Assembly (NCBI RefSeq): GCF_036971445.1 | Contig: NC_091473.1 | Coordinates: 79,856,001 to 79,920,000, forward strand | Reading direction: 5' to 3' | Length of the DNA: 64,000 bases | Origin: Narcine bancroftii | Taxonomy: Eukaryota | Shown: positions 1-64,000 of the stretch, in pieces | Numbering within the stretch: position 1 is the stretch's first letter | How the letters are laid out: each line of letters opens with the position of its first letter | Notes under the pieces: model-generated | Database searches by the model: none | The model's input: only the letters and a program-made list of their open reading frames with translations | Told to the model about the DNA's origin: nothing | Translations under genes and position numbers: made by a program

Positions 1-999
1 GTTGTTACATGCCCGCTTGGCTGCTTGATGTCAGTCATTCATGCACAAAAATCAAAATTCCCTGATGTTTTAAGGTCAGCTCGTGCTACCAATGTAAGCA
101 CAGAATGTAACAAGAAATTCTTATTATGTGTGTGCCAGCTCTTTGTTTGTTAGTCCCATCCCTTTCTTTGCTTGTCATATTGTTATTTGTCCCTTAAAGA
201 TTGCAATGACCTCAGTTTAAATCATTGGTAATTTATTGCTTTGATACTTTGACATATGATCAGTAGCTCAGTGATTGGATTTGACATATTGGAGAAGTAT
301 GTTTTATTATTTATACAAAGTTCAATATGTCTATGCATTAGCAATTGTTTCATCATCATTTTTTACAGCCCCACTATTACCTGTTAGCTATCAGATAGAG
401 AGCATATGCGATACACTTGATGGCATAAGAAAAAGTTTTGTCTGCCACTTTCAGGTCTTAGTGGTCTTTATTTTCATCCATTGTTGTGGCTCTGTATATA
501 TTTATTTTAAGCATGAGTATATTTTGTCTCATTTAATCAGTAGAACCTATTTCTGTGTTCTACCTCTCATCAATGGTACTTCCATGGACCATGATAACAG
601 GACCTTTCTCCTCCCTTTCCAAATTCCTATGCAGGTTAGATGAAATGTCCATACCCAGGTTACACAGTATTTGGTACTCTTTCTTTTTGAAAATTTAATT
701 TATCATTGTATCAATACAAAAGAAATTCAATAATGTAACATTAATCATTTAGTCATACATAGTGATACAATAAAAAGGACTTTTAAATTTTTCTCCCCAA
801 CCCCCCCCCCACCCCTCCCAAAAGAAAGAAAAAAAGGAAAAGGAAAGAACACCTATTAGTATTTGGTACTCTTGATCCTTATTACAGAGAATAGTATCTA
901 ATCCCCTGACCATTTATTATCACTACTGTCAGACATAAGTGGATGATGATTATCAAACTGATTTTGAATTGATTTTCATCCATTAACATACATAAGCCA

Positions 1000-1630
1000 C
1001 TGATGCAGGGAGACTGGGGAATGAAGACACAGTGCTGCTCTGAAGGGTTCAACTGCCCAATCCTAATGCCGCCAGCTCTGTACAAGCCTTAAACAGCCTG
1101 CTAAAGGAGCCAGCGGTGTTTATAAGTAAAATCCTGCAACAGTGGAAGTCTGTGCCCAAGATGGTAATGCCTGAGTTCACGAGGGTTTGCAGACTCTGGG
1201 GAGAACACTCTAGTTGAGAAGGAGAAGCAGAAGAGACAACCTTACAAGATGGTGACAACAGCGGAGGACCAGCGAAGGGCTCAACAGCATACAGGCTGCA
1301 GATGAATTTAAGCTCAGGGAACCCTCACGGGCTGGGGATGCTGGAGTTACCTGGTATTGGAGTTGGGATTGGAGAGGGTACTGAGGGCAAAATGGGCTCC
1401 TGGCGGTCTGGACCTGGAGCACAGATTGCCAATGAATTGAACAGGAATCTGTGTGGTTGCAGAAGCACTGGAGGCGAATCCACAGACACTAGTGATTCTG
1501 AAGGAATTCTCTTCTGCTTCACTTTCTCTCTTACTGTAAGGGGCGTCACTAAGTGACATGAATGGTGATTGACTGCCTTACGGCAGGCAGAAGGCAATTT
1601 CATGTAATGTTACATGACAATAAAGGAATA
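1000..1630 (+). repeat. Unclassified interspersed repeat, copy 1 (probably a non-autonomous retroelement)
   Basis: Shares tgctctgaagggttcaactgcc, aaaatcctgcaac...tctgtgcccaagatg, tctctcttactgtaag and the ...acatgacaataaa tail with 4265-4965; ends approximate. Confidence 0.6.
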
Positions 1631-1800
1631 ATGTTAAAAGCATTTAGCTTTTCATTTTAACTACTACTTCTCATGCCAATGGCAATAATCACATGGAATT
1701 TATTTTAAGCTTCTTTGGTTGACATTTTTAGATAACTATGCTTGATTTTCAGTAAAATTCTGATAATATCTTTATTCATATGTTTCTCCAATAATTTTAG

Positions 1801-2061
1801 CTCCCTGCAGCCCCCAGAATACCAGTGCTCATTTGGACTGTGACACACACACAACATCAGTGTGGTGGGAGCAGAGTGATGGTGCCGCGTTCTACACTGC
1901 CATAGCAGAAGGAATGGAAGGAGACAGGTACTCGTGCAATGCAACAGAAGCAAACTGTGAGATCATGGGGCTCCCGTGTGGCCAGATGTACAATATAACT
2001 GTGTTAGCAATGGACGAGAACTACACCAGTTTACCAAGTCCAGCTTTTGAAATTGAAACAG
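1801..2061 (+). CDS. FN3 exon A1 ([16 protein letters not shown]...AFEIET)
   Basis: ttttag|CTCCC...ACAG|gtaagt, 261 nt, open frame. Confidence 0.93.
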
Positions 2062-5000
2062 GTAAGTTGAGGTTTTTAATGAAAGCACTAAAGTGCATAA
2101 AATATAAGAATGATGTGAATTATTATATCATTAAACCCTGTGCATCAATAATAATAAATTGTATTTTCTTTATTGATAATTCAAGCAAGTTTTTGATATA
2201 AACTCATCTACTCTAGTGTTAATCCTATCAAGTAAAGATCAAGATTGTAGGCCTCTATTGCATAATTCATTTTTTTTCAGTACTGTGATATAATTTCTTC
2301 TAACTTTCTCCCTTGTACAGTCCCTTGTATCCCACAGAATGTGGTAGCTCACATCAGCTGTGAAAATAACACTGTGTCTGCATTTTGGGATCCCAGTAAT
2401 GGCTCAGAGACATATTTTGTGACAGCACAAGGAACCAATGGCCATTGGGGCTCCTGCAGTTCAACAGGCACTGAATGTGAGATCTCTGACGTTTATTGTG
2501 GCCTGAACTATTATATAACTGTTCAGGCAAACCGTATGGGCTGTAATAGTTCACAAAGCCATGCTTTAATCATTAAAACAGGTAATTTCAGGAAACACAT
2601 ATAACAATAAATTCTGTCCACATTCTGTGAAATTGTCTCTTTTATATCTTACCGTTACATGGTTCAGTAATTGTACTTAGGTTCAATTTTTTATTTGCAG
2701 TACCATGTGTCCCCCAGAATGTTGACGCTCACATCGACTGTGATGATGGACATATGTCAGTCTCCTGGGGGTTCAGTAAAGGAGCAATATCATACATTGC
2801 TACTGCAGAAGGAAGCAACATGCAGCAATGCAGCACCAATGATACACTGTGTGATATCACTGACCTGTACTGTGGAGAGACCTACACTGTCACAGTCCAT
2901 GCGCACGATGACATGTGTGACACAACTAAAAGTCCTTCCATCACAAGGAGAACAGGTAACTGGGGAAATGCAACTTCCCTGAATCACTCATTTCTCTGTC
3001 AATCGTGCTACCTTAATTTTTGCACCAGCCAAAATACTGTTAGTCAGAAAAACTTACAAAGACATTTGTCTGAAGATTTTCATGAAGAACATTAAAAATC
3101 CTGAAAGGATTTGGCCCTTTGAGTCTGATTTGGCATAAGCAGGATCATCACTGATCTATCTCAATGCAATATCTGCATTATCCCCCCTTGATTTCTTTCA
3201 TATTATTGGCTTCTAGCTGAATGAATTCAGTAACTTAGACTCCACCACCTCTGGATGTGGACAATTCCATAGTTTCACCACACTCTGCATGAAGATAGCT
3301 CACTTATCGTAGTCCTAAATGGCCTTCCCTTTGTTCCGAGGCTTGGGTTCTAAATTTCTCAGTTGAAGGAAGCATCCTTTCTGCATCCAAACTGTCAAGC
3401 CTCAATTTTGTAATTTAAATGAAATCTCTTCTCATTTTTCTTAACTAGAGAAAATAGGCTAAGTTCCATCCCAGGAACCAGTCTTATGAACCTTGATTGC
3501 ACTTATTCTGTGACAGTATTTATTTTTTAGGTACATCATATTCAGGGTGTGGCCTCACCAAGCCCCTATTTAATTGCAGAAATTAAATAAACAACTCCTG
3601 AAGTTTACCTGCTGCTCAACAACTGCTCTTTTTCTTCCTTTCCTTTTTCAGTTTCGTGCATCCCACAGAATCTGGATGTGCAGCTGGACTGTGACACAAA
3701 TGATGCTTCAGTGCTGTGGAGCCACACGAGAGGTGCAGTGTCTTACTCTGCAACAGCAGAAGGAAGTGATGGGCACACAGTGTCCTGTGAGACATCCAAG
3801 AGAGAATGTCAGTTAACTGAGCTACACTGTGGACAGATGTATAATTTAACTCTGACAGCACTGGACGGAGTGTGTGACAACTCACAAAGCCCCCTGTTTG
3901 TGTTCAACACTGGTAAGACTGTTATAAAGAATTGCATGATTTAAAATCTGGCCAACCAATCCATTCATTCTATATAGGTACTTGTTTGAAGATTTTGCAC
4001 TGCATGAAAATTGGAGGACTTTTTCCTTAGGTTTAAATCTGATCTTGTTAAGTTACATGCATAGGATTTCTATCTTCAGACTTCAAGACCAAACTCCTGG
4101 AAAGTCCTGCTAGCTGATTTCCAATCTCTATGTGCCTCATCAACAGCTTGTTCACCATTCTATGTGCTGATCCATAAATTTCCTGCACATATATATTAAC
4201 ATGCTTTTCTAGTCCTTTTTTTCCAACGTCAAGTGGCTTTGCACCTTGGTTAGCCAACGCATCACTATCAAGACTGCTCTTTCAAACATTCTGGCGCTGC
4301 CAGAGCTGCTGTAAGGGCTGCACTGACACCTATGTGGAGCCTCAAGAGTGGAGAGTGCAGACTCAGCACTGCTCTGAAGGGTTCAACTGCCGAGTTTATG
4401 CCATCGGCTCTGTACAGACATTAAACTAAAATCCTGCAACCACGGGTCTGTGCCCAAGATGACAGCGCCTATACTCAGCAGTGAACATGAGTGTTGCAAA
4501 CTCCGGGGAGCAGCACACTGGCACAGAGCACCAGAAGCTGGGGAGCACCCTCCATTGACAAGGAGAAGCAGTGGAGTTGACTCTTTTGGACCAATGAGGG
4601 GCTCAGGGAACCAGGTATTGGAGCCAGGGTTCGAGGGGGTGTTGAGAGCTAGAAAATCTCCCAAAAAGCCTCAGGCACTGAAGGCTTCTTGATTGTGTTG
4701 GAGGTTTAGATCTGGAGCTCACGTTGCTGGTTGATCGAACAGGAGTCTTTGCAGCTGCAGAGGTTGTAGAAGCACTGGATGCGAATCCACAGATACACAG
4801 TGACTCTGAAGAGACTCTCTTTTGCTTCTCTTTCTCTCTTACTGTAAGAGGTGCAGGGCGACACCAATGGGGGCACTTTATTTGCCTTACAGCAGGCAGA
4901 AAACAGTTTCATGTAATATTACATGTTCTGTACTATTACATGACAATAAAAGAATTGAATCTTGTAGTCCCTAAAATCCTGCATTTCATCCTTCTATTTG

Positions 5001-8000
5001 CTGAAGCCCACACGGATTCCATTTTTTGCTCTTGTTTTGTGTCTGTTTTTTTAAATATTCTACAATGCAATATTTGAGAGAAGCATTGATGATTTCTGTA
5101 AACTGTATGTACCAGCATTGGCTTAATCTGCAATTGGTTGACCTGAATTCTGATCTTTAAAATGATAAATAAAAGTCTTGGTAATTTGTAAAAGTAATCC
5201 ATTTGATTGATCTGAAATAATTGGATGTCCAATTGTTAAGTGAAACATGTATAACAAAATTTAAGATGGACGAATGTTGGCTTGAATTATACAAACCACC
5301 CCCCCACCCCAATAGGGGGATTCTTTGTTGAAATTTAATTTTTCTACAACTCAGACACATACACTTCTGCTTTTCTTCTCCCTGCCAAATTCTTTTACCA
5401 GTAGTTGTAAAACTTCTTTTTTTTTTCAGCTTTGGGGGTTGGGGGGGGTGGTGCTCTTTTTGTCATCATATGAAACTTCTCGAGGGGAATGCTATTATCA
5501 TGGTCTATGAGTCCACTTATATAACTTTGGAAATATAACCATATACAGCACAGAACAGGCCAGTTTGGCCCTACTAGTCCATGCCAGAACAAATCCCCAC
5601 CCTCCTCGTCCCACTGACCAGCACCTGGTCCATACCCCTCCAATCCTCTCCCCTCCATGTAATTATCCAGTCTTTCCTTAAATGTAAATAATGTCCTTGC
5701 TTCAACCACGTCTGTCGGAAGCTCATTCCACATCCCCACCACCCTTTGCATAAAGAAATTTCCCCTCATGTTCCCCTTATAATTTTCCCCCTGCAATAGG
5801 CCTCTGGTTTGAATATCCCCCACTCTTAATTGAAAAAGCCTATCCACGTTGACTCTCTCTGACCTTTTTAAAATCTTGAACACCTCCATCAAATTCCCCC
5901 TCAATTTTCTACACTCCAGAGAAAAAAGCCCCAGGCTGCTCAACCTTTCTCTGTAACTCAAACCCTGACATCCTGTCAACATTCTCGTGAACCTTCTCTG
6001 CACTCTCTCTATTTTGTTTATATCCTTCCTATAATTCGGTGACCAAAACTGCACACAGTATTCCAAATTTGGCCTCACCAATGCCTTGTACAATTTCAAC
6101 ATAACATCCCAACTCTTGAATTCAATACTCCGATTTATGAAGGCCAACATTCCAAATGCCTTCTTCACCACACCATCTACCTGAGTATCAACTTTGAGGG
6201 TACTATTTACCATAACTCCTAAATCCCTTTGTTGCTCTGCACTCCTCAATTGTCTACCATTCAATGACCATGCACTCCTGTCACATTTTATAATGATGAT
6301 CCTTGATGCACATGAAGACATCATTGCTATTACAATGAGAGTAGGATTAAGAGTGCTCCAGGGCAAAGTGAGTCTTTGTGATTCAGAAGTACTTGTGTTT
6401 TTGGACTGTGTCAGCCCAGAAAAGATTATGACCCCTGATTGCTGATTGGAGTCCCTGAAAATACTATTCAACTTCCTTTTGACTTGTTAACCATCCTTTC
6501 TCTTTATGATCTCACCAGGCATTCACCCTGACTCAACAGCTTTTCTCCCAACCAACAGTTGGTGGCCCCTCCACCAATGATTGCCAATACTTTACTGTTA
6601 CCTCAATGTTACCTCAACTTCACAGAAGGATCAGTATAGAGAAAGAACCAAAGACTTGTTGATCCAAACCAAGGCTTTTATTAACTAAAAGACTGGAGCA
6701 TATCACATGTAGGTCAACCAGTCCAGATGACCTGGTCTGGCTAGGAGCAATCCTTTAAGACCTGCCAGTAGGCGTGGCTATGCTCTCAGCCAATCACAGT
6801 CATCCTACACTACCATCTGAACATATACACATTGGTGATCGAATCTGTACTATCACAATCAGTTCATTCTCACCCATGTGGTATTATTCCCATTGGACCC
6901 AGTCCTGGCTTTGAACATCCCTGTTTACCTTTGTGCTCACTGCAAAGGTAGAGATCACAGGAGGACAAGTTCAAAGTGGGAGCACTTAACACTTTGGGTA
7001 ATTGTAGCTGCCAAATTCTTAAGTATGATGTGCAACCAATGGAGTCATAGTTAGAATAACATATTTCTTTGGGTACTGGTGCATCTTTAGGCCAATGAAT
7101 ACCATTACACGTTGGAACTTTGAATTTCTATAACAGGTTGATATGATTAACTGGCGCAGAGAACAAAAAATGTTCAGAAGTCACTGTTGTAAATATTTCA
7201 AACAGTGCACCACAGTACATGTCATAATAATGAAGTGTAAATTTGCATGAATGATTAATTTTAAATGCATTCTTCAATGACACTGGTGATATTTTTTCAC
7301 ATTAGAAAACTATTTACTTTCAAAAGGGGACTTTCCTGCTTTAAAAACAGCAGGGATTTTCTTTCTTGACAATTCTTTGGAATCAAATATATGGTATTGA
7401 AATTAAATCAAAGACTTCCAACTGTGTGGATTTGTGCTCAAGATACTCTTTCATAGGTCATAATCAGTTTGTGTTTTGCAGCTCCTTGTGCACCCAAGTA
7501 TGTTTCCACCCATCTGAACTGTGACACAAAGAGTGTGTCAGTGAGCTGGGAGTATAGTGATGGTGCAATGCAGTACCTTGTAAATGCAGAAGGACAAGAT
7601 GGACACACATCACTATGTCGCACAACATGGACAAAGTGTGATTCAATGGACCTGCACTGCAGTCAAACGTATTCATTAACTGTGACAGCAATGGATGGTT
7701 CCTGTCAAAGTATAAGTACCGTTATTGAAACTGAAACAGGTACGATTTCTAAAGATTTTTTGGATTTGTGGGAAATGCAGCAATTGTAAATACTTCTCTG
7801 AGATCTAAAGTTGCGCCAAGAGTTGTTCTTTGAATATAGGAAAAGTAGCTGATCACAAGACAATTAATATAGCCATTGTACAGAATTGTCTTATTGCTCC
7901 TCAGGTACAACATGAGTGGCATTTTGTAATCATTCCCTGTGAAGAGCCTCATTTGCTAGTAGCTGAAATTTAGCTTTAGATGTCCATTTACTAAGTTCGT

Positions 8001-11000
8001 TACACTGAAAATGTATCTTTGAAATTTCATTAAAAACCGTTCCTGAGATGGTGTATTCACAGATCAGAAGGTGGTCCTAATCCCAAATACTGCTTCTTTA
8101 TTGACTTCCTCTCTTCATAACATAGGAAGTGAGGATGTTGCCTGATGAATTACACAGTGTTCATTTCCATTCTCTCAGCAAGTGAAGCTGCTGTACCTAT
8201 AGCAAACAAGATCTAGATACAGGAAATTCACAATGGGCTGAAAAATGCCTTTTTTCGAAAAGGCTAATTTTTTAAATTTTAATTTCAAACTATTTATTTG
8301 GCATTCAATTCATTTTTGAGGAAAAAAGCAATGCTAGAATTCTTTTGAATTATGAGGTTAAATGGCCAGTAAGACAGGGAGCTTACGTAAAGGAGATGGG
8401 ATCCAATGCATCCAGCAGGATCAAAACAATTTTACAAGGGCATTTCTTGTTCATTTTCTTAAGGGCCTAATCATAATTTACCATTCACGATGAATTGAAT
8501 GTCTCTAAATGGTGATCTAGTTACAGCAATACCATTGGAGATCTCTTCATAACGAGTATATTTTCTGAATTCATTAATCAAAAAAACCATTCCCTCTGCT
8601 TCCAACTCTGCAGATGCCTGATCTGTTGAGTATTTCTAACATTTTATGTTTCAGATTTCTTTTTTTCAAATTCATTCAATAATTTTGGAATTCAACAGAG
8701 AGAATGGACTCAAGGGGCTGAATGACTCATTTCTCTCCCAATTTTATATTTGTCCTGTTGAAATGCAGCACTGATACCAATAATTTGTTACATTTATCTT
8801 TCCTCACCTCCAAAAGCCCCGTGTCCCCCTCAGAACGTACAAGCTGACTGTGATGCTGTCATTGCGTTTGTAACATGGGAGCCGAGTAATCTCACAGTGT
8901 GGTACACTGCAACAGCTGAGGGGAGTGATGGGCACACAGCCACCTGCACCACATCTGAAACAAGCTGTCTAATCCCAGATCTTCACTGCAGCCAAGTATA
9001 CAGCATCTCAGTGCTCGCGTTTGGTGAAACCTGCAGCAGCCTCCAAAGCTCCAGCTATGAAATTCAGACAGGTAATGTGGAAGGAGAGAAGTTTTGTATA
9101 ACACCATTCATCTCCTCAGGATATCTTGAGATCAGTTGATGTGCTGCCAGTTTACATTCATAGACCATGGCAGTAAGCCCTTGAAAGGAACATAAGCTGA
9201 ACAAGGTTGATATGGCTTTTGCGTTGGAAGGTGAATTATGCTCAGTGCAACATCCTGTTCCTCTCCAGAAAAGAGTTCTTGGAATATTTGAACAGAACAG
9301 ACATGGCCCTGAATAAAAGTCTCTTTGGAAATACAGATCTGATCAAGGATCTCACACTCTCAGTACAACGTTAACCCATCAACTGGAGTCATGAAGCAGG
9401 CAGCTAGTGCTTGGAAAATGGTGGGAATCAACTGAGTGTATCTCTTAGTGAGGTTTCTGACCTTTGTAGGGCTACACAAGGCTATAACTAGATTTCTGAA
9501 GTGGCACCATCAAACTGTTAATTGGGGTCTGATAATGCACTTCTGGCTGCCGATACTGGAGTGAATGGGTAAAATGGGGGCCATGCTCACTCTGGCAAAC
9601 ATCAAGTCACTGTCCAATTAAACTGGACTGCAAAGGGGAGTTATCCATTATATTTGTAGAGATTGTCAGAGTAGAACTACTGTTTATCATACCGAAGGGT
9701 GGTGAATATATGAATCAAGCTATGTGAGGAAGCTCTAGAGGTGGGTACAATATGACATTTAGAAGACCTTTGGAAGGGTACATGGATAGGGAATGTTTGG
9801 AGGGATATGAGGTAGGAAGGATTTAGTATTTTGTTTTTGGTAGGAATATATAGGTTAGCATATCATCAAAGACCGACAGGCCTGTACTGTGCTGTAATGT
9901 TCTATATTCTTTGTTCTATGCAGCAGTATCATGGAACTCATCCAATTAACCATTATTTTGAAGTGCAAAATATCTAAAGATGAGCCAAACAAATCTGAGA
10001 TATAGAACATCTGTCAAAGAGAAAAGGAGCTAGAAACATCTATCCTGCCAGCATAAATGAATGTGTGCCCACTTCTGCCCCAAAGCCACCATCTTGTAGG
10101 GTTTTGTGATGGCCCTGTTATTAGTGGAAGCACAGCAGGCCTACAATCTACTGATTTAATCTTTAAGCAATCCAGAACATAGCGACTTCACTAAACACAA
10201 TAGATATCTACAATAACCTGAGGATTTGGAGATTAGTATTATATCCATATCTGAAGTCATTAAAGTAAAGAGCCAGAGAGAATCGTGGGAGAATTAGCAC
10301 TTAAACTGGCAGAAAGCCATGGTAAACCAGTCATTACTGGGACTTTTGGAGCTGTAAAGCAGACAACTGGATTGACAGGAAAAAGGGATGATTTTGTAAT
10401 CCTTTTCATTCAGTAGATTTTAATGTTTATTTTTCCTTTTTAAAGCATCATGTGCCCCTGATGAAATCATTTCCAATGTGGATTGTAACTCCAATAGAGT
10501 GGTAGTTTCATGGGCAAGGTCTAATGCAACGATCTCGTATGATATAACTGCAGAAGGAACTGATGGACATACACACTCACACAACACAACAGAGACACGC
10601 TATGAAATGCTGGATTTACACTGTGGACAGTCCTATAACATAACCGTTACAACACTGAGTTATGGTCGGCGCAGTATTTCAAGTACTTCCATCCAAATCC
10701 AAACTGGTAATTAATCTTCTAATTTTACCTTAATTGTTCATATTTATGGATAATTATGTAATAAATGGCATTCACTTGTATTTTATACATAGCACCATGC
10801 ATTCCTGAGAATCTAACAGCTGAGCTGAATTGTGATTTGAATACAATATCCTTCTGGTGGGATGAGACTGATGGAGCAAAGTTATACACTGTGACCATTC
10901 GAGACAGGCAAAGAGTCACGGCTTTATTCAACACAAGTGATGCAAGCGCTCAAATCCAAAACCTACAGTGTGGTGAATATTACACAATCTCTGTTCTAGC

Positions 11001-14000
11001 AACAGATGACATCTGCAGGAGCCCTCAAAGTGCAGTGGTGAATGTACATGCAGGTATCACTCAATGTAACATCTTAAAACATGAACTCTTACATTCTACA
11101 GACAATATGTAAAGGTCCTGTGTTTTTTTTTCATCCAGTTGCTCTCTTTGTTAAGTGGATTTCTCCATATATTGCAGTATTCTTGGCAATTGGCTCTTTG
11201 GAAAATTTGCATTGTTTGTTATGATGCTTATGGTTTCAGAAAGATAGCTATGTCTCACAGCTGTTATGCACAGAAGGAGCACAGTTCTAATTTTATGCTA
11301 GCCATTTGTGTGCAGTTACATTTACATTAAATTTGTTTTAATTTGAAATTCACTCTGCATTATAAAGTGACAATTACCAGAGTAATTCAATCATGCACTG
11401 TTTATTTGGACTCACACTTGTTGTTGATCCAATTTTCTTACATCCATTTTAACTTTCAATCTTATTTTCAGTTGCTTGTGACCCACAGAATGTCAAAGTA
11501 CAACTGGATTGTGACCTCAATACAGCACTGGTGTTGTGGGATGAGAGTAAGGGAGCTCTGGAGTACACTGCCATTGTAGAAGGAGTTGATGGGAGCATTG
11601 TGTCATGTAGCACAACAGAAACATCATGTAGAACACCCCTGCTACGTTGCAGCCAATTATATTTCATATATGTTGTAGCATCTGACAGCACTTGTAACCA
11701 ATCTCTGAGTACAATGGTTGAAATTCAGACAGGTAACTAATCAATGATGTGGCATGTACTGCTGAAAAGTAAACTTGCAGTATTTTCTATTAACCAGAAA
11801 TGCACTGTAGTGTTTTGCTGTATCGTACTGTGTAAAAATGTCAATAATTCCTAGCGCTTCAGTCATCCAAATGATTTGAATGTTTCATTGAGTTTATAAT
11901 CTCAATCTTGCATTTTATCTTTTCAATGTTTATAAGAATTTTTAGACTTTTTTTCAAAATTTGTTTTATTTACCTATATTTTGAATATACACTAAACCCC
12001 CTGGTATCTGGCACCTATGGGGATTGATAGATGCTGGAGAAGTGAATTTTCTGGTTGCTTGATATTGCATGTTACATGATTAGTGAACTAACGGTGACGC
12101 ACACGTTTTAAACTTCGGTATATTTTACCTATTTATTTTCCGCTTTTTTTTTGCTGGTTGCTTGAATTTCAGAAAACAGGGGTTTTACTGTACATAACAA
12201 TTGACTGTGCCTATAGCTATTTTTTTAAATTTCTCCAGCACCCTGCAGTCCCCAGAATACCAGTGCTCATTTGGACTGTGCAACACACACAACGACAGTG
12301 TGGTGGGATCACAGTGATGGTGCCGTGTTCTACACTGCCATAGCAGAAGGAATGGAAGGAGACAGGTACTCGTGCAATGCAACAGAAGCAAACTGTGAGA
12401 TCATGGGGCTCCCGTGTGGCCAGATGTTCAGTATAACTGTGTTAGCAATGGATGAGAACTGCACCAGTTTACCAAGTCAAAAGTTTGAAATTCAAACAGG
12501 TAAAATTATGACAGTATTTTTACTTATCAAGAAAAATAATGACCTTCCATTATTAAAACTGTAATTCAATTAAACTTACAATGAACTTATTTTATAATTA
12601 TTACAAACTTAAACATCTAGCAATCAATTGTACCAACTGCTGACCAAACTGCCTCAGTGGATCTGTGGCTATGTGTATATTTCTGGATTATTTTGCACTC
12701 ATTGTTATTGCTGCAAGTTTCATCAATGATCTTGGAAATAGGAGTGGTCTTTGTATATTGTTTCCTTTAAACTGCAGTCTGAAATGGATTTGAAGGTGAT
12801 TCACTGTCCCAGTGATGTTTATGGGTTCACATGATTAAAATGGCCACTGGCTCTCAATGAATACAACTATGTTGGGTGCCATCAGTGATCTAGATTACTA
12901 ATTACTGAACAGTTGGATCAGCTCCACAGTGCTGGTGTTCAAACTCTGCACATTCTGCCTCAGGTGCAATGTTCTGTTCTACGGTCAAAGCTATATATCT
13001 GAGAGTTAGTTAATCAGTTACTGAATATTGTCCTGTGTGGTGAGCTATGGTGAATAGTAACAGTTTCTCATCAACTATTCCAAGCTAGCTGGTACAACAA
13101 TGTAGAAAAAGCTAAGACTTACATTTACATCAAACTCATTGTGGGCTTGGGATACTGAAAAGAGCATTTCAATGTTTAATTGAGTACCCAAACATGGCAT
13201 ATTCCCTTGGATATTTTTTATGAGAATCTTGGACTGGCAAGTGAAAGTAGTGTCACCCCAGATAACTAGCATGACATGTTGTATAAGACAAACATAATTC
13301 TTCCATAATTCTTGGTTATGTAATCCAGATTTGCTGTGCACTTATTTGCAAACATTATTGCCTGTTGATCCAGATCAACCCCATTTCTTCTCATCCAATA
13401 TTTTAATCTTGACCTCACTTGTGCTATTTTCCTGTCTACTTCTCTTCACTAAAGGGATCTCCATAATTCTCACTTCTTTTTATTTAACATGACAGGAAAT
13501 ACCTTGTTTTCTGCTAATGAGAATACAGGAATAATTTGAAATGATGTGAAATTTATATATGATTCACATTCACAGTTATTACATTTACTCATGGTTACTA
13601 ACTTAATCATCGTCGTGTTAGACGTGTAAGTGTTGCTGCACAAATAATTCTGAAACAAAGTCCACAGATTGTTCTTCTTTGGCTTGGCTTCGCGGACGAA
13701 GATTTATAGAGGGGTAAATGTCCACGTCAGCTGCAGGCTCGTTTGTGGCTGACAAGTCCGATGCGGGACAGGCAGACACGGTTGCAGGGGAAAATTGGTT
13801 GGTTGGGGTTGGGTGTTGGGTTTTTCCTCCTTTGCCTTTTGTCAGTGAGGTGGGCTCTGCGGTCTTCTTCAAAGGAGGTTGCTGCCCGCCAAACTGTGAG
13901 GCGCCAAGATGCACGGTTGGAGGCGAGATCAGCCCACTGGCGGTGGTCAATGGGGCAGGCACCAAGAGATTTCTTTAGGCAGTCCTTGTACCTTTTCTTT

Positions 14001-17000
14001 GGTGCACCTCTGTCTCGGTGGCCAGTGGAGAGCTCGCCATAGAACACGATCTTGGGAAGGCGATAACAGGCTTTAATTATCTTAAATTTGGACACACCAG
14101 GTCTCAGTACACTCCTGGCTCCACGTATCTGACTGTCCCCCGAAGGGGGCGGCTCGAGTCTTTATAAGGGCCAGTGATTGACAGCAGGCAGGTAGGACTA
14201 GTCTCCCAGGTTACCTACCTGCAGGTACAGTGGTTGCCCCCTGCAGTAGGCTGGCAGGAATGCGGCTAGTGTAGTGGTTGTACCACAACAAGATGCTAAT
14301 CAATAGACCTAATAACACTGGACAATGAAGGTGTTGCTTCCTGAACACTTTTGGGTGTATTTTATGGATTTTGGGCTGCTGATCATGAAAATTGCTTTAA
14401 TACTTTTCCTAATGTATTATTTTTTAGATATAACTTATTTTTGTGAAAATATTTACCAAGGCATGCACTCAGTGCAGGTGCTTTTCAAGCATTGACTTAG
14501 GCCTGGACATGCTTTGTCAGGATAGATGCAGAAAAGCAATAAAACCAGCTCACATATACAGATACTATGCATTATGGTGATATGGATTCAATGCCTGTTG
14601 ATGCATACTGTTATATTCTTCATATAATAGCATAGTGAGTGTACTTAACAATAGCATGTATTGTCTTCAGAAAGATTCAATACTGCACAGCAGAAATGTC
14701 TTGTCAATGTTGCAACAACTGTGATACTTTCTGCTACATTTGTGGTGAGTATACGCTTAATGAGTTCTATTTTGATTGAAAAATTAGTGACCAAGGCAAA
14801 CCCTGGGCTCCTCACGTTTGTTGCACAACATGCGCAGTCATTGTGAGAACTTGACTCATCATTATGTGATTAAACATATTAAATTCAATAAAAGTTAATT
14901 TAATATTTCTTCAACTTTTCCTACATGATACAGTAAAACCTGAAATTATCTTTGTGTTCAGCTTGAAGTTGCTTGTCAGAATTTAGGGACTTTTACTTGT
15001 GCACTTTATTGATTTTTTTGGGGTCTCCCTGTATTGCAGTCAGTTTGTTTACATTTGGTAGCTGTTTACAGTTCTTTTGATTGTTTACGTGTTCTCGCTG
15101 TGTACAGTTTATTTTTTGCACTACCAATTAGTGGGAATTCTGCCACACCCACAGGAAAAAGGAATCTCAAGGATGTATATGAATGTCATGTATGTATTCT
15201 AACAATAAATCTGAAATCTGAATCCATATTTTTCAGGAAGCAAAGCTTTTGAAAAAAATTGTTGACCAGTGTGATTGCTTATGCACTCTTTCATTTCTAT
15301 TGACTAATTTGAAATCTTTGTATATAAAGGCACAATTCAGATTCAAAATCTTGTTGTTTATGCATTTAAGTTTAAAACTATGATTATTCCCTTCCACAGT
15401 CCCTTGTATCCCACAGAATGTGGTAGCTCACATCAACTGTGAAAATAACACTGTGTCAGTGTTTTGGGATCCCAGTAATGGCTCAGAGTCATACCAAATA
15501 ACTGCACAAGGAACCAATGGCCATTGGGCCTCCTGCCAAACAACAGGCACTGAATGTGAGATCTCTGACGTGTATTGTGGACTGAACTATTATATAATTG
15601 TGCAGGGAATCCACATGGAATGTAACAGCTCACAAAGCTCTGCGTTGACAGTTAAAACAGGTAATTCTGTGAAATATATAGATATTAAATTCATCAAGCA
15701 TTATTTTGAACGCTGTGTTTGATCATACTGTTACATGGCTCAATATTTGTGCAGTTGGTTCAATTTATCAATTTTTTTCTTGCAGTACCATGTGTCCCCC
15801 AGAATGTTGACGCTCACATCGACTGTGATGATGGACATATGTCAGTCTCCTGGGGGTTCAGTAAAGGAGCAATATCATACATTGCTACTGCAGAAGGAAG
15901 CAACATGCAGCAATGCAGCACCAATGATACACTGTGTGATATCACTGACCTGTATTGTGGAGAGTCCTACACTGTCACAGTCCTTGCGCACGATGACACG
16001 TGTGACACTGTTGAAAGCCCTTCCATCATAAGGAGAACAGGTAACTGTGGAAAAGTGCAACTTCCCTGAATCGTGAATTCAGGGAACAACAATGCTGAAT
16101 TCTGGACTGGACAAAACATTGTTCTCCTTGATGATTTTAGTAAATAAGCAACTCTCTAAGCTTACCATCCTTAATAAATATCCTTTTTTTTTTTCAGTTT
16201 CGTGCATCCCACAGAATCTGGATGTGCAGCTGGACTGTGACACAAACGATGCTTCAGTGCTGTGGAGCCACACGAGAGGTGCAGTGTCTTACTCTGCAAC
16301 AGCAGAAGGAAGTGATGGGCACACAGTGTCCTGTGAGACGTCCAAGAGAGAATGTCAGATAACTGAGCTACACTGTGGACAGATGTATCATTTAACTCTG
16401 ACAGCACTGGATGGAATGTGTGACAATTCACAAAGCCCTCTGTTTGTGTTCAACACTGGTAGGTCTTTCTACGTCTACATTTCTTTCAGATAATTCTAAA
16501 CTGCAGCAAAGTGATGTTCAAGTGCAAAACGTTTTTTTCATTATAGTGTATTAAAAACATATTCTAAAAGAAAAATATATTTAGGTTAGCTAGCATTTAA
16601 AGTAGATTCTCAATAACAATCTAACCTTTGCTCAAGTATCCTAATATCTCTTTCTGTTGTTTGAAAACATGGAACCACTGATAGGTGCAGTACAGGAACA
16701 GAATCTTCAGCTCACCGAGAGGGCACCACGCATGAGGCTAAATAAACTAATGTTACCTGCCTGCAGTTTGTCCTTATTCCTATATTCCATGCTGTTCATC
16801 TGTCAGTCTAATGCCGCTTAAAACATAGATTTTGTGCTTATTAAGTGCTTTGACATGTTTTTCTCAATAAAAAGTGTTTAAAAATGAACATTTTTATTTT
16901 TTGGAAGTGTATAGTGATAACTGTTCATTGGTTTCTACATTTTTTTAAAGTTTTTGCCAGGTTTGTCAATTCAACCAAGACTTCTTCATGTGAAAGTAAT

Positions 17001-20000
17001 TCCGCCTCCTTACTTAGCCACAGTTAGCTTGTGTTTCATATTTTGCAGCCCCTTGTGCACCTGAACACATTTCCACCCATCTGAATTGTGACACCAGGAG
17101 TACATCAGTGACCTGGGAGAAAGCTGATGGTGCTGTGTGGTACATTACAACAGCAGAAGGACAAGATGGGCATATTTCACTGTGTAACACAACAGGAACA
17201 AACTGTGATTTTATGGGCCTCCACTGCAGTCAAGTATATTTAATATCTGTGACAGCGATGGACAATGACTGTCAGAGTGTAAACATCTCCGTTTTAGAAA
17301 CTGAAACAGGTAAAACTCTGGCGAAGTTTGTGAGGAGTGAGAAATGTTAGTCCAGTGAAATAGTACGGTAGTTCGTCTTTCTGAAGATTGTGATCCAGGA
17401 AAGCTGCACTGGGTATTTGGAAGTTAATATTTGTGTTATTCATTCATATTTAATTCAGCAAAACATTTGAATGCACAAATCTTCAGGTTTCTGTGCAACT
17501 TCTGACATGATGGTCACCATAAATTTCTATTTGTAATGTAGAAGGTCTTTACCCTCTTCTTCCCTTTTGCTGTGAGACTATATCTCAAATTTTCAAAGCA
17601 AAATTTGAATTTATAGTGCACATTTATTCTTATATCTGTGAATGGAAAATGGATTACTACAGGGTTTCTCAGAATGTAGTTTACATTTGGCTGTTTTCCA
17701 ACTTTGATACTGAACAAAACTATTGAAAGTTTGCACTGCTATCATTAACTAATGACTCATTTGTCTTTCTTCTCCCCAAAAGCCCCTTGTCCCCCACAGA
17801 ACGTACAAGCTGATTGTGCCGCTGTCACTGCCTTTGTAACATGGGAGCCGAGTAATCTCACAGTGTGGTACACTGCAACAGCTGAGGGGAATGATGGGCA
17901 CACAGCCACCTGCACCACATCTGAAACAAGCTGCCTCATCCCACATCTTCACTGCAGCCAAATATACAGCATCTCTGTACTCGCATTTGGTGAAACCTGC
18001 AGCAGCCTCCAAAGCTCCAGCTATGGTATTCAGACAGGTAAAGGGAACTTTTTATATACCATTCATCTCCTCAGGATATCTTAATGCATTTCATAATTAT
18101 ATGTTTATTACAGCTATTCATTAAAAAAAAATAACTGACAAAACCAACATTTATCAACTCTTACAAGTTTCACTTTGCAAGGTGCTGCTGAGGTGCCTTT
18201 CTGAACAATTGCCTTTTCTCTGGTGAAGGTATTCCCACAATATTGTTTGGTATTGAGTTCCAAGAGTTAGACTCAGCAAGAATATTTTCAAGTCAGGATA
18301 TTATATATCTTGGAGGGGAACTTGCAGATGTTGATACTCTACATTGCAGATGGTCCTCAGTACAGCCCTGTAGTAAATTCACAAGAGAGAAGTTTTGAGA
18401 TGATGAATGGAATGCCACTCAAACAGATTGCATTCTACTGGATGGCGTCAAGTTTCTTGGGTGTTGTATGTGTTGCAGGCAAGGAAAGAATGGTCCCCCA
18501 CTCTTGTCACATGTGTACTCTGGATGGTGATTGCCAGCTATAAGATAGCTAGCTTAAAATTTCTCTTATAACCGCAATTATGTGGCTATAAGTTTCTGGT
18601 CTGTGGTGACCTAAAAGTATTGGTGGTTTTCTTCTTGGAGATGGTAATGTCATTGATTGATATGGGAAAGTGAATAGATTATCTCTTTTTAGAGATGGTC
18701 AAAGTCTTGCACTTCTATATTGCATGCATTAATTACTATTTACCAGCCTATGACTGAAAATTTTCAAGGTTTACTGCATACAGTTGTACACGATTCCATT
18801 TTCTGAGCGATTCAAATGGAATTGAACATTGTGCATTCATAAGCAAATATTTCATTTCTAATCTGATGTTGGATGGGTGGTTATTGAGGAAGCCTATGAA
18901 AATGGCGAAGACCAGAGACCTAGACCTCTGTCCTGAGATCCTGCAGCAAAGCACTGGAGGGTTGTGGGGACTTCTATCAGTCACAACCTCCTGTGTGTGA
19001 AATACAATTCCAGGCAATATAAATTTTTCTCTTGATTCCCAATGAATTAAATTTCAGGAACAATTAAAACCATTATTCTTAAGCATTTTGCTGCATTTAA
19101 TCATTTCAAAGTTTAGTGATTGTAGATCACAAGTAAATGGACTGCAAAATTACACATGGCATAATATCATACACCAAAACTATGTCAACACATTTACTAT
19201 TTTCAGTTATCAACTGAGAGAGCAGTGATTATTTGGATCACATTTGTCCTGCTTTTTGTCCACTTGATAGATCAGAGGAAATTTTGTTCACCGTTGGGAA
19301 GAGTCCATTGTTATCATTCTGCTAGATCAAATTGGCCATTCATGCATTGAGTTCTGGTGCATGTGTTCTACTCCCGGGCTCTGGTGTTGTCAATCCCTTG
19401 CCAATTCTGGTATCCAGTATTCTCAGCCATTATATGACATCATGCAGTATAAATTCAAAATGTGCCAAAGGTTAATCTCAGTGTATTTTCAGAGGAAGTT
19501 GAGATGGATGATCACATGCCAGAATCAAAATCAGAATTTATTGTCATCAACAAGTCATGAAATTCAGTTTTTTTTTTGTGGCAGCGTCATAGTGCAAACT
19601 TTCATATTATAACCATCTTATAGCATTACTATAAATAAAAAAAATTAAAATAGTAGTGCACGAAAAGTAAGGCAGGATCTTTGGTTCAATTATTATTCAG
19701 GAATCTGATGTCACCTCTTTCTAATAATGGTTGATAAGCTGCAGATATGCTACTCTGAGATTGAAATTCCTTCATCATTCAGGACTGGGTGTGATTGCGG
19801 TCGAGCTTTGATTACATCAGCTGGTGGTAAGATTAGTTCATCCACCAATAGTATGCTTCCACCACCCTTTCAGAGATGCAAGATCTTTTGTAATTTTATC
19901 ATAGGTGCCACCTGATGGTTTTCATGACATGTTCCATTCACTGGACAGGTTCTCCCTCAGGAAAAGGTCTACGAACTTACAGATTCTAGTGACTCAGAGC

Positions 20001-23000
20001 ACCTCATTGAGGTGAATTCATCCTATATAATGCTATAAAAATGGCACAGATTATGACAATTGAATATTGAACTTTATTTCCCCAAACACCTTGTGATTGA
20101 ACTACCAATATTTTCAGGGGTAGAGGTATCTGCATCAGAAAAACTGTTGAGTATGAAGTCAAATAGTTTATCACTCAGGTTAGTGGCCTTGCATCTTCTC
20201 CAATCCCAGTTTTGTAGAAGTGACCTTCAGGTCAAAGCCATTGTAGATGAAGGCACAAATAATACATTCCTACCTAAGTGCTTCTTTCATACATGCTCAA
20301 TGTGGTAAGATGCTGATCTATGATTTGGGAAAGAGCCATGAATGGTAATTATCAAGGTATGATCCAGCATCATGAGACCTCATGGACATCGATCTGGCCA
20401 ACTCCTCACTGGAAATACACTCAATCCTGCCACCTCTAGTGGATTTGCTTAACTATGGAATAGCACAACCTTTAAGGTATGAGTCTGCTTCATTTGACAC
20501 CCAAGATGTTTGTGAGAAGAATTTTCCAGGGTCATTGGGCTGGATATACTTTTGTCATATTCAAACCTGGTGCCTCCTTTTATCTGATTTTCTTCTTATC
20601 ATGTTTTGACAAAGCAGTTTGATATAAGAGTTTGCTGGAGTCATCAATTTTGAAGCCAAATATAGTCCAGATTGCATAAAGGCAACAGACTTTCCTCCTA
20701 AAAACATGTCCATGAACCACGTGGATTTTTACCATATTCTTGATGTCTCATATCACAAATAGTGATGGTAACTTATTAATTCCAGATCTTTTAATTGAAT
20801 CATTTAAATTTCCAGCTGCCACAGTGAGAGCCATGTTAATTAAAAGGTCTGTTAATTAACTACAACTGTGAATATCTATTTATCTATCCCTTTATATTTA
20901 TTATCTTTCTTGGTATATTGTGGAATTTAATTTATATTTTTGTAGTCAGTGAATCTTTTGTACCTGTTTGGTTGCAGTAAGAATTTTGGTTCATTTGTGT
21001 GGTATACTGTGTAATATCAATAAACTTTCAACATTCAAGATTTTAAAAGGGACAGAGAGAGTCAATGTGGATAGGCTTTTTCAATTAAGAGTGGGGGATA
21101 TTCAAACCAGAGGCCATGGTTTGAGATTGCAGGGGGGAAATTATAAGGGGAACATGAGGGGAAATTTCTTCACGCAAAGGGTGGTTGGGATGTGGAATAA
21201 GCTTCCGGCAGAGGTGGTTGAAGCAAGGACGTTATTTACATTTAAAGAAAGACTGGATGATTACATGGAGGGGAGAGGATTGGAGGGGTATGGACCAGGT
21301 GCTGGTCAGTGGGACTAGGAGGGTGGGGATTTGTTCCAGTATGAACTACTAGGGCCAAACTGGCCTGTTCTGTGCTGTATATGGTTAAATATGATATATA
21401 AAAGTCACAGATTTATCATGTTCACTTATGTTCTTATAAAACACTGGTGAAGGCGATTTCTCTACAAGATTTTTTTTCACATGAAGTTAATGCATTTTAA
21501 TGTTAATCTTTTGTTTTATAGCACCATGTGCCCCAGATGAAATCATTACCAATGTTGATTGTAAATCCAATAGAGTGGTGGTATATTGGGGAAGAACTGA
21601 TGTAGCAGCCTCATATGGTGTAACTGCAGAAGGAAGTGATGGACATATACACTCAAACAACACAATAGAGACACGCTATGAAATGCCAGATTTACACTGT
21701 GGACAATCTTATAACATAACTGTTACAACACTCAGTTATGATCGGAATAGTATTTCAAGTGCTTCTGTACAAGTTCAAACTGGTAATGCAGCTAATCTTT
21801 TAGTAACATCTAACAATAAATTATTTTCTATTATTGTGCATGCTTGCAGTAAGAAAAACTTAATTTATTTTTATTTTCTAAATATCACCATGTATTCTTG
21901 TGAGTCGGGTTGTGACTCAAATGTAATATCTTCATCGTGGGATGACTCTGATGGAACAAAATTTTACACTGTGTAAAGAGCCATGGATTTATTCAACTTA
22001 AGGGTACAAGAGCTCAAATCCAAAACCCGCAGTGTAGTGAAAATTACAGATTTTCTGATTAGGTAAAACAGATAACATCCAGGTGTCTTTCTTTTTTTTG
22101 CTTATTCCTTGAAGAAAGCCTCAAGCCCAAAATGTCGGTAATATATCTTTACCCTTTATGGACACTGCGAGACTGGCTGAGTTCCTCCAGCATTTCTGTG
22201 TGTTTTAATTGCAATCACCGCATTTGTAGTTCAAAACAGATAACATCGACATCAGACCCGAGGGTGCAAAGGAAATGTTGATGTAGGCATCACCCATTTC
22301 TGTAAAACATTTTAGAACAGCTTAGCATATAAAGTCATGTATTTTACAGGTAGCATCAAACAGCAAATGTTCCATTAAAAATAAAAGCACCATGTTGAAA
22401 AAAAAATCAACAGATCAAACAGTGTATTTATGTAGCAAAGATAAAGATACACAACCAATGTTTTGGGCCTGAGCCTTTCATCAGGATATCACGGATATAA
22501 GTAGTGAGGGATTGGATCAGGGAGAAAATAGGAGTCGAGTTAAGATGATACTAGTTCAGTGGGGCAGGAGCATGCAGAAACAATAGGTTTCCTCGCATGT
22601 CCTCCATCTCTTCAATGACTTCCAATTCCCTGAAAATGACCACCTCATTTTCACTATGGAGGTCAATTTCTTTACATCATTCCTCCCCATCTCTCATACA
22701 GAAGATTTCAAAGCCCTTTGTATCTTTCTTGACAAATGACCTAAGCAGTCCCTCTCCACCACCACCCTCCTCTGCCTGGCAGAACTTGTTCTGACTCTCA
22801 ATAACTTCTCCTTTGACTCATCCCACTTTCTCCAAATCAAAGGAGTAGCCATGGGTACCCACATGGATCCCAGCTCTGCCTGCTATTTGTTGGCTTCGTG
22901 GAGCAATCCATGCTGCAAGCCTACATAGGCAAGGCTCCTCAACTCCTCCTCCATTACATTAACAACTACATTAGTGCTGCCTCATGCACCTGTATTGAGC

Positions 23001-26000
23001 TCATTGACTATTTATTTTGCTGCTAACTTTCACCTTGACCTCATGTTTACTTGGTCAATCTCCAGTGACATTTCCCCTTTCTGAGATTTCTGTCTCCAAC
23101 TCTGGAGACAACCTTTCTGCAGACATTTTTTACAAATGACTAATTCCCACTACATTTCTTCACACCCAATCCCTTGCTAATATTCTATTCCTTCCTCTCA
23201 ATTTCTCTGTCTCTGTTGTATCTTCACACAGGATGAAGTCTTCATATCTAGATCATCTGAAATGTCCTCCTTCTTCCATAAACGTGGCTTCCCCTTCATC
23301 TGCCCTAGCCCCATCTGCCCCAAAACACAACAAAAACAGATTCCCCTTGTCCTCACCTACCATCCCACCAGCCCCCACATCCAATACATTGTCCTCCACA
23401 ATTTCTATCACCTACAACATGATCCAACCACCAGACACATTTTCCCCTCGCCTCCCCTCTCTGCCTTCCCTTGGGATCACTCCTTCCATGAATCTCTTGT
23501 TTCATTCATCCCTTCCCACCAATTCCCCCCCTTGGCACCTTCTAGTGTGACTGCAGAAAGTGCCACACTTGCACGCACACCTCCTCCCTCACTACAGTTT
23601 TAGGCCCCAATCAGTCCTTCCAAGTGAAGCAACACTTCACTTGTGAATCTGTGGAAGTCATCTACTGCATATGGTGCTCCAATTGTAGCCTTCTCTACAT
23701 CAGAGGAACTGGATGCAGACTGGGAGATCACTTCACTGGGCACATTTGTTCTGTCTGCATCAATTACAGGGATCTCCCAGTGACCATTTCAATTTTGTAC
23801 TCAACTCCCAAGTTGACATGTCTGTCCATGGCCCCATGTACTGTCAAACCAAGGCCACATGTAAATAGAAGGAGGATTACCATCGACTTCTCCAGTCCTG
23901 CTAGCCCACTCCCCATTCTCGCCCTCTTCCCATCCCTGTCTTCTTTCCTCCAGCTCTCAACCTCCTTCCCTCTCCATTCACAGAGCCATCCGCCCCTCCC
24001 CATTTGCTGTGGTTCCCTCCCTCCCTCATCCACCTATTACCTCTTGCCTGTGGGATAGTGCTCCTCCCCCTACCCCTCCCTCCACCCACCATTTTGTTTG
24101 GACGCTTGCCTACATTTTGCTCATACTTTAATTATGGGCTCAAGCCCAAAACATTGGTTATGTATCTTTGTCTTTGCTATATAAGGTAAAATTGTGTTTT
24201 TACTTCAATCTCAGAATCTCTAGACATTTGTGTTTTACTTCAGTAAATGTTCTATCTTATTATTTTGTTGTGCTTTTGTTGAAGTATCTCAAAGTTCATT
24301 TGTTGAACTTTCACAGACATAATTCAATTTCACAGACCTAATTCTTATTTTTATTTTTTGATGCTTCTGGTCTGGAATGCCAGCAGTAGGAAAACATTTT
24401 TAACCACCTTGATTCAAAATTTTCTCCATGGTACAGAAAATGCAGTTTGTGGTAAACAAATTACATTTCAAAAGGTTTGCTTCCTGAAAAATATGGATTC
24501 AGATTTCAGATTTATTGTTAGAATACATACATGACATTCATATACAACCTTGAGATTCCTTTTTCCTGTGGGTGTGGCAGAATTCCCACTAATTGGTAGT
24601 TCTTGTGGATAGCTTTAGGGATTTGGAAGAAGGAAAGAAGAGAATAGAAACAAAAAGGGACCTAAAGCTGTCATATCCGATAGACTAGTTTCTTGAATGG
24701 TTTGTCCAATAGCTAAAACTCAGCAATACATAATTACAGGAGAGGAGGAGGTTCATCTGGATATTGAGTGTGAAGGAGGTACATGAAGCTTGTCTCAGTT
24801 TATACATTTGTGGGTTGAACAGTAGAATCACTGCTCTGCAATATATAAGCTGTCATAGGGAAATCAGTTTCACAAGAAACTAGTGCATCAATTTCTATTG
24901 ATCAGTGATGAAGAAATTTCAACATAAACTCCATCTCCGGAGACAAGCTTTTCACCAACATATACTACAAACCCTCCAACTCCCACAACTACCTTAACTA
25001 TACATCCTCATATTCTGTCCCCTTGCAAGGGTTCCGTCCCCTTCTCTCAATTTCTCTGTCTCTGCCACATCTGTTCCCAAGATGAGGCCTTCCAGTCCAG
25101 ATCTTCTGAAATGTCTGCCTTCTTATACAAACATGGCTTCCCCTCCACCACTATCAACTCAGACCTCACCCGTAACTCCTCCATTTCCTGGTTATCTGCC
25201 CTGGCCCCCTCTGTCCCCAGAAACAATAAACATGGAATCCCCCTCATTCTCACCTACCACCCTCTGCGTCTAACACATTATCCACCAGAATTTCTGGCAC
25301 TTACTACAGGATCCCACCACCAGAAACATTTTTCCTTCTCCTCCACTCTCAGACTTCCACAGGGATATCACCTCCTCTGTGATTACTTCATGCACTCATC
25401 CCTCCCCACTTATCCATCCCCTCCCCCCACCCCAGCACCTTCCACTGTGGCCGCAGGAGGTGCAAATCTTGCACCCAAATCTCCTCCCTCACCACAGTCC
25501 GGGGCCCCAAACAGGTCTTTCAAGGGAAGCAACACTTCACTTGTACATCCAGAGAACTTATCTACTGCATCCAGTGCTCCCTTTGTGGCATTCTCTACAT
25601 CAGAGAAACCAGTTGCATATTAGGAGGTCGTTTTGCTCAGTACCTCCTCTCTGTTCACAACCATAACGACCTCTCAGTGGCCAACCACTTCAATTCTGAG
25701 TCACACTCCCAAACTCACATGTTTGTCCATGGCCTTATGTACTATTTTACCCTGATCATCTGAAGATTGGAGGAACAGCACCATATTTTCCATTTAGGCA
25801 GTCTCCTACCAGATGGCATTTCTCTGCTCTCTGCTAAGCTTGCTCGCCTTTTCTTTCTCCATCCCCTTTTCTGTCTTTCCAGTTCTCCCTGTCCCCACCC
25901 AGCCATCCCTCCTCCGTCTCATTGCTGCTGGCCCCTCCCTCCTCTCTCCATCTATCATCTCCTGCCTTTTCCACCCCACCCCTCTATCTTTTTGTTTGGA

Positions 26001-29000
26001 TGTCTGCGGCATTCTCTCCTACCTCGATGAAGGGCTCAAACCTGAAATGTTGGTTATGTATTTTTCCCTTTTCTACCTGCTGAGCTTCTCCAGCATTTTG
26101 TTTTCAAAAATTTCAACATAATATTTGCAATAATGAGTTTGAAAAATAATAAATGGGAATAGTTAAAATTGCTCAATTAGTGGTAATAATAAGTAACTGA
26201 AGATCCTTTAATAATTTTAGAATCGGCAACTAATGAATGATGTACACAAAACAGATTTTAAATTTCCTTTACTTTGTTCTCATAATGAGATATTTTAAAG
26301 TGCAGTAATTATTTGACTAGTAAGTTTGTGATGCAGATAGTTATTTGAACTGACATTTCTTGCATCTATTTTTAACTTTCAATCTTATTTTCAGTCCCTT
26401 GTGACCCGCAGAATGTCAAAGTACAACTGGATTGTAACCTCAATTCAGCACTGGTGTTGTGGGACTACAGTAAAGGAGCTTTGGAGTACACTGTCATTGC
26501 GGAAGGAAATGATGGAAGCACCATGTCATGCAGCACAATAAAAACATCATGTCGAACACCCTTGTTACTCTGCAGCCAGTTATACTCTGTGTATGTTTTA
26601 GCAGCGGACGGTGCATGTAACCACTCTGTGAGTTCAACAGTTGAAATTCAAACAGGTAACACATAATTTCATTATCTCAGAACCATAGAACACTACAGAA
26701 CAGAAACAAGCCCCTTTGGCCCTTGCCGAACCATTTTTTTGCCTAGCCCCACTGACCTGTGCCCAGTCCATAGCCCTCCGTACCCCTCCCATCCATGAAC
26801 CTGTCCAAATTCTTCTCAAATGTTCAAAATGAGCCTGCATTCACCACCTCAGCTGGCAGCTCGTTCTACACTTCCACCACTCTCTGTGTGAAGAAGTTCC
26901 GCCTCATGTTCCCCATAAACTTTTCCCCATTCACCTTAACCCATGTTCTCTGGTTTGTATCTCACCTACTTTCAGTGGGAAAAGCCTATCTACATTTACT
27001 CTCTCTGACCCCCTCATACTTTTAAATACTTCTATCAAATCTCCCCTCACCCTTCTATGTTCCAGGGAATAAAGTCCTAATCTGTTTAACCTTTCCCTGT
27101 AACTCAGTTCCTGAAGTCCAGGTAACATCCAAGTAAATCTTCTCTGCACTCTTTATATCTTTCCTGTAGTTAAGTGACCAAAACTGCACACAATAATCCA
27201 AATTTGGCCTCACCAATGTCTTATACAACTTTACTATAACATCCCAACTTCTGTACTCAATACTTTGATTTATGAAGGCCAATATGCCAAAAGTTCTCTT
27301 TACAAACCTATCCACCTGTGAAGCCACTTTTAGGGAATTGTGTATCTGTATTCCCAGATCCCTCTGTTCTACTGCACTCTTCAGTGACTTACCATTCAAC
27401 ATGTACTTCCTTTCTTGGTTTGACCTTCCAGAATGCAGCACCTTGCACTTGTCTGCATTAAATTCTATCTGCCATTTTTCAGCGCACTTTTCCAGCTGGT
27501 CCAGATCCCTCTACAAGCTTTGAAAATCATCTTCGCTGTCCACAACACCTTCAATCTTAGTGTCATCTGCAAACTTGCTGATCCAATTTACCACATTATC
27601 ATCCAGATAATTGATATAGATGACAAACAACAATGGTCCCAGTACCAATTCCTGAGGCACACCACTAATTACAGGGCTCCAATCTGAGAAGCAATCATTC
27701 ACCACTACACTCTGGCTTCTCCTGTCCAGCCATTGTTGAATCCAGTTCATTACTTCACCATGAATACCTAGCATCTGAACCTTCCTGACTAACCTCCCAT
27801 GTGGGACCTTGTCAAAGGCTTTACTAAAATCAATATCCACAGCCTCTCCTTCATCAACTTTCTTAGTAACCTCCTCAGAAAACTCTATAAGATTGGTTAA
27901 ACATCGCCTACCTCGCACAAATCCATGTTGAATATCCCTAATGAGTTTCTGGCTATCCAAATAATTGTATATGCAATCTTTAGAACACTTTCAAATAGTT
28001 AATCTAGTACTGATGGCAGACTCACTGGCCCATAATCTTCTGGATTACTTTTGGAGCCTTTTTAAAATAGAACAATGTGAACTATCATCTAATCCTCTGA
28101 CACAACTCCTGTGGCTAAATATTTTTGTCAGATCCCCTGCCACTTCTACACTAGGCTCCCTCAAGGTCCAAGGGAATATCTTGTCAGGCCCTAGGGATTT
28201 ACCCATCCTTATTTGCTTTAAGACAGCAAACACTTCCTCCTCTTTGATCTGCATTTGTTGCATGACCTACTTGCTTGTTTTCCTTACTTTCCACCAAATC
28301 TTACTTATTTCTTCTGAACCAGATCCCCAATATCCCTTGAAAACCAAGGTTCCCTATGTCTGTTTCCTGAGTGAATACTGATGAAAATAAAACATTTAAG
28401 ATCTCCCCAATCTCTTTTTAGCTCCATACAAAGCTGACCACTCTGATTTTAAAGGGGGCAAATTTTGACCTTTACTATCCTTTTGCTCTGAATATACCTG
28501 TAGAAACCCTTAGGATTTTTCTTCACATTGTCTGCAAAGCAACCTTATGTCTTCTTTTAGACTTCCTGATTTTTTTCTTGATGTTTTTCTTGCATTTTCT
28601 ATACTCCTCAAGTACCTCATTTGCTCCATGTTGTCTAAACCTGCTCTACACCTCTCTCTTCTTCCAAACCAGATCCCCAATATCCCTCGAAAATCAAGGT
28701 TTTCTTGCCTTTAATCCTGAAAGGAACATACAAACTCTATACTCTCAAATTTCACCTTTGAAGGTCTTCCACTTACCTCATACATCCTTGTCCCAAAACA
28801 ACTTATCCCAATCCACACATTCTAGATCCTTTCACATTTCCTCAGAATTGGCCTTTCTCTAATGTAGAATCTCAACCTGAGGCCCAGGCCTATCCTTCTC
28901 CATAATTCACTTGAAACTAATGGCATTATCATCATTGGACCCAAAATGTTTCCCTGCATATACTTCTGTCTTCTGTCCTGTCTTGTTTCCTAATAGGAAA

Positions 29001-32000
29001 TTCAGTATGGCACTTCTCTTGATACCTCTATATATTGATTTAGAACATTTTCCTGAACACATTTGATAAAATCCAAGCCATCCAGCCCTTTTACAGTTTG
29101 AGAGTCCAAGTCAATATGTGAAAAGGTAAAATCTCCTACAGCTGTCTGCTATCTCTCTACAGATTTGCTCCTCCAAATCTCATGAGTGTGGTCATACCTT
29201 TCCCGTTCCTCAGCTCCACCATATAGCCTCAGTAGACAAGCCCTCTTGTCTGTCCTGTCTGAGAACAGCTGTGATATTTGCCTTGATAGCAATGCCACTC
29301 CTTCCCCTTTCATACTCTTCCCTCACCCCCCCTGCTGATTTTATCACATCTAAAGCAACGGAAGCCTGGAACATTAAGCTGCCAGCACTGCCTCTCCTGC
29401 AACCAAGTTTCACTAATGGCCACAATGTCATAATTCCAAGTGCCAATCCACGCTCCAAGCTCATCTGCCTTTCTTACAATACTCCTTACATTGAAATAGA
29501 TGAACCTGAGAATATTTCAGCCACATAAAACCTGTTGACTTCTAACAGTACATGCAATTTTCTCATCATCTTTTCCCTCCTCCACTCTTCTATCTGCTCT
29601 GGAACTCTAATTTCCATCCCCATGCAAATCTAGTTTAAATCCACTGGAGCAGAATTAGCAAACCTTCCCGAATGGATATTAGTCCCCTTCTAGTTCAGAT
29701 ACAAACCGTCACATTGGAACAGGTCTCACCTTCCCTGGAAGAGAGCCCAATATCCAGAAACCGGAAGCCCTCCCTCCTGCACCATGTCTTTAGCCACGTG
29801 TTAACCTGCATTATTCTCTTATTTCTAACCTCATTACCATGTGGCATGGGTAGCAACCCTGAGATCACAACCCTTCATGTCCTTCAACCGAGTGCCTAAC
29901 TCCCTGAACTCTCCTTTTAGTACCTCCTCACCCTTTTTACCCACGTCTTTGGTCCCTACATGGTCTACAACATCTGGCTGCTCACCATCCTTCCTGAGAA
30001 TGCTGTGAACTTGATCTGAGATATCTTGGACTCTTGCACTAGGAGGCAACATACCATCCAGGATACTTGATCTCTTCCACAGAGCCTCTTATCTGTCCCC
30101 CAACTATGAAATCGCCTATCACCAAAGCTTGCTTCTTCTCCTCCCTTCCCTTCTTAACCACAGAACCAGACTCCATGCCAGAGACTTGATCTCCATGGCC
30201 TGTTACTAGTAGCACCCCCCCCCCCCCCCGCAAGAGAATGCAAAATGGTATACGTTATTGAGGGGAACAGCCATAGCGGGACCTGTACTACACTCTCCTG
30301 AATGTCACCCATCTTACCTCCTCCTGCCTCCTACATGTGATGGTGTCCCTGTAACTCCCTCTATCACCCCCTCTGCCTCCTGAATGATCCGGGGTTCATC
30401 CAACTCCAGCTCCAATTCCTTAACTTAGCTTGTCAGGAGCTGCAGTTGCCTACATTCTTGCACTATCTTATGTTTCATGTAGTCACAATAAAGCTTACAG
30501 CAAGATTTACTGAGCTTTGTAGATTGCAATGTATTGACAAAATGATGCAAAAGTTTTAAAAAAGAACTGTGTAAATGATGAATTCACAATTACATAATAT
30601 TTTAGACATTTATTAACTCACTTCTATTCATTGTCAATTGCATTCAGCATCTTTCTGCCCATTCTTTTGACCTCAAACTTTTCTTGTAGTCCATATCAGC
30701 CAACTTTGTTCTTGGTGTTTTCTGCACAGCTAATAACCACAGAATACCTCTCTACATAGATAATAAAAATGAGTCTCTGCCATTGCTTCTCAAACAACAA
30801 GTACATATATTCTCCATGGCTTATGTCTCTTGACCACCAAACTACCCATGTTGCTACGTTTCCTCTTCAACATTTGCCTAATTTCTTTCCAACCTGCCAA
30901 TCTGTGATGCCAAAATTCTTCTTTTTCTTTTCTTTGGCTTGGCTTCGCGGACGAAGATTTATGGAGGGGTATGTCCATGTCTGCTGCAGACTCATTGGTG
31001 ACTGACAAGTCCGATGCGGGACAGGCAGACACGGTTGCAGCGGTTGCAGGGGAAAATTGGTTGGTTGGGGTTGGGTGTTGGGTTTTTCCTCCTTTGTCTT
31101 TTGTCAGTGAGGTGGGCTCTGCGGTCTTCTTCAAAGGAGGTTGCAGCCCGCCGAACTGTGAGGCGCCAAGATGCACGGTTTGAGGCGATATCAGCCCACT
31201 GCCGGTGGTCAGTGTGGCAGGCACCAAGAGATTTCTTTAGGCAGTCCTTGTACCTTTTCTTTGGTGCACCTCTGTCTCAGTGGCCAGTGGAGAGCTCACC
31301 ATATAACACGATCTTGGGAAGGCAATGGTCCTCCATTCTGGAGACGTGACCCACCCAGCGCAGTTGGGTCTTCAGCAGCGTGGATTCGATGCTTGCGGAC
31401 TCTGCCAGCTCGAGTACTTTGATGTTGGTGATGAAGTCATTAATTAATGAATGAATGAATGTTGAGGATGGAGTGGAGCCAAAATAATCTTCTGATAAAC
31501 CACCTCCACTTCCTCATGAAGATAGGCAAAAATCCAACTGACTCCACAAGCTTGCCCCACATTCATCATGAAGTAAACAGGAAGTTTAAGAGCTTGATTC
31601 TAATTAGTACAATTACCATCACTCTAAGAAATGATTGTTCACAGTAGTTACAAGACAGGACGTTAAATGTTTCACATCATGCAATTTAGCAGTAAAAACC
31701 CTTTCTCCCAAACAAAAGAAAGGCTTAGAAACTCATCTTTAAATGCTATTTTTGCATGCATCTGTTTCAACTTGTTAGAAATAGAAGTACCTTTAAAGAA
31801 ATTGCTCGAGACAACAATGCAAAGTTGGGTGCTTCCCCTTACCCTGGGAATACACACATACACTGGGGCTCACCCAACTTTTATACAGTTGATTTCAGTA
31901 TAGGAATACCCTCCCCCTTACATTCTTCTGCCTCCTGCTGGAGAGGTTTGGCATTAGGCAATCCTTCCTGCCTACGTGCAGTTTCAGTATACTTGGAGGA

Positions 32001-35000
32001 CCAGGGGGTATCCTGTCGGTGTCCCTTCATGTTATTGTCCTTATTCACACCTTCCTGATTCTCGGGGCTACAGTCTCTTGGTATGCAGAGTTGGCTCATC
32101 CTGTCTAGGGTTGGCTAATTTAACATGTATAAATCTGTGTAAGGTTAGCTAATTAGATATGTAGGACTTGGTACATCTGTCCAGGGCTAGGAGACCCTTA
32201 TCTGATCCAGACTACCTCAACTTCCTACATTCTATTGTTCCTTACCACTCCTTATCTTAGTCTTATGGTGGCTCTTGTCACAAAGAGTAGAAGATTCTTA
32301 TGTTAATCGTGCTGACTCTGCTTTCTGTCATGATAATGAATATGTATGAGATGTACCGGAAGTAACGTGGTATAAGAGAGAGATAAGAGCACAAGCAGGA
32401 GAACAAAGGAAACTGGAAAATAAAGCCACTGAGAAGTTTACCTGATAAAACTTGTGTTTAATGTTTTATTAACTTCACATTTCGGGCCACAAATGTGACA
32501 TTGGCGACGAGGATGAAAGAAGCTTGAAGAAAATTAAAGACTAAACAAGATTACAGAGGATTACAGACAACTTCAAGGTGATAAGAATTTTCTCTTTGCT
32601 TAGTACTTTTGGGGCTGGAATATTTCCTCATGGCTGGTGCAGACGGTGACTTTCTAATGCATAGTGGAATTGCTCATTTTGACCCAATGGGTGATGCAAG
32701 TACTGTAAGTGTGAAGTGGAAGGCATGGCTGGAAGAATTTGAATCCTACGCCGACAGTCGTGGCCTATTTCTAGATACCGGTACAGTTGAACAAAAAGCG
32801 CAGAGAAGGGCGTTACTTCTTTTCACTGCTGGACCCGCAGTTTGGGAAACATTTAAGATACTTTTGAATACTGGAAGACAGGATGAGTACCGGAAAGCGG
32901 TAGATGCATTAAATGCACATTATGTAGTGACACCGAATGCTACATTTCAACGCCATTTGTTTCAGAGAACGAGTCAAGAAGATGGCCAGACAATTGCTCA
33001 GTACGTGACGAGACTACGCCAGCTAGCTGTTGGATGCAATTACATGCCAGCTGATTTGGACAACCAATTATTGGATCAAGTCGTACAGCACTGCAGATCA
33101 GATAAATTCAGAAGACGTCTACTGGAAAGAGGGAGTGAGTTGGGACTCACCGATGCTTTAGCCATTGCTGCTGCATTAGAGGCTGTTGAAGGGCAATTTC
33201 ATACCATGTCCCTGAAAGACAACTCAAGCCAGCAAATTAAGAGGCTCTCACATCGCCATAACCAGCCAAGATATACGCCGACACATGACGTGGAGTGTTA
33301 TCGATGTGGAAACCGAGGTCACTTTGGAAAAGACCCATATTGCCCGGCCAAAGGCAAAGTTTGCAGAAAGTGTGGAGGTAAGGACCACTTTGCAACGAAG
33401 TGCAAAAGCAAGTCCAATGCAGACCAGAAGAGGAAGAGTACAACTTCCAAAGGCAAAGCCTGGGGGAAAGGAAAGTATCCTGGAAAGAAAGATACCATTC
33501 GCCAGATAGACGGTGACGATGATGATACCCAGGAGGAACAGAGTTGTTACCAATTTACGCTGAATGAAGTACGTCATGAGAAGGTCCCAGTGATCATTGG
33601 TGGAGTGACAGTGCAGGTCATTGTAGACTCAGGCAGTGACAGTAATGTGATTGATCGACATTTATGGGAGAAGTTGAAAAGGAAAAAGATCATCTGTACC
33701 TCAAAGAAGTGTTCCAAGAAACTGTATCCATACACAGCAACCAAGCCATTGCAGACCATTGGATGTTTTACTGCAACTGTTGAAGCTGGAGATAAGTACA
33801 CCGAAGCAGAGTTTATGGTCATAGAAGAGAGGGGAGAACCATTGCTGAGTAGAAGCACAGCGCAAGACCTGGCAATACTTCATATTGGAGCTTGTGTCAA
33901 TTCAATTCAGTCATACGAGGATATGAAGCAAGAATTCCCCGCAGTCTTCCAAGGAGTAGGAAAGCTGAAAGGTCGACAATTGAAGCTAGCGATAGATGAA
34001 ACGGTCAAACCCAAGGCACAACCAATGCGCCGAACTCCGTTTGGACTTCGTGGGAAAGTCGAAGCCAAAATTAAAGAATTGATCGAACAAGACATTATTG
34101 AACCTGTGGAACATTCGACTCAATGGGTCAGCCCAGTAGTGATTGTGCCAAAACCAAAGGGTGACATAAGACTATGTGTTGACATGAGAATGGCCAATGA
34201 AGCTATAATTAGAGAACGACACCCTATACCAACAGTGGAGGAAATTCTTCAAGAACTAACTACCAGCAAGGTATTCTCAAAAATTGATCTGAAGTGGGGC
34301 TATCATCAATTAGAGCTGGATCCAGGTTCCCGAGATGTGACAACATTTGTGACTCACTGTGGATTGTATCGTTACAAGAGACTATCATTTGGAATTGATG
34401 CAGCTTCTGAGATCTACCAGTATGAAATCCATCGAGTGATTCAAGGCATTTCTGGAGTTGCCAACATTTCTGACGACATCATAGTCCATGCACCAACGAA
34501 GGAAGAGCATGACAAACGGTTGAGGCGTGTACTATCTAGACTACAGGAGGCAGGCCTTACCGTGAATGGAAACAAGTGCCAGTTCGGTGTGTCAGAAATG
34601 GACTTCATGGGACACAAACTTACACGGGAAGGACTAAACCCTGCAGAGGCCAAGGTGAAAGCTATTGCAGAGGCACGTGCACCTCAGAACGCAACAGAGG
34701 TGAGGAGTTTCCTGGGATTGGTCAATTTTTGTGCAAAGTTCATTCCTAATTTCGCTACAGTGGCAGAACCACTAAGGAAACTAATCAGGAAAGGTGTACC
34801 ATTTCATTTTGGATCTGAGCAGAAGAAAGCATTCACAGCGCTGAAGCAAAGCCTGACAGATGCAAAAACTCTTGGATATTACGATCCGGCGGCATCAACC
34901 AAAGTCATAGCGGATGCCAGCCCAGTTGGTTTAGATGCATGATGGAGGACCACGAATCATTGCCTATGCCAGCAGATCGTTATCAGATGTGGAAAGAAGA

Positions 35001-38000
35001 TACTCTCAGACAGAGAAAGAAGCACTCGGACTTGTATGGGCCTGTGAGAGGTTCCATGCATATTTATATGGCATTGAATTTGAACTCATCACAGATCATA
35101 AGCCATTAGAGGTGATCTATGCACCTAGATCCAAACCATGTGCCAGAATAGAGAGATGGGTACTCAGACTACAACCCTACAAATATAAAGTAATCCACAT
35201 TGCAGGGAAAGCAAACATTGCTGATCCGCTGTCCAGATTGGTGAAGGATGGTGGTCCACAATCCAAGTCAGAATTGGGAACAGAAACAGAGAGCTTTGTT
35301 ACGCTTCGTAGCTATTCAGTCGACACCGAAAGCTGTGACTACGAAGGAAGTCGAGAGAGAATCCGAACGTGATCCAGAACTCATGGAAGTAAGAGAATGC
35401 ATACAGAGTGGACAATGGGACAAGTGTACTCACAAGGCTTACATTCCCATTAGAGACGAACTTTGTTGCATCGGACAGTGTGTATTGAGAGGTTGCAGAT
35501 TGGTGATACCGCAAAGATTGAGACCGAAGATCATATGCTTAGCGCATGAAGGACACCTAGGTATTGTTGGTACCAAGAAAAACCTCAGGACCAAGGAATG
35601 GTGGCCAGGTTGTGATAAAGACACAGAGAAATTTATCAAAACTTGTCACAGATATCAAATCACAAGTAGGAGTAATCCGCCAGAACCGATCCGGAGTACG
35701 CAACTTCCGACAGGACCATGGATCGACGTAGCTGTTGATTTTATTGGACCTTTACCGACGGGTGAATCAATTATGGTAGTGATAGATTACTACAGCAGAT
35801 ACTATGAGTACGTGGTGTTGAAGTCCACAACCACTGAAAAAACAATACAAGCATTAGCAGAGATATTCGCAAGATATGGATTACCTGTTACATTATACTC
35901 TGACAATGGTCCACAATTCATTTCAGAGACATTTGCGGAATTCATGAGGACCACAGGTATCCACCATCATAAAGTAACTCCGAAATGGCCACAAGCCAAC
36001 GGAGAAGTAGAGAAACAAAATCAGTCCATTGAAAAACGATTGAGGATTGCACACGCAGAAGGACAACATTGGCGAGAAGCATTGCTATCTTATGTGGCTG
36101 TCTATCGAGCAACGCCTCATGCAACCACTGGAAAAAGTCCTGCAGAAGCATTTTTTGGGAGAAAAATCCGCACAAAAATGCCAGAAATAAAGGAAATCCG
36201 AGACGACCAGGAGATGAGGGACTACGATGCTGAAAAGAAAGGTGCAGCAAAGCTGTACACAGATTCGAAACGTGGAGCCAAGTACTCAGACATCATGCCA
36301 GGAGATAATGTTCTAGTGAGGCATGAAAATGGTGGTAAGCTAGACACACCTTATTACCATCAACCCTATACTGTCGTATCCAGAAGTGGCAGTATGGTGA
36401 CAGTCAAGTCTCCGACTGGAGTCCTGTATAAGAGAAATGTATCAGGTGTAAAAAGGTACCAGTCCAGAGATACATCGAGCGAAGAGGTTGAAAGGCCAAT
36501 ACGAGATGCTGAAACTGAGAGACCTGATGATGTTCCAGAGGCAGTTACCAGCACTCCTGATGAAGTGACTAGAGCGCCAGAAAGACCCGAAGCCGTGGCG
36601 AGCAGTATTTCCGACGCCGAGAGTGAACAACCAAGAAACGACGACAATATCGCAGGCAGGCCGAAACGAAACCGGAAAGCGCCCAAACGATACGAAGACT
36701 TTGTGCCATAGTTTTAATAAGAACTTTGGGACAGTATTTTAATCTTATATCATAAAGTGCATGTCTGAGTGCTGTAGGAAATAAATTTTATGTAGTTGAG
36801 TCATAGTATTACCATTAGTTACGATGTTTGTATGTTTCCGAGGGATATTGGTAAATGAAGGTAAAGTTTATTTCTGATTAAAGGAGGGATGTCATGATAA
36901 TGAATATGTATGAGATGTACCGGAAGTCACGTGGTATGAGAGAGAGATAAGAACACAAGCAGGAGAACAAAGGAAAAGGGAAAATAAAGCCACTGAGAAG
37001 TTTACCTGATAAAACTTGTGTTTAATGTTTTATTAACTTCACATTTCGGGCCACAAATGTGACACTTTCCTACATCCTAATCCCCAAGCTCATCCTGTTT
37101 GTACTGGTTACAGCCATTAACTGATGTATGAATTTTAGTTTCCTTCATGTTCATAATTTTAGATCAGTTTTCCCATCTCTCACAAACTGAACTAGGAACT
37201 GCCTTTGCCTTTATCTGTCCTGTTTCTCTCATATCTTCAGCCCCCTGCAGTCCCCAGAATGTCAGTGCCTATTTGGACTGTGACACACACACAACATCAG
37301 TGTGGTGGGAGCAGAGTGATGGTACCGCGTTCTACACTGCCATAGCAGAAGGAATGGAAGGAGACAGGTACTCGTGCAATGCAACAGAAGCAAACTGTGA
37401 GATCATGGGGCTCCCGTGTGGCCAGATGTACAGTGTAACTGTGTTTGCAATGGACGAGAACTGCACCAGTTTACCAAGTCCAGCTTTTGAAATTCAAACA
37501 GGTATGATTATAGCTATCTTCCTATGACAATTAACAGAATCATTACCAAACAGGAGTAATTTGAATTGGTATGGCATCATAAAACTTTTAACCAAAACCT
37601 TTGGTACAAAATTATTTATTCACCTGTTGATCTTGCCAGATGCTGTTTAGTTTGAGTAACTCTTTTTCATTTTCATTAAATAATATTTATATAATGTACA
37701 ATTTTAGGTCTGTTTGTAACATTAAATTTATCTAAATTTAAAAATTCCATTCTCCACTTCCTCATTCTGCAGACCCTTGTATCCCACAGAATGTGGTAGC
37801 TCACATCAACTGTGAAAATAACACTGTGTCAGTGTCATGGGATCCCAGTAATGGCTCAGAGTCATATCATGTATCTGCACAAGGAACCAATGGTCATTGG
37901 GCCTCCTGTCAAACAACAGGCACTGAATGTGAGGTCTCCGATGTGTATTGTGGACTGAACTATTATATAACTGGGCAGGGAATCCGCATGGAATGTAACA

Positions 38001-41000
38001 GCTCACAAAGTTCTGCTTTGACAATTAAAGCAGGTAATTTTGTAGAATATGTAGAATATTAAATTCTGCAGGCATTACGTGGAATGCTTTCTTCTTTGTT
38101 TCATACTGTTACGTGGTTCAATATATGTACTTTAGGTTCAGTTTATCAATTTTTTTCTTGCAGTTCCTTGTGTCCCCCAGAATGTTGATGCTCACATCGA
38201 CTGTGATGATGGACATATGTCAGTCTCCTGGGGGTTCAGTAAAGGAGCAATATCATACATTGCTACTGCAGAAGGAAGCAACATGCAGCAATGCAGCACC
38301 AACGATACACTGTGTGATATCACTGACCTGTATTGTGGAGAGACCTACACTGTCACAGTCCATGCGCACGATGACACGTGTGACACTGTTGAAAGCCCTT
38401 CTATTACAAGGAGAACAGGTAACTGGAGAAATGCAACTTCCCTGAATCACAAATTTCTTTGTCAGTCACATTGTGACAGAATATGTTGTGTTTTATATTG
38501 TATATAGATATGATATTGGGAGATAAAGAGTGGCAGGTTCTTTTAGTGTAGATGACATACAAACACTTGAAAATATATCTAATTTAAAATACAGGAGCTC
38601 TGCTCAAGCTAGACAGACTGGCTCTGAATACCTTTGCAAAAACTTTGGGGCGTGCCCAAGGGACTTCACTAATGGAATGTTGTTCTGAAAAGCAACAGAT
38701 GAAAGAACTCGGAAGATTAGGTTCAGAGCCGCAGTCGGTCTGAGTGGAGGTTGCTGTTCTAAGAGGGTCATGTGGATTTGCAAGCAGAGAGAGTCAAACA
38801 AGCTTTTCTGTGAGAAAGGGAGAGAGAGAATACAGTTCTGCAGTTTTTACAGTTCAACAGCAGCAGCTGGGACTGGAACGGGACAATCTGGGAAGCGTGT
38901 GGAAAAAAACCATTTTGAAGACGTGTTGTGAATGCTTAGTTCAGCCTAGTCAAAGCCCTTGTGATTCATACAAGAGATGAGGACTGGCTGCCTAATATTT
39001 CACTTGAAATAAGAGAAATGAAAAGGAACTCTGCGGTGATCTGAAAGAAACAGGCTATATCATCTGGAAAACCCTGATGGGGAAAGTTTCTTTGGCAAGA
39101 TACTGATGTGGCTCTTTGTGTCCAGGAACAACAAATCTCTTTCTGAAAACTGATAAGAACCTTCCTGAGCAATAATCATTTATCTTTCAAACACCAAAGC
39201 TTGGTGAACTTCATAAATATTAAATTATGTGCTCATTATAAGAATTGCCTGCAACCAATGAACTTTGAGGAATGAGAAATGAGATTGGACTGCGAATTAA
39301 AGAACTTTCCTAAACGTATATATACATTAGAATATGTGTGCTTAGAATTAGAAGGGGGTTAAGTTAGGTTAGTTAAGTTAATAGTAATAAGATAAAGTTT
39401 GAACCTGTTTTCACATTTAAAGATAATTAAAAGCAATTTTTGTTTAAGTAACCATTTGTCTTGGTGAATATTTATTGCTGCTGCGTTTTGGAGTCCTCTG
39501 GGCTTGCGTCAACACCAATGCTGAATTCTGGACTGGACAAAACATTGTTCTCCTTGATGATTTCAGTAAATAAGCAACTCCCTATGTGTACCACCCTTAA
39601 CAAATATCTTTCATCTTTTTTTTCAGTTTCGTGCATCCCACAGAATCTGGATGTGCAGCTGGACTGTGACACAAATGATGCTTCAGTGCTGTGGAGCCAC
39701 ACGAGAGGTGCAGTGTCTTACTCTGCAACAGCAGAAGGAAGTGATGGGCACACAGTGTCCTGTGAGACATCCAAGAGAGAATGTCAGATAACTGAGCTAC
39801 ACTGTGGACAGATGTATAATTTAACTCTGACAGCACTGGACGGAGTGTGTGACAACTCACAAAGCCCCCTGTTTGTGTTCAACACTGGTAGGTCTTTTGT
39901 GTGGAATAGGATAATTTAATATAAATATATCATGTTCAAAATTGCATTTTATCTGCTCACTTGTTTATTTGCACGTAGTATTGTAGCAGCCCGCATCCTG
40001 CTCCGCGGTCAGACACAGGAAATGGCCGTCGAACACAGTGATCGAGCAACCAGCACATGGGATGAGACGCCCGCTCCCATAGGCAGCAAGAATAGCGGTT
40101 GAATTGACCAATCACCACCAGCGGATTGCAGGGGGTGCAATCCAGACCCGCACATCTGGGACAGCCAATCGGCAGCCGGCCTCACTCAAGCCCTGCCCCG
40201 GTAGTGACGCGGCCGGCTGCCTATAAAATGCAGAACTGCAGCCCAATAAAGTCAGTGTCAAATACACTTCCTTCGTGTGAGTCTTCTTTCTTCAACCTCG
40301 AGCTATAACCACATTATACCTCGAGCTACAACCGTAGCAACCCCAGTACAGTCTTTTAATATATCCAAAACTCTTTATTGAGATTGGATACTTGGATATT
40401 TTAGAGTAATTGCAAGAGGTCATGATTGAAAATCTAAGATGTAAGATTTTCAGAGAAGCAATTTAAATCAACTTCAAAAGTAAATTCCACACACCTGTTC
40501 CTTCTTGTTTGAAATCACCACATAAAACAACAAACTGATTTTTCCAAGTTGTGGAGGCTGCTGAGATTTGAAGGTATACAGAAATATGCAAGAAGCTGAA
40601 AGACAGTGACTGTTTTTTTTAGAAGGAAAGGAAATGTTTTCTGAAGTCGTGAGACCATTGTTCAATTTGAAATAGAAATGAATGTGGGATTATCATTTAT
40701 ACTGCACTCCCCAACTTGCGACCTATGAAACTTAAGCACATACACTGAATTTTTTAAAAATACAGAAAGAATATAAAACTTACACAATTACGGTGAAAAC
40801 TTGGGCCAATCAATGATGGTTGCCATGTTGTCTGGTGGTTAACCTCTCGCAAGAGCTGCCCTTGGTGGCCTCCATGTTGAGATATTTCACCGAATTTTAA
40901 CTCCTTGTGAATTTTTTCTGATTCTGTTGCTCAATATTCTGACAGTCAGACAGATTTTAGAGGCCAGTGGAGTTGGCAGGGCTCTGCAGCAGAGAGAATG

Positions 41001-44000
41001 AGAAGGATTTGGAGATAGAGAATGGAAGAAAATAGATCATTTTACTCCAGTATCATTTCTCAACATACGTCCATTCCGAGATATGACCGGTCATCCAGAA
41101 CAGAACACAAACGTATGTTGGGGAGTACCTGTATATGTTATGGCCTTAGAACACACCAAAGCCATTTTCAGGCAATGATGGGCTTTGAAGTGTAATGTAG
41201 CATATGTGTGTGAGATGAAGGAGATTTGAGAAGAGAGATGAAAGTAATTCTGTGAGATGGATTTTTGTGGTATTTACTTGGAGAAAGTGTGGTGAGGTGG
41301 ATATTAATAAGGCTACAGTGTCAAAAGAATTGTTCGATTCTAAGTATTTTCATTGAAGCAGGCATGTTCAGTATTGATTCATTCTGTATTGGGTGGAAAT
41401 TAAAGTAGAAAGGAGGACCAAAAACAAATTCTAGTCTTAAGATCCTTGGACCCTGTCTTCCAACAGTTCCAGGACTCATTTAAGAGGCCCAGCAAATGTT
41501 GACAAGAAAGTTGAGGTGTTGTACAACTAAGATGGACACAATATCTGACTGTAAAGCTGCCTATTGTACTCCTATGCGGCTGTTGGGTGGCCATCTGAAA
41601 GTGGAGAACCCGGCCAGGATGTTTACCTACCTAACCCTTCTCCTGTAGGTATAATATCCTATTCCGAGAATCCCCCGTTGCACCTGAAAGCAGGGGCTGG
41701 GCTGATGATAGTCAGCTGGCGTCCCAACTCCCCGCTGCCCTGACAGTTCTCCGGTGTGGGGTTACGGAGCTGGAGCGACTGGCAGGGGACTATGGGACTG
41801 GAACGGCCGGCGGATGACTACAGGGCTAGATGGCTGCTCCAGCCTTATAGTCCCCCGCTGGCCACTACAGCCCCGCAGTTCCCCACCAGCCGCTGCAGCC
41901 CCGCAGTCCCCCGCCAGCCAACCCAGCCCTGCAGTCCCCCACTGGCCACTCCAGCCCAGTAGTCCCCCGCCGGCCACTCCAGCCCTCCAGTCCCCCACAG
42001 GCTGCCCCAGCCCCATAGTCGCCCACTGGCCGCCCCAGCCCTGCAGTCCCCCACTGGGGGGCTGTCAGGCAGCAAGGAGGGGACTGTCAGGCAGTGAGGG
42101 GGGCTGTCAGGCAGTGGGGAGGATGCTGTCAGGCAACGGGGAGGTGAGCTGTCAGATGGCTGCCCCTCCCAGACTCAGGAGCCGGCATTTGCTCTGCAAC
42201 CCCTCTCCCCGCTTCAGACCTTTCAGATGGCAGAACACCTCCTTCAGTGCTGCCACCTGAAGATCCCTTCGAAGACACCCGCAGCCTGTTCCGGAGACGC
42301 ATTCTCCTGGCAATTCCACCTGAAAGCGGCTTAAGACTCATCCTGCTAACAGTCTGACAGTCTTTAATATGAGTGATTGAGGATTAGAGCTTTCCATTCT
42401 ATCCAAGCTGGGATGTTTTCAGAAAAATATACCCATACTGACAGAAATCTGATGTTCAAAATTTTTACAGACCATTAAAATTGGTGCAAAATATTTTTTA
42501 AATATTAATATTTATTTTAAAAATTTACAAATTTACAAATTAATAACTGGTTCAAGGTAAACCATTATTTTTCCTGTGTCACTCAGAATGAGCAGAGGCA
42601 AATTCTGTGTGCTGTAAGTCAAAACTGTAACCACAGGATCAAAAGTTTTCGATTTGGCATCTCCCTGTTTTAAAAATCCTTAATGCAGTGACATATCTGC
42701 TGGTATTTTATTGGCTTAAAAAAACTAGAAAACTGAATTGAATGTTAAATATATTCACTGCCCATTCACAGCAAGTTTGTGTTTCATATTTTGCAGCCCC
42801 TTGTGCACCTGAACACATTTCCACCCATCTGAACTGTGACACCAGGAGTAGGTCAGTGACCTGGGAGAAAGCTGATGGTGCCGTGTGGTACATTGCAACG
42901 GCAGAAGGACAAGATGGACATATTTCACTGTGTAACACAACAGGAACAAACTGTGATTTTATGGACCTCCACTGCAGTGAAGTATATTTAATATCTGTGA
43001 CAGCAATGGACAATTACTGTCAGAGTGTAAACATCTCCGTTTTTGAATCTGAAACAGGTAAAATTTCTTGAGTAAGTTATGTGAGAAATAATTGATTCAT
43101 TACTGTAACTGAAAGGCTGTTCTGAGGACTGTAATCCAGTCAGGTCACACTGTTTGGAAATTTATGGAGATTCTTACTTCCTTCTCTGTCTTGGAATGTT
43201 TGACATGTATGTTTTTGCATGGCTTCCAACTTTAATCCTTTGTAATAGTGGCTTCAAATAGAAGACACGGTTTTCCTTCTTCTATTTTAAGGTAAGTGAC
43301 CCAGACCCCAGCAACAAAAGGCCTGATCTGAAAATTCAGACCCAGCTGAACTGAATGCCTCGAAGGACAATTTACATCTTGACTGTGTATCTCCATGGAA
43401 ACAATTTTGTTATCAAAGGAAACAATTGAAACTTTACATTACTATCATTAACTAAATACTCTTTTGTCCCTCTTCCTCCCCAAAAGCCCCTTGTCCCCCA
43501 CAGAACGTACAAGCTGATTGTGCCGCTGTCACTGCCTTTGTAACATGGGAGCCGAGTAATCTCACAGTGTGGTTCACTGCAACAGCTGAGGGGAATGATG
43601 GGCACACAGCCACCTGCACCACATCTGAAACAAGCTGCCTCATCCCACATCTTCACTGTAGCCAAATATACAGCATTTCGGTGCTCGCGTTTGGAGAAAC
43701 CTGCAGCAGCCTCCAAAGCTCCAGCTATGAAATTCAGACAGGTAATGCAGAAAGAGGGAATCTCTTAATACAGCACTACTTCAAAATGTTTCAGATGCAA
43801 CAGCCATCACTAATCTGCTGTTACCAATTATTAGGAGAACAAGTTCAGGCTAACATTCTCCACATTAATCACCTGAGTTGGACATTATTCCAACCTTCTC
43901 ATTTTAAAGAACCTTTCTATTAAATTTATGTTGGGTGGAATAAGAATTCTTTTCTCATGCCTGGCAACATTAATGCAAGGATTAAAAATTCAGGATAATC

Positions 44001-44544
44001 ATTTTGGATACTTAGGATTTGAAATGGGTCACAACCATAATGAGCCAGACTCTTGATCTAAAATTTCTTGGATGCAAAGATCTGCAATGAATGGACAAAT
44101 GTGGAATATTTGTGACTGAAGGTATTTGATTTCAGTGAGATGCCCAAAATCCACCTGCGATTCAATATTCTGTGAATGCAGACAGAACCTTAGCAGTCAA
44201 TAATTTCTTGACTTATATGTCTATATTTCATTTTCTACAGCACCATGTGCCCCAGATGAAATCATTGCCAATGTGGATTGTAACTCCAATCGAGTGGTAG
44301 TATATTGGGGCCGGTCTAATGGAGCCAGGGAATTCAATGTAATCGCAGAAGGAAGTGATGGACATACACACTCTCACAACACAACAGAGACACGCTATGA
44401 AATGCTGGATTTACACTGTGGACAGTCCTATAACATAACCGTTACAACACTGAGTTATGGTCGGCACAGTATTTCAAGTACTTCCATCCAAATCCAAACT
44501 GGTAAATTATATCCCACCAGAAAATAATGTTGATGCTTAGTAAA

Positions 44545-44578
<34 letters not shown>

Positions 44579-47500
44579 CAAGACGGCAAGAGAATTGATA
44601 TTCACTTGTATTTTGTACATAGCACCATGCATTCCTGAGAATCTAACAGCTGAGCTGATTTGTGATTTGAATACAATATCCTTCTGGTGGGATGAGACTG
44701 ATGGAGCACAGTTATACACTGTGACCATTCGAGACAGTCAAAGAGTCACGGCTTTATTCAACACAAGTGATGCAAGCGCTCAAATCCAAAACCTACAGTG
44801 TGGTGAATATTACACAATCTCTGTTCTAGCAACAGATGACATCTGCAGGAGCCCCCAAAGTGCAGTGGTGAATGTACATGCAGGTAAAACTTTAGAGTTT
44901 CTCATCAATTGATATTTCATTACTCATATTCAAAGGTGCTGTTTTGGATATTATTCATAATTATCTTGTTAAATGTTGTTCTGTGCATGTTGCTGGTTAA
45001 TTTTATAATAATTTAGTCAAACCACTTTAAGGTGAGAAATGAACCAACTTATATGGTTGAATTGCACTCGGGGTGGCATTGTTAAAGTAACAGCACAACG
45101 CTATTACAATACCAGCGACTCGGGTTCGAACCCAGCACTGCCTGTAGGAGCTGTACATTCTCCCTGTTTCTGCTTGAGTTTTCTATGGGTACTCTGGTTT
45201 CTTCCCACCATCCAAAATTTTACAGAGTTGTAGGTCAATTAGGGTGTAATTGGGCAGCATGAGGTTAAATAGCTGGAATTGGCTTCTAGCTCGTTGTGAA
45301 TAAAATTAAAAATCCCTGTTTGTATGTTTTGAAATAATCGTGGCCATTTGCTTTTGAGGTTCTTCTCCCTGGGCATTTCTTGTCATGTATTCTGAGCATG
45401 TGAAGATGTCACCAAGTTGCATGGCGCCTCTCGGTTAGGGACTGACTGACAGTGGTACCTTTCAATCTTCATCTTCAACTCTCAGTAAAATGAATGGTTT
45501 GAGATTAAAATGGGACATTATTTTTACAATTTATAAATCTCCCCCAGTCATTCCTTTTTATTAAAAAATCTAATTGCCATGCTCTAATATTTTCAGGCTC
45601 CACAGCCTAGGAAAGCAGCCAAAATACTGAAGGAGCCATCACACCTTGGATACTCTCTTCTCCCTCCTACCACCAGGAAAAAGACATGCTTTTTTTTAAA
45701 ACTTTATTTAAGATTTTGTAACATGAATAACATATAGAATTATATTAAAAAAAATTAAGAACAAAATAATAAAATTACAATACAGTATCAGTAATCTAAA
45801 TAAACTATACCCTCCCCAATAATTATTACACATTAATAACCCAACTCAAATTAGTCCAACCCCCCCTTTCCCCCCAAAATAAAGAGTGAAGAATTAATAA
45901 AGTTAATAATATATGTGAAAAAAAACCACTTACAAAAAAAAACAAAAACATAACCGATTAAAATACTAACAAAAAGAAAAGTAATTAATACTAAGATATC
46001 AGACTTAAAAAACATATTTAAATCAAACTTAAATGCATATATTTAACAGAGTTAAGATGAAACATATATTTAACTCAAACTTAATATAAAAAATTAGTAA
46101 AGTTAGTAACATTGTCTATCAAAAATTCTTAAACAATAATCAATTCTTTAAAAAAAATTGTAGCATGAAAAAAAAGATGAAAAAATACTTTCTCTATCGA
46201 GATAAACCTTCACCAAATATCAACTAACTTCACATCTATCATCATATTAGTCACATAAACCACCATCTTAAAACAAAATTCAAACCTCATTAAACATTGT
46301 ACAATTCAATTTTAGTACTCTTCCACCATTTTTCCCTTTTACTCTTGAATAATTATCCAATAAAAGCTCCAATACCACATTTAAATATCCCCAATCATTA
46401 CGTTAAAATTCAGATATCCAAATAATAAAAACACATCTACAACGAAATCTATATCTTCAACAAATGGAGCATAAACCACAAACAAAATTCAAGCCTCATT
46501 AAGAATTGTACAATTCAATTTATAACTTTCACCATTATTCCCTTCGTTCTATAACTAAAATAGCAAAATAATATACACCAGAATTACCACTCCTTTCACC
46601 TTAAAGTTAAAGAAAAAATATAAAAAAAAACTTATCCATCCCATTCACATTTAAATTTCAAATATTCCTTATCTACTGAATAAACTTTACAAAAAAAACC
46701 ACATCAATTTTTAGTTTTTTAAACAATCAAATACTTTCTTATGCTTTTTTTTATAAACACAAAAAAAAACCCTTCACTCTTTAATCTAATAATACAAAAA
46801 AAAGGAAAAAAAAACGGGTAGGAGGTTAAAAATACCCCCTCCCGTCTAAACCGTGCAATGCGGTAACTCCCAAAAAAAATGGGTGTGAGATAACTCACAC
46901 GTAGCAGATGACTTTCAGGAAGTAGTGCCCATCCAGTTCTCTCCCCCAACTCTCACTTCATCTTAAACTAACATCATCATTATTTAATATTCCTTTTTTT
47001 TAAAAAAAACATTAGAAAAAAAAAGAACAACTCTTCTTTTAATCAGCTCCAACTGCCGAGTCACCATTACAACCATTCCTTCTTGGAGTACGGCTCTTTT
47101 CTTCCATCTCTTGTCTCCTTAAAGATCGCGGCGGACTACGTCTCTGTTGAAACTGAGTAATTGGCAGCCCTTGAGCAAATGCTATAGCTTCCTTTGGAGA
47201 ATCAAAGAACTTTGGTTGGTAACCATCTTGAAAAACCTTCAAAACAGCTGGATATCTAAAGGTTGCCTTATAACCTTTCTTCCACAACAACTCTTTAGCA
47301 GAGTTGAATTCCCGTCATTGGAACATAACTTCTTCACTCAAATCCGCATAGAAAAAAACTCGATTATTTTGAATCATCAAGGGTGATTTTCTCTGTTGTG
47401 CATTTCTAATAGCCACTCGTAAAATTATTTCTCTATCGTAATAATTCAAGCAACGAACCAAAACAGGTCTTGGACTTTGACCTGAAATAGGTCTTCTACG

Positions 47501-50500
47501 CAAGGCTCTGTGAGCACGTTCCAGTATTATACCTTCCAGGAAATGTTCTTGACCCAGCACCTGCGGAATCCATTCAGTAAAAAATTTTCTTGGGTCTGCT
47601 CCCTCCATTCCTTCCGGCAAACCAGTAATCTTTATATTGTTCCGTCTGGATTGGTTTTCCAAATAATCAATCTTTTTCACCAAATGTTTATTTTGAGTTT
47701 GTAAGTCTTCGACCATTTTGGTCACATCTGAAACTTGATCTCGTATTTCGTCTATATCTTCTTCACACGAATTAAATTTATCTCTCACTTCAAGCTTAAA
47801 AGCTACAAACTCAGCCATCTGTTGAGAATTTATTTCCATCAGAGTATTGAACCTAGTACCAAGTTCAGTCATAATCTTAGATAATCCCTGCATTGTATAA
47901 GATAATTTAGATTCAAGATTCACAAGAATCTTTTCAATTGGAAGAGATTCTGGCTCAACAGATTCCTGCTTCTTCTGCATAACCAAAGGGTCTTCTGTTG
48001 CTTCCTTCATTCTGGTTGCCTTCCTTGTAGTATAGCTGTGTGTGGAAACCCCAGCCACAGCCTCTCCAGCAATGACTAGAGGACGCTGGCCGGGATTTTC
48101 CCCAGTCCATAATGTGTTAATTTCTCCCAGTACATCAAGTTGTATAGGTTCTTTTATCTCAAAAGGTGCAGTTTGCAGTGCCACCGCTACAGTTGACAAA
48201 TGCCTTTCCCCAGCCGGTACTTCAACTGATGTTACTACAAGTGGTTCATTCATAACATTGCCGTCAGATGCTACTGCACATGTGCGAACCTGAGTAACTC
48301 TTTGTTCTAAAGGCTGTTTGGCGCCCTCTTTAGAGGGCTCTACCGATGTAATATTGAACTCTACATCCGAAAGCTGTACCTTTCTCCTGGGATCCATTTC
48401 GGGCTGAGTCTCGATGTCTTTCCTCTAGGTAGGCTCCAAAACTTGAACTTTTGGAAAATGTAGTTTTTTGATAATCTGTTGTCGTTTTTTTTTTGCTCTT
48501 TTCCACCAATTGTACCATCATAAGTTAAATTAACAGCACTGAAGTTATCTAAACTTTTAAAGAATTTTAATGGGCATTTCTAGACAAAACGATAAGATAG
48601 AGTCAGGAGAGGACTGTAAGGCACGTCTGATCCTTAGGCCATCTTGCCACGCCCCCCCAAAAAGACATGCTTAAAGACAGTTTCTTCCACATGGCTATCA
48701 GGCTCATTAATGAACCCTAAAATAGTGCTCTCATGTTGTACTAATTGTCTTTTTTTTCCCATTGCAACTCTAAACTGTAATAGTGTCATTGTCTTTCTAC
48801 TTTCTATGGATGTTAGAGTTGATGTTAGACTGCTCATGGAAGAACCCTTTTCACTGAACCAGATGTAATGTGACAAACTTCACCTTAAATTCAATGCCTC
48901 AATCTGAGGCATCAAAGCTACAGCTTTTGATGATACATGAGGTTACCCATGGTTCGGGTTGCAAATGACCTATCTCATGTCAAGGGATTTCCATCTGTTC
49001 ACCTGTGTGCTGTTACTCCTATGAACATCAGCCTTCTCCCCCACACCTCCCCACTCCTGTTTTCCCTCATCTGTAGCTGTTACGGTAGAAAGGATTATGG
49101 GTTGAGTGTAGGTCAGTGGGGTTAGGTGGGAGAAAGTGTTTGGCATGGACTAGAAGGGTCAGGTTAGAACAAGAAATACGAGTAGGAGTAGGCCATCCAG
49201 CCCATCGAGCTTATTCCGCCATTCAATAGTATTATGGTTGATCTGATCATTGACTCAACTCCAGCTACCTGCCTTTTCCCCATATCCCTTAATTCCTTTT
49301 TTTATGTGAACATCTATCTAACTGAACCTTAAATATATTTAATGAAGTACCCTCAACTGCTTCCCTGGGTAGAGAATTCCACAGATTCACTATTCACTGG
49401 GAAAAACAGTTTTTCCTCATCTCTGTCTTAAATCGACTCCCCTGAATCTTGAGGCTGTGTCCCCCAGTTCTGGTCTCACCTACCAGTGAAAACAATGTTC
49501 ATGCTTCTATCTTATCTATCCCTTTTATAATTTTATGTATTTTTAAAAGATCTTCTCTCATTCTTCTGAATTCAAGTGAGTATAATCCCAGACGATATAG
49601 TTTCTCCTCATAGGTCAACCCCTTCATCTCCGAGATCAATCTGCTGAAGCTCCTCTGGACTACCTCCAAGGCCAGTATATCCTTTCTCAAGTATGGAGAC
49701 ACAGTACTCCAGGTCCGGCCTCACCAGTACTCTTGAATTCAATTCCTCCACCAATGAAGGCAACATTCCATCTGCTGTCTTAATAAGCTGTTGTACTTGA
49801 AACCCAATTTTTTGCGATTCATGCACAAGCACTCCCAAGTCCTTCTGCATGACAGGATGCTGCAATTTTTCACCATTTAAATAATAATTTGCTCTTCTAT
49901 TTTTCCTGCCAAAGTGGATAACCTCACATGTTTCTATGTTTTAATTGTTGTAAGGTTAAAATCTTTAATAGCACTGACACACTTCCTACAAATGAATAAC
50001 TGAATAGTACAGCAGCTGCCTTTTTAATAGTGAAAGATGGATTTTAATACTCTTTAAAAGGGGAAACAATGAAAACAGTTTCAAAAGAAAAACAAGGATG
50101 TTTCAATTTTCTGATTTTTTTTTAGTTACACAGATTTTTTTGCTGGGGCAGAACAGCGCCCATTTTGTGCACCAAAATAGGATGAAACGAAAGCAGTTTC
50201 TGAACGTGAGTGCTTGACACCTATGGTCTGCAACTCTGTAGTGGAAATTCATTTTGATTTATCCACCTCAATTCTAGATGTAGCCACTGATCCAGCAAGT
50301 GCAAGAATTGCATATGCACTATTTTGTTATGAGCCCAAAGGACCCCAAAACCCAGCAACAATAGATATGCATGACAACAAAGGGTTACTTAAACAAAAGT
50401 TGCTTTTAATTCTCTTTTAACGTGAAAACAGAATCAAACTTTAACTTACCTCTATTTTTAATGTACTTAACCTAACTTAACCCCTTTCTAATTCTAAGTG

Positions 50501-53500
50501 CTCGTGTATGTAATTGTGTGTGTAAATTTAAAAAGGTTCTTTAGTTCACAGTCCAATCTCACTTCTCATTCTTCCAAGTTCATTGGTTGCAGGCAATTCT
50601 TATACTGTGCCCAGAATTTAACATGTATAAAATTCATCAGGCTTTGGTGCTCAAAAGGTAAATATTTACCACTCAGGAAGGTTCTTGTAGGTTTTGTAGA
50701 GAGAGATGTGTTGTTCCAGGATTTCCACAACTGAGGTACCACCATTAGTCACCTCAATGTCTCACTGATGAAACTTGCCTCATCAGGGTTCACCAGATGA
50801 TAACCTCTTTCTTTCAGGCTACCACAGGGTTCCTTTCTGTTCCACTTATTCCAAGTGAAAGTGAAACAGCTGACAGCCAGTACTTTCAGCCATCCTTCAC
50901 TCTGGAGCTTCTGTTTCAGTTCCAACAAGCTTCCTGCTTCAGTTCCAACAAGCTTCCTGCTTCAGTTCCAACAAGCTTCTCTGTCTCACCCACACTGACT
51001 GAGACACTTGTTTCACTCCTTCTCTATCTCTCTCGCTCACCCAGACTGCTTGCAAAAAAACCACCTGAGCTTCTCCATCAAACAATAGAAGTCAGTCTTC
51101 TGGTTCATCTGTTGTTTTTAGGTAAACAAGAACCCATCAGTGACCTCTGAGCACTCTTGTCAAAACCCTTGCAAAAAGGTGTCAGGAGACAGTATGTCTC
51201 TTGCTGTTGCTTTAAAGACAATAGTTGATTCATTTAATTATCACTTACTTTGAAGTTTCCATATCCACTCTTCACAATTTCAGCCGAGTTACTGTAGATA
51301 TGAATTTTCCAGTATTTCAAATAAGATCTGTTTTAAAATGTGTGTATGTAACCTACTCTAACTTTTCCCAATTCATCTCCCAAAAAATATTTCTATATAT
51401 TCTGGTCACATTTAGAATTCACAGAATTATTTCCTACGATGTTTCCAGTGATAGGCTTGCAGCATTTCTTACTAATCCTGATTGTGCTAATTTTTGAACT
51501 AACTATATATCAATCCCCAGGTAATGAATAATGTTTTTATTAGGGATGCCATCCTGGACATATTTTCCTTTTTAACCACCAACTAAAAATGAACAAATTC
51601 TGAGCATGGGCGTAGCCAGGTTCTAACGTTAGGGTGAGCGAGCACATAAAAAAGCTGCCACAACACATACCAGAGGGTGAATCAGTGGTTAAAAGGTTAA
51701 AAGATTTTTCAGTGACATTGGACCTGTGGGGCCACATCCACGATGCACACCAAATAATTTTAAATTCATTTTTACTTTGTATTTAACATCAAAAAAACAA
51801 GGATTTTAAGTAAGATACAGTTTTAAAGGAAGTGCATAATTGTTAGTTGTGTTTAAAATCAAACATACCAGTAATACCAGTGTTACTTAATTATTTTACA
51901 TTTTAAACCTAAAATGAAAACAAAAAGAAGCAATATGAAAAATGTATGAAGCAGCCTCTTTTGTCTAGGCTTAATTCAAGCAAAGTTATCTATTATTTAT
52001 TATACCAGTAATCTACCCCAGTAGCCAACTGTCCCCTTCGGAGCTATTCCTCCCCAGATGCCAGTGGCCAGACAGCTCCCCCTAAGCATCTTCAAAAGTA
52101 GTGCCTTTTTGAACTGTGTACCCACTGCTCAGTCTCCTGTGATGTGCTGGTGGGCCACAGTACTTTTGTACATTGCACTTAACCTCAGCATCTGAAGACT
52201 TTCTTATTTAACTCTCACTTCATGTCCACAGTCCACTTTTTTGCCACTTACCGGAGATCTCTGTCCTCTCAGTAAAATGTTGTCACATGTTGTCAACCTC
52301 CTCTCAGAATTTTTTCCTTAATTTTTCCAGAAAAACCATTTGAAATATTATTTCTCCACTCCAGCTTCACTGTCCCATATAGAACCATGTATCGTTTTCT
52401 GGCTTCCTGATATAACTGAATTCCTTCTCCATGAATATAATTCCAGTAAATTTCCACTGCATTATTTCTACTCTATGAATTTCTCTATTTATGAATGGAT
52501 AAAAACATTTTCCTGGGAATTATTGACTTTGTCATAATTTCATCCATCAATGTCTTATTCTTGGTTGGTCCAACCATCTGACGTACAATTTTAACTTTCA
52601 ATTTTATTTTCAGTTCCTTGTGACCCACAGAATATCAAAGCACAACTAGATTGTGACCTCAATACAGCACTAGTGTTGTGGGATGAGAGTAAAGGAGCTC
52701 AGTGGTACACTGCCATTGGAGAAGGAGCTGATGGAAACAACATGTTGTGCAACACAAGAGAAACATCATGTAGAACACCCTCGTTACTCTGCGGCCAGAT
52801 ATATTCTGTTTATGTTGTAGCATCAGATTGGACTTGTAATCATTCTATGAGTTCAACAATTGAATTTCCAACAGGTAACTATTTTACAAATTGCCTGACA
52901 TGCAGTCCAAAAGAGTAAAAGTCTATCATTTTTTGTTCACCATTATGTTGTCCACTGGTTAAATGTTTGGATTGAGAGGTGGAGCCACACTGACTTTGGG
53001 GACATTGGTTTGAAATCCACCAGAGCTGCTTGGGAATTTTAATTCATGTCATCAAATAAATACAGAATAAGGGTATTGCTCCAGTTTTAGGGAGGATGGT
53101 AGTATTTTTTTAAAATCATCTATTCACTCACATCCTTCAAGGAAAAGAATCTGCAATAGTTTCCCTCTTTAGGTTTTTCAGTTGATTCTTAATTGCCCTC
53201 AGAAATGAACCAATAAGGAGCAAATATACATGGACAGTAAATTCTGGACTTAAATGATGTTTCTTCTCTTGAACAAATAAATGTTGTACAAAAGCATCAT
53301 CTACGTACCAGGGCCACCTTCAATGTACATTAGCTTATTGACTGGGACTCCCTACTGTAAAAGGGCTGGATGGCTTGGAGTTTATCAAATGTATTCAGGA
53401 AAATTTTCTAAATCAATATATAAAGATACCAACTAGAAAGAATGCAATACTGGATCTCCTATTAGGGAATGAGACAGGATAAGTGACAGAAGTATGTGAC

Positions 53501-56500
53501 CAGAAAATTTTGCGTTGTGATCATAATGCCATTAGTTTCAATTATGGAGAAGGATTTGCCTGGACTTCAGATTGAGATTCTAAATTGGCGGAAGGCCTAT
53601 TTTGCGGAACTGAAAAAGTATCTAGATAGGGTTAATTCGTTTTTAGGCAAGGGTGTGTGACCTTCAAAGGTGAAATTTTGAGAGTACAAAGTTTGTACAT
53701 TATGTTCCTCTCAGGATTAAAGGCAAAGTTAGCAGATGTGGGGATCCTTGATTTTCAAGGGATATTGGGTATCTAGTTCAGAAGAAGAGAGAGGTGTACA
53801 ACAGGTAAAGGAAGCATGGAGCAAATTGGATACTTGAGAAGTATAAAAAATGCAAGAAAAGCATTAAGAAATTAGGAAGTCTAAAAGAAGACATGAGGTT
53901 GCTTTGGAAGGCAATGTGAATGAAAATCCTAAGGGTTTCTACAGGTATATTAAAGTAACCCTTGAAATTATAGGCCAGTGAGCCTGACATCAGTAGTTGC
54001 TAAATTATTGGAAGGTATTCTAAGAGATCAGATATACAATTATTTGGAAACCCAGGGACTGATTAGGGTAAGTCAACATGGCTTTGTGCTTGGTAGGTCA
54101 TGTTTAACCACTTTTATTGAGTTTTTCAAGGAGGTTACCAGGAATATTGACAAAGTCCACATGGACTTTTGTTAGGCCTTTGACAAGCTCGCACATGGGA
54201 GGTTAGTCAAGAAGGTTCAGGCACTCAGTATACATGGTGAAGTAGTGAATTGGATTCAACATTGGCTGGATGGGAGAAACCAGAGATTTGGATGATTGCT
54301 TCTCAAACTGTGACTAGTGGTGATCCTCAGGGATCTGTGCTGAGAGATTGTTGTTTGTCATCTATATCAATGATCTGGATGATAATGTGGTAAACTGGAT
54401 CAGCAAGTTTGCAGATGACACTAAGATTGGAGGCATTGTGGACAGTGAAGAAGGCTTTCAAAATTTGCAGAAGGATCTGAAAAATGGCAGATATTGTGTG
54501 CAGTTTGGGTCACCTAACTATAGGAAAGATATCAATTAGATATAAAGAGTGAAGAGAAGATTTGCTTGGATGACTTCAGGAACTGAGTTACAGGGAAAGG
54601 TTAAACAGATTAGGACTTTATTCCCTGGAGCATAGAAAATGAGGGGAGATTTGATAGAGCTATTTAAAATTATGAGGAGGGTAGACAGAGTAAATATAGA
54701 TAGACTTTTTCCACTGAAAGCAGGTGAGATAACAAACCAAAGGACATAGGTTAAGGGTGAATGGGGAAAACTTTATGGGGAACATGAGGGGGAACTTTTT
54801 CCACACAGAGAGTGGTGGAAGTGTGGAATGAGCTGCCAGCTGAGGTGGTGAATGCAGGCTCATTTTGAACATTTGAGAAGAATTTTGGACAGGTAAATAT
54901 ATGGGAGGGGTATGTAGGGATATGGACTGGGTATCGTTCAGTGGGACAGAAAAATGGTTTGGCACAAACTAGAAGGGCTGAAGGGGCCTGTTTCATGCTG
55001 AAATTGTTCTGTGGTTTTATGGTTCCAGCAGGATGCTTTCAATCTTTATTTTACCACCAAAATGTATTGCCTTGCAGTAATTCATCTTGTATGAGCCACA
55101 TGCAGACCATTTGCTCAAATGATTTCTGCCTTCCTAGAATCTGTTACATTTTTCACTGCAAGGCTAACTGGAAAGATCAAATTATCATGTTCCCTTAACT
55201 GAGGTGTTGAGAACCAGGAGGCTCAGAATAAGGATCAGCTATTCACCACTTGAGTTCTTAAAACATTTATTCTCCCAGTAGATTCTGAGGCTTTAGAATC
55301 ATCTATCCAAGACTGAGCAGCAAAATAATCTTTCATTGTTAATAGAACTTTTACATTTTTAATCCCTATTTGTATATTCAGATCTGTGAATTTAAATTAA
55401 ATTTGTTTTACTTAATATTTCTCAGCTCCCTGCAGTCCCCAGAATGCCAGTGCTCATTTGGACTGTGACACACACACAACGACAGTGTGGTGGGAGCTGA
55501 GTGATGGTGCCGTGTTCTACACTGCCATAGCAGAAGGAATGGAAGGAGACAGGTACTCGTGCAATGCAACAGAAGCAAACTGTGAGATCATGGGGCTCCC
55601 GTGTGGCCAGATGTACAGTATAACTGTGTTAGCAATGGACGAGAACTGCACCAGTTTACCAAGTCCAGCTTTTGAAATTCAAACAGGTATGATTACCTTC
55701 AATTATGTAAAAAACAGAAATAACCAATCATCAGAAATCATTTAAATCAGCATTGTATAATGAAATTGCATGTTAACCAGCAAAAATAACCTACTGTACT
55801 TCAAAAGCATGTTATTATACCTTCAATTGTAGATACATATGCACATGGCCTATATCTCAAACATACATAAAAAATTTTAAAACTACATAGTAAATATTGA
55901 TGCTTGGGGACCAAGATGCAACATGATAATTCAACATTATTACTTTTGTGTTTGTTGAAGTTGTGGGAATTTGTTAGCTTAAATTTGACAGGTGATGTTG
56001 TTTTCATATATTATTTCCCTTGAATAATAATAAAATGCAGCGAATGTATTTACAAAGTAATTAAGATCAGCAGGTGGTGAACTGTGCTCATCTTGCAATA
56101 AACATTACCAAGCAGCATAATTCAGAAATTGCATTTTATGGGCTGCCAATCCCAAAATTTCTTCCTTGGATACAAAAGGGATCAGAGTATTTCACATTAC
56201 AGCATTGCTCACATTAACTGATATATTTACCTACAGCTGTTAGAACCACAGAACACTTCAGCACAAAAGTGACCCTTTAGCCCATCTAGTCCATGCCAAA
56301 CTATTTATTCTGCCTAGTCCCATCAATCCCATAGCCCTCCATAAATCTCCCATCCATGTACCTATCCAATCTTCTTTTAAATGTCGAAATCAAACCCACA
56401 TCCATCAATTCCACAGGTAGCTCAATCCATACTCACCTTTTTAGTGAAGAAGTCTCCCCAATGTACCCCTGAAAAATTTCAGCTTTCACCCACTCTTCAA

Positions 56501-59500
56501 GTCCCAGCAACATCTTTGTCAATGTTCTCTGCCCTCTTTCGATCTTATTCAAATCTTTCCTGTAGGTTGATGACCAAAATTCTTGCAAGAACTTGTTAAA
56601 TAGATTTAATAATAGAACATGAAATTCACTATGCAGAATTAAATTCACAATTGTTTAAGGATTCTTTTTTTGCTTTCTCCCTTGTACAGTCCCTTGTATC
56701 CCACAGAATGTGGTAGCTCACATCAACTGTGAAAATAACACTGTGTCAGTGTTTTGGGATCCCAGTAATGGCTCAGAGTCATACCAAGTAACTGCACAAG
56801 GAACCAATGGCCATTGGGCCTCCTGCCAAACAACAGGCAGTGAATGTGAGGTCTCCGACGTGTATTGTGGACTGAACTATTATATAACTGTACAGTCAAT
56901 CTGCGTGGAGTGTAACAGCTCACAAAGCTCTGCTTTGACAGTTAAAACAGGTAATTCATGTGAATTATATAGAACCATGTCTAAAATTAACGTATTATAT
57001 GGATGTTGCTTCTCATGTATTATTCAGTCTATATTTATGAATTTTCTTCTTGCAGTACCATGTGTCCCCCAGAATGTTGACGCTCACATCGACTGTGATG
57101 ATGGACATATGTCAGTCTCCTGGGGGTTCAGTAAAGGAGCAATATCATACATTGCTACTGCAGAAGGAAGCAACATGCAGCAATGCAGCACCAATGATAC
57201 ACTGTGTGATATCACTGACCTGTATTGTGGAGAGACCTACACTGTCACAGTCCATGCACACGATGAGACATGTGATACTGTTGAAAGCCCTTCCATCACA
57301 AGGAGAACAGGTAACTGCAGAGATGTGCAATTTCCCTGAATCACAAATTTCTCTGTCAATCACACTCATCATTTCTGCACCAGATTGCTCTGTAGAAATA
57401 TCCTGAAATACATTTTCTCAGTATGATTTTGTAAATGATAACCTGTAGGTTAAACTAACAGTCTTTTATTAAACAAATCTGCTTGCTTATTAACAGGCTA
57501 CAGCTTCAAGGCAATTCAAAATTTAAAATGCAATGTCTGAGTCAAAGGCAGTTGGTCAATTGTATAATTCCATAGTGGGTGTACACCCAACAATATAGAA
57601 ACACATACTGAACATTTGATTAAAGATTTGGGTTATTTAAATAACTGCTCTTCATCCACTGTTTTCTTTTCAGTTTCGTGCATCCCACAGAATCTGGATG
57701 TGCAGCTGGACTGTGACACAAACGATGCTTCAGTGCTGTGGAGCCACACGAGAGGTGCAGTGTCTTACTCTGCAACAGCAGAAGGAAGTGATGGGCACAC
57801 AGTGTCCTGTGAGACATCCAAGAAAGAATGTCAGATAACTGAGCTACACTGTGGACAGATGTATAATTTAACTCTGACAGCACTGGACGGAGTGTGTGAC
57901 AACTCACAAAGCCCCCTGTTTGTGTTCAACACTGGTAGGACCTTTGTTTGACTTTGTTGCTTTAAAAACTAACTGTAAAATTTTCCATGACTTTTACACT
58001 TGCAATGCACCTGTTACCTATCGAAATACCACATCACATTGAGATAGAAAACTGTTAGAGGTAACCGCAAACAAATCCATGCTATACTGTGCAATATATG
58101 GTGGGTAGTCATGTATGAACATTATTGAAGAAAATTGGCAGCTACTTTTCATGTTCCATGCAATATAAGTGCAGAGGAAGGCTGTAGATGGAGCTCTCGA
58201 GAGTGCAATAATTGAATGACTTACTAAATTGTAAATACTGTAAAACTTCACTGATCCACTACTTGATTGTTGTGAAATTCTCATGGTTTGGCATCTGCCA
58301 CACCAGGTGATGTTTGCCATGCTTCCCTTTAGCTCAAATGTGCCTAATTCCTACACTTCCCTTTAGTTCCTGCCATCCCTTCTAATTCACTTGAACCCAA
58401 TTTCATAGCTCCTTTTTAATCTATTGGCAGCAGGTATCGTTCTAGTTCCTCACTCACCTGTTCTCAGTTCTCCAGCTCTCTTTAATCGCATTGGGTCATG
58501 TTTGCCATTCTCCCTTCAAACTCACCAGGATCCTTGCTTCTGCACTCATTTTAAACTGATTTCCCCATCCTTGCTTTCAATATAAACTTACAGAATTGGT
58601 TGTGCTGGTGTCTTCTTCTTTCTTTGGCTTGGCTTCGCGGACGAAGATTTATGGAGGGGTAATGTCCACGTCAGCTGCAGGCTCGTTTGTGGCTGACAAG
58701 TCCGATGTGGGACAGGCAGACACGGTTGCAGCGGTTGCAAGGGAAAATTGGTTGGTTGGGGTTGGGTGTTGGGTTTTTCCTCCTTTGTCTTTTGTCAGTG
58801 AGGTGGGCTCTGCGGTCTTCTTCAAAGGAGGTTGCTGCCCGCCGAACTGTGAGGCGCCAAGATGCACGGTTGGAGGCAATATCAGCCCACTGGCGATGGT
58901 CAGTGTGGCAGGCACCAAGAGCTTTCTTTAGGCAGTCCTTGTACCTCTTCTTTGGTGCACCTCTGTCTCGGTGGCCAGTGGAGAGCTCGCCATATAACAC
59001 GATCTTGGGAAGGAGATGGTCCTCCATTCTGGAGACGTGACCTACCCAGCGCAGTTTGATCTTCAGCAGTGTGGATTCAATGCTGTCGGCCTCTGCCATC
59101 TTGAGTATTTCGATGTTGGAGATGAAGTCGCTCCAATGAATGTTGAGGATGGAGTGGAGACAACGCTGGTGGAAGCGTTCTAGAAGCCGTAGGTGATGCC
59201 GGTAAAGGACCCATGATTCGGAGCCGAACAGGAGTGTGGGTATGACAACGGCTCTGTATACGCTAATCTTTGTGAGGTTTTTCAGTTGATTGTTTTTCCA
59301 GATTCTTTTGTGTAGTCTTCCAAAGGCGCTATTTGCCTTGGCGAGTCTGTTGTCTATCTCGTTGTCGATCCTTGCATCCGATGAAATGGTGCAGCCGAGA
59401 TAGGTAAACTGGTTGATCGATTTGAGTTTTGTGGGCCCGATGGAGATGTGGGGGGGCTGGTGTAATTATAGAATAAAACCCATGATCCAGAAAATCTATG

Positions 59501-62500
59501 TTAGTTTGACACAAAGTCCTGGATGTACCAGACAATTAGACATATGAAATTCCACCCAACTCTTAATATATTAGATTATTTTTAGAGTCTTTTAGTGACT
59601 CTAAACAAAGCCCTGGAACTCATGGACAGCAAAGACGCATACATCAGGATGCTCTTTATCGATTACAGATCAACATTCAACACTATCATCCCCTCAAAAC
59701 TGATCAGCAAACTCCAAGACCTGGGCCTCAATACCTGTGTAATTGGATCCTGGATTTCCTCACCTCAGGACAACAATCAGAGAGGATTGGCAAGAACTTC
59801 CTCTCCACAATCTCCATCAGTACCAGAATACCACAGGGCTGCATTCGTAGCCCCCTGCTCTACTCACTAAATGCCTATGACTGTGTGACTCGGCACATCA
59901 ATAACATCAGCTACATGGTAGTGTGTTGTATAAAAGGGGTTGATGAGTCAGGATACAGGAGGGAAATTTAAAATTTTGCTGTCTGGTGTACTAACAACCA
60001 CCTCGCACTCAATGTCACCAAAACCAAGAAGCTGATTGTGGACTTCAGGAGGGGAAAACTAGAGGTGTATGATCAGTGATCATTGGACAATCAGAGGAGG
60101 AGAGAGTGAGAAGATTTAAATGTCTGGGAATCACCATTTCTGAGGACCTTTCCTGGACACAACACATGAAGGTCATCGTGAAGAAAGCACATCAGCATCT
60201 CTCCTTCCTCAGTAGTTTGCAGAGGTATGACATCAAAGACCTTGGCAAACTTCGACAGATGTGCAGTAGAAAGTGTGCTTAACAGCTGCATAAAGACCTG
60301 GCATGGGGACACCAATACCTCTGGGTGGAAAACCCTGAAAAAGGTAATGACACAGCCCAGCACATCACAGGCAAAGCACTCCCCACCATCAAGAAAATCT
60401 ACATGGAACGCTGCTGTCAGAGAGCAGCAGCAATCTTCAAGGATCCTCATCACACAGGACAATGCAGCTGTTCTCACTGCTGCCATCAGAAAAGAGGTAT
60501 AGTTGTCACAAGTCTTGTATCATCAGGTTCAGGAACAGTTGCTACCCTCCACCATCAGACTCATTAACAACAAACTCAATCAGTGACTCATTTAAGGACT
60601 CTTACTTTGCAAATTATTTAATATTGACTATTTATTTTTAGTAATCCAGAGTTTGCTCTTCCTTCTTGTTTATATTTCTCTTTCTTTAAGTATTTTTTTC
60701 TTGATTACAGTTCTTTTGGCACTACAGAGAAATAAAAATTCTGTCTGGCCCGCAGGAAAAAGAATCTCAGGGTTGTATGCGATGTCATGTATGTACTCTG
60801 ACAATAAATCAGAACTTTGAACTTAATTTGAATTTTTCACTGGAACTAATTTATCATCATTCAGGTCCCTTGCCATTCAGTGTGGGGAATCATGTATCTC
60901 CATCCGTTACGATCTATGGCCCTCCAAATTGTAGTTGTTGCCTCCCCTGTTCTCCTTTGGTGAAGGCTCCATCTTTGAGCTGAGACCGTAGTCGATGTTG
61001 AGTCCACGATTATACAAGGAAAAAATACTGAAGTGGTTTCCCATTGCTTTCTTCAACTGCAGTGTTCATACTGTATGGGTATCCCTGACCATTGATCAGC
61101 AGATTCATCTGCCCAGTGTTTTTAGTTTTACAACCATAAATTCCAATTTGTAGAATCTACCTTTAAAAACCATCCACCATCTGTAATCCATGGCTTCACA
61201 TGGCCCTGATTGGGAGGTTAAACAGGTTCTACACCTTGCCTAAGGGTGATGTGTAGACTATTGGATAGACGGGGTGCCCTACACCTCCTTTTGCTGAGCA
61301 ATAGCGCAGCACCGACACTGGTGGAACCATTTGCATTGAATAAAACTTTATTTTCAAAGGTTCCAAAGAGAGATTTTCCTCAGTAATTATTTTTACAGCT
61401 GGTTAATTATTTTAAAGAGAGTTATTTGTTAATAATCAGTATAAAAATAAAATAGGTAATCTTATAAAGACAAAAATGATTATGCTGACATCATATATAT
61501 AGAAATATTTGGATTGTAGACATTTCTGCTTTCCCGCATTTTGCTTGTGTTTCTCTACTTTGCAGCCCCTTGTACCCCTGAACACATTTCCACCCATCTG
61601 AATTGTGACACCAGGAGTAGGTCAGTGACCTGGGAGAAAGCTGATGGTGCCGTGTGGTACATTGTAACGGCAGAAGGACAAGATGGACACATTTCACTGT
61701 GTAATACAACAGGAACAAACTGTGATTTTATGGACCTCCACTGCAGTCAAGTATATTTAATATCTGTGATAGCGATGGACAATTACTGTCAGAGTGTAAA
61801 CATCTCAATTTTTGAATCTGAAACAGGTAAACTTCCTCGAGTAAGTTATGTGAGAAATCATTAATTCATTGCTGTAACTGAAAGGCAGTTCTAAGGATTG
61901 CAATCTAGTCCGGTCACATTGTTTGTTTGGGAATTTATGGAGACTCTTATATCTCTCTCTGTGCTGATATAATTTAGCGATACATTGAAATGTTGGGTAT
62001 GTCTTTCTGCATGGCTTCCAACATTAATCCTTTGTTGTAGTGACTTTATGCCTCTCTGTGTGAAATAGAAGAGATTGTTTTCCTTCTTCTATTTTCAAGT
62101 AAGTGACCCAGACCCCAGCAACAAAAGGCCTGATCTGAAAATTCAGACCCAGCTGAACTGAATGCCTCGAAGGACAATTTACATCTTGACTGTGTATCTC
62201 CATGGAAACAATTTTGTTATCAAAGGAAACAATTGAAACTTTACACTACTATCATTAACTAAATACTCTTTTGTCCCTCTTCCTCCCCAAAAGCCCCTTG
62301 TCCCCCACAGAACGTACAAGCTGATTGTGCCGCTGTCACTGCCTTTGTAACATGGGAGCCGAGTAGTCTCACAGTGTGGTACACTGCAACAGCTGAGGGG
62401 AGTGATGGGCACACAGCCACCTGCACCACATCTGAAACAAGCTGCCTCATCCCACATCTTTACTGTAGCCAAATATACAGCATTTCGGTGCTCGCGTTTG

Positions 62501-63672
62501 GAGAAACCTGCAGCAGCCTCCAAAGCTCCAGCTATGAAATTCAGACAGGTAATGCAGAAAGAGGGAATCTCTTAATACAGCACTACTTCAAAATGTTTCA
62601 GATGCAACAGCCATCACTAATCTGCTGTTACCAATTATTAGGAGAACAAGTTCAGGTTAACATGCTCCATATTAATCACCTGAGTTGGACATTATTCCAA
62701 CCTTCTTATTTTAAAGAACCTTTCTATTAAATTTATGTTGGGTGGAATAAGAATCCTTTTCTCATGCCTGGCAACATTAATGCAAGGATTAAAAATTCAG
62801 GATAAACATTTTGGATACTTAGAATTTGAAATGGATCACAACCATAATGAGCCAGACTCTTGATCTGAAATTTCTTGGATACAAAGATCTGCAATGAATG
62901 GACAAATGTGGAATATTTGTGACTGAAGGTATTTGATTTCAGTGAGATGCCCAAAGTCCACCTGTGATTCAATATTCTGTGAATGCAGACAGAACCTTAG
63001 CAGTCAATAATTTCTTGACTTATATGTCTATATTTCATTTTCTACAGCACCATGTGCCCCAGATGAAATCATTGCCAATGTGGATTGTAACTCCAATCGA
63101 GTGGTAGTATATTGGGGCCGGTCTAATGGAGCCAGGGAATTCAATGTAATCGCGGAAGGAAGTGATGGACATACACACTCTCACAACACAACAGAGACAC
63201 GCTATGAAATGCTGGATTTACACTGTGGACAGTCCTATAACATAACCGTTACAACACTGAGTTATGGTCGGCACAGTATTTCAAGTACTTCCATCCAAAT
63301 CCAAACTGGTAAATCATGTCCCACCAGAAAATAATGTTGATGTTTAGTAAATATATGTATATATTTACAAGACGGCAAGAGAATTGATATTCACTTGTAT
63401 TTTGTACATAGCACCATGCATTCCTGAGAATCTAACAGCTGAGCTGATTTGTGATTTGAATACAATATCCTTCTGGTGGGATGAGACTGATGGAGCACAG
63501 TTATACACTGTGACCATTCGAGACAGTCAAAGAGTCACGGCTTTATTCAACACAAGTGATGCAAGCGCTCAAATCCAAAACCTACAGTGTGGTGAATATT
63601 ACACAATCTCTGTTCTAGCAACAGATGACATCTGCAGGAGACCCCAAAGTGCAGTGGTGAATGTACATGCAG
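1801..63672 (+). CDS. FNDC7: Internal portion of a giant multi-exon FNDC7-like (Cys-rich fibronectin type III repeat) gene; 34 intact one-domain exons in a 9-exon super-repeat; both ends lie outside the window
   Basis: Recurrent exons (A/V)PCxPxN...CD...V.W....GA..Y...AEG.DG...C......C....L.CG..Y...V.A....C.S..S......T, the FNDC7-type FN3 pattern. All are bounded by polypyrimidine-AG and G|GTA, are multiples of 3 long, and have phase-1 introns. Strict orthology to FNDC7 is not established (FNDC7-like). Confidence 0.85.
2321..2581 (+). CDS. FN3 exon B1 ([17 protein letters not shown]...LIIKT)
   Basis: gtacag|TCCCT...ACAG|gtaatt, 261 nt. Confidence 0.93.
2701..2955 (+). CDS. FN3 exon C1 ([17 protein letters not shown]...ITRRT)
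   Basis: ttgcag|TACCA...ACAG|gtaact, 255 nt. Confidence 0.93.
3100..3575 (-). mobile_element. Old degenerate CR1-like LINE 3' fragment
   Basis: Degenerate versions of CR1 3'-end motifs (attccatagtttcaccacactctg; gtggcctcaccaagccc) also seen in younger copies here; ends approximate. Confidence 0.5.
3652..3912 (+). CDS. FN3 exon D1 ([17 protein letters not shown]...FVFNT)
   Basis: tttcag|TTTCG...ACTG|gtaaga, 261 nt. Confidence 0.93.
4265..4965 (+). repeat. Unclassified interspersed repeat, copy 2
   Basis: Collinear similarity to 1000-1630; ends approximate. Confidence 0.6.
5531..6280 (-). mobile_element. CR1 LINE, 5'-truncated (ORF2 C-terminus plus 3' tail)
   Basis: ORF 5395..6471 contains RDLGV...[19 protein letters not shown]...[10 protein letters not shown]...[14 protein letters not shown], typical of CR1 ORF2. 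Confidence 0.9.
6635..6857 (-). mobile_element. Solo LTR (223 bp)
   Basis: 5-bp TSD ATCAG (6630-6634 and 6858-6862), ...TCACA terminus, minus-strand AATAAA (ttttatt near 6677). Confidence 0.7.
7482..7739 (+). CDS. FN3 exon E1 ([17 protein letters not shown]...IETET), divergent copy
   Basis: ttgcag|CTCCT...ACAG|gtacga, 258 nt. Confidence 0.92.
8817..9071 (+). CDS. FN3 exon F1 ([15 protein letters not shown]...YEIQT)
   Basis: caaaag|CCCCG...ACAG|gtaatg, 255 nt. Confidence 0.9.
9680..9920 (+). mobile_element. CR1 3'-end fragment
   Basis: agggtggtgaatatatgaa...ggcctgtactgtgctgtaatgttctat tail; ends approximate. Confidence 0.6.
10446..10706 (+). CDS. FN3 exon G1 ([17 protein letters not shown]...IQIQT)
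   Basis: ttaaag|CATCA...ACTG|gtaatt, 261 nt. Confidence 0.9.
10793..11053 (+). CDS. FN3 exon H1 ([17 protein letters not shown]...VNVHA)
   Basis: acatag|CACCA...GCAG|gtatca, 261 nt. Confidence 0.92.
11472..11732 (+). CDS. FN3 exon I1 ([17 protein letters not shown]...VEIQT)
   Basis: tttcag|TTGCT...ACAG|gtaact, 261 nt. Confidence 0.92.
11990..12190. mobile_element. Tc1/mariner (Tigger/pogo-like) MITE
   Basis: ta|cactaaacccc ... ggggttttactg|ta: imperfect TIRs with TA duplication. Confidence 0.65.
12239..12499 (+). CDS. FN3 exon A2
   Basis: ctccag|CACCC...ACAG|gtaaaa, 261 nt. Confidence 0.92.
13616..14287 (-). mobile_element. Solo LTR interrupted by an RTE insertion
   Basis: TGTTAG...ACCACA termini, promoter-like GC box and tttataa on the minus strand; RTE sits inside. 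Confidence 0.45.
13672..14062 (-). mobile_element. RTE-clade LINE 3' fragment
   Basis: [33 protein letters not shown]...[14 protein letters not shown]; (GAA)-type tail. Confidence 0.88.
14316..15271 (+). mobile_element. Internally deleted Chapaev3-type (CMC superfamily) DNA transposon relic
   Basis: TIRs CACTGGACAA / TTGACCAGTG; residual peptides [16 protein letters not shown] and [16 protein letters not shown] near 14710-14835; a LINE tail is inserted at about 14980-15225. Confidence 0.65.
15400..15660 (+). CDS. FN3 exon B2
   Basis: ccacag|TCCCT...ACAG|gtaatt, 261 nt. Confidence 0.92.
15786..16040 (+). CDS. FN3 exon C2
   Basis: ttgcag|TACCA...ACAG|gtaact, 255 nt. Confidence 0.92.
16198..16458 (+). 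CDS. FN3 exon D2
   Basis: tttcag|TTTCG...ACTG|gtaggt, 261 nt. Confidence 0.92.
17049..17309 (+). CDS. FN3 exon E2 ([17 protein letters not shown]...LETET)
   Basis: ttgcag|CCCCT...ACAG|gtaaaa, 261 nt. Confidence 0.92.
17783..18037 (+). CDS. FN3 exon F2
   Basis: caaaag|CCCCT...ACAG|gtaaag, 255 nt. Confidence 0.9.
21034..21390 (+). mobile_element. CR1 3'-end fragment, same young family as 5531-6280
   Basis: [32 protein letters not shown]...[14 protein letters not shown]; near-identical tail. Confidence 0.9.
21522..21782 (+). CDS. FN3 exon G2
   Basis: ttatag|CACCA...ACTG|gtaatg, 261 nt. Confidence 0.9.
21886..22286 (+). pseudogene. Decayed pseudo-exon H2
   Basis: Recognisable H-exon sequence (gtgggatgactctgatggaacaaaattttacactgtg; gctcaaatccaaaacccgcagtgtagtgaa). 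Acceptor is tat instead of tag, donor is gcatcac instead of gtatcac, there are internal deletions and a stop, and a 153-nt insertion with a 15-bp TSD. Confidence 0.85.
22080..22232 (+). mobile_element. Penelope pseudo-LTR-derived short insertion inside pseudo-exon H2
   Basis: 15-bp TSD AAAACAGATAACATC (22065-22079 and 22233-22247); resembles the Penelope tails at 24100-24240 and 26000-26110. Confidence 0.75.
22375..24240 (+). mobile_element. Penelope-like element (Neptune-type), decayed RT plus GIY-YIG endonuclease, with inverted 5' pLTR
   Basis: GVAMGT-like RT motif near 22840; IPLVLTYHP; Cys linker CDCRKCHTC; [22 protein letters not shown] (GIY-YIG). 22420-22485 is the reverse complement of 24125-24190. 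Flanks cagcaaatgttc / cagtaaatgttc are TSD-like. Confidence 0.85.
24925..26110 (+). mobile_element. Second Penelope-like element fragment (3' part)
   Basis: [15 protein letters not shown]...IPLILTYHP; [17 protein letters not shown]; pLTR tail. Confidence 0.8.
26395..26655 (+). CDS. FN3 exon I2
   Basis: tttcag|TCCCT...ACAG|gtaaca, 261 nt. Confidence 0.92.
26678..30460 (-). mobile_element. Near full-length decayed CR1 LINE (ORF1 esterase-like, ORF2 EN/RT)
   Basis: [49 protein letters not shown] (27511..27960); ALVIGD and [12 protein letters not shown]-like ORF1 motifs (29834-30233); many frameshifts. Confidence 0.9.
30918..31477 (-). mobile_element. RTE-clade LINE 3' fragment
   Basis: Near-identical to 13672-14062 and 58612-59455; TSD-like GCCAAAAT on both sides. 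Confidence 0.88.
32326..32500 (+). repeat. 5' LTR of the Gypsy element
   Basis: Direct repeat of 36890-37064; followed by the PBS. Confidence 0.96.
32609..36711 (+). pseudogene. gag-pol of the Gypsy element, split over three frames
   Basis: Two CCHC knuckles ([10 protein letters not shown]; [10 protein letters not shown]); protease DSG; RT ([22 protein letters not shown]); RNase H ([18 protein letters not shown]); integrase (AHEGH, VAVDF, SDNGPQF, NGEVEK). Frameshifts near 34935 and 35300. Confidence 0.93.
36890..37064 (+). repeat. 3' LTR of the Gypsy element
   Basis: Preceded by the PPT, followed by TSD CTTTC. Confidence 0.96.
37241..37501 (+). CDS. FN3 exon A3
   Basis: cttcag|CCCCC...ACAG|gtatga, 261 nt. 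Confidence 0.92.
37773..38033 (+). CDS. FN3 exon B3
   Basis: ctgcag|ACCCT...GCAG|gtaatt, 261 nt. Confidence 0.92.
38164..38418 (+). CDS. FN3 exon C3
   Basis: ttgcag|TTCCT...ACAG|gtaact, 255 nt. Confidence 0.92.
38472..39510 (+). mobile_element. About 1-kb solo LTR-like element in the C3-D3 intron
   Basis: Starts TGTGACAGAA; absent from the otherwise similar C2-D2 intron; a related copy lies inverted at 50325-51410. Confidence 0.7.
39627..39887 (+). CDS. FN3 exon D3
   Basis: tttcag|TTTCG...ACTG|gtaggt, 261 nt. Confidence 0.92.
39982..40350 (+). mobile_element. Solo LTR
   Basis: TGTAG...GTACA termini, CCAAT boxes, TATAAAA (about 40222), AATAAA (about 40245), CpG-rich. Confidence 0.65.
41550..42332. 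repeat. GC-rich non-autonomous element (possibly Harbinger-like) with internal minisatellites
   Basis: About 27-bp units like gcagtcccccactggccactccagccc (41840-42055) and about 19-bp units like ggctgtcaggcagtgaggg (42058-42155); weak inverted termini agctgc / gcggct. Confidence 0.45.
42797..43057 (+). CDS. FN3 exon E3
   Basis: ttgcag|CCCCT...ACAG|gtaaaa, 261 nt. Confidence 0.92.
43487..43741 (+). CDS. FN3 exon F3
   Basis: caaaag|CCCCT...ACAG|gtaatg, 255 nt. Confidence 0.9.
44241..44501 (+). CDS. FN3 exon G3
   Basis: ctacag|CACCA...ACTG|gtaaat, 261 nt. Confidence 0.92.
44543..44578. repeat. (TA)n microsatellite in the G3-H3 intron
   Basis: Expanded relative to the short tract in the paralogous G4-H4 intron. 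Confidence 0.9.
44623..44883 (+). CDS. FN3 exon H3
   Basis: acatag|CACCA...GCAG|gtaaaa, 261 nt. Confidence 0.92.
45070..45312 (+). mobile_element. tRNA-derived SINE (V-SINE-like)
   Basis: B-box GGTTCGAACCC; V-domain-like ttctccctgtttctgcttgagttttctatgggtactctggtttcttcccac; A-rich tail. Confidence 0.7.
45692..48658 (-). mobile_element. ORF1-only L1-clade element (HAL1-like), full length with TSD
   Basis: 14-bp TSD AAAAAGACATGCTT (45678-45691 and 48659-48672); 5' end GGGGGGGCGTGGCAAGATGGC; L1 ORF1p motifs [43 protein letters not shown]; AATAAA and short poly(A); no ORF2. Confidence 0.85.
47039..48521 (-). pseudogene. L1-type ORF1 (coiled coil plus RRM/CTD) with one in-frame TGA at 47315-47317 and a probable 5' frameshift
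   Basis: ORFs 47315..48397 and 47039..47290 are in the same frame across ...[18 protein letters not shown]. Confidence 0.8.
49165..49930 (-). mobile_element. CR1 3' fragment
   Basis: [22 protein letters not shown]; [31 protein letters not shown]. Confidence 0.85.
50325..51410 (-). mobile_element. About 1.1-kb solo LTR-like element, same family as 38472-39510
   Basis: TGTTATGAGCCC...GGTCACA termini; reverse-complement similarity at both ends; internal 23-bp tandem repeat (ttcagttccaacaagcttcctgc) near 50915-50980. Confidence 0.7.
52614..52874 (+). CDS. FN3 exon I3
   Basis: tttcag|TTCCT...ACAG|gtaact, 261 nt. Confidence 0.92.
53335..55025 (+). mobile_element. Decayed CR1 ORF2 fragment with 3' tail
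   Basis: [29 protein letters not shown]; [17 protein letters not shown]; same family as 26678-30460, opposite orientation. Confidence 0.88.
55426..55686 (+). CDS. FN3 exon A4
   Basis: tctcag|CTCCC...ACAG|gtatga, 261 nt. Confidence 0.92.
56242..56590 (-). mobile_element. CR1 3' fragment with internal deletions
   Basis: agaaccacagaacac tail; [18 protein letters not shown]. Confidence 0.65.
56690..56950 (+). CDS. FN3 exon B4
   Basis: gtacag|TCCCT...ACAG|gtaatt, 261 nt. Confidence 0.92.
57056..57310 (+). CDS. FN3 exon C4
   Basis: ttgcag|TACCA...ACAG|gtaact, 255 nt. Confidence 0.92.
57674..57934 (+). CDS. FN3 exon D4
   Basis: tttcag|TTTCG...ACTG|gtagga, 261 nt. Confidence 0.92.
58612..59455 (-). 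mobile_element. RTE-clade LINE 3' fragment
   Basis: [24 protein letters not shown]...[21 protein letters not shown]; TSD GCTGGTGT (58604-58611 and 59456-59463). Confidence 0.9.
59596..60830 (+). mobile_element. Rex1/Babar-type LINE fragment
   Basis: [31 protein letters not shown]; [23 protein letters not shown]; tail gacaataaatc shared with 14980-15225 and (inverted) 24500-24600. Confidence 0.8.
61566..61826 (+). CDS. FN3 exon E4
   Basis: ttgcag|CCCCT...ACAG|gtaaac, 261 nt. Confidence 0.92.
62294..62548 (+). CDS. FN3 exon F4
   Basis: caaaag|CCCCT...ACAG|gtaatg, 255 nt. Confidence 0.9.
63048..63308 (+). CDS. FN3 exon G4
   Basis: ctacag|CACCA...ACTG|gtaaat, 261 nt. Confidence 0.92.
63412..63672 (+). 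CDS. FN3 exon H4
   Basis: acatag|CACCA...GCAG|gtattg, 261 nt. Confidence 0.92.
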
Positions 63673-64000
63673 GTATTGCTCACTTTGTAAAGCTTTATGC
63701 GATATGTTAGCAAGTGAAGTCTTGAAATCCAGTGACAGTACATTAATGTAGCTTTCCTCAGACTTATTCACTCCGTTAATGTTAAACTTTTAAAAAATAT
63801 TAGATACTGCAACTTTGGAACATAGCCTCCAGATTTGGTGGGGTGGGGGGGGGGTGTGGTGTGGATATGAGGAGGAACTGCTTCTTTCAGGGAGTAGTGA
63901 ATCTGTGGAATTCTCTGCCCAAGAAGGCAACACAGAGGCACATGTAGACCTTTGAATAGGAAAGGAATTATGGGTGATGGAGAATGAGTGGGTAAGTGGA

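Follow-up and report, generated by a model that had tools for sequence, protein, structure and literature searches.

The window, that is, the whole 64-kb stretch of Narcine bancroftii DNA analyzed here, carries on its plus strand, between positions 1801 and 63672, an array of 34 complete fibronectin type III (FN3)-like exons and one fragment near 21.9 kb. The exons were located with an HMM seeded with the window's own domains, and splice ends, phase and class were then checked for each of them. Each of the 34 is bounded by an AG acceptor and a GT donor, is in phase 1 at both ends and measures 255, 258 or 261 nt; together they add up to 8,823 nt, or 2,941 codons, without a stop. Upon sequence comparison the domains separate cleanly into classes A to I, with identities of 64–100% within a class (mean 88%, 48 pairs) versus 21–51% between classes (mean 39%, 513 pairs), and the class order reads ABCDEFGHI-ABCDEFG(H dead)I-ABCDEFGHI-ABCDEFGH. 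The HMM, splice and phase checks thus reproduce the initial annotation, which had described 34 intact single-domain FN3 exons in this order, a sum of about 2,940 codons and a nine-domain period. Pfam fn3 (PF00041) matches all nine exons of the first unit (E-values from 4e-8 to 0.034, four of the nine above the curated cut-off) and the NCBI model P0002 with 172 bits; the Atlas predicted structure of the NCBI model P0003 has a mean pLDDT of 0.77 and FN3 proteins as its nearest rows. Rfam returned no match across the window, and the RGD motif is absent.

Exons are named below by class and unit, and cysteines by alignment column (C2, C13, C45, C52, C59 and C74). The first unit consists of A1 (1801..2061), which has five cysteines, lacks C74 and is identical to the last domain of the NCBI model P0177, followed by B1 (2321..2581), C1 (2701..2955), D1 (3652..3912), E1 (7482..7739), the most divergent E with 64–66% identity to the others, F1 (8817..9071), G1 (10446..10706) with three cysteines, H1 (10793..11053) with four, and I1 (11472..11732). 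The second unit is composed of A2 (12239..12499), B2 (15400..15660), the C2 exon (15786..16040), within which P0002 begins, D2 (16198..16458), E2 (17049..17309), F2 (17783..18037), G2 (21522..21782), the pseudo-exon H2 (21886..22079) and I2 (26395..26655). The third unit opens, after a 10,585-nt intron with an LTR element, with A3 (37241..37501) and continues with B3 (37773..38033), C3 (38164..38418), D3 (39627..39887), which is 99–100% identical to NCBI Narcine bancroftii models, E3 (42797..43057), F3 (43487..43741), G3 (44241..44501), H3 (44623..44883) and I3 (52614..52874). The fourth comprises A4 (55426..55686), the opening domain of P0003, B4 (56690..56950) with one extra, seventh cysteine, C4 (57056..57310), D4 (57674..57934), E4 (61566..61826), F4 (62294..62548), G4 (63048..63308) and H4 (63412..63672), beyond which P0003 runs on to more A, B and C domains past the window. 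H2 has decayed: its acceptor AG has become AT, it carries frameshifts and an in-frame stop, and it aligns to H1 and H3 with 68% identity and 33 gap positions in five openings.

Two other readings of the array were ruled out. The copies differ and most introns are unalignable, the longest common block being E3–H3 versus E4–H4 (2,149 nt, 94%), which excludes an assembly duplication; and exons of the same class lie 8–9 exons apart, not side by side as in a mutually exclusive array of the Dscam type.

The introns also carry other elements. In intron I2–A3 an LTR retroelement lies at 32326–37064 on the plus strand, in the gene's sense, with 175-nt LTRs 97.1% identical, TG...CA ends and a 5-nt target-site duplication; it gives zinc knuckle, RT, RNase H and integrase matches, its pol frame is broken at about 34.9–35.2 kb, and from the domain order we take it to be of the Ty3/gypsy type. 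Two open stretches on the minus strand of the 7.7-kb intron H3–I3 (47042–48424) have no Pfam match at 1e-5 and are presumably akin to LINE-1 ORF1. LINE-like fragments with 70–94% identity among the long introns are found at 5398–6486, 13675–14064, 21034–21390, 26681–29116, 30920–31482, 53336–55016 and 58611–59465, and GC-rich minisatellites of 28 nt and 22 nt occupy 41832–42155 in intron D3–E3.

One gene or several

In the NCBI annotation the locus is divided among four partial 'FNDC7-like' models, P0177, P0002, P0003 and P0013. P0177 has an I domain and then the window's A1 at its end; P0002 extends from inside the C2 exon to D3, joining G2 to I2 across the dead H2 and I2 to A3; P0003 runs from A4 to H4 and on to further A, B and C domains; and P0013, which lies outside the window and is tied to it by the shared D–H classes and not by coordinates, reads D-E-F-G followed by a divergent H, then four unique domains and finally the two terminal ones. 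These models appear to tile the array consecutively, from the non-periodic part (P0177) to the C-terminus of the family (P0013).

The NCBI view, that several shorter FNDC7-like genes stand in tandem, or a variant in which the array is partly untranscribed, would account for the four models, for the long introns filled with transposable elements that flank the I exons (4.6, 10.6 and 7.7 kb) and for the one dead exon. We nevertheless hold it to be very improbable: the Narcine models start at an internal Met and stop a few residues past an exon, they break at differing classes, and neither a signal-peptide exon nor a head or tail exon occurs between units. Indeed, tblastn with nine N- and C-terminal homologue pieces detected neither a head nor a terminal exon in any of the introns (eight non-exon hits, all below 26 bits), consistent with the initial annotation, which had seen none in view. 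Moreover, 34 of the 35 exon copies are intact, with a dN/dS of 0.38.

The array is therefore best treated as part of a single transcript, which we regard as very likely, its joins being predicted by the gene models; the single chain is supported by the symmetric phase-1 exons, by the lack of stops and by the lack of any head or tail exon between units. The catshark Scyliorhinus canicula carries five units in one model of 4,001 aa and 46 domains (P0017), and predicted I-to-A joins are also present in models of Hypanus, Heterodontus, Heptranchias, Rhinoraja, Mobula and Narcine. The start of the chain lies beyond the reach of the Narcine models, in none of which a signal peptide was found, and catshark P0107 stands in for it on the strength of domain orthology only: P0107 has a signal-like stretch, three Cys-poor basic FN3 domains (pI 10.3) and 19 non-periodic six-Cys domains, P0177 domains share 53–66% identity with its domains 4, 6, 7 and 14, and a Heptranchias model, P0158, connects domains 16, 17 and 19 of P0107 to G, H, one unique domain and then I, A and B. 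The class order given in the initial annotation stands, but its unit boundaries do not: the array starts with an I shortly before the window and a divergent H ends it, so the natural unit is I-A...H and not A–I. The whole protein would thus begin with a signal peptide and three Cys-poor basic FN3 domains, continue through a non-periodic run of six-Cys FN3 domains into some five I-A-B-C-D-E-F-G-H units, and finish with a few unique domains followed by the two terminal FN3 domains; it would have no membrane anchor. If the models are consecutive, the chain would have at least about 53 domains, perhaps about 70. In many homologues (P0019, P0047, P0011 and others) the last domain is followed by a basic R-R-x-R-like stretch, which we take to resemble a furin site.

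Family placement

A search for long relatives gave 166 matches, 120 of them listed, of 1,800–4,100 aa (length limit 4,240). Those listed come from sharks, sturgeons, bichirs, teleosts, frogs and a caecilian, with no amniote name among the 120, and a representative search adds members of up to 5,143 aa. True FNDC7/fndc7a proteins, in contrast, have 708–831 aa and 8–9 domains, with 24–27% identity to the end of the Narcine array and at best 32–38% per domain. All nine named FNDC7 proteins show the pattern C2/C45/C52/C59 without C13 and C74, whereas the window domains have C13 and, except for G and A1, C74. In a tree of the head region (19 named proteins, catshark P0107 as stand-in; unrooted, long branches flagged), FNDC7 and the giants are split at 100/100, with fishes on both sides. 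Because of this split and of the absence of C13 and C74 from FNDC7 domains, the array is, as far as tree and cysteine pattern tell, a paralogue of the fndc7b/fndc7rs giant group and not an FNDC7 orthologue. The label of a giant FNDC7-like protein is thus right as to the family, but an enlarged orthologue of mammalian FNDC7 is contradicted by both tree and cysteines.

The window shares with the fndc7b/fndc7rs group the six-Cys FN3 repeat (C2, C13, C45, C52, C59, C74), and Narcine P0013, outside the window, ends as members of that group do, with two three-Cys terminal domains and no TM segment. Teleost fndc7b and fndc7rs1–4 and the giants of sturgeons, bichirs, frogs and caecilians have these six columns and terminal domains in common; they measure 1,800–5,100 aa, show 32–41% identity in non-elasmobranchs, and differ in being mostly non-periodic or in having other periods and classes. 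Judged from these homologues, giant size is the normal state of the fndc7b/fndc7rs paralogue in fishes and amphibians. FNDC7/fndc7a resembles the giants in its FN3-only, secreted-type layout, its Cys-poor head, the retention of C2, C45, C52 and C59, and family expression in support cells of hair-cell organs, and differs in its 8–9 domains without C13 and C74. Tandem FN3 domains of fibronectin and tenascin (PDB 1fnf and others) are the nearest solved structures by sequence (best E-value 6e-9) and have no cysteine at the six positions in the alignment seen; no solved chain of the FNDC7 family is present among the 12 structure matches. The literature searched, which leaves out most subscription journals, contains no account of giant FNDC7-like proteins, of the period or of a disulfide scheme.

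Probable cysteine pairing between domains

Cysteine makes up 6.3% of the window chain, and the six columns hold it in 88–97% of 4,092 domains. Within a domain, C45 and C52 covary (phi 0.92). Between domains, C13 covaries with C74 of the next domain (phi 0.68 in 3,579 adjacent pairs from 136 proteins, 0.87 in the 3,035 internal non-elasmobranch pairs), the controls giving 0.06 in the same domain, 0.02 in the reverse direction and 0.08 at lag 2. Because the sequences are related to one another, p-values come out inflated; once the pairs were clustered to 307 junction groups, the C13/C74(n+1) counts were 283/6/3/15 (p 4e-18). Mean-field DCA (3,810 pairs, Neff 842) ranks C45–C52 2nd, C13–C74(n+1) 3rd and C59–C2(n+1) 5th of 14,028. 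A held-out set of 67 proteins gave 756/33/3/50 for C13/C74(n+1), and 782/7/3/50 with a BC-loop cysteine as substitute C74; control pairings are also significant there, because cysteine losses come in runs, with odds ratios of 37 in the same domain and 9 in reverse versus 382–1,862.

In the FN3 topology the C-terminal pole carries C13 and C59 and the N-terminal pole carries C2 and C74, positions with which the alignment to 1fnf agrees. The members of each pair thus share one pole of the fold if the six cysteines pair within their own domain (C2–C74, C13–C59, C45–C52), which would make the chain an ordinary flexible beads-on-a-string FN3 protein. Such pairing is scarcely credible, as C13 is lost without its own C59 in 111/111 cases and C74 without its own C2 in 222/222, C13–C59 and C2–C74 rank 160th and 1,103rd in the same DCA, and unpaired cysteines would be left in both terminal domains. 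Indeed, the penultimate domain of homologues lacks C13 and C74 and has the BC-loop cysteine, the last one has only C2, C45 and C52, and the first Cys-rich domain is without C2; the two three-Cys terminal domains, and stretches in which C13/C74 are lost, can be paired in full only with a cross-domain scheme. True FNDC7, in which C13 and C74 are missing together, also fits such a scheme, as do the losses in classes F and G described below.

The location of C13/C59 and C2/C74 at opposite poles makes bonds across a junction feasible, and the covariation argues with high confidence for a disulfide staple from C13 to C74 of the next domain. A second staple, from C59 to C2 of the next domain, is likely, its support being thin because both cysteines are nearly invariant (the two were lost together once in 3,579 pairs and never in the held-out set). 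Each domain would then have one internal disulfide (C45–C52) and two bridges to the next, so that the chain as a whole is probably a rod with double staples. Together with zero-length linkers, the staples would yield a stiff, acidic, N-glycosylated rod of about 30 nm per unit.

Both staples are predicted at 29 of the 33 junctions of the window and one at the four F–G junctions. G lacks C74 in 25/25 elasmobranch copies, so the F–G junction would have a single staple and be a softer joint; F lacks C13 in 9/24, and since Narcine F keeps C13 opposite a G without C74, one spare thiol per unit is expected. In G exons (e.g. 44241–44501) C45–C52 is replaced by a His-rich strand (five His in G3; H-x-H-x-H) that is largely kept across elasmobranchs and could be a metal or pH-sensitive site. 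Further unpaired cysteines occur in single copies, A1 (1801–2061, without C74) and B4 (56690–56950, the seventh cysteine).

Homogenization of the exon copies

The nearest neighbor of a domain copy comes from the same species in 126 of 159 testable cases; many of the misses are between two congeneric catsharks, and class I is an exception (7/13). In the window, exons of the same class are 80–95% identical in 10-nt bins, and identity falls to 27–40% over roughly the first 10–30 nt of intron (control 28–33%), as seen in 44 pairs, the four co-aligned E–H pairs from units 3 and 4 being excluded. D1 and D3 show no synonymous difference, B1 and B3 show 13/66, and synonymous divergence is heterogeneous among exons in all six unit pairs (p 1.5e-5 to 0.027), which rules out a recent duplication of whole units as the sole history. 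The dN/dS of 0.38 is pooled over 48 same-class pairs; classes A and H are near 1, with few differences. Taken together, these data suggest that gene conversion limited to exons, along with purifying selection, keeps the copies alike.

Several parts of the array deviate from this behavior. The I exons of Narcine (at 11472, 26395 and 52614), which sit among the longest introns, escape homogenization, being 69–74% identical with a dS of 0.34–0.46. The E–H blocks of units 3 and 4 (42777–44886 and 61545–63675) align over 2,149 nt at 94%, introns included, unlike other unit pairs, and may reflect a recent longer conversion or duplication. The last H of Narcine (P0013) clusters with that of Rhinoraja (P0007) (95/90), apart from the internal H copies, so the edge of the array is not converted.

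The nine-domain period

Classes A–I recur in order in 12 other elasmobranchs, both sharks and rays; in Scyliorhinus canicula P0017 the identity at lag 9 is 84% versus a median of 38%. The initial annotation had proposed other chondrichthyans and teleost fndc7-like arrays as places where the period might recur; it is shared across elasmobranchs, and the A–I period is absent from the teleost arrays. Nor was it found in bony fishes or amphibians among the homologues compared, the cassette being restricted to elasmobranchs among the matches listed. Among the 120 long homologues listed of 166, 107 have no strong period and 13 have one, namely two catsharks with the A–I cassette and 11 others with periods from 3 to 10 and other classes, some of which may be assembly artefacts; Acipenser sinensis shows a period of 9, though with domains that correspond to none of the A–I classes. 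Super-repeats have thus arisen repeatedly in the family with varied periods and are therefore not required. The period would go back to duplication of a nine-exon cassette before the shark–ray split, its copies being kept alike since by exon-by-exon gene conversion and purifying selection.

These comparisons bear on the ruler/filament analogy with titin drawn in the initial annotation, of which the position-specific classes in fixed order hold; as a whole the analogy is weak, the period varying both along the chain and across vertebrates. The A-band super-repeats of titin (7- and 11-domain) likewise have position-specific classes and arose by tandem duplication of an exon cassette (PMC10665226). 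Titin, however, is intracellular, mixes Ig and FN3 domains, has a partner with a fixed 43-nm period and a ruler role supported by mouse deletions, whereas the Narcine array is FN3-only and disulfide-rich, its copies are 64–100% identical and its period is not kept outside elasmobranchs. Were the array a molecular ruler, its nine-domain period (about 30 nm) would match a periodic partner and set a spacing; the class order and class-specific cysteine patterns kept in the 12 other elasmobranchs, the approximately five units that catshark and Narcine both seem to have, and a stapled rod would all suit this. We nevertheless find a ruler improbable. The 107 non-periodic homologues, and periods of 3, 4, 5, 6, 7, 8, 9 or 10 in the rest, argue against it, the period is broken in Narcine itself, where unit 2 lacks a live H, models skip I (Narcine, Rhinoraja) or D–E (catshark), and gene conversion accounts for the likeness of the copies without a partner. 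The array thus appears to resemble the titin A-band only in its position-specific classes and to work as a modular extracellular rod.

Secretion and possible tissue role

That the chain is extracellular, Cys-rich and rich in sequons, as the initial annotation proposed, is borne out in several ways. The window chain has 59 N-x-S/T sequons versus 34.2 ± 5.0 in 1,000 shuffles, none of which reached that number, and NTS, NAT, NIT, NNT, NGS, NSS, NDT, NLT and NTT are all present; the repeats are acidic (pI 4.3). A hydrophobic N-terminal stretch is seen in 24 and a TM-like 19-mer in one of the 120 long homologues listed, and homologues with a full N-terminus have a signal-peptide-like start and no TM stretch, in keeping with the claim of a very long, periodic extracellular chain. 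An FN3 domain is about 3.5 nm long, at which a unit would span about 30 nm and the whole chain about 190–250 nm. From these features we infer a secreted, unanchored, stiff and acidic glycoprotein rod with a basic head.

Clues to its site of action come from relatives. Zebrafish fndc7rs4, itself a six-Cys family member, and fndc7a are expressed in neuromast support cells by in situ hybridization, and fndc7b and fndc7rs2 are detected (PMC6363392); fndc7a marks neuromast-like cells in the fin (PMC11789645); and mouse Fndc7 is 138-fold enriched in cochlear supporting cells (PMC5137903). An FNDC7-named paddlefish transcript is 33-fold lateral-line-enriched (PMC5429088) and five FNDC7-named sturgeon contigs belong to the set common to ampullary organs and neuromasts (PMC7720607), matches that may represent the short FNDC7 paralogue. 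Support cells secrete the neuromast cupula, the make-up of which is poorly understood, with muc5AC as a matrix gene tested by mutants (PMC11765562); tectb and zpld1a were not detected in neuromasts (PMC9851615). PMC8615036, PMC9750624 and PMC4484386 add nothing on function, and the literature searched holds no report of FNDC7 protein located in cupula or jelly. Fish Mucin-5AC of the cupula is likewise secreted, has repeated Cys-rich domains in variable number, is expressed by support cells and occurs in cartilaginous and bony fishes (PMC11765562), but these are CysD and not FN3 domains, and its cupula role, unlike the one proposed for the Narcine gene, is supported by mutants.

The rod would act as a structural fiber of the acellular gel made by lateral-line support cells, such as the cupula or the ampullary jelly, and from the expression of relatives there is about an even chance that it is a scaffold of a lateral-line or ampullary gel. 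The same stapled rod might instead serve another secreted matrix, such as skin or gill mucus, an olfactory or gut surface coat, or an egg case: the tissue evidence concerns distant relatives throughout and in part the short paralogue, zebrafish has several paralogues that may differ in tissue, and the paddlefish enrichment, of operculum versus fin, is not organ-specific (PMC5429088). This option is possible but fairly unlikely, given that four independent data sets point to support cells of hair-cell organs, that fndc7rs4, a six-Cys protein, is found in neuromasts by in situ hybridization, and that the 120 long homologues listed of 166 include no amniote. A role specific to the electric organ was rejected as unsupported, since the array is also present in non-electric sharks and rays.

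Discussion

Our best overall reading, to which we give a probability of roughly 0.55, is that the window holds the repeat core of a giant secreted, stapled fndc7b/fndc7rs glycoprotein that would be a fiber of lateral-line or ampullary gels. More speculatively, and unlikely as it stands, such proteins may form an undescribed class of giant extracellular fibers with double-locked FN3 junctions, in which sharks and rays would alternate eight stiff junctions with a single-stapled F–G hinge or cross-link node at intervals of about 30 nm, which would determine the mesh of a gel; the spare thiol and the His-rich G strand would act there as cross-link or hinge, in the gel of the cupula or the ampulla of Lorenzini.

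The probable inter-domain cysteine pairing and the exon-limited homogenization go beyond the initial annotation. The locus illustrates cleanly how the copies of an old multi-exon cassette can stay uniform one exon at a time as their introns diverge, and probably also how automatic annotation can break up a single gene. Joining neighboring FN3 domains by double disulfide staples would, if true, be a new way to stiffen such chains, and the scheme predicts the bonding of FNDC7 itself, with one staple. As a conserved family of putative secreted rods of 2,000 to more than 5,000 residues, with members expressed in support cells, these proteins are a direct candidate for the poorly understood make-up of the cupula.

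Follow-up and report, generated by a model that had tools for sequence, protein, structure and literature searches.

Probable short-tract gene conversion of paralogous FN3 exons, with escape of their introns, in an FNDC7-like array of the electric ray Narcine bancroftii: a new example of a known process

Several systems described in animals and plants come close to the pattern analysed in this work. In the KRTAP1 repeats of mammals the coding sequences evolve concertedly, synonymous sites included, while the flanks do not, and the switch at the coding border is abrupt; reverse transcription was weighed and rejected as the cause, and short-tract conversion was proposed (bioRxiv 10.1101/282418). 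A model of interlocus conversion for HMA4 of Arabidopsis halleri predicts that shorter tracts let introns escape more (bioRxiv 10.1101/2025.10.29.685298), and pairing is disrupted by substitutions, transposable elements and indels (PMC3924837). Intragenic concerted evolution has also been reported for the FN3 exons of mammalian tenascin-X (Hughes, 1999, as cited in PMC1578592 and PMC9779670).

The locus described here lies in a 64,000-nt stretch of the Narcine bancroftii genome (NC_091473.1, forward-strand positions 79,856,001 to 79,920,000), hereafter the window, and is an FNDC7-like gene of this electric ray with five units, each of nine FN3 exons (A to I). Like KRTAP1, it combines concertedly evolving coding sequence with abrupt borders and conserved copy number and position. 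However, the KRTAP1 repeats are separate single-exon genes with borders at the initiation and termination codons, whereas the Narcine repeats are domain exons of a single gene, have their borders at splice sites, belong to nine classes that convert independently and include occasional intron-spanning tracts. With HMA4 the array would share divergence-dependent conversion together with purifying selection, homogenized exons and the escape of unconstrained introns, but HMA4 consists of young whole-gene copies in which short introns are still converted, while the Narcine array is far older and most of its 105–130-nt introns have escaped. As in tenascin-X, exon-encoded FN3 repeats evolve concertedly within a gene; the tenascin-X introns, to judge from the title of the original paper and the citing sentence, are homogenized too, whereas Narcine has a nine-exon higher-order unit and introns that have mostly escaped. 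The clustered protocadherins of fugu (PMC1852091) are alike in their regional homogenization, with synonymous divergence close to zero, and have raised GC3 where they are converted, a tendency that the Narcine array may share; they differ in that part of one large variable exon is affected in many genes instead of small intron-bounded exons. Discrete conversion zones around coding exons are also found in tandem elasmobranch paralogues, the shark sparc-L/scpp genes (PMC9122587), although few exons of two genes are involved in the scpp case. In human LPA (PMC4378929), kringle exons can likewise be identical across kringle types (KIV-3 exon 1 equals KIV-2B exon 1, and KIV-1 exon 2 equals KIV-2 exon 2), but in an array that is recent and copy-number-variable. 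The literature covered, which lies outside subscription journals and bioRxiv supplements, contained no description of this array or of exon-wise conversion in FNDC7-like genes. An earlier note on this DNA had seen in it a candidate for an undescribed process; since KRTAP1 is an already published case of coding-restricted conversion with abrupt borders, and a model for HMA4 covers intron escape, the array is a new example of a known process.

The units of the array are arranged as follows.

1801..11732, forward strand: unit 1, with A1 1801–2061, B1 2321–2581, C1 2701–2955, D1 3652–3912 and E1 7482–7739
Within 1801..11732, forward strand: remaining exons of unit 1, F1 8817–9071, G1 10446–10706, H1 10793–11053 and I1 11472–11732
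12239..26655, forward strand: unit 2, with A2 12239, B2 15400, C2 15786, D2 16198–16458, E2 17049, F2 17783, G2 21522 and I2 26395
21886..22075 (ends approximate), forward strand: decayed remnant of exon H2, with partial tblastn hits only and the expected acceptor AG missing
37241..52874, forward strand: unit 3, with A3 37241, B3 37773, C3 38164, D3 39627–39887 and E3 42797
Within 37241..52874, forward strand: remaining exons of unit 3, F3 43487, G3 44241, H3 44623 and I3 52614
55426..63672, forward strand: unit 4 up to H4, with A4 55426, B4 56690, C4 57056 and D4 57674–57934
Within 55426..63672, forward strand: remaining exons of unit 4, E4 61566, F4 62294, G4 63048 and H4 63412
Outside the window, window-equivalent 66671–97559: I4 and unit 5 (A5 to H5), following unit 4

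The exons of unit 1 are of phase 1-1 throughout and bounded by AG and GT, all nine match Pfam fn3 (five exceed the gathering score), and the joints A–B, B–C and C–D were seen spliced in run X5, which is treated as RNA solely on the ground that introns are skipped in its contigs at GT..AG. The exons in the window are 100% identical to the NCBI FNDC7-like models P0002, P0003 and P0013, of which P0002 passes from G2 straight to I2, and the 5774-aa Hemitrygon fndc7rs1 has its A–I domains in the same order. With Cys-rich FN3 domains in tandem, each encoded by a single phase-1 exon, the predicted protein belongs to the FNDC7-like FN3-repeat proteins. The annotation has broken up one secreted FN3 protein of about 5,700 aa into several models.

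The features that bear on homogenization are these.

3652..3912, forward strand: exon D1, with 1 difference to D3, 3 to D4, 4 to D5 and 8 to D2
39627..39887, forward strand: exon D3, whose upstream intron resembles that of D2
57935..58234, forward strand: intron 3' of D4, common to D5, with identity of 100/100, 98/100 and 95/100, then decay (83/100)
1889..1989, also 12327–12427, 37329–37429 and 55514–55614, forward strand: A core of 101 nt, invariant across five A exons
2727..2839, also 15812–15924, 38190–38302 and 57082–57194, forward strand: C core of 113 nt, invariant across five C exons
43292..44883, counterpart about 62099–63672, forward strand: conversion tract of about 1.6 kb, F3–H3/F4–H4, ending at the H donor site

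The near-identity of D1 and D3 that the earlier note had reported is confirmed: they differ at 1 of 261 nt, a non-synonymous difference at exon position 162, with 0 differences at about 62 synonymous sites, and their identity does end at the splice sites, extending 7 nt past the acceptor AG and 3 nt past the donor GT. The upstream intron of D3 is indeed like the short one of D2 (116 nt aligned at 89%), and the D2 and D3 exons, put at about seven differences, have exactly seven. The conflict between exon and intron genealogies that had been read from this holds in that the D3 exon groups with D1, D4 and D5, but not in that the D2/D3 exons and introns differ in age, their synonymous p of 0.081 being at the level of the intron they share (10 of 113 positions mismatched). 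Synonymous p is 0–0.08 in the D class and 0.01–0.07 in the A class, in which the shared core, estimated at about 100 nt, covers exon positions 89–189 (permutation P <= 5e-5) and is found unchanged in 5/5 copies, four inside the window and a fifth downstream; the A flanks are unalignable as described, with one blastn hit of 17 nt between A-flanking introns over 16 pairs. The invariant run of the C core is equally improbable by permutation (P <= 5e-5). It has 0 nucleotide differences across its five copies and an amino-acid distance of 28.5% to other species, a between-species variability (0.285) that exceeds that of the remainder of the domain (0.152). Because this core is identical within the array and variable between species, protein-level selection is unlikely to be the cause of the identity, as had been argued. 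At synonymous sites, both D1/D3 and the C core are homogenized.

That exons are near-identical and introns are not proved true of many exon pairs, but the pattern is patchy and neither general nor exon-limited. Synonymous p is at most 0.05 in 18 of 82 same-class exon pairs and at least 0.19 in 29, and these diverged pairs (0.19–0.44) are as diverged as introns; four B–C intron pairs align over at least 90 nt, at 70–79% identity, similar to diverged exon pairs. Mean p is 0.017 in class D and 0.162 in class I, and the nearest partner changes from exon to exon (D1–D3, A2–A5, B2–B4, C3–C5). At strongly homogenized exon ends identity is lost within 8 intron bases in 29 of 50 cases. Confinement of conversion to exons, in contrast, is contradicted twice. 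The 1.6-kb tract (23 mismatches and one 18-nt AT-run indel) covers the end of the E–F intron, F, the entire F–G intron (12/499 differ), G, the G–H intron and H, and so takes in two introns completely and a third in part, and the introns following D4 and D5 are identical at 100/100 bases. Similarities of 21–26 nt on the acceptor side (H1/H3/H4, G3/G5, E2/E5) were not accepted as proving intron conversion, since I1, I2 and I3 share 23–24 nt there despite diverged exons, which may reflect splice-signal constraint.

Comparison with other sharks and rays relied on trees of protein sequences only, prepared carefully for classes A–D, quickly for E and with FastTree on the rows of seven species for F–I. 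In these, the Narcine D copies form one clade (support 99/94), as do the C copies (100/99), and shark copies likewise cluster within species; no single supported Narcine clade was obtained for A, B, E, G or I. Lineage-wise clustering of repeats was also seen in protein models from the assemblies of eight other species. In the FastTree analysis H5 groups by position over Narcine, Hemitrygon, Mobula and a skate, and G1 over Narcine and Hemitrygon. The Hemitrygon array has five units and ends with H5, and unit 2 is without H in the Narcine, Hemitrygon and Mobula birostris models. Clustering of the repeats by lineage, combined with a five-unit layout common to stingrays, implies concerted evolution without recent unit duplication. 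In nucleotide comparisons with a second species, X8, for which 40 of 203 difference rows are listed, the alignment of the orthologous A1–B1 intron has about 20 substitutions over 259 nt, and X8 B1 differs from Narcine B1 at 8/172 positions, against 14–17% between B paralogues. The X8 D copies collapse into a single contig (depth 23 versus 8–13) at 11/203 differences from Narcine D1; D copies are 0.4–3% apart inside Narcine versus 5.4% to X8, and among the rows listed at least two A sites invariant in Narcine have another letter at full depth (39.8/39.8). In the sequences compared, paralogues are closer than orthologues for D and C, but not for B1, E1, G1, G2, H5 and I. Patchy tracts, discordant genealogies and conserved copy number and order are likewise combined in the array.

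Together, the array, its patchy near-identity, the lineage clustering of its repeats and tracts that sometimes include introns are directly observed. The paralogous exons are probably kept alike by homology-dependent, short-tract, DNA-templated non-allelic gene conversion from which introns escape. Ongoing ectopic conversion between paralogous exons, as the earlier note had proposed, is supported by within-genome distances, lineage clustering and tracts; it is inferred from sequence comparison rather than from pedigree or population events. In this scheme the array of five nine-exon FN3 units would be old, and purifying selection would hold exons indel-free and similar enough for pairing. Conversion would repeatedly reset exons, synonymous sites included, through tracts that are probably mostly 100–300 nt, with few above 1 kb. 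Introns would gain indels and repeat insertions, drop under the pairing threshold and escape, and tract ends would accumulate at splice sites simply as the places where homology stops. Exons with too much drift (B1, E1, G2, H5 and the I class) would also escape; their present divergence is intron-like and their GC3 lower, as GC-biased conversion would predict. Third positions are AT-richer in the escaped copies (56 versus 17, P = 5e-6, for seven exons chosen after the distances had been seen), and the trend at class level is not significant (rho -0.6, P = 0.09). Since most B–C introns of 105–130 nt have escaped, unlike the short introns that the HMA4 model keeps converted except where tracts are short, short tracts must be assumed. 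A DNA-only neutral toy model, in which intron indels act as permanent barriers by construction, gives synonymous p of about 0.01 and introns at 0.24–0.28. Identity is lost within 8 nt at 61/105 of its homogenized exon ends, one setting close to observation among four (29/120, 61/105, 54/82 and 51/70). The model homogenizes only when conversion attempts outnumber mutations, with none at 0–1 attempts per mutation in the first settings and partial homogenization at 1 in later ones.

Instead of passive intron escape, DNA conversion could act everywhere while exon tracts are preferentially fixed by selection for the usefulness of identical domains, which is how the same abrupt border pattern is explained for KRTAP1. 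The strong class dependence of homogenization between D and I and the closeness of the G3/G4 and H3/H4 pairs in three ray lineages fit this proposal, but the homogeneous class differs by lineage, as chance escape predicts: within-lineage distances are 0.10, 0.18 and 0.02 for class A and 0.17, 0.01 and 0.04 for class B in Narcine, Hemitrygon and Heterodontus, respectively, and 0.02 in Narcine and 0.24 in Rhinoraja for class D. As the neutral model is moreover sufficient, a role for such selection is considered improbable.

Spliced RNA or its cDNA, suggested by the earlier note as a possible template, would limit tracts to exons. The abrupt loss of identity at exon ends, the escape of even the 105–130-nt introns and the transcription and splicing of the gene in at least one sample (X5) would suit such a template, which is nevertheless very unlikely. 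Both unambiguous tracts (F3–H3/F4–H4 and D4/D5) extend into intron DNA, and a splice donor also marks the end of the longer one. Recombination with cDNA is the accepted route of intron loss, but introns are present at 42/42 places between the 43 intact exons of the array, nine of them 86–130 nt long. Co-conversion across exon junctions was not found, 3'-end distances of one exon failing to track the 5' end of the next: over eight classes rho is clearly positive only for F–G (0.63), with 0.32 for C–D and six negative values, the E–F row being distorted and unusable owing to a 3-nt deletion in E1. The intron at the F–G junction is itself converted. Homogenization has no 3' bias (rho -0.15, P = 0.35), the middle units being the most homogenized, and D1 is separated from the gene end, downstream of it, by more than 10 kb of mRNA. 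Among the matches listed there is no retrocopy: 7/7 DNA, 56/56 protein and 1/1 3'-exon matches, all lower bounds, fall inside the locus. A combined process, in which spliced RNA or cDNA, acting alongside DNA conversion, serves as the template by which single internal exons of the roughly 17-kb mRNA overwrite paralogues up to 80 kb apart, is also highly improbable; if true, it would explain the tracts that end just a few bases from the splice site on either side, and would have acted across sharks and rays over hundreds of millions of years without a single intron being deleted.

Merging of exon copies by assembly or polishing is extremely unlikely. Identical cores do lie in exon interiors, where short reads are ambiguous, the contigs are bubble-collapsed with none covering an entire D exon and both flanks, and runs X1–X4 may be the assembly's own sample. 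However, the graph contigs, which are unpolished, have the A core collapsed over 152 nt at depth 38.5 and D over 198 nt at depth 34.7, or 3–4 times the depth of a single copy (10.5); other letters number 4 in the A core and 2 in D, while B1 and the A1 edges assemble separately with 0 differences. In another sample, X6, the D2 intron and a D exon are linked, with 3 differences over 178 nt, and the second-sample RNA (X5) has A2- and C3-specific edges and one collapsed C–D contig. The likewise collapsing X8 and the lineage clustering in the eight other species' models add to these read-derived contigs and second-sample RNA, which argue against an assembly artefact. Recent duplication of units with fast intron turnover, favoured by 2.1 kb at 94% identity between units 3 and 4, or purifying selection or codon bias alone, can be virtually dismissed, given that X8 orthologous introns still align at about 92% and paralogous ones do not, that unit number, terminal H5 and missing H2 are common to stingrays, that the nearest partner varies exon by exon, and that the C core varies more between species than the rest of its domain.

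The Narcine array reveals no new mechanism. Near-zero dS between its repeat exons tells nothing of the age of the repeat array. With nine exon classes at five fixed positions, repeated in many shark and ray genomes, it is a natural experiment on gene conversion, in which converted and escaped exons side by side allow the divergence threshold for escape, the length of tracts and GC bias to be estimated directly across a very long time span.

The exons of the window belong to an array whose layout was resolved using the window together with 200 kb of neighbouring, N-free sequence from the 3.33-Gb genome of Narcine bancroftii. Single FN3 exons precede and follow five units of nine phase-1 exons, A to I (the digit in an exon name gives its unit); all nine classes match Pfam fn3, and 43 array exons are intact, with H2 decayed and I5 absent.

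Window-equivalent -66146 to 120309: whole locus
Window 21886-22075: decayed H exon of unit 2

The FNDC7-like protein models of N. bancroftii match the window exons at 100%. In contigs of RNA run X5, the A-B and B-C introns are skipped at GT..AG, C is joined to D, and the loose ends, translated by eye, read as I-to-A and D-to-E junctions; these spliced junctions therefore make the array units part of one spliced gene. In the NCBI annotation this gene is broken up over three or more models (P0002, P0003, P0013), while its Hemitrygon orthologue is one modelled protein of 5774 aa; judged by eye, the start of that protein is signal-peptide-like and no membrane segment is evident at the C-terminal end. 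Of the papers listed in searches of the open literature, none describes a function for this giant Cys-rich FN3 protein and none is on the array. An inverted LINE-like pair, 79-88% identical, flanks unit 3 in its entirety (26724-29116 in the I2-A3 intron, 53336-54964 in the I3-A4 intron). The I2-A3 intron also holds an LTR-retroelement-like insert (32326-37064) whose 175-nt direct repeats are 97% identical and, by eye, enclose reading frames of zinc-knuckle-like and integrase-like type; GC-rich minisatellites of 28 and 22 nt occupy the D3-E3 intron (41832-42155).

The earlier note had described exons D1 (3652-3912) and D3 (39627-39887) as nearly identical up to their splice sites, and this proved accurate: they differ at 1 of 261 nt, with no difference among some 62 synonymous sites, and remain identical for only 7 nt past the acceptor and 3 nt past the donor. 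The intron upstream of D3 does resemble that of D2 (89% over 116 nt), and the D2 and D3 exons differ at 7 sites. The identical A core of about 100 nt also stands, and comprises 101 nt invariant in all five copies (permutation P <= 5e-5). The C exons share 113 such nt (all five copies; permutation P <= 5e-5); among the other seven classes the invariant-run permutation was not significant in four and marginal in three (0.03-0.05). The near-identity is patchy. Synonymous p is <= 0.05 in 18 of the 82 same-class exon pairs and >= 0.19 in 29; the latter are comparable to the divergence of the short paralogous B-C introns (70-79% identity in the four of ten pairs alignable over 90 nt) and so provide an internal baseline for exons not recently converted. 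Homogenisation peaks in the middle units (mean nearest distance 0.086, 0.066, 0.037, 0.034 and 0.064). Third positions are AT-richer in escaped copies, which have diverged like introns (56 vs 17; copies chosen post hoc; class-level trend P = 0.09), in line with the GC3 signature described as used for fugu protocadherins (PMC1852091).

Comparison across species places this homogenisation in time. In a second species (run X8), the orthologous A1-B1 intron is still alignable, with at least 20 substitutions in 259 nt among the differences listed, and B1 is the positional orthologue of Narcine B1 (8/172 differ). For D, this species yields a single collapsed contig (depth 23 vs 8-13), which differs from Narcine D1 at 11 of 203 nt; in A, a different letter appears at full depth at two sites that are invariant in Narcine. 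Protein trees (27-41 domains per class, up to 12 species) recovered the within-species clustering expected of conversion, with Narcine D and C each forming one supported clade (99/94, 100/99) and shark copies clustering by species; H5 and G1 cluster by position instead. The lineage-wise D and C clades and the X8 collapse support the ectopic gene conversion between paralogous exons that had been proposed, and selection on the protein is, as argued earlier, insufficient: between Narcine and other species, 28.5% of residues differ inside the C core and 15.2% outside it. Hemitrygon also has five units ending in H5. Unit 2 is without H in the models of Narcine, Hemitrygon and Mobula birostris, although an exon may be skipped in a gene model; this suggests an old, shared loss that identifies orthologous units and that conversion never made good. 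The shared five-unit layout, H5 end and missing H indicate that the array is older than the electric ray-stingray split, of the order of 150-200 million years ago; the nine-exon unit is common to sharks too. Exons have been homogenised since that split, without recent unit duplication. As for individual classes, G3 pairs with G4 and H3 with H4, nearly without differences, in each of Narcine, Hemitrygon and Mobula (P0018, P0021; window 43292-44883), a block with short introns that is repeatedly co-converted. Stingray A domains retain position-specific variants (P0018, P0021, P0001; an A5 clade over Hemitrygon, Hypanus and Mobula, 100/99) and B is homogenised there; Narcine has the reverse.

An assembly artefact is unlikely to have produced the exon identity. 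Read-derived contigs do leave out small bubbles, and no D exon is covered from end to end by any of them. However, in DNA run X1 (possibly the same sample as the assembly; unique-intron depth about 10.5), single collapsed contigs represent the A core (depth 38.5, only 4 other letters) and D (depth 34.7, only 2), whereas B1, 14-17% from its paralogues, assembles separately with 0 differences. Moreover, in sample X6 the D2 intron is joined to a D exon that shows 3 differences in 178 nt, and RNA run X5, from a second sample and study, has A2- and C3-specific 3' edges. The differently labelled organism of run X6 matches the window without a difference over 151 intron and 182 B1 bases (depth 2-3), and is either a very close relative or a mislabelled or mixed sample.

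A template of spliced RNA or cDNA, entertained earlier, is very improbable: identity is indeed lost within 8 intron bases at 29 of 50 homogenised exon ends, but a 1.6-kb tract common to units 3 and 4 takes in F, G and H together with two complete introns and a portion of another (23 mismatches; terminating, even so, at the H donor site), D4 and D5 share intron bases (100/100, then 98/100 and 95/100), none of the 42 introns is missing (nine measure 86-130 nt), adjacent exon ends do not have common donors except across the F-G intron, itself converted, 3' bias is absent, the middle units being the most homogenised, and genome searches gave no retrocopy among the matches listed. The same tract and D4/D5 identity reduce confinement to exons to a tendency. 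Conversion from DNA alone would suffice for the pattern in a toy model, which speaks for sufficiency and is not proof. With a 30-40-nt perfect seed required, indels as built-in barriers and about two or more attempts per mutation, the model gave synonymous p of about 0.01 and introns at 0.24-0.28, and at one setting identity broke off within 8 nt at 61 of 105 ends (24-73% over four settings); with indels switched off, introns were homogenised as well.

Comparable behaviour is reported elsewhere. KRTAP1, as described in 10.1101/282418, resembles the ray array in its abrupt coding-only concerted evolution, and reverse transcription was rejected there. In the model outlined for HMA4, exons remain converted while introns escape divergence-dependent conversion (10.1101/2025.10.29.685298), and Fawcett and Innan list substitutions, TEs and indels as ending conversion (PMC3924837). 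Concerted evolution of FN3 exons is attributed to tenascin-X (Hughes 1999, as cited in PMC1578592, PMC9779670), conversion zones centred on exons to sharks (PMC9122587), and exons identical between kringle types to LPA (PMC4378929). The ray FN3 array most likely represents a known process, gene conversion, and not a new one; it offers an unusually clean system for it, replicated across the phylogeny.
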